Origin: Eledone cirrhosa
Taxonomy: Eukaryota
DNA length: 60,984 bases
Assembly (NCBI GenBank): GCA_964016885.1
Contig: CAXHJY010001626.1
Coordinates: 1-60,984, forward strand
Reading direction: 5' to 3'
Each line of letters starts with the position of its first letter. Position 1 is the stretch's first letter. Below are positions 1 to 60,984 of this stretch, in pieces. The translations under genes were made by a program, and so were the position numbers. The notes beneath the pieces were generated by a model. That model searched no databases. It saw only the letters and a list, made by a program, of their open reading frames with translations, and was not told the DNA's origin.

Positions 1-4286
<4,286 letters not shown>

Positions 4287-4675
4287 CAACTACACCTCTC
4301 AAAGTCAATGACACACGACCGTGACTTCTGGCGTCACGCAGTAATACAGGGTACCCGACCTCCCATGGGTACATGCTGAAGCATATAAACAATATGCCCC
4401 CCCCCCCCCCCTCCACCGCAAGGTGGCCGTGGAGGTGCCACGGCAAAAAAGCACCCAGCCCACACTGTAAAGTGGACGTGTAGGCGCCACGAAAAAGCAC
4501 CCAGCACTCACTGTAAATGAGGTTGGTGTTAGGAAGGGCATCCAGCTGTAGAAATCAAGCCAGATCAGTTCCTGTATGAGCAAGGCATGGTCAGCCGACC
4601 AGACACTGCCCACAACAGGACAACCCGTCTAACCCATGCTAGCGTGGAAGAACGGACGTAAAACGGTGATGATGA
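4287..4675 (+). mobile_element. 3' end of RTE-family LINE inserted in the microsatellite
   Basis: Matches the 3' UTR of the RTE at 19.1-20.8 kb (ggtgttaggaagggcatccagctgtagaa ... aacccatgctagcgtggaa) and ends in a (GAT)n tail. Confidence 0.85.
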
Positions 4676-4724
4676 TATATATATATATACATATATATAT
4701 ACATATATATATACATATATATAT

Positions 4725-4761
<37 letters not shown>

Positions 4762-4822
4762 TATATACATATATATATATACATATATATATATATACAT
4801 ATATATATACATATATATATAC

Positions 4823-4873
<51 letters not shown>

Positions 4874-5240
4874 CACATATATATATATACATATATATAC
4901 ATACATATATATACATATATATACATATATATATACACATATATATATACACATATATATACACATATATATATATACACATATATACACATATATGTAC
5001 ATATATACACATATATATACACCTATATATACACCTATATATACACTTATATATACATATATATACACCTATATATACATATATATATACATATATACAC
5101 ATGTATATATACATATATATACATATATACATATATATATATACATATATATACATGTATATATACATATATATACATATATACATATATATATATACAT
5201 ATATATACATATATATACATATATACATATATATATATAC

Positions 5241-5271
<31 letters not shown>

Positions 5272-5294
5272 CATATATACATATATATATATAC

Positions 5295-5352
<58 letters not shown>

Positions 5353-5533
5353 ATACATATATATACATATATATATATATACATACATATATATACATAT
5401 ATATATATACATACATATATATACATATATATACATACATATATATACATATATATACATACATATATATACATATATATATATACATACATATATACAC
5501 ACAAATATATATATACATATATACACATATACA

Positions 5534-5569
<36 letters not shown>

Positions 5570-5595
5570 TGTATATAGAGAGAGAAACAGAGAGA
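4676..5595. repeat. (TA)n/TACA microsatellite grading into (CA)n and (AG)n
   Basis: Direct reading. Confidence 0.97.
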
Positions 5596-6249
5596 AGGGG
5601 GAGGATTTTCAACAGTAAAAACGCAGAAGGTTTTGGGTTGCCTGTTAGAATTCCGAGATAAAATTAAAAGTAAATAAATAAATAATGTCTTTATTAATGC
5701 ATATACATATATTATTCTGTTACCGGAACACAAATTGAAAGCAACCAATAGAATTGTAACAATAATTTGAGGCAGCTTAGGTTCCATGCAAGTAGCATAC
5801 AATGTCAAAATCTTGGAAACTTTGCTTATCAAAAGCTATCAAGTGAAAAGCATTAACAATAATGATGATAGTAGTAGTAATAATAATGATAATAATAATG
5901 ATTTCATTTATTAGCCACCAGGGCCGACTAATAATAATAATAATAGTAGTAATAATAATGATAATAATAATCAAATATATGATCACTAAACATACCATTG
6001 ACACAAAAGTAGACTTGTTAGAGAATATAAGATGTTATTTGAGAAACTTAAAAGGATGTTAGCAGCCATAGGCAATATAAGTTAGTTACACCTCGTGTGT
6101 TCTGTTGGTTGGGTTTTTCTTTTTTTCCCCTGCTTATACTTTCTTTCACGACACACAACACACACGTTTGGTTATCATTCCTTTTCATCTTACCATTATA
6201 ATTAACTTGAGAGCAATAAAAGACCAAAATAAAATTATCAATAACTAAA

Positions 6250-6320
<71 letters not shown>

Positions 6321-6654
6321 GAGTTATAAAAAGAACCAGGTGAAAATATCTGCTTAGAAGAAAAAAAAAACTTTCAAGTGTGAAACTGTACAGATTGAAC
6401 CCAACAAAGAATAAAAGTTGTCGATGTTTTTATTATAAATATGGTAGGGTTTTACATGAGTAATGTAGTATACTGAAAAGAAAAATGATAATCAACTGAG
6501 ATTATCTAAGCAATTAATAGACAAAACTCCCAATAAGAGTGTATAATATTTAAAAAGATATAAAAGGGGAGATAACTGCATATTGCAAATATTCATAATC
6601 CTAGATGACATCCATTGCAAGATCCAGCCATTGCTAACAATCATAGTCCATATG

Positions 6655-6865
6655 CAGTGGATTGGCAGAATCATTAGAGCATTGGACAAATGCCTGAAGG
6701 TATTTGTTCTGGCTCTTTACAGCCTGAGTTCAAATCCTGTTGAGGTTAACTTTGCCTTTCATCCTTCCGAGGTCAATAAAATAAAGTACCAGTAATGTAC
6801 TGGAACTGATTTAATTGACTTTCCCTTCCTCTAAATTGCAGGCCTTGCACCAAAATTACAATTAA
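6655..6865 (+). mobile_element. tRNA-derived SINE, family A (Meta-like central domain)
   Basis: Head gtggattggcag...gagttcaaatcc (B box), core ctttgcctttcatccttccgaggtcaataaaataaagtaccag, tail ggccttgcaccaaaa. Confidence 0.85.
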
Positions 6866-6881
6866 TATTCACAGTCCTTAA

Positions 6882-8597
6882 GTCTTGTGAGACCATGGAT
6901 CTGTATGTCTTGTGAGACCATGGATCTGTATGTCTTGTGAGACCATGGATCTGTATGTCTTGTGAGACCATGGATCTGTATATCTTGTGAGACCATGGAT
7001 CTGTATGTCTTGTGAGACCATGGATCTGTATGTCTTGTGAGACCATGGATCTGTATGTCTTGTGAGACAATAGATCTATATATCTTGTGAGACAATAGAT
7101 CTATATGTCTTGTGAGACAATAGATCTGTATGTCTTGTGAGACAATAGATCTATATGTCTTGTGAGACAATAGATCTGTATGTCTTGTGAGACAATAGAT
7201 CTGTATGTCTTGTGAGACAATAGATCTGTATGTCTTGTGAGACAATAGATCTGTATGTCTTGTGAGACCATGGATCTGTATGTCTTGTGAGACAATAGAT
7301 CTGTATGTCTTGTGAGACCATGGATCTGTATGTCTTGTGAGACCATGGATCTGTATATCTTGTGAGACCATGGATCTGTATGTCTTGTGAGACCATGGAT
7401 CTGTATGTCTTGTGAGACCATGGATCTGTATATCTTGTGAGACCATGGATCTGTATGTCTTGTGAGACCATGGATCTGTATATCTTGTGAGACCATGGAT
7501 CTGTATATCTTGTGAGACCATGGATCTGTATGTCTTGTGAGACCATGGATCTGTATGTCTTGTGAGACCATGGATCTGTATGTCTTGTGAGACAATAGAT
7601 CTATATATCTTGTGAGACAATAGATCTATATGTCTTGTGAGACAATAGATCTGTATGTCTTGTGAGACAATAGATCTGTATGTCTTGTGAGACAATAGAT
7701 CTGTATGTCTTGTGAGACAATAGATCTGTATGTCTTGTGAGACCATGGATCTGTATGTCTTGTGAGACAATAGATCTATATATCTTGTGAGACAATAGAT
7801 CTATATGTCTTGTGAGACAATAGATCTGTATGTCTTGTGAGACAATAGATCTGTATGTCTTGTGAGACAATAGATCTGTATGTCTTGTGAGACCATGGAT
7901 CTGTATGTCTTGTGAGACAATAGATCTATATATCTTGTGAGACAATAGATCTGTATGTCTTGTGAGACAATAGATCTGTATGTCTTGTGAGACCATGGAT
8001 CTGTATGTCTTGTGAGACCATGGATCTGTGTCTTGTGAGACCATGGATCTGTATGTCTTGTGAGACCATGGATCTATATATCTTGTGAGACAATAGATCT
8101 ATATATCTTGTGAGACAATAGATCTGTATGTCTTGTGAGACAATAGATCTGTATGTCTTGTGAGACCATGGATCTGTATGTCTTGTGAGACAATAGATCT
8201 GTATGTCTTGTGAGACAATAGATCTATATATCTTGTGAGACAATAGATCTGTATATCTTGTGAGACAATAGATCTGTATGTCTTGTGAGACCATGGATCT
8301 GTATGTCTTGTGAGACCATGGATCTGTATGTCTTGTGAGACCATAGATCTGTATGTCTTGTGAGACCATGGATCTGTATGTCTTGTGAGACAATAGATCT
8401 GTATGTCTTGTGAGACAATAGATCTATATATCTTGTGAGACAATAGATCTATATGTCTTGTGAGACAATAGATCTGTATGTCTTGTGAGACGATGGATCT
8501 GTATGTCTTATGAGACCATGGATCTGTATGTCTTGTGAGACGATGGATCTGTATGTCTTATGAGACAATGGATCTGTATGTCTTGTGAGACCATGGT
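6882..8597. repeat. 25-bp minisatellite, about 68 units, two interleaved variants
   Basis: Units gtcttgtgagaccatggatctgtat and gtcttgtgagacaatagatctgtat; no spacers. Confidence 0.97.
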
Positions 8598-8927
8598 CTG
8601 CATCTGAAAAGTTCTTCTCAAAGTCACAAGCCAGAGTAAAGCTTTTTGTGGAATACCAGTAATTGTCAATGAATGTAAGTCTCCCTTCTCCATGCCACTG
8701 ATGTTGGCCAAAGGAAATAAGGGTCAAATTAGCTTGGCACCAGTGAAGTTGTGGGCAAACTCAGAATGTAAATTGAAAAAGATACCACAAAGCATTTACA
8801 TCTGACATTCAAACAATTTCTCCAATCCATTTTAACTTATAGAGACATTTCTATTTGGTTATTTGTAGCTATTGCCATCTTGTTACATATATATAGCAGC
8901 AATGTATGGAATAGAAACATGTCTGTT

Positions 8928-9405
8928 TGACCCTTTTTTTGTCATATTTCTAATTAAATTACCCTGTTTTTAATGAAAATTTTGAAAGGATTTTCTAAAA
9001 TTATTAAATATTTAATCATTAATATGAATTTGCAACATAACAAAAGGTTCTTATATAAAATAATTGTTTCTGATTTAGGCACAAGGCCAAACAGGAACGT
9101 TTATGAATACTTTTATTTCATAGAAACAGAGGTGATTTTGAGCAGGTTGGTCTCAAAAGGGTTAAGCCTTTTTTGGTTATATTGCCTATTATTTCATTTA
9201 ATGTTTAAAGATTTTATTCATTGTTTAGTGGTTTAGTAAAAAAAGTTGTTTTTTTTTCATTTTAAGATGATGTTTATAGTAAAACTCAAAGGTTTCTTTG
9301 ATAAAACTACGATGGGACAGTAATTATAATATGAACAATTTGAAACTAAAATATGTGTCATAGAACCATGGTAATCTCAGATGAGTTGGTATCAAAAGGG
9401 TTTAA
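8928..9405. mobile_element. Two adjacent piggyBac-like (TTAA) MITE remnants
   Basis: Ends ttgacccttt...aaaagggttaa and ttaagccttt...aaaagggtttaa; related ends at 12.3-12.5, 18.4 and 28.8-29.1 kb. Confidence 0.5.
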
Positions 9406-10129
9406 AAAACAAACCTTCTTGTCTGCCCTGGGGTAATGGGGCAGACATCCAAAATTCCAGAGTCCCTTATTTGTAAATACTCCAAAAGAAGACCTTTTCC
9501 ATTAAATTAAAAAAGTATATTCCAAGATCAAGTGAAACATCCTATATCAGCAAAAGCAAATGATACTACTACTACTAATAATAATAATTTCTTAGTATTT
9601 ACAGAATATATAGAAGCTTGACATTGTCTGCTTGTAATAAGACTTTGTATTAGATATATTGGTCTTCAGTTATATGTCTATCCCTGAATATGATGGTATA
9701 TGTGTGAATGGTTTTGTTTTTATATTGTTTACTTGGAAGATCTGAAGGAAGAGGATGGGCCCATGACCAAAACAAAACCTCCAAAACAAGAGATCAATAC
9801 TGCTACTGTTGCAGGTTCATCCAATTTAGGAAAGACATGAACAAGGAGAGGGTTGGTGGACAAGTGTTTGCAAGTGCTCATGTAAATTTCAATAAAAATA
9901 TGTGACTATGTACAGTCATGTGTTCTTTTGTACACATACATACACACACACAAACAAACACAAACACACATGCTTACAACGTTATTTAGAGCAAATATAA
10001 GGATAACATTGAAGTGTGATTATAAGTGTGTACAGAATGAGTCTGCAAAATTTCATGTGTACAAAGGAAAGAAATAGAGACAGATAAGTCTAATAAATAC
10101 ATGCAAAGATTGTGAATATATAAATATAT

Positions 10130-10866
10130 CCACACTGTAAAGTAGTAGTTTTGGTGCCACGAAAAAAGGCACCCAGTCCACACTGCAAAGTGGTCATTTT
10201 GATGCCATGATAAAAGGCTCCCAGTCCACACTGTAGAGTGGTAGTTTTGGTGCCACGATAAAAGGCACCCAGTCCACACTGTAAAGTGGTAGTTTTGATA
10301 CCACAATAAAAGGCTCCCAGTCCACACTGTAGAGTGGTAGTTTTGATGCCACAATAAAAGGCACCCAGTACAAAAAGTAGAGTGGTCAATTTGGTGCCAC
10401 GATAAAAGGCACCCAGTACACACAGTAGAGTGGTCAATTTGGTGCTACAACAAAAAGTGCCCAGTCAACAATGTAAAGTGGTCATGTGAGTGTCACAACA
10501 TGAGGCGCCCAGTTCACACTATAAAGTGGTCATTTTTGTGCTCCAACAAAAAGCGCCCAGTCCACTCATAACGTGGTTGTGTAGGTGACATTAGAAAAAG
10601 TGCCTATGTAGGTGTCATAGCAAAACAAACCCGGTCATAACTGTAAAGTGGTCGTTTTGGTGTCACGATGAAAGGTACCCAATCCACACTGTTAATATGG
10701 CTGGTGTTGGGAAGGGCATCCAGCTGTAGAAACCAGAAACAGTTCTGTATGAGCAAGACATGGTTATCTGTCCTGATTTGACTCAAAACAGGGCAACTCG
10801 TCGAACCCATGCTAGCGTGGAAAATGGACATTAAATGGTGGTGGTGGTGATGATGATGATGGTGAT
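10130..10866 (+). mobile_element. RTE 3' UTR fragment with an internal 48-bp tandem array (about 12 units)
   Basis: Unit cacactgtaaagtggtagttttggtgccacgataaaaggcacccagtc starts at 10131, 10179, 10227; followed by the RTE 3' end and (GGT)n(GAT)n tail. Confidence 0.85.
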
Positions 10867-11550
10867 TTTTTCTGGTAAAATCCTAACAATCTCTTACATA
10901 ATGATTGTACTGAATTGTTTTACCTGTCTGTCATATAAATACTAGAAACTCATAAAATTGTTCTAAAATGTTTCTTTAGAATAAATAACTTAATTCATTA
11001 CACCTACACACATATACATGTGAATTATATATCATCTGGTGATCCTGTGAGTACACAGGTGAAACAAGATTCATAACTTAAGTCATAATAAAGAATATTA
11101 TTAAATTCTACTTCAGTATTGAGTACTCGTTCTCACATCTGTCAACATCACCTGATCTGACCTATCTCACAACAGGACAACTCAGCTAATCAATGCTACC
11201 AGGAAAAATGGACATTAAACGATGATGATGGTGATGATGATAAATTTATTGTTTACAATGTGGAGCAGAGTATCCTGCCAAAGGAACTATGTACACTAGT
11301 AATATTATAACAAAAGCAATGTCTGTTTGTCCGGCTGTCACGCTCACTCTATATAGAGAAGGAGAGCACCAAGCAGGAGATGTGTACATAGATAGAGAGA
11401 GAAAAGGGAAAACCATGTTTTCGAGGTGACAGAAAGAAGTAATAGACAGAAAGTTACACCATCACCCTCATCTAATGTGTGATGATAGATCCTCCATTGA
11501 TTTCAACAATAAGCACTCAGTTGTATGTCCAACTCATCAATTAACAAGCA

Positions 11551-11793
11551 TGGAAGAAAGATAAATATTTACTGGGTATATGTCATGGTAGATTGGAAGA
11601 AAGACAAGTATTTACTGGGTATATGTCACAGTGGATTGGAAGAAAGAGAAGTATTTACTGGGTATATGTCACAGTGGATTGGAAGAAAGACAAGCTTTAC
11701 TGGGTATATGTCACATTGGATTGGAAGAAAGATAAATATTTGCTGGGTATATGTCACAGTGAATTGGAATAATGACAAATATTTGCTGGGTAT
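11551..11793. repeat. 43-bp tandem repeat, about 5.5 units
   Basis: tggaagaaag recurs at 11551, 11594, 11637, 11680, 11723. Confidence 0.9.
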
Positions 11794-12344
11794 GGTTTGT
11801 TATAGCTGAGAAAGGGCTTGAAGAGTAAAGTTAAAAGGAAGTTTGTATTGTCATCATGTTTTCTGAAGATAACATATTTGTGGTTACATGAACCTAAACT
11901 GTTGCACATCATGTTTAGTGCAGAAAGGCAGGGTTACACTCACTAAATGGAACTACATTACATAGGAATTACTGATATAAGCATACGTCTTGAAATATTC
12001 AGGAACTAACTTTACACAACTGAAATATAATGCTGAATCCTTTCAACAGTTCTAAATATTATAAACACAAGAGAGTTTATATTTCTCACATTATATACAG
12101 CATTCCATTGTCATCTAGGTTCATGTCTCCCATCACTGGTACATGTGAATTTTCACTTTTAATTATAACAGTATTGAGATTTCTAGGTTGTTGTTTTACA
12201 AACATAAATAATTTTCTTGGTGGAAGAATGAATATGTATCAATTTGTATATATTTATCAGTGCATTTATGATGATCTACAGCAGTTGCTTTCAAATGTTG
12301 CACCAAGATGCACTGGTGTGCTGTAAGCATTATCTAGGCAATAA

Positions 12345-12546
12345 TTTAACCTTTTGGGAACCATACTCCTAATTAAACAGAGTGTTTCAAATAATTAATG
12401 AAGTATTTGGAAGGATTTTCTAAACTTATTCATTAGCTCATGATTAATGTATTATTTGTAGCACAAGAAAAAAAACATTGGAAATGGACAATCTTGTTTT
12501 ATAGCACCAGAGGAGGTCTTAGGCAGACTAGTATTAAAAGGGTTAG
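12345..12546. mobile_element. piggyBac-like MITE remnant
   Basis: tttaacctttt ... aaaagggttag terminal inverted motifs. Confidence 0.45.
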
Positions 12547-12948
12547 TACTTCATAAAATCCATATTAATGCTTGAGTGTCTTCAAAAAGGTATTATTAAG
12601 TTTATAAACACACATTTGGGTAACAAAACAGGGTAAACAATGGTTCTCTATTTTCAAAACTTTCCATGTGAACAGCACCTGTAATATTATTTAATCTAGT
12701 GCACCACTAAGTCTAAAAGACTGGAGACCACAGATCACAGCAAACAATATGTAAATACTTTATGAAGTTCATTTTACAATCACATGGCCTTGGGTTCTAT
12801 CTCACTGTATGGCATCTTGAGCAAGTGAGTGACAGCCTGGGACTAACCAAAACTTGTGGGTGAATTTGATAGACACACTGTAGGAAAGCCCATCATCTCT
12901 GTATATGCATGTGTGTGTGTGTGTGTGTCTGTGTGTGTGTGTGTGTGT

Positions 12949-13037
<89 letters not shown>

Positions 13038-13039
13038 AA

Positions 13040-13272
13040 ATGAAATCGAAAATGCAACTGGACCCTTTTTTTTTTTTAAATATATATTTATTTGGTTCCT
13101 TTACCAGTTTCGCATTTCTTCTGCTTTTCAAAAGTAAAGGAACCAAGTAAATATATATTTAAAAAAAAAAAAAGAGTCCAGTTGTATTTTCGATTTCATC
13201 TTTTTTCCTTATACTTTCACTCGTGTAGGACACCTCGGTTTTTTTCATTTTGTTAAAAAACCTCACTTTCTA

Positions 13273-13275
<3 letters not shown>
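13040..13275. mobile_element. Fold-back Penelope-like element terminus between microsatellites
   Basis: About 62-bp inverted arms 13040-13104 / 13134-13199; the same tail occurs at 53928-53996. Confidence 0.7.
13099..13134 (-). ncRNA. Minimal type-I hammerhead ribozyme, U3-A8 core variant
   Basis: Minus strand: CUU-UUGAAAA-GCA gaagaaa UGC-GAAA-cugg-UA/AAG. Confidence 0.65.
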
Positions 13276-13277
<2 letters not shown>

Positions 13278-13371
<94 letters not shown>

Positions 13372-13378
13372 AAGAGAA
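13278..13378. repeat. (AG)n microsatellite
   Basis: Direct reading; a (TG)n tract lies at 12910-13017. Confidence 0.98.
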
Positions 13379-14984
13379 ATATACATATATGCACAGGTGT
13401 GTTTCCTTTCTCTTCACATTCAACATCACATGCAGTGATATTTGTTTGCATCATTCATGAACAGATATAGCGCTACTCTGAAGTTAGATGTATGAAGATC
13501 TGTCATAGCATACTTAAAAAAATAAATAAAAGAAAAAAAATAGGGTTGGCATTAGGAAGGGCATCCAGCTTGATATTCCTACCTCAAAAAGTCTTGTGTA
13601 ACCTATACCAATATGATGGGAGGGGATGGAAATGGACATAAAACTGATGGTGATGATGGTGAACAGAGGTCTGCAAATGACATATGGATAGGTTTCTATG
13701 ACATGAGAAACCTAGAAACAATGGGTATTCAGAGTTATTTTAGAATAGCTCTGTTAAGTAGCAAGCATGAGTCATGGTGTGTTAGGTTATTATTACCAAC
13801 TGATAAAACCAAATGCTGTGTATGTTGTCTAATACTGGGATTGGTTACGGATCCAAATGAAGAGGCTATCTTAGCTTGTTTGCAATGTTTCCATAACAAA
13901 TATTTCTCTCATGTTAAAAGATAAACTGATTATTACATGACTAAATCATTTAAAATAACTGTAACTCTCCTCAAATTTTAAGATATAAGGTTAAAATATT
14001 GTCAAGCAAAATTACATATTTTTGAATCATTATGACAGTGATAAACATATGCTACCACACACACACACACACACACACACAACACTCACTGTTTATTGAG
14101 AGAAAGAAGGGCAATGCCTTTGACACTTTTCGGGGCCTCCAACATATGTAGGAGATAAGGAGGAATGCATTCTCAAACTGGGAACCTGGCCCAAATAGTT
14201 GCAACAGTGTGAACTCTACTAAAGGCACACAAGGACCAGGTGTAGTGTTAAACCAAGTCACAGACTAAGTCTATCACCCAAGTAAACTAAAATGTGATTT
14301 GAACTAAAAAATATATTAGTACTGTAGTATTACTGAAGACTAGTCCTTTGGATTAGCTTGTACAGTATCTTTGGCAACAAAATCTGTTAATTCCACTCCA
14401 AGCCTTTCTTTTAACTCGTAGTTATGCTTTAGAGAGTAAAAACAATGAACTCTGTCTTAATGCCAAGATATGACAAAACACACTGTGATTTAGAAGTGTC
14501 AACAATGTTACAAAATTAACTTTACTAACACACCTATGTTATAATTACTAACAGCATAAATTATAATTACTAACAGCCTCAATTATAATTACCAGCCGTG
14601 AAGTAAAATTATACGTAATAAAATAATAGAAAGTGTATGTTCACATGGTTATGCACACTGAAATTTGATTCAAAGAAGCAAGTATCACCTAATGATTATT
14701 ATATTTACAAAAAAACACAAAAAAGGTTGGTGCCAAGGAGGGAATCTAGCTGTAAAACATTACCTCAAAAAACGCCCTCATAATGAGTATGAAACCTGTC
14801 ATGAGGTCTGCAAGGAAAATAGTTTTAAAATGATTGTTGCATTTACAAATAACAAATATTATTTTACACAGTTTTTCCTGCAGTAATTTACACTACACAT
14901 CCTACCAGTTCATAAGAACTAAGAGAGGCCCTCTCCCCAATTGTCACTTCATCTGCTAAAATACCACTCAAGAAAGAAGTTAAA

Positions 14985-15215
14985 GCTAAAGTCTGTCTTA
15001 AGCCCAAACGCTCATCAGGTCGGTGCTCATCCTAGTTTCCTTGGCATTAAGCAACTGAGAGTGCGAAACATCCCCCTGGATAGGATGCATGTTAACTCAC
15101 CAGTTATTGCTGGTACTTATTTTCAGCTGAATATATTAGAGCAATGTGAAATGAAGTGTTTTGTTCAAGAACACAACACAGTACTCTGTCTAGGAATTGA
15201 ACACACAACATTCTA
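14985..15215 (-). mobile_element. CORE-like tRNA-derived SINE (family B), diverged
   Basis: Plus strand gtgaaatgaagtgttttgttcaagaacacaac is the reverse complement of the CORE-like motif. Confidence 0.6.
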
Positions 15216-15840
15216 AGACCAACGTCTTATCCCCTAGGAAAGGAAAGGAAAGGTGCCAATAGTCAGACTGAACCAAAGAAAATATATTTCCATTGGTGAT
15301 GCTCTCTGCTGGTCACAATAGCTGGCAGAAATAGCACCCAAATCTTCATCTATTCAAAACAAAAGAAAATATGAATTAAATCAAAATCTACTGCATAACA
15401 AAAGGAAGGATACATTGGATGTGTGAAAGGGTAAAAGACAAGAATATCATGGTTGGAATATCTTTAACCTGGAACTAATCAACAATAACAAGTTCATGCA
15501 CCTTACTTTATTTTACCCTCCTCTCCTCAACTACAAAAAGCATACCAAAGTAGTTCCATATTTCACATACAGTCAGAGAGTTGGAAGTTCCCCTGGCCCC
15601 TTTTTAGAGCCTTCAAAACGGCATTCTTACAACAGAGACATGGTCTGAATGCTTGTAACAGAGTGAATTTCAGTTAAAGCACCCAAGGACCAACTGGTGG
15701 TGTTGTTAAACAGTGTGACTAATTAAGACTTGCACCTAAGTAGCCCACAGTAGGATTTGAACTCAGCTGTGGCCTCTTGATTTGGGGGAAGTAATGACTC
15801 TACCTGGGGTGATTCCCTACTATCAAATAACATTATTCCA

Positions 15841-16026
15841 ATGGATTGGCAGTATTGGTAGAGGGTCGGACGCCATGCTTTCCAGCATAGTTACGTCCCT
15901 TTACGGTCCGAGTTCAAATCCCGCCGAGGTTAACTTTGCCTTTCATCCTTACGGGGTCGACAAAATAAAGTACTAGTAATGTACTGGGTAATTGATGGCC
16001 TTGTGCCAAAAGTATAAACAATTATT
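15841..16026 (+). mobile_element. SINE family A, young full-length copy
   Basis: tggattggcagtattggtagagggtcggacgcc ... gagttcaaatcccgccgagg ... gtataaacaattatt. Confidence 0.9.
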
Positions 16027-17009
16027 CCAATGACCCTTCAGAGGAATCCTATTTTGGCTGCTTGTATTCATGATCAAATTCTTTTAGTCATTACCCAAAA
16101 TTCATGACCATTGCAAACAACCAGAACAAATTCTACTAAACCACCACCCATGCTCAGTTATATTGCTTTAAAAAAATAGGTTATTTTTAGATTGCAAAAA
16201 AAATAGAATCAAATAATCAAGCACAGTACATATACTGCTGCTACTTGTTTTAAAGAGTTTGAAGTGATAACAGTGAAAACCCATCTAAATGAAACTTAGA
16301 AATATGAAGCAACAAACTTCTCATTAGACCAGCAATATACTAACTTAACTTTTTCTATAAATGATTGCAGACAAATAAGAAAAAAAAAGAAAGAAAAGAA
16401 AGAAAATATACACATACACACACACAAAGTAGTATGATGTTCTGTTAAAGAATAGAAGGGGCCACAATAATAGAAAAATATTCAATACATTAGGTAGAGA
16501 GGGCATCATCATCATAATTTCACATCCAATTTCTGTGCTGGCATGGGTTGGGTGCATTGTCATGGTTCAAGACTAGAGAGACCTCATCTTGCTAATGAAT
16601 TCCATAATTGGTTTCTATAGCTGGATGCTTTACAAACCACTTTACAAAGTGCACAAGATGCATCTTATTGGGGCAGCAGCACTATCTCATTACAGAGTAT
16701 ACTGAGAGCATTTTACCATGGCTCTAGACTTTTTATTGTCTCTATTTGTTTGGTACTTTATTTTATTTCAGTAAAATGACTTTTACAGGACTAGTTCTAT
16801 TTCACTTGATGACGAAATCATTAGATGGTCATAATATATATTATATATATTTTGGATGACTGTGCTATGTGCCTGGTTGCTATTTTTATACCTAAAAGCC
16901 ACAACCCAACATTAATCTCTCTCTATATATATATAAACAAAGGAAGTATATTTAGAAAGCAGCGAGTGAAGTTTGAAAAATGAAGCAAAAATATAAGACT
17001 TCACTGAGC

Positions 17010-17070
17010 TATATAAACTCACTAAAAAAAAAGATGGGTACTCATCTTTTTCTATTTAGTGGGTTTATAT
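17010..17070. repeat. About 60-bp near-perfect palindrome
   Basis: atataaactcactaaaaaaaaagatgggt|actcatctttttctatttagtgggtttatat. Confidence 0.8.
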
Positions 17071-17334
17071 GCCCCATTATTAAAACTATATTATCTTAGT
17101 CGGATGTTATGGTGAAGCCTTATATTCCTATAAACTATATATAAACTTGTTTGTTTTATCTCGGTGTAATAAATACACTAAATATGCACTGGATTAAGGA
17201 TTCATATACGGTACATAAAATCAATGTAACATTTGTTATTAATAGTGACTTAACTTTGAAGTTTTGTCATTTTAATAAGTCAATAATGTAGAGAAAACTT
17301 CAAAATAAACAGCTAACATTAATAACAAACATTA

Positions 17335-17399
<65 letters not shown>

Positions 17400-17512
17400 T
17401 TTGAGTATATGTTGGTTGTATAACAACCCAACCAGGAACTGGGCATATCAGAGTATTGACAAAATTATACACCTCAACAACATATGTACTTGTCTATACC
17501 ACACTTATTCGG

Positions 17513-17567
17513 ACTGCCTGAAGAAGTCACAGCCAAAGATGGCTGTCATCGAAATATATATAGCAGT
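17513..17567 (+). ncRNA. Type-I hammerhead ribozyme with canonical core
   Basis: ACUGC-CUGAAGA-agucACAGCCAaagaUGGCUGUcauc-GAAA-uauaua-UA/GCAGU, immediately followed by AATAAA; host segment 17396-17618 sits between two (AT)n tracts. Confidence 0.85.
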
Positions 17568-17611
17568 AATAAACGAAGCTAAATTTTAAACATTTGACTT
17601 ATTTATTTTAC

Positions 17612-17651
<40 letters not shown>

Positions 17652-17921
17652 ATATGGAGTCAGCAGTACAGTAAAAAGAATGTTGATTAGAATCAAGGTC
17701 AGCAACTAAGTATATGTAATTACTGAAGATCTGAGGAAATTCCAGAAGTTTGCCTGAGATGAGTTGACACAGCAAACACAAGGCAGGAAGTTGTAATGAA
17801 AGAGGAATCATTTGAACACTAAAAAAAAATGAGAGAGAAGTAGGTGTAGCAAAATGTTGGTTCTAGGAAATATATAGTGCAGAGGAGGGTTAGGAAATGA
17901 ATATATATCCCAATGCCATAT

Positions 17922-18860
17922 ACCAATGGTCTCCAACCTTTTTCTATGGTACAAACCTCAGATATTACTAAGATAATTATTAAGAACCCTTAAATTTGGT
18001 ATTTCATGATACAAACACCAAATATTACTAATCTTTTTGTTTTGAACTGTTTTATCTCCACATTTGAAAAGGGGGTATTAGCCCTGAAATATCATGTTGA
18101 GATATACTGGGTAGTTTTGTCTGATTTGACATGATTTACCCTTTATATTTTTCTCCCCCCATTGAACCAGCGTTTTAAAACTTCTACTGAGAGACTTGTA
18201 GAGAACCTTTAAAGTTGATATTTCACAATATGAACCCTAAATATTACTGAGTGACTTATCAAGACCCCTTAAACTTGACATTTCATGATGTGTACCCCAA
18301 ATATTACAGAGAGATGTATAAAGAAGTTCCTTAAACTTGATATTTCACAATACAAGCCCTAAATATTACTGAGAGACTTATAAATAACTCTTAACCCTTT
18401 TGATACCAAACTATTTTAAACTACCCTGGTTTTAGGATACAAAACTGGCCATTTCAAGATGTTCATACTTATAGTAAAACATTCCACCATATTTGTATTT
18501 AAGAAATTGTGAAAAAAATGTTCCAATCATAAGCTTACTATGAAACAGTTAGTTGTTTTATTAAATTCTTCCAAATTCTTGATTACTTTCAAAATTAATT
18601 GACACACGGAAGCAATGTATTTCATTAGAAATAAGATGAGGAAAAGAAACTTGATATTCCACAATACAAACCCCAATTATTATTGAGAGACTTATAAAGA
18701 ACCCTTACACCTTTGGAAAACACTATACCATTTCATAAAATAATAATTTATATTAAAGTAGAAGCTTTAGAATGCCATAAAGAACTCTCAAACTTTAATG
18801 ATAAATCCTTATTTCACGAACCTTAAAACTGTTTTAGTAAAGCCTTTTGGTTTGCAGAAA
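17922..18860 (+). mobile_element. hAT-like non-autonomous element with internal ~58-bp tandem units and a nested piggyBac-like MITE (18391-18650)
   Basis: Start ccaatggtctccaacctttt resembles a hAT end; unit aagaacccttaaacttgatatttcacaatacaaaccccaaatattactgagagacttata; second copy at 30.7-31.1 kb. Confidence 0.55.
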
Positions 18861-19121
18861 CCCAGGTAAAAGAATGACGAAATTAGGTTTATTTTTCAAC
18901 ATAGTCCCTGGAAAGAAACATAGCAGTTATTAATAAGAAAGTTGAAATTAATGCATACAGGATTTCACAGCTCTAACATCACTGCTTCATAGTTAGCAGA
19001 TTAACGTTTCAGCCAACCCTTGTATATCACTAATATGGTATCATATCAGATACATACCACTAACGTAGTGCTGCAATAGACACATATTACTCAATATGGT
19101 GTTAAAGCACACACATTATAT

Positions 19122-20849
19122 ATGATGAAATGCAGTTTGGGTTTGTGTTAGGTAAAAGTACCACAGACACTATTTTCTTTGTACGACAACTACAGGAGAA
19201 GTACCTAGCTAAAAGTAAACCCCTATACTTAGAATTTGTTGACTTGGAGAAAGCGTTTGACAGAGTCCCCCGCTCCATTATCTGGTGGGCTCTTAGAAAA
19301 CTAGGTGTTGATGAATGGCTTGTGAGAGCTATACAAACCATGTATAAAGAAACAGTCAGCAAAGTTAGAATTAACAATGAATATAGTGAAGAATATAGCA
19401 TAAAAATTGGTGTTCATCAAGGCTCTGTCCTTATCCCCCTCCTATTTATTATTGCCCTTCAGGCTATAACAGAAGAGTTCAAGACCGCCTGCCCATGGGA
19501 ACTTCTATACACAGATGATCTAACTCTCATAGCTGAATCGATGACTGAACTAGAGAAGAAATTCCAAACATGGAAGCACGGCCTAGAATTAAAAGGCCTT
19601 AAAGTTAACTTGTCTAAGACTAAAGTTCTAGTATGTAGAAAGGAAAATAGGGTACAGGTACCCTCTGGGAAATGGCCATGCTCAGTGTGAAGGAAAGGAG
19701 TAGGCAGAAATTCCATTTTATGTCCCAAATGCAAACTATGGGTACATAAAAGATGTAGTGGGATCACAGGTAAGCTATCTAAGAACGTAGATTTTATATG
19801 TCGCTGATGGTCAGGTGCAATAAGTAGCAAGTGCCCACAGGATACTAGCTCCTTCTATTGCCCAGATGGTTCTATAGAAATAGTGGACACCTTCCGTTAC
19901 CTGGGTGACAAAATCAGCAGTGGTGGAGGGTGCTCTGAAAGTACAGAAGCCAGAGTCAGAACGGGATGGAAAAGGTTCAGAGAGCTGATACCACCATTGG
20001 CCACTAAAGGTTTCTCTCTAAAAATGAAAGGCAGATTGTATGATGCCTGCATACGAACAGCAATGTTACATGACAATGAGACATGGGCATTGTGTGCAGA
20101 GGATCTGTGCATACTGAAGAGGAACGAAGCATGTATGCTCTATTGGATGTGTAATAGTAATATACGTGAACAGCAAGGCATAAATGAACTAAGTGAGAAA
20201 TTAGGAATAAGAGGGATCAGATGCTGTTTACTTGAGAGAAGACTACATTGGTACGGTCACGTGATGCGCATGAAAGACGACAGTTGTATAAAAAGTGCAG
20301 GGCGATCAAAATTGATGGAAGTTACGGAGTAGGCAGACCCAGAAAAACCTGGGACGATTTGATAAATCCCGACCTTACACACTTACGCCTCTCTAAGACA
20401 ATGTCACTGGACTAAGATCTTTGGCGCTACGCAGTAATACAGAAGACCCGCCTTACCTATGTACATAGCGAAACCTACAGTCAGTAGGCACCTCTTAACC
20501 AAATATACACCCCATCCCACTACCCCCCCTCCCCGCTCCCACCAACACCACCCTTTCTCTGTAAAGTTATGTTGGTACCACAACATCCAGTCCAAAATAA
20601 ATGAGGTTGTGTAGGTGTCACGACAAAAAACACACAGTCCATGCTGTAATGTGGCCGTGTAGGTAACAGTAAAAACCTCCCAGTCCACTGTAAACGTGGT
20701 TGGTGTTAGGTAGGGCATCCAGCTGTAGAAAACCTGCCAGACAGTCCTATGCGAGCAAGACATGGTCACCCAACCAATCTTGCCTCAAGTGGGACAATTC
20801 CCGTCTAAACCCATGCTAGCGTGGAAGATAGACGTTAAACAATGATGAT
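19122..20849 (+). mobile_element. 5'-truncated RTE-clade LINE (RT C-half, PHD-like finger, 3' UTR), with stops
   Basis: QFGF..GKSTTD, FVDLEKAFD, GVHQGSVL, LYTDD, FRYLG, RRLHWYGHV; stops near 19688 and 19806; (GAT)n tail. Confidence 0.95.
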
Positions 20850-21179
20850 ATATATATATATATAATGTTACTCTATTATGCTGCCATATCTGATAGGTGT
20901 CACTAATATAGGGTAAAAAATTTTCAAACTTACTAACATGACATGATAATATGTTTAATAGGACTAATGTGCCATTGTGAATGTAATGGTTAAGGGGTTT
21001 GCTTCACAGCCATGTGGTTTTAGATTAAATCCCACTGAGAGGCACATTGAGAAAGTATCTTCTACTATAGACCTGGACCAATCAGTGCCTAATAAGTGAA
21101 TTTAGTAGATGGAAGCTGTGAGAAAGCTACTCGTGTGTGAGAGAGAGGGTGCAAATATTAATATCCACACCATTTACAG

Positions 21180-21545
21180 CAAGCAGTGGATGAACGGAGA
21201 TAAAATAACATAGTTTAGTCTTGCAAGATTCAAAGCAAACTCACTACTGCTAGTGCCAAGATAACTGTTAACCAATACACTCTGTAGAGTGGTTAGCAAA
21301 CACACAGAGACAATGTAGGGTTGAGAGGGTCCTTTTTGTCCTGCCGAGGACATAACCACCTCTTTAATGCTGTTGCCGTGATAAAATGCACCCAGTATAC
21401 TTTGTAAAGTGGTTGGAGTTTGGAAGGACATCCAGCCATAGAAACCATGAAAAAGAATGAATGTATAAGCAAGAGGTGTTTCTCTGAATCTCCAAATCTC
21501 AGGCTCTGGGGACCTGTTCAACCCTTGCTAGCATGGAAAGCATGT
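21180..21545 (+). mobile_element. Diverged RTE 3' UTR fragment
   Basis: gtggttggagtttggaaggacatccagcc ... aacccttgctagcatggaaa. Confidence 0.6.
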
Positions 21546-21562
21546 TTAGCTTTTAAATTTAC

Positions 21563-21750
21563 CTAACTACTTCTGATAAAAGTATTTAATTCAGCCTCCT
21601 GCCTTTCATGCCTCTGGGAAATGACTCCGAGATACTTGAACTTCTCCTGATGCAGTGCAACTCCACTCACACGCAGAGTGTACCATGCAGGCTTACTCGA
21701 AAGGACTAGCTTCCCAGTGTTTGAAGCACTGATTCCTACATTCCTGACAC
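21563..21750 (-). pseudogene. RT C-terminal fragment of a second RTE family lacking the PHD insert
   Basis: Minus translation GISASNTGKLVLSSKPAWYTLRVSGVALHQEKFKYLGVISQRHERQEAELNTFI. Confidence 0.7.
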
Positions 21751-22079
21751 TAGACCAGTGATTCCTAAACCTCTTGTCACAGAATCCTTACCCTAAATCA
21801 CATATACAAGAAGAGCTAGATAGAAAGGAAAGCTAGAAAGGGAGAGAGCAAGTGAGACACACAGACACAAAACAACATTAAAAGATATAATACTGAATTC
21901 TGATGTCAATGAAAGCAGCAAAAAGAATGATTAAGTTAGATTGTCAGCCTTTATGTGACAGACGGACAGGGATGACTTCAATTATAATATAGATTAATAA
22001 TAAGTTTCGACAGTTTGCAGAAACATTAGCTACATTAAATATCGTTTTAAATGTTGATGGCAGCTCAAAGCAATTAGCC

Positions 22080-23452
22080 TCAGTATGGTTTCTTTCCTCC
22101 ATTTCCCCTGCTGCTATCTCGAAGGTCCTGCAAAATTCTGTTGTACTGCTCTTCTCCAGCTTTGACTATAGCACAAGAAGAATGAGCAATAAATACAGAA
22201 TGATTGCAAAGAGGTAAGATAAACAAAAACATTATAAAAGATAAATAGTATAGAAAGAAATAAGTAAAGTCAAAATAGAAATATTTATATAACTGACAAT
22301 ATATTGTTGCTCAGTGATGTCTGCTATCTTTTCTTTATAGTACAATATTTCAACATTGATGAGGTTCTATTATGGTCATAATTGCTTGGGCTATTAGCCT
22401 CATCTTTACTATGTATATATATATATAATATATAAGTGAAGGCGTGTGGCTGAGTGGTTAGAGAATTGGATTCGCAATCGTAAGGTTGTGAGTTCGATTC
22501 CTGGACCAGGTGATGCGTTATGTCCTTGAGCAAGACACTTTATTTCACGTTGCTCCTTCTACCGGGAGTTGCGACCGATAGATAGTATTAGCAATTGGAA
22601 AGACCAATGGAAACATTGTTCCCTCGGTCCGATTTGACGAAAGTCGATCGTTCCTTTATATATAATATATATATCTACACTATTAGCCTCATCTTTACTA
22701 TGTATATATATAATATATCTACACTATTAGCCTCATCTTTACTATGTATATATATAATATATCTACACTATTAGCCTCATCTTTACTATGTATATATATA
22801 ATATATCTACACTATTAGCCTCATCTTTACTATGTATATATATAATATATCTACACTATTAGCCTCATATTTACCATGTATATTTATAATATATATATTT
22901 ACACTATGAGCCTCATATTTACAGTGACATTTACACTATATGTATATCCTTAAATTATTAACTTGTCCAACCCATGCAAGCATAAAAAAGATGCGATATA
23001 TATATATATATGCTAGTGTGGAAAGTGGACGCTAAACGATGAGCAAGGTACCAATATTAGCACTCTATGCTATATATTAAGAACAAAAGGAGGTTTCACA
23101 TTGAGGTTTTTATTTATTAGGCTCTGTTACAAATGTTTCACGGATGGGTGGTTCAGGATCTACATTAGTAGACCCCCCCCCCCCCCCAGCTTCAATCTGT
23201 TTATCAGACTTGTTAATTAAGCAAAACCAAAATCTCAACTCATGCGAAACCACATTTTTTTCTTAATATATATATATTTTGTTGTTGTTGTTGTTGTTGT
23301 TGGATTGCCAGTCTGAAGAGCAGATTGATAATGGAGTCAGATCCATAACTTCTATGGGTGACCTTGGGCCAATCATCTGTGAAACATGCGTAACAGGTCA
23401 ATACACGATAAAAAACTAAATACATGTAAACAAAACTTCTTCATTTTTCTTA

Positions 23453-23494
<42 letters not shown>

Positions 23495-23928
23495 TAATAA
23501 AATAATGAATAAACAAAGAAACAGTTCCTTATATTAAAAAAAATTCATCATTTTACGATCGTTTCTAGGATATATATGTGTTAGAGTTGGTATGCATATT
23601 CTATAGATCTATGTACAATATTTATACAAACTATCAGAGGAAATATACATACCTACACATAGATATGCTGTCTTTAGAAATGAATTTTTTTTAATATAAG
23701 GAACTGTTTCTTTGTTTATTCATTATTTTATTAATTTATCTTGACTCTGTTTTCCGTTTATTTTTCACCGAAAATAGTTTTTGAATGCATCTTCTCTTTT
23801 CATGATATCCGGATTACATTGAGTTCTTCATACAGATTGGACACTACCGTAAACTTTTGGTAGATTTATCTACATACTATATATATATATATATATATAC
23901 ACACACATATATATATATACACACACAC

Positions 23929-23965
<37 letters not shown>

Positions 23966-26900
23966 GAGGCATACATATACACTATAAGCCTCAACTTTAC
24001 AGTGTATAGTGATTATATATCCACTACTAACCTTATCTTTACCATGTATCATCATCATCATCGTTTAACGTCCATGTTCCACGCTTGCATGGGTTTGGAC
24101 GGGAGTTTTCCCACTTGAGGCAAGAGTGGTTGTCTTGCTCGCATAGGACTGTCTGGCGGGTTTTCTACAGCTGGATGCCCTTCCTAATACCAACCACATT
24201 TACAGTGTGGGACTGGGAGGTTTTTACCGTGTTGCCTACACGGCCACATTACAGCGTGGACTGTGTGTTTTTTGTCGTGACACCTACACGATCTCATTTG
24301 TTTCGGTCTGGATGTTGTGGCACCAACATAACTTTACATTGAAAGGGGCGGTGTGGATGGGGTGGGGGTGGTGGGACGGGGGTGTGTTTTGTTAGAAATG
24401 CCTACTGACTGTAGTAGGTTTTACTTTGTATTCAGGTAAGGCGGGTCTTCTCTATTACTGAGTACTGCCAAAGATCTCGGTCCAGTGACATTGTCTTGGA
24501 GAGGTGTAAGTGTGTGAGGTCGGAATTTATCAGGTCGTCCCAGGTTTTTCTGGGTCTGTCTACTCCGTGGCTACCGTCTATCTTTATTGCCCTGCACTTT
24601 TTTATACAGCTGTCGTCTTTCATGCGCATCACGTGACCATACCAACGTAGCCTTCTCTCGACTAAACATCTGATCCCTCTTATTTCTAATTTTTCCCTTA
24701 GTTCGTTTATGCTTTGCCGTTCGCGTATATTACTATTACACATCCAGCGGAGCATGCAAGCTTCGTTCCTCTCTAGTCTGCGTATATCCTCTGCACACAA
24801 TGCCCAGGTCTCACTGCCATGCAACATTGCTGTTTGTATGCAGGCATCATACAGCCTGCCTTTCATTTTTAGGGAGAACCCTTTAGCGGCTAATAGTGGT
24901 ATAAGCTCTCTGAACTTTTCCCATCCAATTCTGACTCTAGCTACTGTACTTTCAGAGCACCCTCCCCCACTGCTGATTTTATCACCCAGGTAACGGAAGC
25001 TGTCCACTATTTCTTTAGAACCCTCTGCGCAATTGAAAGAGCTAGTATTTTGTGGGCACTTGCTGCTACTTATTGCACCAGAGCACCGGCCACATGTAAA
25101 ATCTATGTTCTTAGTTAGCTTACCTGTGATCCCACTACATCTTTTATGCACCCATACTTTGCATTTGGGACATAAAATGGAGTTTCTACCTACGCCTTTC
25201 CCACACACTGAGCATGGCCATTTCCCGGAAGGGACCGGCACCTTATTTTCTTTCCTACAAACTAGAACTTTAGTCTTAGCCAGGTTAATTTTAAGGCCTT
25301 TTGATTCTAGGCCGTGCTTCCATGTTTGGAATTTCTTCTCTTGTATATTTACAATATTTATATCTACACTGTTAACCTCATATATATATATATAATTACA
25401 ATATTCATACCTAGATTATTAACTTAATATTTAGACATTATCTGTTTACAATATATCTATACTACTCCCCTTATCTTTACAGTGTATATGTTCAATATTT
25501 ATATCTTCACTATGTATTTCATGTTTACAGTATATATTTACAATATTTCTATATATGCCCTATTAACTTGATCTTTAAAGTATATATATATACAATATTT
25601 TTATATATAAACAATTAACCTTATAATTAGAGATAATTAAATCACTGGTAATATCCTCTTTAATTTGTATTTCAATTATCGTAGAATATAAGTCGTAGCT
25701 GTTTAACCACCATCTCCACCCAAAAACCCTGCAAGTGCAAAAATCCACATGTGACTTATCTATTGTACTTTGCTCTGGACTTAAAATCTGTTGTACACAC
25801 AGATAGAGAGGAAAATGGCTGTGTACATGGGTGTTTGGTTATGTCACACTATATGAAAATCAACATTGTAAATAAATATACATTGATGATGCCATGCATA
25901 AAAACTGCTTGAACAGAATTCAATTCTCCTATATAAACACATTCTATTACGATATATAGTCATATGAATTTTTATATACAAGCCTTCCACTTGTGCAAGA
26001 CATGTATATACACAGTTCTCCATTGCTCGACTGGTTGTAATTTTAATGCTTATAAGATGGTGTATATATTGTCAATGAATCAGAAGAAATGAATTAATAG
26101 CACCAGTTAAACTGTTTATTTCAATTAAATATTGGGGTTTTTATTACTATTATTATTTTAACACTAAGGGCGGTGGAATGGCAATATTGGTAGAGGGTCA
26201 GACACCATGCTTTGACGCATAGAGTTATGGCCCTTGCCATTCTGAGTTCAACCATCAATTTTTTTTGTCACATACATATTCCTTGGCTTATATCCGAGTA
26301 CATACGGTAAATTATTTTTAGTGATTATGTTGAGTCATGAATTAAAGGAACTAAATACACCCAGAGAATGACTAAAAGAAATATGAGTCTTCCTTGTGTA
26401 CAAACAATTGATTCCATGGCAGAATAAACTAAATATAAAATGTTCTTTTGGCATGTTATTTGGTGATTTACAATGAAAATACTGAATCCTCTCAAATGAG
26501 AGTAAGAATTATAACTTAGAAAACAAATGTTATTGGTATTGTCATCATATTACAACTACCAATTTAAAAATAAAACTCCATTAAGCAACAAGCAGTCAGT
26601 CTGACTTGATACTTTGTGTTTTTTCTAGAAATTTCTATTAATTTGCTGAAAGAATTAAAATAGGTACCCAGCTGTATAAAGGTGCAGGAGGAGAGATACA
26701 TCAAGTATACAATATACCAGGAATCAGGAAACCTTTTCAATATGAAGAGCTATATTTGACTAAATAAAATAATAAAGATTTTTTACCAACAATTTGGGGA
26801 CATGAGTAAGCTGAGTATATTAACCACAATACTAAAGAAGTATTTTATTTTTTGACCATGGAAGGATGAACAGCAAAGTTAACCATGGTAGAATTTGAAC

Positions 26901-29900
26901 TCTAGAGTGCAGACAGCCGAAACAAATACTGTACAGCATTCTCTCTGATACTCTAATGCTCTGCCAATCTACTGCACTTTTTTTGTTAATTTTGATGGCT
27001 GAATGCCCTTCCTGATGCTATCTCTCCTTGTTCATTTTTTAATGTAAGGTATGGATCTTTACACAACTGCTGAGCAGTAGGGCTTTTGTTTACACAGGAT
27101 GTAAATAAATATACGCCCTCTCAACCCATTTTGGCATGGTTTCTATGGCTAGATGCTCTTCCTATCATCAACTATTTTACAAAGTTTACTAGTTGTGTTT
27201 ATTGTGATACTAGCATTACAAAGGTTGTTGTGCTCCGAACACAACTGAAGACTCCTCTAAACCTTCTTTTGGCATCGTTTCTGAAGCTTGATGCCATTCA
27301 TAACACCAACCATTTTACAAAGTGCACTAGCACTAAGGAGGTTGTGGGTCATTGACTCAACTGAAGAGCACTTTCTACCTATGTAAGGTATGATAACTGG
27401 TAGAATAATTTTCTTAAGCATTGCTCACTGTGGTAAAACAAAGGTAATAGGTAGATATTATAGTGGTAAAGCAAAACCAAAGATAAAGGCAGGTCAGTGT
27501 GACATAGTTACAGCTGTAGTGGCAGGCAAAATACAAAAGAAAAAGAAGAAAAAAATCAGTTTGCTTTCATACCCATAGTTGTGGTGATATGATCAGTTTC
27601 ACTAAAATGAACAACTACACAGAAATGTGAATTGATGTGTTCCGACATATTAATTCACCTAGGTACATAGATAAAGTCATAACTACTACCATTTTAAGTA
27701 CTGAGTCAGCTCTCTCAAGCTCTATTCTGACACACCTACTGACTTAAGTAATGGCTCAGCTTTCACTAGCTCCAGTCCGACACCTACTAAAGTGCTGGGT
27801 CAGCTCTCACTAGCTCCAGCCTGACACACCTACTAACTTAAGTGCTGGGTCAGCTAGCTCCAGCTAGACACGCCTACCATTTTAAGTGCTGTCCTCTCTC
27901 ATATGAAAGTAACAGCTGGCTAAACCTAAATCATGCCACTTACGGTCAATAGCCGATACCTGGCCACTGGTGCTGCACTTTGTATTGTTCCAGACAATTA
28001 ACTCCCAACATCTTGTCCTACCTAACTGTACATGACTTAGAAGCTAGGTAGAGTATTGAGCCCACGATTGCAAAGTTGTGAGTTCAATTCTCAGACCAGG
28101 CAGCACATTATGTCTTTGAACATGGCACATTGTTCCAGTTCACTCAATTGGAAAAAATGAGTTGCAATAACACTGGTGCTGTGCTGTGTCAACCATTGCT
28201 TTTCACTTGGACGATATCAATATGAAGAAAGGAGACTTGGATGTATGAGAAAATGAGGGTCTTCCACAAAAACACTTTACTCAGAAGAGGAATTTTCCAG
28301 GTGTAAACCCATGGTCAGTCTTGACTGAAGGGAGTCTAGTTTAGTTGTAGATAAAGGTTTAGGCCAGTATTTACTAAAATGGGTTCCACAAAATAAGGTG
28401 TCTTTTAATAAAATTTCATAAAAATTTATTATAGGTTATTTTCTAAATAAAATTCTTTCTAAAGCAATTTTTATTTCATTTAATGTTTCTGGATGATGAG
28501 GATTGTCCAACAAAATACAGTTATGGGTTCCACAAGTTTATTGAAAAAATGATATATGGGTTGTGCAGCAAAGAAAGTTTGATTTACACTAATGTACTTT
28601 TACCAAGGCCCTGAATTATATGCCTTCCAGAAGGAAATATCTAGTTCAAAATATTACAGTAAAAGTTGAGTATGAATAGCTAAAATATCGAAACAGAAGT
28701 GTATCAACATAGGCTTTGAGTAGTCATAAGGTATATTCACCATCTTTGAAGAAATACAAATTGAAATTTTAAAATAAAAATGTCAACAGAGATTTATTTA
28801 TCCAGTTAACTAAGTCCAAGAATTTAACCTTTTTGATACCAAGCCTTCTGAAACTGCTTCTGGTTCTATGATACAAAATTGTTTATTCTAAAGTCTTTAT
28901 ATTTATCAAAAAACCCTTCTATGATAATTTTGTGAGAATCTTTGTGATATTATGTCTCAAACAGCAGGTTAATAATGAGAAAGCTCCATTTTCTTGATTA
29001 TTTTCAAAATGATTTGAAAATTATAAGTAGTGTCTTTCCTTAGAAATATGCTAACGGAAGGTTTAAGAAAGAGACAGTTTTAATGTAATTAATTCAATAG
29101 TATGGAGATGAAAAGTACTCCTGACTTATTGTCTTATCATAAAGACCAATGAGAAAGTGTCCTATGATGAAAGAGGCTTAACTATTCATCAGTATCATTA
29201 TACAAAACATAAGAAATGTAATGGTTCTTTGTATAAATCAACAATGTACAGTGTCAGAAACATAAGCTGATTATGATGTGACAGCAACATATTTAGACAA
29301 GTTTGCATACTTTATCAATTATGTCAAATTACCTGGACCATGTATAGTATATTGACAAAATTGTTTAGTATTGGCAGAGTTGTTACGGTGTCAGATTTAA
29401 TGTTTTAACATTTGTTCTGACTCACTGTGCTCTGAATTCAAATCCCATCAAAATAAACTTTACCTTTCATCTATCTGGGGCCGTTAAATAGATTATCAGT
29501 TCAGGAGCAGTGAACTGGTGGGATTGTTAACAACTCAGATAAGGTATTTCATAGTATCTGATTCAGCTCTTATCATTCTGAGTGACAACAGGCAAATAAT
29601 ATCCGGAATGAAAGACCAATAGAAACAGTTTCTTGGGTCCATTCTGATAATCAGATCTTTTCAATTTTTTGCTTCATGATTGTAAAGAAATGGTAAAAAG
29701 TGCTGCAGTTATATAAAAGTTCTAGTTTGTGAAAACACAGCAGAGTTACACAAAATCAATCATATTTTAACAAGCGTTAAAAGGCCATTTTCCCTGTTAA
29801 AGCAGGGATATTAACCTTGCAGGTCCCATGGTATGTTTCATACTCATCAATTGGGTCATTTTTGAGGCAACGTCTAGTAAATGGGGATAAAAGTAGATTG

Positions 29901-32817
29901 TTTTATGCTTGCATAAGAGTTTATTTTGGTTTCATGGGTGTTGAGCAACTAAGAATACAAAAGTCGATGACAGTTTGTCACAGAACTACCCACTGGTACT
30001 CATCTTTCATTGAGTAAACTGAAATGAAGAGTCCTGCTCAAGGACGCAATGCATCACCATGGAACCAAACCTATGACGTTTATCATGAGCCAAACACCCT
30101 AATCATAAGGCCACAAATTTTCACACAGATAAATTTTCCATAAATTACTGGATTCATAAAGCCCAAAATCATTGTTGTGGGCTGGGCTAGGTTGGCTGCC
30201 CATCGAATCAATGATGATGCTACCCCTCTCCATCAGATATACTGACCATGTCTCTGATGAGTATATAGATATGATCTAAGTCCAATATGTGATAGACAGA
30301 TACAAGAACAAGCTGGAGATGAATGAATGACCACATTGTTCCTGTTGGATGATTAAATTTGGCAATGATGACTGGTTGCACTTCAATCATCCCATTGCTT
30401 TGTATGTTCAGCTCCAAAATGCCACACACTATCAGAGGCAAATCCTTGATATGATATATAAGGCCTCTGCAAAGTTGTAAGAGACACTTTAGAATATAGA
30501 AAATATAAATTATGGACAGCTTTCTGACAAAAGAGCTACCAGGTAAAGAAGATTCAATGGGAAACTGTCTCAATATAAATGCTGATACACTTGTTAACTT
30601 TACCTGTCTTTTAGTGAACAGGTAATAAATGAAAAATAGATCATGATAATGATAGTATAAAAGGAATAGCAAAAGTCAGAAAGGGAAATCTTAAAAGAAA
30701 TATTAATTCAAGGAAAAGATCAGTGACCTCAAGCCTGTTTTCACAATACTACCTTAAATATTTCATAACACAAACCCCAAATATTACTGGGAGAGTTATA
30801 AAAAATCATTAAATTTGATATCTCATGAAAGAACCCTTAAACTTGATATCACACGATACAAACTTCGAATATAAAAAACAAACATTTGAACTTGCTACTT
30901 CATAATATGAATCCATTACTGAGGGACTTATAAAGAACCTTTAAAGTGGATAATTTTTTATTTTACTTCATAAAAAAATAACTAAACCATTCCATAAAAG
31001 ATCTACATATTAAAGTAGAAAAACTACCAACCCTAACAAACTCTGTAGGAACTTTCTTTTTTTTTTTCACGAACCCCAAAATATTTTAGTGGAGTTTTGG
31101 GGTTCGTAGGAACAGACGTTGGATTCTACAGGAATAGTTCAAAGAAGTATTTTGCTACAGATTCAACACTTTTTAATTAAAAAACTACTTATTAATATTT
31201 TTTTTACAAAGGACAAAATATTTAAGTTTAGAATATATGACTGAAATTGGCATAATACGACGAAGTTTTCTACTCGGTGGGAGACCACGTTTTCGGACAG
31301 CACAAGGAGGAACATCATGGGAAAATAGAACATTGTTGTTAACTGTGATTATATATTTTGTATTTATGTATATTTCTGAATTCTAGGGGTGGCCTGTCCA
31401 GAAACTCTCTGAACCCAAACAACAACAAACAAAAAAGCCTTGTGGGTCCCATAACACACTTCATTCACATCATCAGGTCCTTTTTTGAGACAATGATTTA
31501 CAGTCAGATTCATAGGGGATAACTCTGGACCCAAAATATTCTGAATAAATTGTCTATTAAGCATGGGGCAGAGAGAAATTCAGTTCACCTTTTAGCCACA
31601 TACGTTCAATAAAATAAACCTTTTTTTTTTTTTCAGTCAAAGTTGGAAAGGCAATGCTCATGACTCTTATCAGAATTTCCAAGACGAGTGGGAAGGACGA
31701 AGAAAGTTACCTCAAACCATAGACCTCGTCCAAATGCTTACAATGAACAGTTAAGTCTACAACGGCGAAAATATGTGTGTGTGTGTGAAATGTTTACGTA
31801 TACATTTTAAATTAAAACAATGTTTGAACGACAGATTTAGCTAACAGTGATAAACATCTACCAAATAATTGTTAATTTAGCCGAAATTTGTTATAAGTGC
31901 AACTAAAAGCTGCCGTTATATAGATATAAAAGATTACACTGACATCACATATAACACAAGTGAGACGTGGCGAAATTCTGTGATAGCGAAGGTTGTTAGT
32001 GGTCGATGACACAGTTCTGCTATACACACACACATAAACACAGGATTATCTCCGATAATGTACACGAAATCCGGGAGACGTTTGGGGTAAACATATCACC
32101 TTAAACAAACATTAACGGAAAGTGGAATATAAGAAAGAATGTATATACGAGAGAGAGAGTTTTAAGACACACTCACACACCAACCCAATTTGCCTTGGTA
32201 TAGTAATTGCTACTGATATTATTAGGACGAGCACGTGATAAAACAATAGCTTTGACGAGAGAGAGAAAACAGTGATGTGATGTGACTGATATAGGTGAAA
32301 TGTTAAAGAAAGGCACCAAGCAACAGTCTCAACTGTAATGCTGTTCATAGTTATGTAGAGGGGTCTATACATAAAAAGAAATAAAGAGGAGATAGATATA
32401 ATAGACAGAAACTGTTTCACTGACGGCAGGGTCGTAATATCCATGGGACGAGCATTACGGAATGGAGGATCCTCCGTCAATTTCGATGCTGAGCATTCAG
32501 TTCTTTGATAAACTGAAAGTCTATCTCTTGAATAAGTGATAGAATATTCAACAGGCATGTGTACCCTGAACGTAAATCACAGAATTATTGGCAGTTAATC
32601 CGAGGGGCTTCTAAACAGTTTCCGTCTATCCAGTTCCATTCACAAAGCTTGGGCCGATCCGAGGCTATGGTAAATGACACTTGCGCAAAGTTGCTACACA
32701 GTGGGATCGAACTCGGTGATCTTATGATTGCGAAGCGAATGTCTTAATCATGGCGCATACACGGAATAAGGAAATAAAAAACAATAAATTTACTGACCCT
32801 CACCTGTATAACGTCAT
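22080..32817 (-). CDS. Candidate spliced small ORF (exons 32804-32817, optional 31742-31756, 27573-27601, 22080-22165)
   Basis: GT/AG sites with pyrimidine tracts and matching phases give MTLY(RLNC)S(F)ETDHITTTMVKAGEEQYNRILQDLRDSSRGNGGKKPY*; no homolog recognised. Confidence 0.3.
22391..22940. repeat. 44-bp tandem repeat interrupted by a SINE
   Basis: Unit tattagcctcatctttactatgtatatatataatatatctacac; starts at 22391, then 22681, 22725, 22769 and onward. Confidence 0.9.
22436..22653 (+). mobile_element. CORE-like tRNA-derived SINE (family B), full length
   Basis: A box gtggctgagtgg, B box gttcgattcc, CORE-like atgtccttgagcaagacactt; flanked by tatatataatatat duplication. Confidence 0.88.
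23304..23402 (+). ncRNA. Type-I hammerhead ribozyme with ~60-nt stem II
   Basis: auugCCAGU-CUGAAGA-GCAGAU...AUCUGU-GAAA-caugcg-UA/ACAGGucaau; tail ends in (AT)n at 23457. Confidence 0.75.
23548..23683 (-). ncRNA. Degenerate hammerhead (G5A) with ~105-nt stem II inside a fold-back
   Basis: Minus strand UCAUUU-CUAAAGA-[long imperfect hairpin]-GAAA-cgaucg-UA/AAAUGA; outer inverted arms ~23489-23548 / 23680-23739. Confidence 0.65.
24048..25340 (-). mobile_element. 5'-truncated RTE LINE copy with open 269-aa C-terminal frame
   Basis: WPCSVCGKGVGRNSILCPKCKVWVHKRC, FRYLG, RRLRWYGHV, RPRKTW; 3' UTR and (GAT)n tail. Confidence 0.95.
26825..26975 (-). mobile_element. SINE family A, diverged
   Basis: gaaggatgaacagcaaagttaacc...tttgaactc...tgccaatc. 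Confidence 0.6.
27686..27892. repeat. Degenerate ~45-50 bp tandem repeat, about 4 units
   Basis: Recurrent aagtgctgggtcagctctcactagctccag...gacacacctac. Confidence 0.75.
28345..28592. mobile_element. hAT-like MITE remnant
   Basis: ccagtatttactaaaatgggttccac ... gggttccac ... aagtttgatttacact. Confidence 0.4.
28823..29067 (+). mobile_element. piggyBac-like MITE
   Basis: tttaacctttttgataccaa ... gaaggtttaa; same family as the 18391 insertion. Confidence 0.55.
30735..31125 (+). mobile_element. Second copy of the hAT-like element with ~58-bp internal units
   Basis: aaaccccaaatattactg, aagaacccttaaacttgatat and ttcacgaaccc are shared with 17.9-18.9 kb. Confidence 0.6.
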
Positions 32818-33682
32818 CCTTATATTATAAAGTTACACACACCACTGACAAAGATGTAAAATATCGGACAGGCTTTTATGACAAATCTGTGAAAACAACA
32901 CCAACAACAACAGTGTTTTGAAGGTGTGAATGAACGAAGCTCTAGAGGAAGTTTATATTACACACACACACATCATTGAGAAATTAAATAGACGTAGTAA
33001 GTACGTCACACATCATCCACACAACCATATGCTTAACGTTATGTGTGTTTACAGATATGCACACATCCACACTTTCATCTGGTCACACAATATGCACACA
33101 ACCTAGCTTCACTCACTGTCAGCAAGTCACGTAATCTCCGCCACCCCTCCACACATACAGACCCCCGTAATGAATAGCGAGCTATTTACCCACACATATA
33201 CAAGGCTACACACACATGCACAATGACATAAATGCCCACATACATTGTCACAGACACACAGACACACGTCTACTTAGTTAGACACACTGCTGAACCACAT
33301 ACAAGAGTCAGTGTTGTTTGCACATATATACATACACACACATACATATACAAAAAGTCTGTTGTATAACATCACACATATAAAGATCAATATGGTATAA
33401 CAGTGATATACATACATAGAACAGTTAATCGCATGCATATATACACACATATACAAGGGTCAATGTAGTATAACATTAGACACGAATACATACACACAAA
33501 CGGATGTATAGACGTGAATAGTTTCAGTTTTTTAAGAGAAAGCAATGCGAAAAAAATCAATCAGATCGATAGAGACTCAATAGGTCTCACACAGACTGAC
33601 AGACGTATAAACTGGCGAACCTTTACACATGTAAACATGTGTAAACATACACAATTATGCGCAAAAACAAATACGTAATAGA

Positions 33683-33877
33683 TTATATATATATATATAT
33701 AGAGAGAGAGAGATATAGATTACATACATAGAGGTATATATATATGTGTGTGTATATGCATATATATATTATGCATATACACACACATGTGTATATATAT
33801 ATATATACACTTATATGCGTGTGTGAGTAAATAAATATATATATATGCATATACACACTTATATAAGTGTGTATATG

Positions 33878-33922
<45 letters not shown>

Positions 33923-33978
33923 GCATATAACTATATATGTGTATATGCACGCATATAACTATATATGTGTACATGCAC

Positions 33979-34032
<54 letters not shown>

Positions 34033-34114
34033 ACATGCACGTATATATATATATATATATACACACTCACATATGCGTGTGTGTATGCATATTATATATA
34101 TATATATATATATA
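33683..34114. repeat. Mixed (AT)n/(CA)n/(TG)n microsatellite
   Basis: Direct reading. Confidence 0.95.
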
Positions 34115-34726
34115 GTTACGGTTCCAAAGTCGGGGACGTGGGATATACATATAAAAACAAACAATGATAGTTTGATGTAAGGAAGGAAGGATTGTAAGGA
34201 GTCGTGTCCGAATATTTCCGTGTAGCAGCAGTAGTGATAATGGTTAAGAAATGAGAAGAAGAAATTGGTGGTGGGAATAGCAGATAGGTTGAGAAACGAT
34301 GGAGGGAGGGGGGAGACAGGAAAGAGATCATTAGTCAACCGAACTAACAGAGAGAGAGCAGCCAGAGAAAATGGGTGAGAGATATGGAGGGGAGAGAACG
34401 AGGGTGAGAGTGAGCGAGAAAGATAGGGAGAAAGCGAGATAGATGGGTGAGAGAAATAACAGGGAGAGAAAGAGAGACAGACAGACAGAGAGCAATATAA
34501 TACAAACAAGAGACGGAGTAGAGGAAAGCGGTGATATAAACAGAGGAAAAAGGAAGAAAATGTATATCAGAACTGTATGTAGAGTCGTTTTGTCCGTCTG
34601 GGGAGAACGTTCAAAAATTTAAATTTTGAATTTTATAATTCATGGACCACATATGTTATAAGATTCTTTCATTCATAACAGAAATAAACGTTCTGTCAAC
34701 GGTGTGTGTATGTGTGTATATATATA

Positions 34727-34898
34727 GTGTTTCTACTTTTGGCACAAGGCCAGCAATTACCCCAGTGCATTACTGGTGTTTTATTTTATCGACCCCGTAA
34801 GGATGAAAGGCAAAGTTAACCTCGGCGGGATTTGAACTCAGAACGTAAAGAGCCATAACTCTGCTATGCCTCAAAGCATGGTGTCTGACGCTCTACCG

Positions 34899-34900
<2 letters not shown>
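34727..34900 (-). mobile_element. SINE family A
   Basis: tgtttctacttttggcacaagg ... aggatgaaaggcaaag ... tttgaactc. Confidence 0.9.
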
Positions 34901-34954
<54 letters not shown>

Positions 34955-36863
34955 AAGTTTGGAGCAGAAACCGAATATTTCTTATTCTGTCTATAAAACA
35001 GTGGATTGTGTACAGAAGAAATTGAAGATAAAAGGCAATAGAATACAAACAAGAGAGGAAGTAGAGGGACATCTGAACGAAAGAAAAGTATAAGCCGAGA
35101 TGTGTACAAAATAACAGATAGAAGGCAAGAATTACAAACAAGACAGAAATAGAGAAATAAATAAGATAGCAGAGAGAGGGGGGGGGAGCTAGGCTAATAA
35201 TGAGCAGGAAAGAGGAAGTGAAGGAATAAAAATAGAAGTGCTGAAAGAATCTAACTGGTCACGGTTAAGACGAGGGGACAAAATGGAACATAACAGTTTA
35301 TTCCGTTTGTTTGTGAAGAGAGAGCAGAGGTGGGCGATGAATAGTCGAAAACAGATAAAGTATATAGAATCCTGTTTATTATGCACACACACACACTCGC
35401 ACACATATATATATATATATACACACAACTGGAAAAAAGTACCCAGCAAATTTAGCTAAAATACTCTGCTGTTATTAATTGTGCATTTGAAATTTTAGTA
35501 CACATAATTTATCAAAACTTACAACTGTTGTTCTTCACTAACGTTTATTAGACTGGTACTTTATTTAAACCCTCTGTAATCGATAAAATAAAGTACCGGT
35601 CGAGCACAGAGATCGATATAATCAAGCTTCGCCTCTCACAAAGTTGCTGGCCCTGTACCTAAATTAGAAACCATTATCGTTGCAGCTATTGTTGTTATTT
35701 ATTATTGCTGTTATATTTACTGTTTCCTTTTGTTGATTTCCCCTTACCTGTACTTGATGTAAATCTCACTGTGTTTGTTGTTTTTCGTCCTTGTATTGTG
35801 GCCACAACGCCGTGCGCCCTTGTGGCTAATTAAAAGAGATCATTATTATAGCAGTTAATTGAGAGAACTAAGACACTGATAAGAACACCGGATTTAAAAC
35901 CTTTCAGTTTTGTTTGTTTTATATATTTCTTAATTCTTTCTACATATTTCTGTTCAAAATACAAGTGTCTGTAAATGTGTGTACCAGTCATATACGAGGA
36001 ACGATTCAGCTGACTGTGGCGATTGTTGTTGTTAATGTTATATCTATTGTTTTATTTTGCTTTTTATTCCCCCTTTCGATTATTTATTCCATGTAAACCT
36101 CAGCTTTGTGTTTTTCGTCCTTGCGCCATTTCCGACGTCAATAAAATATAGTACCAGTCAAGTACTGGGTCTATATAATCGACATTTTCACCTCTCACAT
36201 TGTTGGCCTTGTGTCTAAATTAGAAACCATTATTATTAACACTAACCATTATCATCCGAGGAGTGCGAAAATGAAAAGAGAGAGAGAGAGATAGAGAGAG
36301 AGGATGAGATGAAGACACGAGAAAGTACGCTCTCTTCTTTACAATCTCCCTCCCCTCATTCATGACACCCGGTACATAAGACAACAGAAGAGGGATGAGA
36401 TGAGGTGAGAGAATATTAGCGAAGGTGTAAGTTAATAGTGAGTAGTAATAGGCAAATAACTTCTGGCGAGAAAGATATATATATATGAGGGAGTGTAGAT
36501 TAAAAATAAGTTTGTAAATAAAAACAGACAGAGTACTTACCCCTAAAGGATGATGACAAGGACAACCAACGTTGGTTTAGTACTAAATATTCCTCTAATT
36601 GTTGGTGTCAGTAGTGTGGTTGCTTGCTGCAACCGCTGCTAAAAACCAGGATAGCGTTTAGCGCTTACAAAAACGGGGGACGAAATCCAAAAACGGATCG
36701 AAGCAGTGTTCGCAATGTGCAAGAAAGCATAACTTGTGTGTGTGTACGTATATATGTATATATATATATAGTGAGTGTGTGTATGTATGTGTGTACAAGT
36801 CTACTGCTGGCTCATCGGTAAGCGAAGTACCTGTTCTTTTGCTACAGTGGGTTTGTTGACTGG

Positions 36864-36930
<67 letters not shown>

Positions 36931-37789
36931 CACACGCATTAATACTCCACTACAGACGGACAGCAGAAAAGACATAGGCTAGCTAGTAAGGTGCGCGGTG
37001 TCTGTAAAAAGCAGCGGTTTTACTATTGACAGCTCCGACACAGCATGGAAAAACAACAATAATAATAACAATAGTATTAACAACAATGAGATTGTGGTTC
37101 AGCGATGCGGTGGGTTGACATTGGGTAAACTGTAACCCATTTCCTCGTCAGAAGGTGAGGTGCATCGAGCCATGACAGCAGTACGTGTATATACCCGCCA
37201 TCATCGTCATCGTCAGTGGTGAGTGACAATCGCCAGTCAAGCAACACTGCTGTAGCGGACAAGGTCAACAGTGTGTTTCCAACGAATGCACATGTATGGA
37301 CACACACGCGTGCTATCTTAGAGAGGGTGGAAGAAAAATTCTTTAACGGGTTTCCAGTTTCACGTCAGTCCTCTTCTTCACTGCTAAAAACATAGTCACC
37401 TGGGGTCACGGATGATGGAAAACTGGTCAAGTTCTTACAGGAACTGACACTGTATGACTAAGTGTCTTAAGTAAGAGAGAAAGTGTGGAATGACCGTGCG
37501 AAGCAAGGACCGACCGAGCTTAGAGATCCGACCAAACCGTATTAATGGCTGCAGCGAGATAGCGCAATCCTATGTGCAGTTTGTTCTGCTGTATGTATTA
37601 TCTGTGTCAACGCCATATGTATGCATCAGTGAAGGGAGGAGGAGGCCACGAACTGCTGCTAGAAGAGAAAGAAGTCTTGTACCAGCTGGATAAACAAGCC
37701 AGCCATTCTCTGCGTCATGCTTCAGCACTTACTGGCTAAGGGAGTGCCACCAGCTGATATACACGGATAATATACTTACATACTAAACC

Positions 37790-38155
37790 TATTTCGCCTA
37801 GCCAACCAGTCAGACAGATACGCACGCACATACACACATATATAACATTTTAGTCAAAACACAACATACATACATATACACACACATATACTGTGAGGCA
37901 ACCAATCCGACACACACACACACATATGCTTTAAACTAAGCAAGCAGTCAGATACGCGTGTACACACACACACAAATTAGCGAAGCAACCAGTCGTACAC
38001 ACATACACATAGACAAATACACGTTTTAATCAAACAAGCAGTCAGTAACAAGACACACAGATACTCATATATATATATACACACATACACACACATCATT
38101 TAGCCAAGCAACCAGTCAGCCACACACAAAACGTATTTAGCCAAGCAGTCAGTCT
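37790..38155. repeat. Degenerate array of the motif (tag)ccaagcaaccagtcag separated by CA-rich linkers
   Basis: Motif variants near 37799, 37897, 37938, 37984, 38032, 38101, 38138. Confidence 0.65.
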
Positions 38156-38799
38156 TTCTCCCTCCCTACCTCTCTCTCTCTTCTCCCACCACACAGATTA
38201 CGTCGCGTACAAGACAATGAGTGGAAGGGGGAGGAGGGGGAGAAAGTGAGAGGTGGAGAGGGTGCTTTACTAACCAAATATTGGAAGACAAAACATTCTC
38301 TTCTCTCTTCTCTTTTCTAACTGAGGAAATATCCAAACTAACAACAGCGACAAACAGCAACATTCCTTCAAAAACAAAAGCAAAAATCCCAAAGTAAAAA
38401 AAATCTGCCCTTTACTACTACTACTACTACTACTACTATCACCGCTGTGCTTTAACAGACATGATTCCACGGATATGAAGAGACGTGGTCGCATCAATTG
38501 TTTTGTGTGTGTGTGTGTATGTAAGTTTCACAGCATTATTTTGTTTCTTTGTTCGTAACGGAACTCGTGTAGAACAAAATTCGCGAGCTGGTTTCAAACC
38601 CCGCTTAGAACTATTCCCCCCCCCCCCTATCATTGCTAATGGGAGGGAGAGAGAGGTGAGAGAGAGAGATGAGCTTTCCCTATTATTCTTTCAATCGTAA
38701 ATAATGAGACATTGTGGTTATGTAAGAGAGGTTTTTTTTACAATAAGAACGTAATTGACGAGGGTTCGAATTTAGATGGAACTATTTACATGTTACTTA

Positions 38800-39141
38800 C
38801 GTGGCTGTGTGATTAACAAGTTCACTTCACAACCACGTGGGCTCGGGTTTATTACCGCTGCGTGGCACCTTGGGCAAGTGTCTTTTACTCTAGCCTCAGG
38901 TTGACCAATAAATGCCTTGCGAGTGAAATTTAGCAGACGGAAATTGAATTTCGTCGTCTGCGTGTGTGTTTACATTTGTATCTGTTTATGTCCCGTGACC
39001 TAGAGGTTCGACAGAATGTGGCTGATAATATAAGTACAGTACTGGGGTCGCCATGACCGACTAAATCAAGACGGTGCCCCAGTATGGCCACACTCTGATG
39101 ACTAGAAACAGTAAAAAGGGAAAAAAAAAAAAAAAAAAAAG
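38800..39141 (+). mobile_element. CORE-like SINE with a different 3' region and poly(A)
   Basis: gtggctgtgtg...gcgtggcaccttgggcaagtgtctt ... A-tract 39121-39140. Confidence 0.75.
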
Positions 39142-39518
39142 CATGTTACAAATATTAAGTCTCTCTAAAAAAAAAGCTTTTTCTATTGCTATCGAAGCGG
39201 TATAAGCTTAACCGTCGGGTAAAGAAACCCTGTAATATTATCTACATTTTACTTTCCTTAAGTATAGAATACTAAGTTGAATAGTGGTCTGACTGGTCTT
39301 AACTAGTAGTATCTCATTTCTCTCTCTCCCTCCCCCACACACGCAAGCACGCCCACCACCTTCGTGTCCTAATGTCACCTCAGAAGACACCGTCTTCACC
39401 CACCCTCACGCTACTTCCTCTTCTCCATTTTTCTAAATAATACCTACAATTCTTTCTTTTCTCTTTTACTTCTACTCACTTCCTTTAAACCTTCCTCTCG
39501 TTCCCAATTCTATACTCC

Positions 39519-39556
39519 CCTTTCTGATGAAAGACTAGCGTCCGAAATGTAAAAGG
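39519..39556 (+). ncRNA. Minimal type-I hammerhead ribozyme
   Basis: CCUUU-CUGAUGA-aaGACuagcGUCc-GAAA-ug-UA/AAAGG; stem III consistent with an ACGU palindrome after CpG decay. Confidence 0.8.
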
Positions 39557-40249
39557 CATTCATTTATTTCATGTAAAATTACTTCTGTAAAATTCCAGAA
39601 TTTCTCTCTCTCCCTCTTATACACACATGTCTGTGTGTATAAGTGTATACATAGAAACATTGGTTTCACATGTTTCTTTTTTTCATCTATTTAAGCTCGC
39701 TACGGTTTGGTATCAGGTGCTTGGCTATTCCAGAGCCCTAGTCTCGCTCTCATCTGCGATAACACCATATCTTGGCTTGCCTCCAAAAATGTTAGAGGAC
39801 AACACCTGTGTTCCCTATTGCAGCGTGTAATTGGATGTATATGTCTCTTTGTTTTTTCTCTCCTTTCTGACTTTTTTTTTTTGTATCTTTTGTAAACGTT
39901 ATATAATTATATATAGGAAATAATTTTGTAGAACAATCAGAAATATATATATATATATATATGTAAAATAAACTGTATGTAATATTGTCTCATAACATGC
40001 TAGAATCGGTACAATTATATATCAACGAGGCGATGTGCTTTTTTTTCTCTCTCCTTTTTTATGTGTTGTGAACACCAAGATACCCCGATAAGCTAACTGG
40101 AAACCCTATCTTCAAACCAGTCGGTATTGACACTAAGCTGGAATTACCAACATGTTCTTGAGAAAAGCATCAATGACATACCCATTTACTACCACAAATA
40201 CAGAAAAGGCTGTCTAATCATTCTAACATAGATCGTAAGTGAAGTCAGT

Positions 40250-40729
40250 CAGTTGGCAAAGTGGTGAGAGTGTCCGATTAAAACGTTTCCTGGTGTTTTT
40301 GTTCTGGTTCTCTGCGATCTAAATTCAAATCCTGCCGTAACTTTGCCTCTCATCCTTCTGGGGTCGATGAAAATAAAATATATTGGAGTTCATATAATCT
40401 ACTTCCCTCCCAACCCCAAATTTGCTGACCTTGTGTCTAGAAACCAATATAATATAGATTGTCGTTCTTGAGAAATACAAATCATCATCGGTATTATTAT
40501 TAATTACAATTTGAAGGCGATAGATTGGCAGTATCGGTAGAGCGTCGAACAAAATGTACTGCGGTATTTAGTTACGACTTTCTACGTTCTGAGTTCAAAT
40601 CACCCCGAGGTCAACTTTGCCTTTCATCCTTCCGAGATCGATAAAATAAAGTAGCAGTTAAGTACGAGAGTCGATATAACTGATTCTCTCCTTCCCCCCA
40701 ATTGCTGGCCAATGTTAGAGAGAATTATT
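40250..40729 (+). mobile_element. Two SINE family A copies
   Basis: Cores ctttgcctctcatccttctggggtcgat near 40341 and ctttgcctttcatccttccgagatcgat near 40615. Confidence 0.8.
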
Positions 40730-41019
40730 GTAGTTTAGAGGAGAATGACATGAACATCCTAGTCTCCTATCTTGCACCCCCAGGACACCATGTGTAACAA
40801 AGTAATTAGTGTAATCGATTGATTGATTGATTGGTGATGACATGACGGCGACTAAACGAAAATTATCAGAAAATTACCGAACTTTTAGCTTTGACACTAA
40901 AAATAAGGACGAGACTGCTGCTACGGTTATACTTCATTAGTTTATAATGAGAGGGGGGTGTAAATAGTGAGGGAGTGAGGTGTAAAGAGAGAATGAGAGA
41001 CTGATAGTGATATACTGAG

Positions 41020-44000
41020 AGAGAGTGATAGACTGGGAGAGGCATGTAGAGAGAGATAGTGCTAGACAGAGAGAGGGATGTAGAGAGAGATAGTGCTAGA
41101 CAGAGAGAGGCATGTAGAGAGAGATAGCGATAGACAGAGAGAGGGATGTAGAGAGAGATAGCGCTAGACAGAGAGAGGCATGTAGAGAGAGATAGCGCTA
41201 GACAGAGAGAGGCATGTAGAGAGAGATAGTGCTAGGCAGAGAGATGTAGAGAGAGATAGTGCTAGACAGAGAGATGTAGAGAGAGATAGTGCTAGACAGA
41301 GAGATGTAGAGAGAGATAGTGCTAGACAGAGAGAGGGATGTAGAGAGAGATAGCGCTAGACAGAGAGAGGGATGTAGAGAGAGATAGCGCTAGACAGAGA
41401 GAGGGATGTAGAGAGAGATAGCGCTAGACAGAGAGAGGGATGTAGAGAGAGATAGCGCTAGACAGAGAGAGGGATGTAGAGAGAGATAGCGTTAGATAGA
41501 GAGAGGCATATAGAGAGAGATAGCGCTAGACAGAGAGAGGCATATAGCGAGAGATAGTGCTAGACAGTGAGAGGCATGTAGAGAGAGATAGTGCTAGACA
41601 GAGAGATGTAGAGAGAGATAGTGCTAGACAGAGAGAGAGGCATGTAGAGAGAGATAGTGCTAGACAGAGAGAGGCATGTAGAGAGAGATAGTGCTAGACA
41701 GAGAGATGTAGAGAGAGATAGTACTAGACAGAGAGAGGCATGTAGAGAGAGATAGTGCTAGACAGAGAGATGTAGAGAGAGATAGTGCTAGACAGAGAGA
41801 GGGATGTAGAGAGAGATAGTGCTAGACAGAGAGAGGCATGTAGAGAGAGATAGTGCTAGACAGAGAGAGGCATGTAGAGAGAGATAGCGCTAGACAGAGA
41901 GAGGGATGTAGAGAGAGATAGTGCTAGACAGAGAGAGGCATGTAGAGAGAGATAGCGATAGACAGAGAGAGGGATGTAGAGAGAGATAGCGCTAGACAGA
42001 GAGAGGCATGTAGAGAGAGATAGCGCTAGACAGAGAGAGGCATGTAGAGAGAGATAGTGCTAGACAGAGAGATGTAGAGAGAGATAGTGCTAGACAGAGA
42101 GATGTAGAGAGAGATAGTGCTAGACAGAGAGAGGGATGTAGAGAGAGATAGTGCTAGACAGAGAGAGGGATGTAGAGAGAGAGAGGCATGTAGAGAGAGA
42201 GAGGGATGTAGAGAGAGAGAGGCATGTAGAGAGAGATAGTGCTAGACAGAGAGATGTAGAGAGAGATAGTGCTAGACATAGAGAGGCATGTAGAGAGAGA
42301 TAGCGCTAGACAGAGAGAGGGATGTAGAGAGAGATAGTGCTAGACATAGAGAGGCATGTAGAGAGAGATAGCGCTAGACAGAAAGAGGGATGTAGAGAGA
42401 GATAGTGCTAGACAGAGAGATGTAGAGAGAGATAGTGCTAGACAGAGAGAGGCATGTAGGGAGAGATAGTGCTAGACAGAGAGATGTAGAGAGAGATAGT
42501 GCTAGACAGAGAGAGGGATGTAGAGAGAGATAGTGCTAGACAGAGAGAGGCATGTAGAGAGAGATAGTGCTAGACAGAGAGAGGCATGTAGAGAGAGATA
42601 GTGCTAGACAGAGAGATGTAGAGAGAGATAGTGCTAGACAGAGAGAGGCATGTAGGGAGAGATAGTGCTAGACAGAGAGATGTAGAGAGAGATAGTGCTA
42701 GACAGAGAGAGGCATGTAGGGAGAGATAGTGCTAGACAGAGAGATGTAGAGAGAGATAGTGCTAGACAGAGAGAGGGATGTAGAGAGAGATAGTGCTAGA
42801 CAGAGAGAGGGATGTAGAGAGAGATAGTGCTAGACAGAGAGGCATGTAGAGAGAGATAGTGCTAGACAGAGAGATGTAGAGAGAGATAGTGCTAGACAGA
42901 GAGATGTAGAGAGAGATAGTGCTAGACAGAGAGAGGCATGTAGGGAGAGATAGTGCTAGACAGAGAGATGTAGAGAGAGATAGTGCTAGACAGAGAGAGG
43001 GATGTAGAGAGAGTGCTAGACAGAGAGAGGGATGTAGAGAGAGATAGTGCTAGACAGAGAGAGGGATGTAGAGAGAGGTAGTGCTAGACAGAGAGAGGCA
43101 TGTAGAGAGAGATAGTGCTAGACAGAGATGTAGAGAGAGATAGTGCTAGACAGAGAGAGGCATGTAGAGAGAGATAGTGCTAGACAGAGAGATGTAGAGA
43201 GAGATAGTGCTAGACAGAGAGATGTAGAGAGAGATAGTGCTAGACAGAGAGAGTGATGTAGAGAGAATGCTAGACAGAGAGAGGGATGTAGAGAGAGATA
43301 GGGCTAGACAGAGAGATGTAGAGAGAGACAGAGAGAGGGATGTAGAGAGAGATAGTGCTAGACAGAGAGAGGGATGTAGAGAGAGATAGTGCTAGACAGA
43401 GAGAGAGAGAGATGTAGAGAGAGATAGTGCTAGACAGAGAGATGTAGAGAGAGATAGTGCTAGACAGAGAGAGGGATGTAGAGAGAGATAGTGCTAGACA
43501 GAGAGAGGCATGTAGAGATAGTGCTAAACAGAGAGATGTAGAGAGAGATAGTACTAGACAGAGAGATGTAGAGAGAGATAGTGCTAGACAGAGAGATGTA
43601 GAGAGAGATAGTGCTAGACAGAGAGAGTGATGTAGAGAGAATGCTAGACAGAGAGAGGGATGTAGAGAGAGATGTAGATAGAGATAGTGCTAGACAGAGA
43701 GAGGCATGTAGAGAGAGATAGTGCTAAACAGAGAGATGTAGAGAGAGATAGTACTAGACAGAGAGATAGTGCTAGACAGAGAGATGTAGAGAGAGATAGT
43801 GCTAGACAGAGAGAGTGATGTAGAGAGAATGCTAGACAGAGAGAGGGATGTAGAGAGAGATAGGGCTAGACAGAGACAGAGAGAGGGATGTAGAGAGAGA
43901 TAGTGCTAGACAGAGAGAGAGATGTAGAGAGAGATAGTGCTAGACAGAGAGATAGTATTAGACAGAGAGATGTAGAGAGAGATAGTGCTGAACAGAGAGA

Positions 44001-44040
44001 TGTAGTGATAGACTGAGAGAGAGAGAAAGAGTTGTAGAGA
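41020..44040. repeat. About 3 kb purine-rich satellite with 30/34/36-bp units
   Basis: Unit atgtagagagagatagtgctagacagagagagg(c); length varies by AG steps. Confidence 0.97.
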
Positions 44041-44394
44041 GATATATTAATGGAGACAAGGGAGAGATAGAGAGACAGCAAATATTTGATTGATTTCCTG
44101 AGATACAAACGGAAGCGAATAAAAAAAAAAGTGCACTGTTTAACAGAACTATCGATCTTACTGACATGGCTGAATGACCCCTAGTTGTTGATGGCAGCTG
44201 TAATCACAGTTGACTAGACCAGGGAACATCACGTACCTTGTGAAATCTCTTAGCATCACGGACGGTCAACCCTAAAATACTATAAATGTCGCCATCTACA
44301 CATCTCCAATCTCCATCACACATAGACAATTTTATCAGCAGTTTTCACAGGCTTCAACATACTACGCTTTATGATGATGATGGCGGTGATGGTC

Positions 44395-44670
44395 TTTAAT
44401 TTAGGCACAAGGCCAGCAATTTTGATGTGTGGGGGAAAATCGACCACGAATGCTTCACAGTTTATTTTATCAAAACACCCGCCCCACTACCATTGAAAGA
44501 ATGAAAGGCAGAGTTGACCATAGTGGGATTTAAACTCCGAACTTAAACAGCCGAAACAAATACCAGGTGGTATTTTTTCGATGCTCGAACCGTTAGAGTC
44601 TAACGATTCTGTTAATCCACCACCCTCAAAAACAACAATAACTGTTTCTACTTTAGGCACAAGGCCAGCT
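44395..44670 (-). mobile_element. SINE family A copy plus a second tail fragment
   Basis: ttaggcacaaggccagc occurs twice; gaatgaaaggcagagttgac core. Confidence 0.7.
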
Positions 44671-44699
44671 CGACTCTCACACACCTTTCAAAAAACTGT

Positions 44700-45490
44700 T
44701 TGGAAAGCAGCACTTCCCTCTCTATCTTGATTTAATCTTTAAGTGAAACCTGAAAAAGTTAATCAGGGCATCGCTGAAGAGGAAGGTGTATGTCTTCAAC
44801 CCATTCAGACATGTCCACCACACGACTTCTTTCACCATGGTCACAAGGTAAATACAAACTGCCTGCCCTTCCCGGTTAAAGGAAGGCGGCGAGGCGATCT
44901 TGACGATGGACACAGTTGATAGCCGAATCCGTCCCACACATGACATCAGGTGTTCGACATAAACCTACAAGTCAGCAATAGTCAGACACTCGACGAATGC
45001 GTGCAGGACGGTTTCGTCGTCCAGCGCGCATCTCGGATAGGCCCGGTTGGAAGTACTTTTATGCCTGTAGAGTTTATCTCGAACTGGCAGTGCTCTCCGG
45101 TAGCACTGCCAAGCTAGGGATCTCTGGAAGTTATCCATGGTGCCTGGACCGAAAGTTCTCCGGAAAAAATTAGCTAGTTGATTATCGTCGACGTCCAGGA
45201 CTCTTCAATAACGTCGTCGCTTTTATCTTCCACTAACCCTCAATAGAAAGCCATGGTGGAGTCTCCACCGATCGTACTGTCCGGTTGGTAGAGGAATGTG
45301 AGCGCTTGAAGACATTCCAGTCTCCAAGCGCTTCCTCTCGGTCTTCGCTTGACCCAGAACTGCAGTTCCGTCAAGGAGACGAGCTGGGGGAAAACGTGTT
45401 TCGCGAACGGCGACTACATCTGTTCACCGTGAAGGAAGAGTTGGAGATGCCGTAGCCTCAGCGCATGTTTGTGCATAATCAGCCACGAAA
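44700..45490 (-). pseudogene. L1/Tx1-clade LINE ORF2 C-terminal fragment (zf-RVT region)
   Basis: Minus translation HALRLRHLQLFL ... AWQCYRRALPVRDKLYRH...YPRCALDDETVLHAFVEC, with stops. Confidence 0.8.
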
Positions 45491-45904
45491 GGCTAATAAT
45501 GAATAGACCATAACGGGTTGTTGACAGAAAAACAACCAGATTCATCTGGTTAAATAAGATACAGACGTCACACACACCCTACCGCCAGGGAAGGACTAAT
45601 ATCAAGGATGTCTTAATGAAGGAAGGCAGCGAATTGGCAGAGCTGTTAGGGTGTCGGATAATCCATTAGTAGTTTCGATTCTCTCACTCGAAGAATCGGC
45701 TGTGTTCAGACCAGAAGAAAGATGGGCGCCGCCAAGTTCATAGTGCCCTTACCCCAAGATTCCATTAAGAGTTATGGGAACAGTGGCTTAATGAAATAAT
45801 TTATACCAATTCTTTAGAAAAACCTTCCAAGGAGATAGCATTGACACCAATAACTGCTGTTGACGGCAGCCGCCAAGTAAGAATAAATAAAAATATTTGT
45901 GTGA

Positions 45905-46205
45905 GTGTATGTTGGACCTCCGTCGATTCTGACGACGAATGTTCCAGATGTTCAAACAACGGAATATAGTGCTGGTGAAATTAACGTGCAAGTGGCTGAG
46001 CATTCCACACGCAACGTAGTTCTCATGGAGATTCAGCGTGACACGGTGTGTGGCAAAGTTGGCTCTTTGAATTATAGGTACAACAGGTAAGTGGACTGGA
46101 GTAGTGTGAAATAAAGTGTCTTGTTTAAGGACACAACGTATTGATTGTAATTCAACTGCATTATGGTCGTGAGAGGAACACTCGTCACGAAGCCACGTAC
46201 CTTCA
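45905..46205 (-). mobile_element. CORE-like SINE
   Basis: gtgtgaaataaagtgtcttgtttaaggacacaac; related copy at 49330-49590. Confidence 0.7.
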
Positions 46206-46379
46206 CAAAAAGAAAACTCCACCAAAATAGAATAGGAGAGGGGGGGGGGGACTGAGTAGCACAATTAATAAACGAAAGGTGGGGATCGTCAGATCGGACC
46301 ACGGAAACTATTTTCGTTGTTCTTTCTATTTCTTATACTATCTGCCATTCACAAGGGGAGGGATTTCAACACATAACGC

Positions 46380-46580
46380 ACAGAACCGGAACAAATACTG
46401 TTCGACGCTTTAACAATTCTGCCAATCCACTGCCTCTGGACAAGTACTTTATTTATCGATCCTCGAAAGGATGAAAGGTAAAGTTGACTATGGTGGGATT
46501 TGAACTACGAACGTAAAGAGCCGGAACAAATACCGCGACACTTAATCCGACATAGTAACAACTTTGCCAATTCCCCGCCT
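46380..46580 (-). mobile_element. SINE family A (one copy plus a head fragment)
   Basis: aaggatgaaaggtaaagttgac...gggatttgaac; tgccaat occurs twice. Confidence 0.75.
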
Positions 46581-48698
46581 ATAACAGAATTTAAAAAAAA
46601 AAAGCAGGGGAAAGAAATTGTAAGGAATAAAACGCTACATGTTTGGATAAACAGTATATCTCATCTGCAGGTCGTGAAAACGTTGCCGCTGCATCAGACA
46701 TTTTACCTCCGTCATCATGTGGGATGATGCCATCATCCCGATTTGGCAGAGGAAAACGGCATTTCGAAGACCAGAGATACCAGGGGTATCAATGTCGATC
46801 AGCCCAAACTAGAATCGGTCCATCAATGCCTGGTATTTGGTTATCTCCGCTCTTCTGTATTATGGGCAGGTTTGTTGTGACTGAAACGATGTGGTAAGCA
46901 CCTGAGAAACTAGATAAGGCTAACGAGACTGGAATTAGCAATGGTCTCAGAGGATGTAAAATTAATTGAAAAAATGTATAAGGTGCAAATATGCAAATTG
47001 ACAATTGTAAGGTGCAAATATCATTAGCAGAATATTATTGACTTGAGATGGCAGAGATGATTATACAGCGTTAATTAATTAAATCATAATTAAAATTATA
47101 TTTCAGATAATAAATTCTCAAAGCCAACAAAACCAAATTGTGAAAAGAAAGCGAAAAATAGGCTGAATACAAAAGAAGCCGCAACTTTTTTTTTTAGAAA
47201 AACCATAAACAAATTCTCCCGAGAACTAAAAAACAATAGGAAAACACATTTTCGTTTATTTTTATAAATTTTAATTTTTTTTTTTGCTCATAAAATTTCT
47301 CTGAATTACTACGTCGAGGCAGATTCAAAACCCTGGATGTTCGATTTCTTATACAAATTGATGTACACTAGAATTCCAACGATCTAATCGTTACAGGCCA
47401 CGATCGACAACTTTCCTTAATAATCCTATGTCTTATTTATTTGCTAAACATCTGCTATAAGTTAGTGTGTTCTATACCTGTAGTTAATACAGCACATAAC
47501 GAATGGATACGCTTATTCTAATTGTCAGTCGTATTTCTTCGTCAAATTTGGGTTTTAACTTCCATAATTCTCTTATAACAAAAGTAAACACAATGCATAT
47601 AATTTATTGGACACTGGCGATAATTTGCACATGACAATAGCTCAGTTATGGATAAGAGGGAAGTGCCGAGAGCTGAATATAAGAATACATTTTCAATGTA
47701 TACAGAATAGTCTAAATGTGATACAAACAACGCTAACACCAATTAAACTGGACCACTGAATATACAATCGTGTGTGAAGGTGTTAGACTTACGATCATAA
47801 TGTCGTGGGGTCGATTCCTGGACCAGATTGTTCGTCCTGTCCAAGATGCTTCATTTCATGTTATCAGTCCATTAAGCTGGCGGGGAAATAAGTACCAGAA
47901 GCTGTGCTTCCAGCTCGGAGAGGATTCTTTTTACGATCGGGACCCTTATCATTAAGGCAACGGTGAAGCCTCCCGAGAGATACAACCTCGTAGGAGACCA
48001 ATTAGATCTATGCGTGGCAGGAAACAAGGGTGTAAACAACAATTAAGATCAATCGTTCGTATCTTTTTTTTATATTCATAGATATAATTTATAAGTTAGA
48101 TCCAAAAGTTAAATCTGTAGAAATTTAAAGAAGTTATTCAATTGCTGATGAAATTCCAACACAATATTGAATCTAGTTCGGCTGATCCTTCTCTCTTGTT
48201 GTTCACGAAGCTATTGTATATACAAGGTGTTTACATAACTAATATATGCAGTATTAGCTAAAATCTATAGATATATTCTGTAATGCACAGAACTTTCCAA
48301 GCTTTTTATATTGACAACACACTAAAAAAATATAACTTATAGGCTTTGTTAGTGTCATGAAATTAATATGTTGTTGTTGTTACTGCTAGGGGGTCTCCTA
48401 TGAGGTTGAATCTTATAGAAAAGTTTCTTGGGTGGTTTATGATAGGGGGCCATAGTCCGATCGTAACAGATTAACAAGTAAATAAATATTACTCAAGTGA
48501 GTATACATGTCTAATTGTGTCATATGTCTAATTGCACACAGGGTTGTCAAATATCAAATATACTTCACACTCTGCGTCATCTTCGGCAAGCTGCTTCACA
48601 TAAAAAAAATTGTTCCGATTTGACTTAATTTCATGGCACTCCTAGAGATTACCGGTGTCACACTAAAGAGCTGCATCACACAGTTTGGAAACCTCTTG

Positions 48699-49302
48699 TA
48701 TAGCAGGTTAAAATAATGATTTCTAGTATAGGCACAAGGCCAGTAATTTGGGGGCAGGGGAAAGTCGATTAAATCGACCCCAGTACGTTACTGGTGCTTT
48801 ATTTTATCGACCCCGTAAGGATGAAAGGCAAAGTTAACCTCGGTGGGATTTGAACTCAGACCGTAAAGAGGCGTAACTCTATGCTGCAAAGCATGCCGTT
48901 CGACTCCCTTCCGATACTGCCAAATCCACCACCCTATAGCAGATTAAAATAATTGTTTCTACTTTAGGCACAAGGCCAGCAATTACCCAGTGCATTACTG
49001 GTACTTTATGTTATCGACCCCGTAAGGATGAAATGCAAAGTCAACCTCGGCGGGATTTGAACTCAGATCGTAAAGGGACGTAACTATGTTGGAAAGCATG
49101 GCGTCCGACCCTCTACCGATACTGCCAATCCGCCTTAAAATAATTAAATAATATTAGTAGTTTAGAAAATAATTGTTTCTACTTTTGGCACAAGGCCAGC
49201 AATTACCCAGTGCATTACTGGTACTTTATTTTATCGACCCCGTAAGGATGAAAGGCAAAGTTAACCTTGGCGGGATTTGAACTCAGTAGTTTAGAAAATA
49301 AT
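48699..49302 (-). mobile_element. Three same-orientation SINE family A insertions, each with its own target-site duplication
   Basis: TSDs tatagcagRttaaaataat (48699/48935), ttaaaataatt (48943/49135), agtagtttagaaaataat (49156/49285). Confidence 0.92.
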
Positions 49303-49859
49303 GTTTTCGAATAACAACATACGTATTGATTTCAACGATGAGCACTCAGCCGTTCGATCAAGTGAACGTCCAATTTGTGAATTAACTTATGTCTGAGTAT
49401 TCCACAGACACGTGTACCCAAGCCGAATCAACATGTCATAATATATGACAAGACTAGACAATTTAACTTTAATTCCCAAAGGTTTGTGTCGACGTGCGGT
49501 TATAGTAAAAACACGTGTCCAAGACGCCACGTAGTTAAGATCAAACCCAGAATGTCATGATTGACAAGCGAACTTCTTAACGACTTAGACACAACATATT
49601 AAATATATCCACCCACTCCAATATTAAATATGACGGCCCTAACTTTACTGCTAATTTTCGGAAAGATGCGTCTCAACCATACAGCTCGGTATCAATAGCA
49701 ACCATTTCTTTATATTTCAACAACAACAAAGAACGGGAAAATAAGAAGCAGTTAGAAACAATATTCTTCAGCAGTGACCTGGTGAATTTGGCTGAAGACC
49801 GCAAGTTGTTGAAAGGTCATCATACAATATACAAGTGGAACCCGTTTCTTCTACAACAA

Positions 49860-50170
49860 CTACAACGGTACGCGATGGGGCCCACCCACAGCCCCGGCGG
49901 ACAGAATGGAGAAGGCGTTTCCCCGGAGGACGGCGAGGGAGACGCGCTGGAAGAGACACTTCAACTCGCGGGGCTCACACCTGCGGCTGGCCAGCTCAGC
50001 GCCTATGGTGGTGAGTAAGGAGGTAGCCCTGGGGCCGAGGACACCAGAAGTCTCCACTGCCAGGGGTACGACCGCAAACCTGTCGGAGAGCGTCCGGTAT
50101 TTGAGGAGTTTGGCCCCCTCAGCCCGACGTGCAGCAGAACCTGGGTCAGTTGCAGTATCGGCCGCTTTCT
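49860..50170 (-). pseudogene. C-terminal REL endonuclease region of a CRE-like non-LTR retrotransposon
   Basis: SAARRAEGAKLLKYRTLSDRFAVVPLAVETSGVLGPRATSLL...LFQRVSLAVLRGNAFSIL. Confidence 0.85.
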
Positions 50171-50177
50171 GATAAAT

Positions 50178-50350
50178 TTATAGCTGTGTAGACTTCTGGC
50201 GTTTTGAGCCCTCGAACCACCTCCCTACTCACTACTAACGGGAAGGAGTTGGCCACTCACAAGAGTAAGCCATGCGAGCTAGAATGGCTATTTCAACGCC
50301 TCTCCTTCGCTATCCTCCGGGTTAACGCTTTCTCTATTCTGCCCGCTGGT
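50178..50350 (+). pseudogene. Second CRE-like REL fragment, head-to-head with the first
   Basis: TSGVLSPRTTSLLTTNGKEL...LEWLFQRLSFAILRVNAFSIL. Confidence 0.8.
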
Positions 50351-50498
50351 ACCTTGAAGCGGCATGCGCCTGGGGTTCTGAGAGCGTTCTTCCACATTGT
50401 CCACATATATCATTGTGGTAGCGATAGTGGTTGTTTGTATATCTACGACACATACACAGATGGAAACTTCCTTAACATATATTGCTGTGCAGATTAAG

Positions 50499-50539
50499 AG
50501 AAGTCAAACGAAGGGTTTTGTTCGAAACGTTTGACTTCT
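50499..50539 (+). ncRNA. Hammerhead remnant whose 5' core is overwritten by an inverted copy of its 3' flank
   Basis: agaagtcaaacg-aagggttttgttc-gaaa-cgtttgacttct: 12-bp perfect inverted repeat around ..CGA..GAAACGUU. Confidence 0.45.
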
Positions 50540-50556
50540 GTTCTTCACAAGAAGCA

Positions 50557-50727
50557 TCGGTGGAGGGTCGGACGCCATGCTTTCCAGCATAATTACGTCC
50601 TTTACGGTTTGAGTTCAAATCCCATCGCGGTTAACTTTGCCTTTCATCCTTACGGGGTCAATAAAATAAAGTACCAGTAATGTACTGGTTATTTGCTGGC
50701 CTTGTGCAAAAAGAAGAAACAATTATT
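50557..50727 (+). mobile_element. SINE family A
   Basis: Same consensus as the copy at 15841. Confidence 0.9.
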
Positions 50728-51011
50728 TAAGCCTGCATGTAGTTTGGGGGTTAATCATTTTACAAACCAGGCGCGATGCTTTGCAGTTTATACATGCACG
50801 CTCATTCAATTACACATTTCAACAGGGGATGCTAGTGTTGCTGTATAAACATTTCTGGGACAACCTAAAGCACTCATAACTCCAAGGGTGATAGCGTGGC
50901 TGAAACACTGGAACAGCCAAACTCCCATCTACATTTTAATTAACCTTCAGCTACTATCATAGGAAGGTAGGGTGAGAGAATGCCGAGGCATAAATACAGT
51001 TTAATGCTTAT

Positions 51012-51365
51012 CCCCCTAAGATTTTATTCTTAATAATGTATACGTTTTAATGAAATTTTGCAAAGAAAATATAGATTACGATTATGTTGAAATTATAATT
51101 TTCTTTTCACCTCCCCCTCCCCACAATTCCTGTAGAGCTGACATTATGTTCCTACTATCTTGATTGGTATTGTTCATCATCAAAATGAAATTGGAAGGTA
51201 TGAAGAACAAATTTCGTAAGTTGGAAAGAACTGATGACTAAAACCAACGGAAATATCTAAAAAAAACAATTACTTATTTTTCAATATCATCGACATAAGC
51301 GTAATCTATACCTGGGATAAAATTTTAATTAAAATTGATACATTATTAAGAAAGTTATGAGGGGG
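51012..51365. mobile_element. MITE with ~80-bp imperfect terminal inverted repeats
   Basis: cccctaagattttattcttaataatgtat...tagattacg versus cgtaatcta...atacattattaagaaagttatgagggg; related copy near 53020-53470. Confidence 0.7.
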
Positions 51366-51849
51366 ACAAAGTCGGGATAGGACAAAAGGCTGTCGAAGAC
51401 TAAAATTCACAGAGAAACTATATATTTATTTACTAACACTGTTACAATATAGAAGAGAGTTAAGAAGGTTACGTTTCAAAAATTTACAAAATCCTACACC
51501 AAATTTAAGACCTTGTTTAATACATTAACGGTATCTTATGTGTAAATTCCTTTCGAGGTCGATAGATAAAATACCAGTCGACTATTGAGTTCGATCTCCT
51601 TTCTTTCTTTATCTGGGAGAATGTAGTGTTACGATGTGGAAAGGGTGGGACTCTAATAGGCTTAAAATGCACGACATACGCTGTATGTCAGGTCAACGAC
51701 CCTTAACGACACCATCAAGAGTTAACTACATTTTACATTTTATGTATAAATATGTTGTCTATGTTAATTCTTCTATTCAGATATTAAACAATAAATAGAA
51801 GAAAACAGAGTATAAATACTTAACAACAACAACAAAGAAAAACTAATGA

Positions 51850-52200
51850 AATAATTGTTTCTACTTTAGGCACAAGGCCAGCAATTACCCAGTGCATTAC
51901 TGGTACTTTATTTTATCGACCTCGTAAGGATGAAAGGCAAAGTCAACCTCGTCGGGATTTGAACTCAGATCGTAAAGGGACGTAACTATGCTGGAAAGCA
52001 TGGCGTTCGACCCTCTACCGATACTGCCAACCCACTATCTAAAACATAGCAAGAGACAATTGTTCTACTATTGGCACAAGGCCAGCAAATACCCAGTGTA
52101 TTACGCATACTTTATTTTATCGACCCCGTAAAGATGAAAGGCAAAGTTAACCTCGGCGGGATTTGAACTCAGAATGGCAAGGGCCGTAACTCCATGCGTC
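51850..52200 (-). mobile_element. Two tandem SINE family A copies
   Basis: Tails at 51850 and 52058. Confidence 0.9.
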
Positions 52201-53889
52201 AGCAAGAGATAATGATGCAGGGACCACTGTGTATTGCAGTCTCCGTATATATTGTTTATGTTCTATTGTGTTAGAAGTGATTTTCTGGTTAACATTTTCG
52301 TCTCGTCTATCGATTATTTTTTCTTGGAAATTATTATGAATTTGTTTCCTCTTTAAAATTCATAACATTCACGCTCTATCTCTCTCATACTTCCTAAATT
52401 CTTCACTTATTTTCCTCTATTCTTTTAAATCTAAAAAAAAACACATTATAATAAAACTACGAGGATATCTAAAGTGAAAAGGCAGAGAAAAACAAATATA
52501 CAATACGAGGTTAATTGTGTATTTAGGCCTGGCATATATAGCATGCATGCATACTCAGAGCTTTTAGTATCTATATGTGTGTGTGTAAGTGCGTGTTTGT
52601 ATAAACGTTAACACGGTGTGTTATATGAATACACGTCAATACGGTATATGAGTGTGTGTGTGCAAATAGATTTGCTGAGGTCATCGAGATTGTTGCTGCA
52701 ATCCGGTTGAAATTAAAGGGAGACAACTGGACATAGCCACACATGTCGGCCGATAGGTGCAATGTAGTCGGTGCATTCTTTCAACATGTGGCCGACCGAG
52801 ATTTTATATACGCTGACAGACTTCGCGCTCTAAAGCGTTTGTTTTTTTTTTTGTTTTTCAATATTACGTAAACACATACGAGCGAAAAATGTTTTGCACA
52901 TTAAAAATAAGATTAAATGTGGAACCTCTTTATAAATATAGCTTACTCAGATAAAGTATTTAATAATATAAAGACATGACTGCAGTTTAGTCTCCACTCC
53001 GACTTTGTTTACATAATAAATCACACTTTTTAAGTGAAATATTATAGAGATACGTTTTCGAAAGTGTAGATTACAATCATACTGGTGAAATCCCTCTCTC
53101 TCTATCTTTACTTCAGAATCGTAGAAATGATATTACTCAAAATTTGACCTTATCCTAGCTGATATTATTCATTATCAACATGAAATTCGAAAGCATAGAA
53201 AAAGCATTTCCCGAGTTTATGTTCAGCCTGCTACAAATACAAATCGAATGTATTCAGTAAATCATATATTTTTAAGGTCCCTAGCAATAATTAATTGTAT
53301 TCAATAAATGAAAGCATTAATTAACTATACAACAATGAAAATATTTTTAAAAACATTAAATCAATATTTTTAAATTGCATCAACACAATCGTACTCTACA
53401 CCTTGGAAAACATACCTCTGCAAAATTTCGTAAACGATATGATGCATTATTGAGAAAGTTATGAGAAAACAAAGACGAGGTGGGCGTACTAACACTAAAC
53501 TGTAGCTATACCGTTATTTCTTTATCTTCCTGTTGACATATGACTCGGAAGTAGTAGAACGAGTGCAACACCAATCTCATAAATATTTTCTATAGTATAA
53601 CATATCTCTCATTAAGTTACATCATCGACTACATTGAAAACAGACAGAAAAGAAACTGAACATTCCAACATAAAAATGTACTATTTTCTACTGAATCATC
53701 GATATTAAAACAAAGCTGTTACAGAGGAGGGGGGGCGGCTGGAACCCGCGGTATTTAACACCAGGTCAACCTGCCATGATAGACGACACTTAATATTTAA
53801 CTGATTTCACTCATTAGACTGCGGCCAGTGCTTTTTTTTTTTTTTTTCATACTTATTTTACAATTAAAACTACAAACCCTCCATCTCAA

Positions 53890-53933
53890 TTCTACTTTTG
53901 AAAAGCACAAGAACTGCGAAACCGTTAAAGGAA
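53890..53933 (+). ncRNA. Minimal hammerhead, U3-A8 core variant (second copy)
   Basis: uucuaCUU-UUGAAAA-GCA caagaac UGC-GAAA-ccgu-UA/AAGgaa, then AATAAA, ~65-nt tail and (AT)n. Confidence 0.65.
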
Positions 53934-54007
53934 CCAAATAAATATTTTTTTTTTAAAAAGACGCCAGTTGCATTTTCGATTTCATTTTTTTTCCTTATAT
54001 ATATATA

Positions 54008-54362
54008 TGTTTCTAATTTTGGCACAAGGCCAGCAATTATCGCAGTGCATTACTGGTACTTTATTTTATCGACTCCGTAAAGGCAAAGTTGACCTCGGCG
54101 GGACTTGAACTCAGACCTTAAAGGGCCATAACTATGCCGCAAAGCATGTTGTTCAACCCTCTGCCGATACTGCCAATTCACCGCAATAATAATTGTTTCT
54201 ACATTTGGCACAAGGCCAGCAATTAGCCAGTGCATTAGTGGTACTTTATTTATCGACCCCGTAAGGATGAAAGGAAAGTTAACCTCGGCAGGAACTAAAC
54301 TCAGACTGTAAAGGGCCATAGTTTTGTGCTGCAAAGCATGGCGTCCGACCTTCTACCGATAC
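54008..54362 (-). mobile_element. Two tandem SINE family A copies
   Basis: Tails at 54008 and 54188. Confidence 0.9.
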
Positions 54363-54574
54363 AAACATGAACAAGGTGGCAAATTTTCATTAAAACCCCA
54401 TAAATATATTTACACTCTACCATTCCAAGTATCGAGTCCTCTGCTAAATAATGGGTTTACTAGTTTAAAACTGGTAATCCTGATATATATATATATATAT
54501 ATTGCCTTTTTGCTACAATATTTTCTATACCTTTCATTTATATATATATAAATAAATATATATATATATATATA

Positions 54575-54655
54575 TCACATAAGAAACGGAGAATCAGTGG
54601 TGCGATGAATTAACATTTATTAGACATAACAATCGTTTCTCTGGCGACCAGTTCG
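54575..54655 (-). ncRNA. 3' half of a hammerhead plus tail ending in (TA)n
   Basis: Minus strand CUGG ucg CCAG a-GAAA-cgauug-UU-auguct-aataaa; 5' core lost at the adjacent SINE. Confidence 0.4.
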
Positions 54656-54664
54656 AGACACGAT

Positions 54665-54805
54665 CGATGCGATGCGTTATGTCCTTGAGCAAGACACTTT
54701 ATTTCATGTTGCTCCTACCTGGAGTTGCGACCGATAGATAGTATTAGCACTTGGAAAGACCAACGGAAACATTGTTTCCTCGGTCCGATTTGACGAAAGT
54801 CGATC

Positions 54806-54808
<3 letters not shown>
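54665..54808 (+). mobile_element. SINE family B, 5'-truncated
   Basis: Near-identical to 22512-22650. Confidence 0.9.
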
Positions 54809-54861
<53 letters not shown>

Positions 54862-54967
54862 AAATTTCGCTCTACGCGGCTGAATACAATAAATGAAATG
54901 TGAGTTTTTCGAATATTAATAACATTCGATTGAGGCTTGTTTGCATAATTGCAAACGAATCGAATGT

Positions 54968-55156
54968 TGTGGATTGGCAGTATCGGTAGAGGGTCGGACG
55001 CCATGCTTTGAAGCAAAGGGTTACGGCCCTTTATGGTCTGAGTTCAAATCCCGCCGAGGTTAACTTTGCCTTTCATCCTTACAGGGTCGATAAAATAAAG
55101 TTCCAGTAATACACTGAGTAATTGCTGGCCTTGTGCCAAAAGTAGAAACAATTATT
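54968..55156 (+). mobile_element. SINE family A inserted in the arm of a fold-back element
   Basis: Full consensus; the flanks rejoin to an inverted repeat. Confidence 0.9.
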
Positions 55157-55192
55157 AATATTCGAAAAACTCACATTACATTTATATATATA

Positions 55193-55227
<35 letters not shown>

Positions 55228-55299
55228 TAAAATAACAGATTAAAGTTTAAGCAAAGAATCGCTGCTTTCACCCTTAACGGGATCTTCTGAAACTCTTCT

Positions 55300-56262
55300 G
55301 ACGGTAGTTACGGAGTAGGTAGACCCAGAAAAACCTGGGACGATCTGATAAATTCCGACCTTACATACCTACTGACTGTAGGTTTCGCTTTGTACTTAGG
55401 CAAGGCGGGTCTTCTGTATTACTGCGTAGCGCCAAAGATCTCGGTCCAGTGACATTGTCTTAGAGAGGTGCAAGTGTGTAAGGTCGGAATTTATCAGATC
55501 GTCCCAGGTATTTCTGGGTCTACCTACTCCGTAACTACCGTCTATTTTGATCGCCCTGCACTTTTTTATACAGCTGTCGTCTTACATGCGCATCACGTGG
55601 CCATACCAACGCAGTCTTCTCTCAAGTAAACAGCATCTGATCCCTCTTATTCCTAATTTCTCACTTAGTTCATTTATGCTTTGCCGTTCACGTATATTAC
55701 TAGTACACATCCAACGGAGCATACATGCTTCGCTCCTTTTCAGTCTGCGCAGGTCCTCTGCACGTAATGCCCAGGTCTCACTGCCATGTAGCATTGATGT
55801 TCGTATGCAGGCATCATACAATCTGCCTTTCATTTTTAGAGAGAAACCTTTTGTGGCCAACAGCGGTATAAACTCTCTGAATTTTTTCCATCCCGTTCTG
55901 ACTCTAGCTACTGTACTTTCAGAGCACCCTCCACCACTGCTGATTTCGTCACCCAGGTAACAGAAAGTGTCCACTATTTCTATAGAACCATCTAGGCAAT
56001 AGAAGGAGCTAGTATCCTGTGGACACTTGCTACTTATTGCACCTGAACACCGGCCACATATAAAGTCTACGTTCTTAGATAGTTTACCTGTGATCCCACT
56101 ACATCTTTTAAGTACCCATACTTTGCATTTGGGACATAAAATTGTATTTCTGCCTACTCCTTTCCTACACACTGAGCATGGCCATTTCCCTGAGGGTACC
56201 TGTGCCTTATTTTCCTTTCTACAAACTAGGACTTTAGTCTTAGACAAGTTAACTTTAAGGCC
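55300..56262 (-). mobile_element. RTE LINE copy, 5'-truncated, with its 3' UTR replaced by an inverted 66-bp duplication
   Basis: ORF 55582-56352 matches the other RTE copies; 55300-55365 is the reverse complement of 55477-55542. Confidence 0.93.
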
Positions 56263-56299
56263 TACGTTTATGTATGTATATGTATGTGTGTTGAAACTG

Positions 56300-56558
56300 A
56301 TATTATATTTGGGGATGCTCATGTTGCCAGTATTGCCAATAAAAACACACACTCACTCACATCATATGATTCACTTTATTTTTATTACTAGTTATTGGTT
56401 AGTTCGTCAAAGTTCTTTCGTCACACATTCTGTGACCTCCTCAATGACTATCTGTTCTCTTTTCTAGTCTTAATATGTTCCTCCAACTAATAATAAAAAA
56501 AATAAAGTGAAAATCATGATGCAATACTGGTAACATGACCACCCCTAAATATATAATG
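56300..56558. mobile_element. MITE-like element with imperfect terminal inverted repeats
   Basis: tattatatttggggatgctcatgttgccagtattgc versus gcaatactggtaacatgaccacccctaaatatataat. Confidence 0.65.
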
Positions 56559-58029
56559 TATGTAACCCCGGTGCTATCGAAGAGGCACTGCATGATATAC
56601 TTGTGCATCTTTAAAACCTGGTGGAACCCACCCATCTCTAGGTCTGAACACAGCCGATTTCTTCCAGACTAGGAGAAAGTGAGAAAGGGATATACAGGAA
56701 GAATTGACCCCAGTACCTGGCAGATTCTTTTTTATTGACCTCGGAAGGATAAATGACAAATTCGACTTCGGTTACAAAATGAATCATCTATCATAATTCT
56801 TTAAACTACTTCATGGTCGAGTAAACCACATTTTCTGGAAAATCACTCCACCAGTCTTTGAAAGAATATTTTCTACGTATTTGTTCTTGCACATTACTTT
56901 AATATTTACTGTTCTTTAGAGTAGCAACTGGGAGGTTTCACTTGTTATTTATCGCATGTTCAGACGACGAAATTCCACACACAAAATCAACTTTGGATAC
57001 ATATTTTTTTAAATATTCACAACAGAGGCAAACGCTGCAGCAGGGAATGCTCATGTTTTTCAGTAAAATAGCTAGGCTAAGGTGCAGGAATATTATATAT
57101 AAACAGATCGATATATAATATAACGATCATGTGGCTTTATGATCGCTCACTGAGAGAATTGAAACTAAAATTCCAAGACCACAGAGCGCTTGCACACTGA
57201 CAATATCACGGGTACCACATATATAATATTTTGCTGAGAAGCAATATAATGAGGCTAAAAAAATAGAGAAACAGGATAAGTGTTATACCTACATAGCCAC
57301 TAAGTTTTTATAAGGCCTATTATGGTACGATTTCATGCCTGAAAAAACCATCAACATTCACTGTTGCTTATCATCGGTAGATGGTGAAGCCAATAAGCTG
57401 CAATCATCGGAAGGCATCTTGTAATTCCAGAAAAATTATTAAGTCCAAAAGAACGAGAGACCAGTCATTGCTCAGGCCACGTGTAAAGTAAAAATAAAAT
57501 GTTAACGTTCGATAGGATGAAAGTGGTAAGCGCTAATGCTAGAAATAACTCACACACCAACTCGCAAAAAACTGCTCAACCAATGATATAGCGATCATGC
57601 GGCTCTATGATCGCTCAATGAGAGAATTGAAGATAAAAATCCAAGACTTCAAGGCCAACATCATTCTCTCTCTATATATATATAAGGTTTGTTCTTTCTG
57701 TCAGAATGGGGCAGAAGAATTGTACTGGCCTTACATAGATGACAGTTTACAAAATACAAAAATAGTTTTTGTCACTGACACGGTTATCTTATCAATTGCT
57801 TATCTTGTATATCAACACTATAATTATAATTATAACTCTTACTAAAACATCATGTTTCACTTTTAATACCTAATTATAATCATATCTGCCCTTCCAGCAT
57901 GCTCTCGTATTACATTCCACGTTAACAGAGAAGGAGAGAAAGTAAAAGAACAACTTCGTTAAAGGAGTGGATTATACATTTTATTTACAATTTATTTTTC
58001 ATCTGCCAGCGCTTCCCACTTTATCCTGT

Positions 58030-58770
58030 AAGCCGTGCTGGACCTGAAAGTTTTGTGGGCTCTCTTAGCCTTAGTCTCAGGTTGCAGATAACTAGATGGT
58101 GATCAGTCCCTCTCTTAACATAATCGAAGAGATCAGAGACAATAAGAAAATCAATTGTTGATCTCTGTCCTTGATTTCCCTTATACTACGTATATTTATG
58201 GATGTCTCTGTGCTGGAAGAAGGTGTTCATAGTATAAAGTCCATTACTAGAACAGAAGTCTAATAAGGCCTCTCCATTCGTATTTAGATCGGAGTCGCCA
58301 TTCCTTCCAATCACTACTTTCCATGTCAGGTGGTCAGTAGTAAAAAGTAGTTATATCTGCCATTAGGATACATGACACAGTCTTAACTACATCTGACGCT
58401 GCAGTGGCTTCATCAAGGAAGGATCTGTATTCCGGCTCTCTGATTGGCGCATTAACTTGCACCAACCGCAGACACCTATCATTTAGTCTAAGCTTCTAGA
58501 AGCAAATCCACCCTCCCAGTCCATAACACATTCTGACAGCCGGGGCTTGTGAGTATCCCCCTCCCGCCTATGCAGTTTTTCATGGCGCCACACCTGAAAA
58601 ATGGAGTTTCCATCCCCCATTCAAATCTACAGTACCAGAGCCACGGAATTTTGTTGAGGAAACTTTGACTATATCTAGCGTGTAATATTTGGCCTCCTCG
58701 AATTGCCAGGGTTTGCTCCCTTCCCAACACTCTCTGGGGTTTCGGGATACATAACCTTGTGCTTCCAATC
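58030..58770 (-). pseudogene. Apurinic-type endonuclease region of an RTE-like LINE, frameshifted
   Basis: EEAKYYTLDIVKVSSTKFRGSGTVDLNGGWKLHFSGV; downstream LRLVQVNAP...EYRSFLDE. Confidence 0.8.
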
Positions 58771-59029
58771 TCACGCCTCTCATGACAGGTCGCAGGCCCA
58801 TCGCCAGTGCTTGCAGCGTTTGGTGGAGAATGTAATATATTTTTCTAACAGGCCCCTCTGCCTAAAGCCTAAACGAGACCCTTGTTATTCCACACGAAGG
58901 ACGATGCGGTATTGATGGATGCCTTGACTATTTCTTTAGATGAATATAAACACTTTAAATAAACAGTCTAGTGTCATAGAACCAAGATGGTTTCAGGTAG
59001 TTTGGTCTGAAAACGGTTAAAGGGAAGGA

Positions 59030-59135
59030 CTTTACTCCTCATGTCTCACAAATACAACAGAGGTGGAGTGGTTGTTCTAGACCGTCTCCCACGCCGTCCC
59101 CCAGGGCAATGTCTTCTCTATCCTGTCGACCGGGA
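59030..59135 (+). pseudogene. Third CRE-like REL end fragment
   Basis: EVEWLF*TVSHAVPQGNVFSILSTG. Confidence 0.6.
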
Positions 59136-59157
59136 CCACGAGGCCGACGACAGGGGT

Positions 59158-59349
59158 TAATAATTGTTTCTACATTTGGCACAAGGCCAGCAATTTTCCT
59201 AGTGCTTTATTTTATTGACCCCGTAAGGATGAAAGGCAAAGTTAACCTCGGCGGGATTTGAACTCAGACCATAAAGAGACGTAACTCTTTGCTGCAAAGC
59301 ATGGCGTCCGACCTTCTACCAATACTGCCAATCCACCGCCCTTAATAAT
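59158..59349 (-). mobile_element. SINE family A with ttaataat TSD
   Basis: Full consensus, ttaataat on both sides. Confidence 0.9.
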
Positions 59350-59544
59350 GACACACACACTCACACACAACAGCCAAATATGACAATGAATATTTCGTTA
59401 TCGTAAAAAGCTGTATGTTTTTGAATAAGAGAGTGACTAAGAAGCGGACGACATATTAAAGAACCTTTTTCCTACAGTAACACTTATCCCACAGTTATTT
59501 TGCTACCATCTGATAGGGCATTGTTAGTGTTCAATTTTCGCTCT

Positions 59545-59768
59545 GATCGATCGACAAGATCCCAGACTTTATTTGCTTGCCGAGTGTGGTGGACCTCGTC
59601 AAATCGGTCTTTCCATTGCTGAAACTATCTATCGGTCGCAACTCCCGTAGAAAGAACAACGTGAAATAAAGTGTCTTGCTCAAGGACACAACACATCACC
59701 CGCTCCGAGAATCGAACTCGCAACCTCACGATTGCGAATTCGCTAACCACTAAGCCACTCGCCTTCAC
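59545..59768 (-). mobile_element. SINE family B, full length
   Basis: Reverse complement of the 22436-22653 family. Confidence 0.88.
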
Positions 59769-60351
59769 AAAGCCTCTAAATGTAACATCAACAAATACGT
59801 TATTAATTAATAAGGTGAAATAAAAACTGACTATCCTATATTTTGACTATGGAACAACAAAGGAGCCACAATAATAATAAAACATACTAAAGAAACTTGG
59901 TAAGACTCTCTACAAGTTAATCATTCTTAAATATACATATTTCAGTTCTAACACAGGAAATGATTCTGTAATATATTTTAAAGAGGTAAAGCACTCAGAA
60001 AAATATTTGCTAGTAAGCAGGGTTGGGGTTGGGGTTGAGGTTGGGGTGGAGTGGTAGAGTCAGTACACAGCTGTTGATCTAGCCTTTGACCCAGTTGAAA
60101 TATGTCAGTCAAGTATCACCCTCTCCTTACCGCCCTTAAAAAACAAAATAAAACTGAAGAATTCCAGCAACCAACTATGTTGTTTCAAACTACTTTTCCT
60201 AGCACCTCTTGTATTTCGTTGCTGCCGCTGCTATTGTAATTCATTTAGGTTTCTTTTTTTGTGTGTGGTGGGGATCGGGGGGGGGGTCCTTAATTCTTTC
60301 CGCTGGCTTCAGTTACTGAATTACAGGCATGCTAGAGCACTGCCTTGAAAG

Positions 60352-60515
60352 GGTGGCCCTAGGGCCACCTCCCTACTAACCATCATCGACAGAGAATTGA
60401 CTGCCCGCAGGTGCTAGCCTCGCAAGCCGGAATGGCTATTCCAGTGCGTCTCCCTTACCACTCGCCATCATCCCATCCGAGGAAACGCCTTCTCTATTCT
60501 GTTCGCCGGGGCTGC
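60352..60515 (+). pseudogene. Fourth CRE-like REL end fragment
   Basis: GPRATSLLTIIDRELTARRC*...EWLFQCVSL...IRGNAFSIL. Confidence 0.7.
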
Positions 60516-60761
60516 CAACGCATGGGCCTCAATTTGCTTATAATAGTGGGAGATTGGGAGAGACGGAGGTAGTGACAGTGGGAGTTTGGTTCCAGTCGGA
60601 CCTGGTGTATATGTATATATTTATTTACCAGGCACACTACTGTTTCTGGCAATCTAATATGGATCACAGTAATGTTTTCTCATTATTGACTACTGTGAAT
60701 AAGGTACTTATTTTATCGAACCACAGGAACAGACAAAGAGATATACACGCATACACATGTT

Positions 60762-60834
60762 GGGGAATTAGCTCAGATGGTAGAGCGCTCGCTTTGCATG
60801 CGAGAGGTACCGGGATCGATGCCCTGATTCTCAA
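60762..60834 (+). tRNA. tRNA-Ala(TGC), probably a pseudogene
   Basis: GGGGAATTAGCTCAGATGGTAGAGCGCTCGCTTTGCATGCGAGAGGTACCGGGATCGATGCCCTGATTCTCAA; intact anticodon arm and G3-U70, but a G1-A72 mismatch, one T-stem mismatch and no adjacent T-run terminator. Confidence 0.85.
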
Positions 60835-60855
60835 TCTACTTAGCTTCTAACTTTA

Positions 60856-60984
60856 TGGAGGCACATGGCTTAGTGGTTAGAGCATTGTGAGTTCAATTCT
60901 CAGACCGGGTGATGTGTTGTTTCCTTGAGCAAGACACTTTATTTCACATTGCTCCCGTTTACTCAGCTGTAAAAATGAGATGAT
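60856..60984 (+). mobile_element. CORE-like SINE running off the window end
   Basis: atggcttagtggttagagc...gagttcaattctc...tccttgagcaagacactt. Confidence 0.85.

Follow-up and report, generated by a model that had tools for sequence, protein, structure and literature searches.

Hammerhead motifs and their families

The 60,984-nt stretch of DNA analysed here (the window) contains at least seven short predicted hammerhead motifs from at least six repeat families, the majority with a simple AT or AG repeat 50-70 bases downstream. An earlier note on this DNA had listed six type-I layouts, all of which we find where it placed them; it overlooked a second family with the U3-A8 variant of the core, at 18064, and a likely remnant at 56410. 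Aligning the tails unites 13099 and 53890 in one family (score 73); among the remaining 44 pairs, matches are limited to two that are weak and AT-rich (p = 0.005 and 0.04, uncorrected), so that the 'at least five unrelated families' of the note become six families whose core is whole, besides at most three remnants. Together, the ten elements occupy 1.8 kb, or 3.0% of the window, a density that had been called striking but is not surprising beside the 6.83% that a published annotation assigns to Penelope-like elements (PLEs) in the Octopus vulgaris genome, if the host is comparable.

Family A has two copies in the window. The first is a tails-out inverted insertion on the minus strand (13037..13278), in which a long inverted tail (13134-13278) is followed by a U3-A8 hammerhead (core to cut site 13131-13102, with the core at 13131-13125 and cleavage predicted to follow 13102) and a tail of 65 nt, the whole lying between (AG/TC)n tracts. 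Its inverted arm begins 0-3 nt 5' of the predicted cut, with 3 nt of microhomology. The second copy (53848..53995, plus strand), 84% identical to the first across 100 nt, has about 50 nt of upstream sequence, a U3-A8 core at 53898 (core to cut site 53898-53927, predicted cut after 53927) and a 68-nt tail running into (TA)6.

The other whole-core families are each represented by a single described copy. Family B (17400..17618, plus strand), flanked by (TA)n at both ends, consists of 118 nt of upstream sequence, a CUGAAGA core at 17518 (core to cut site 17518-17562, predicted cut after 17562) and a 56-nt tail; its stem III is the palindrome AUAUAUAU, and an extra A precedes the G10.1-C11.1 pair. 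Family C (23278..23457, plus strand) has a (TTG)n lead, a CUGAAGA core at 23313 (core to cut site 23313-23392, predicted cut after 23392), a 60-nt stem II region, a decayed stem III and a 65-nt tail that terminates in a (TA)17 tract shared with the neighbouring family D copy. The latter (23492..23877, minus strand) is the second tails-out inverted insertion, with an inverted tail of about 200 nt (23680-23877), a CUAAAGA core (core to cut site 23677-23554, predicted cut after 23554), a stem II of about 105 nt (fold z = -3.7) and a 62-nt tail; (TA)n lies on each side and the inverted arms are identical at 60 of 60 positions. Family E (39333..39599, plus strand) comprises a 191-nt pyrimidine-rich lead, a CUGAUGA core at 39524 (core to cut site 39524-39551, predicted cut after 39551), decayed stems II and III and a tail of about 50 nt. 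Family F (18030..18184, plus strand, boundaries approximate) carries a U3-A8 hammerhead (core to cut site 18064-18093) that shares the top descriptor score, and a tail of about 90 nt; its minimum-energy fold is hammerhead-compatible, and its insertion target is a 60-bp AT-rich satellite, not a microsatellite.

Three further loci are degraded. Those at 50499 (50500..50552, plus strand, stem III ACGU) and 54575 (54576..54665, minus strand) were rightly called remnants, since each keeps the 3' half alone (GAAA, a palindrome-like stem III and UH). At the former, stem III and stem I' recur as an 11-12-nt inverted copy that appears to have replaced the 5' half of the core; at the latter, a stem II hairpin, GAAA, a decayed 8-nt palindrome and a 52-nt tail into (AT)n survive, the core being missing beside a SINE-like repeat. 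The locus at 56410 (56360..56455, minus strand) is a probable further hammerhead remnant, with moderate support: it has a UUGAGGA core with an extra G, a 6-bp stem II with closing G-C, a 4-bp stem I and a tail that enters a (TG)-like run after about 50 nt, and at 56444-56410 (minus strand) it scores 20, where shuffles give 0.28 matches at 19 or above. A LINE fragment adjoins it.

Conservation of the predicted ribozyme fold

The core (CUGANGA or its U3-A8 covariant, with GAAA and UH) is present in six of the seven whole-core copies, and stems I and II pair. The earlier note described the core as CUGANGA throughout, which holds literally for three of its six copies; 13099 and 53890 instead read UUGAAAA, and 23548 reads CUAAAGA. 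Likewise, the palindromic stem III that it reported is perfect in 17513 and 23548, as it is in 18064, whereas the other copies lie one or two changes away, so the palindromes it gave for four of its copies are reconstructions. At 10.1-11.1, both 17513 and 56410 combine a G-C pair with an extra base after A9, family A has G-C and no extra base, 23304 and 18064 have G.U, and the position is mismatched in 39519 and apparently family-wide in D.

Read mapping, which covers one of the six families (D), brings 2,113 contigs of run X1 and 5,604 of the 12.47 million reads of run X8 to 23548. The G5-to-A change in this copy is private, G5 being present and the core thus restored in 744 of 753 sister reads, and a broken stem II pair is restored in 1,025 of 1,033. 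Only A or U occurs at position 17, and among the 40 of 47 variant rows listed there is no change in GAAA, in stem III or in the C.A at 10.1-11.1, a mismatch that thus seems family-wide. Stem I position 5 is C-G in 23548; in most sister reads the 5' nucleotide is U and the 3' nucleotide is A (1,690 of 2,887) or G, the two sides being unphased. The core is intact in family D, which is both large and dispersed.

Could these motifs have arisen by chance in AT-rich, repeat-rich DNA, or be dead sequence that was never a hammerhead? Rfam returned no hammerhead match at E<=10 for 17513, 18064 or 39519, nor among the 150 of 218 matches listed for the whole window; two of the eight relaxed matches (17723 and 13884) look like chance and were put aside, as were descriptor matches at 21506 and 60291 with chance-level scores; and the window copies at 13099, 23304 and 39519 energetically prefer other folds. 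Against this, 100 local dinucleotide shuffles (500-nt blocks) never reached the observed counts at any of three stringencies, with means of 0.0, 0.71 and 2.54 for the strict, relaxed and one-mismatch descriptors set against 3, 8 and 12 matches in the window; similar counts in shuffled sequence had been named in advance as an outcome that would undo the claim. The catalytic G5 and the stem II pair that 23548 has lost are restored in its sister copies, both family A copies carry the U3-A8 double change while their stems II and III are broken at different places, and tail lengths cluster. Chance is thus largely refuted and is, in our estimation, barely credible: the hammerhead motifs are real.

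Tails, targets and inversions

Tails are docked in microsatellites much as first proposed, with seven of nine cut sites lying 52-69 nt upstream of (AT)n or (AG/TC)n; the two cut sites lacking such a tract are 18064 and 50499. A tract occurs 45-80 nt downstream of five of the eight relaxed descriptor matches, as against 3.9% of random sites (p ~5e-6), the descriptor being blind to microsatellites and the 45-80-nt range having been picked after the fact. A search for additional 3' halves with a microsatellite 45-80 nt downstream gave weak AT-rich matches only. Tracts of the same type flank 13099, 17513, 23304 and 23548 on both sides, and besides these microsatellite targets there is a 17-bp target-site duplication around the family E copy (39316..39332, which includes a (TC)n run, and 39600..39616, both plus strand). 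The two tails-out inversions (13037-13278 and 23492-23877) are joined at stem I, and both joints lie between -3 and +6 nt relative to the predicted cut.

We considered whether another abundant class, such as RTE or CRE/Hero-type LINEs, carried the stubs, or whether they derive from the inverted repeats of DNA transposons. LINE reverse transcriptase (RT) fragments are frequent in the window, one LINE end bears a short inverted duplication (55300-55542), and 56410 has its LINE neighbour; however, no match between a hammerhead unit and a LINE fragment appears among the within-window BLAST matches listed, and the stubs have no poly(A) or tandem-repeat LINE tail of their own. The inversions, with arms of unequal length and the hammerhead at their centre, are unlike terminal inverted repeats. 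Such an origin is very unlikely.

The reads of family D describe its ends more fully. There are two recurrent tail ends, about 140 nt apart and each giving way to TA-rich repeats, with 731 reads ending at the long one and 282 reads at the short; upstream of stem I, copies run on into sequence that does not resemble the tail end (532 loose reads). The inversion joint of 23548 is traversed by 10 of 753 reads, and five reads invert at the hammerhead's 5' edge. The tail was also considered as a protein N-terminus and rejected, there being no homologues and the frame being disrupted by family indels.

These data bear on the possibility that some families, D above all, are whole short non-autonomous elements moved in trans by PLE proteins: monomeric retrozyme-like derivatives of pseudo-LTRs, perhaps spread via circular RNA, as opposed to coding elements reduced to their ends by truncation. 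The abundance and non-coding tail of family D would suit such elements, a preprint by Li, Clavereau and Pollet (2026; 10.64898/2026.07.22.740005) traces animal retrozymes to PLE pseudo-LTRs and reports dispersed monomers, and non-autonomous pseudo-LTR elements are known in Chlamys. We nevertheless regard this as unlikely, and the label 'retrozyme-like' used earlier fits poorly: no copy in the window sits in a tandem unit, family D tails enter (TA)n and not another unit, no joint from tail end to hammerhead is present among the 15 of 17 joints listed, the family extends upstream of stem I into sequence that differs from the tail end, and the hammerheads of retrozymes are reported to be of the canonical and not the minimal kind (Cervera and de la Pena 2020, PMC7229834).

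Exact-pattern scans found the family A motif nowhere in metagenome contigs and the family D tail motif nowhere in metagenome or viral contigs. A loose U3-A8 pattern hit 11 viral loci, which we set aside as chance, the best likeness to the window elements being one 21-nt match (E 0.008).

A probable Penelope-like origin and a possible mechanism

We think it probable that the stubs are the heavily 5'-truncated 3' ends of several PLE families. The minimal hammerhead anatomy, microsatellite-docked tails, target duplication, inverted copies and large dispersed family are all consistent with PLE ends, and the 'ORF-less Penelope-type termini' of the earlier note agree with every test while staying an interpretation, PLE coding sequence being tied to none of the families. 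As that note also said, the window shows no Penelope RT or GIY-YIG: Pfam, run on 92 of 103 stop-free frames (the other 11 cross simple repeats), gave no GIY-YIG and a single RVT_1 match, a LINE-type fragment that we take to be RTE, and a scan of whole frames with X at stops was insensitive, missing the known LINE fragment. Absence of these domains is what stubs would lead one to expect. Nor does the window contain a pair of partial tandem copies arranged as direct pseudo-LTRs on either side of an ORF. Being mostly solo and decayed, most genomic stubs are probably inactive.

By analogy with the PAc element of Anolis, the GIY-YIG nuclease of a parent element would nick (TA)n or (AG)n DNA, and its RT would start inside the RNA some 50-70 nt downstream of the hammerhead cut site, or for family D at about 200 nt as well, copying back across the still-uncut hammerhead and mostly halting within 0-200 nt. 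Were both strands nicked and extended, two outward-pointing cDNAs could join to give tails-out inversions, for which stem I would offer ready-made complementarity. Cleavage in the parent's tandem transcript is predicted to involve hammerhead dimers formed via the palindromic stem III, or alternatively assistance from the element's protein. What is observed comprises the motifs, the lengths and docking of their tails, a single target duplication, two inversions and one large family whose core is intact; the PLE parent, each enzymatic step and cleavage itself are inferred.

A more ambitious and rather doubtful reading is that the stubs are a fossil record of a working Penelope hammerhead, with a cleavage-set cDNA end and a stem I joint acting in integration. 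Self-cleavage in vivo would set the 5' end of one RNA template, where cDNA would stop; stem I would anneal this stopped cDNA to a second one copied through an uncut hammerhead; and the common 50-70-nt spacing between cut site and RT start would belong to the same mechanism. It is suggested by the closeness of both inversion joints to the predicted cut and by 52-69-nt tails in six unrelated families. Yet microhomology in stem I alone predicts identical joints without cleavage, few family D reads cross the joint and others invert at the 5' edge, PAc hammerhead mutants insert normally, and no PAc RNA-seq reads end at the cut (PMC11167929). If true, it would account for the inverted pseudo-LTR hallmark and give the hammerhead a job in integration, its role in PLEs being treated as an open question in the literature (PMC8557442).

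Penelope-like elements with minimal hammerhead ends are an already known feature, here probably met in one more animal genome, most likely that of a cephalopod. The additions are two independent U3-A8 families and one family with a very long stem II; possibly new are the 52-69-nt tails found in unrelated families and the position of the inversion joints at the predicted cut. A literature search of title listings found no paper dedicated to hammerhead ribozymes in octopus or cephalopods, and a 2026 O. vulgaris repeat annotation mentions neither hammerheads nor ribozymes. The octopus-like character of the host is suggested by SINE sequence and by the composition of its repeats; a search with a LINE fragment gave no named cephalopod, the best matches standing at 63%, and a frame derived from a SINE gave no match. 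A genome with very many short stubs is a test bed in which the positions of tail ends and inversion joints relative to the cut site can be established with high statistical power.

Comparison with known systems

The hammerheads that Cervera and de la Pena (2014; PMC4209133) described in the pseudo-LTRs of metazoan PLEs are a close match: they are minimal and of type I, with a 4-5-bp stem I and a palindromic stem III, and they include both the extra base before G10.1-C11.1 (as in 17513 and 56410) and the U3-A8 variant, with about 1,300 matches to the latter in Schistosoma mansoni. There too, each genome holds many families, mostly as single, dispersed, truncated copies. In the parts of that paper considered here, the molluscs covered are Lottia and Crassostrea, no cephalopod is named and microsatellites go unmentioned. 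Families C and D differ in their stem II regions of 60 and about 105 nt, as against 7-8 bp, family D departs from that consensus also in its apparent C.A mismatch at 10.1-11.1, and no ORF has been linked to the window stubs.

PAc, a Poseidon element from Anolis carolinensis studied by Frangieh et al. (2024; PMC11167929), nicks each strand of its target and extends it, which would explain the tails-out inversions, and its RT begins at two internal sites that define the tail, the template RNA being uncut. Like the window elements, it has a hammerhead followed by a tail that stops at an AT-rich target, and it parallels family D in having two tail ends. Its ORF, however, begins within the hammerhead, its RT starts about 85-90 nt or further downstream of the cut (52-69-nt tails in the window), and its activity has been measured. 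The published optional tail between two start sites is 30-40 bp, against some 140 nt in family D.

Endonuclease-bearing PLEs, whose (TA)n bias, tails and inverted 5'-truncated copies have been described (Arkhipova et al. 2013, PMC3846280; Craig et al. 2021, PMC8557442), likewise place a head-to-head inverted 5'-truncated copy beside a direct one, with junction palindromes, one longer tail side and, in Naiad and Neptune, microsatellite targets. The sections of those papers drawn on here ascribe the palindromes to self-priming without reference to the hammerhead, whereas both inversion joints in the window fall in stem I; Naiads, which are (TA)n specialists, lack canonical hammerheads. Finally, the window elements resemble animal non-LTR retrozymes in being ORF-less and low in GC, with a type I hammerhead, a length of a few hundred bases and a tie to PLE pseudo-LTRs (PMC7229834; 10.64898/2026.07.22.740005). 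What defines retrozymes is a tandem arrangement of units, a canonical hammerhead and plentiful circular RNA of 170-400 nt (PMC7229834; 10.64898/2026.07.22.740005); the window hammerheads, by contrast, are minimal, and none lies in a head-to-tail tandem unit.

Hammerhead motifs, cores and families

The dispersed hammerhead stubs are, in our view, probably truncated ends from PLEs (Penelope-like elements), a reading in which structural facts are observed in the window while the parent element, its enzymes and cleavage are drawn by analogy from PAc, the Poseidon PLE of Anolis carolinensis, and from work on PLE hammerheads published in 2014. Both strands of the window, together with 100 local dinucleotide shuffles, were scanned with our own descriptor of the minimal motif (stem I, core, stem II, GAAA, palindrome, UH and stem I'). 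The strict setting gave 3 matches against a shuffle mean of 0.0, the relaxed setting 8 against 0.71 and the one-mismatch setting 12 against 2.54, with 0/100 shuffles reaching 3, 8 and 12, respectively. All six layouts put forward in the earlier note, at 13099(-), 17513, 23304, 23548(-), 39519 and 53890(+), are present, with counts above shuffles in all three settings, and that such motifs arose by chance is scarcely credible; the suggested Rfam check gave nothing, as no hammerhead model matched in local searches, nor among the 150 of 218 window matches listed.

The CUGANGA core had been claimed generally and holds only at 17518, 23313 and 39524. The cores at 13131(-) and 53898(+) read UUGAAAA, in which U3-A8 is the covariant of the C3-G8 core pair, and that at 23677(-), in the family D copy, reads CUAAAGA. 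Between families the tails show no relationship, bar weak AT-rich matches; 13099 and 53890 belong to one family (A; 84% over 100 nt, plus alignment). The remnants at 50499 and 54575 were rightly so called, retaining only their 3' halves. Two motifs had been overlooked: a clean U3-A8 hammerhead at 18064(+) (family F, window 18030-18184), which is unrelated to family A and sits in a 60-bp satellite instead of a microsatellite, and a probable minimal remnant with its core at 56444 (56360-56455, -), which has a tail of ~50 nt and borders a LINE fragment. Separately, stem II of the family B element at 17513 holds an ATG opening a 16-codon frame into the tail (window 17536-17586, +), with an early stop in that copy, which recalls PAc, whose ORF begins in stem II.

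Tails, microsatellites and inversions

In seven elements, the first (AT)n or (AG/TC)n tract after the predicted cut lies 66, 57, 66, 63, 52, 69 and 52 nt away. The claim that most tails end in (AT)n or (AG)n is borne out by these seven, docked at 52-69 nt; 18064 and 50499 are undocked. A tract lies 45-80 nt downstream in 5 of the 8 relaxed-descriptor matches vs 3.9% of random sites (p ~5e-6), a range picked after the data had been seen, the eight matches themselves having been found blind to microsatellites. Same-type tracts flank four elements on either side, the elements at 23304 (family C) and 23548 (family D) meet tail-to-tail within one (TA)17, and the 39519 element (family E, 39333-39599) lies between direct repeats of 17 bp, which represent a target-site duplication.

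An inverted tail copy, the hammerhead and a second, shorter tail make up each of the elements at 13037-13278 and 23492-23877, which end in microsatellites on either side. The inverted arm exceeds the other tail in length (~145 and ~200 nt, respectively), so that simple fold-back of a single cDNA could not have produced it and two priming events would be needed. In both elements, the arm starts at stem I: in 13099, 0-3 nt ahead of the predicted cut, and in 23548, 3-6 nt past it. That cleavage plus stem I shapes the inverted ends is doubtful, with evidence against it.

Family D on sequencing reads

Parts of the stretch 13900-23890 occur in sequencing runs from four organisms, none of them recorded as RNA. 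Reads were aligned to one family, D (window 23492-23877), with depths that do not equate to copy numbers. In run X1 (organism A) 2,113 contigs match it, in X4 (organism B) 1,139 and in X7 (organism D) 9, as do 5,604 of 12.47 million raw X8 reads (organism A, reduced representation); the family is large and dispersed. Core G5 is kept in 744/753 sister reads, so the CUAAAGA at 23548 is a private mutation; the stem II pair broken in the window copy is intact in 1,025/1,033 reads, and either A or U occupies position 17 (U in 1,623/2,947). At stem I position 5, where the window copy has C-G, sisters show U on one side and A or G on the other, the sides being unphased. Among the 40 of 47 change rows listed, none alters GAAA or the ACGAUCGU palindrome and none corrects the C.A mismatch adjoining the core. 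The stem II region forms a ~105-nt hairpin (fold z = -3.7); the tail as a whole folds no better than shuffles (z = -0.8).

Reads pass into TA-rich repeats at the long tail end (731) and at the short end (282), and 532 extend past stem I on its upstream side, where they enter a different AT-rich sequence (agreement 0.63). Just 10 reads cross the inversion joint of 23548, of which the 8 that carry a changed letter start at 7 places; the inverted arrangement is therefore in the minority, with the proviso that PCR may under-sample hairpins. Five reads invert at the hammerhead 5' edge, possibly an alignment effect in A/T runs, and six X1 contigs (five joint rows) skip 143-151 nt to join two tails without a hammerhead, which may have the same origin. 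In the related organism B, the best-covered parts are window 23804-23850 (+), near the long-tail end, and the stem III region; the former may act as a signal for protein binding or for the start of reverse transcription.

Coding partners and surrounding repeats

A Pfam scan of 92 of the 103 stop-free frames of at least 72 aa in the window found RVT_1 in one LINE-type fragment, plus PHD and zf-RVT domains, and no match to GIY-YIG, whose absence had been claimed. The family D tail is not recognisable as the beginning of a protein, no relatives turned up when public contigs were scanned by pattern, and the link of these hammerheads to a Penelope protein is one that we infer. That they are short non-autonomous elements instead of truncated PLE ends seems unlikely.

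With a GC content of 35%, the window abounds in satellites and in (AT)n, (AG)n and (AC)n tracts, including an interrupted 5.5-kb (AT)n tract (2-5531), a 25-bp satellite (6882-8591) and AG-rich satellites with 16-64 bp units (41006-44046), and its LINE RT fragments and many SINE-like copies mark it as animal repeat-rich DNA. The SINE-like sequence seems to be of octopus type; two protein searches did not bear this out. A PHD-finger-bearing LINE fragment, which we take to be RTE-like, has at its 3' end a 69-nt inverted duplication (55300-55368 and 55474-55542, 97%), and further fragments of its family lie at 19106-20490(+) and 24400-25415(-). Two inverted fragments, 71% alike and with no Pfam match (49894-50060 and 50183-50349), presumably resemble CRE/Hero-type non-LTR elements in their C-terminal restriction-like endonuclease region, and a zf-RVT-bearing fragment identified by Pfam (44725-45204, -) probably stems from an L1/Tx1-like element. 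A tRNA-like sequence at 60762-60834(+), which at 43.7 bits exceeds the Rfam gathering score and adjoins SINE-like repeats, is either a tRNA gene or the head of a SINE. That another class of element carried the hammerhead stubs is very unlikely.

Proposed origin and comparison with known systems

As the source of truncated PLE ends, a PLE protein would bind a tandem or circular transcript and then nick a microsatellite; cDNA would begin beyond the hammerhead, at a distance of 50-70 nt (or ~200 nt), read through the uncut motif and abort early. Two such cDNAs, one per strand, joined where stem I gives complementarity, would yield the tails-out form. Within the transcript of the parent element, the hammerhead is predicted to work as a dimer or assisted by protein, and genomic stubs would be leftovers, mostly decayed.

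Minimal hammerheads are known from the pseudo-LTRs of PLEs, where they number in the thousands per genome, spread over many families and mostly as single copies, with the U3-A8 variant and opposite-strand pairs among them and low activity, as dimers only (Cervera and de la Pena 2014, PMC4209133). PAc nicks AT-rich DNA and extends both strands, two internal RNA start sites define its tail, and its hammerhead cleaves only with protein, is dispensable for in vitro insertion and leaves no RNA-seq read ends (Frangieh et al. 2024, PMC11167929). Also on record are inverted 5' copies, palindromes at the junctions, tails and a preference for microsatellites (Craig et al. 2021, PMC8557442; Arkhipova et al. 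2013, PMC3846280). Retrozymes are tandem units bearing canonical hammerheads (PMC7229834) that likely derive from pseudo-LTRs (preprint 10.64898/2026.07.22.740005).

Our literature search, through listings and the papers cited here, found no cephalopod hammerhead report and none that relates inversion joints to the cut site, either of which subscription papers, Repbase or supplements may contain. The density, called striking in the earlier note, is unremarkable if the host is similar to O. vulgaris: ten elements span 3.0% of the window vs the 6.83% of that genome given as Penelope-like, in 190 families, by Bonar et al. (2026, PMC13282606). It exceeds published strict counts, such as the figure of about 9,000 available from PMC4209133 for Xenopus tropicalis, one window giving no genome-wide rate. 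The window elements extend the known PLE-type hammerhead ends, adding further families of an established kind.
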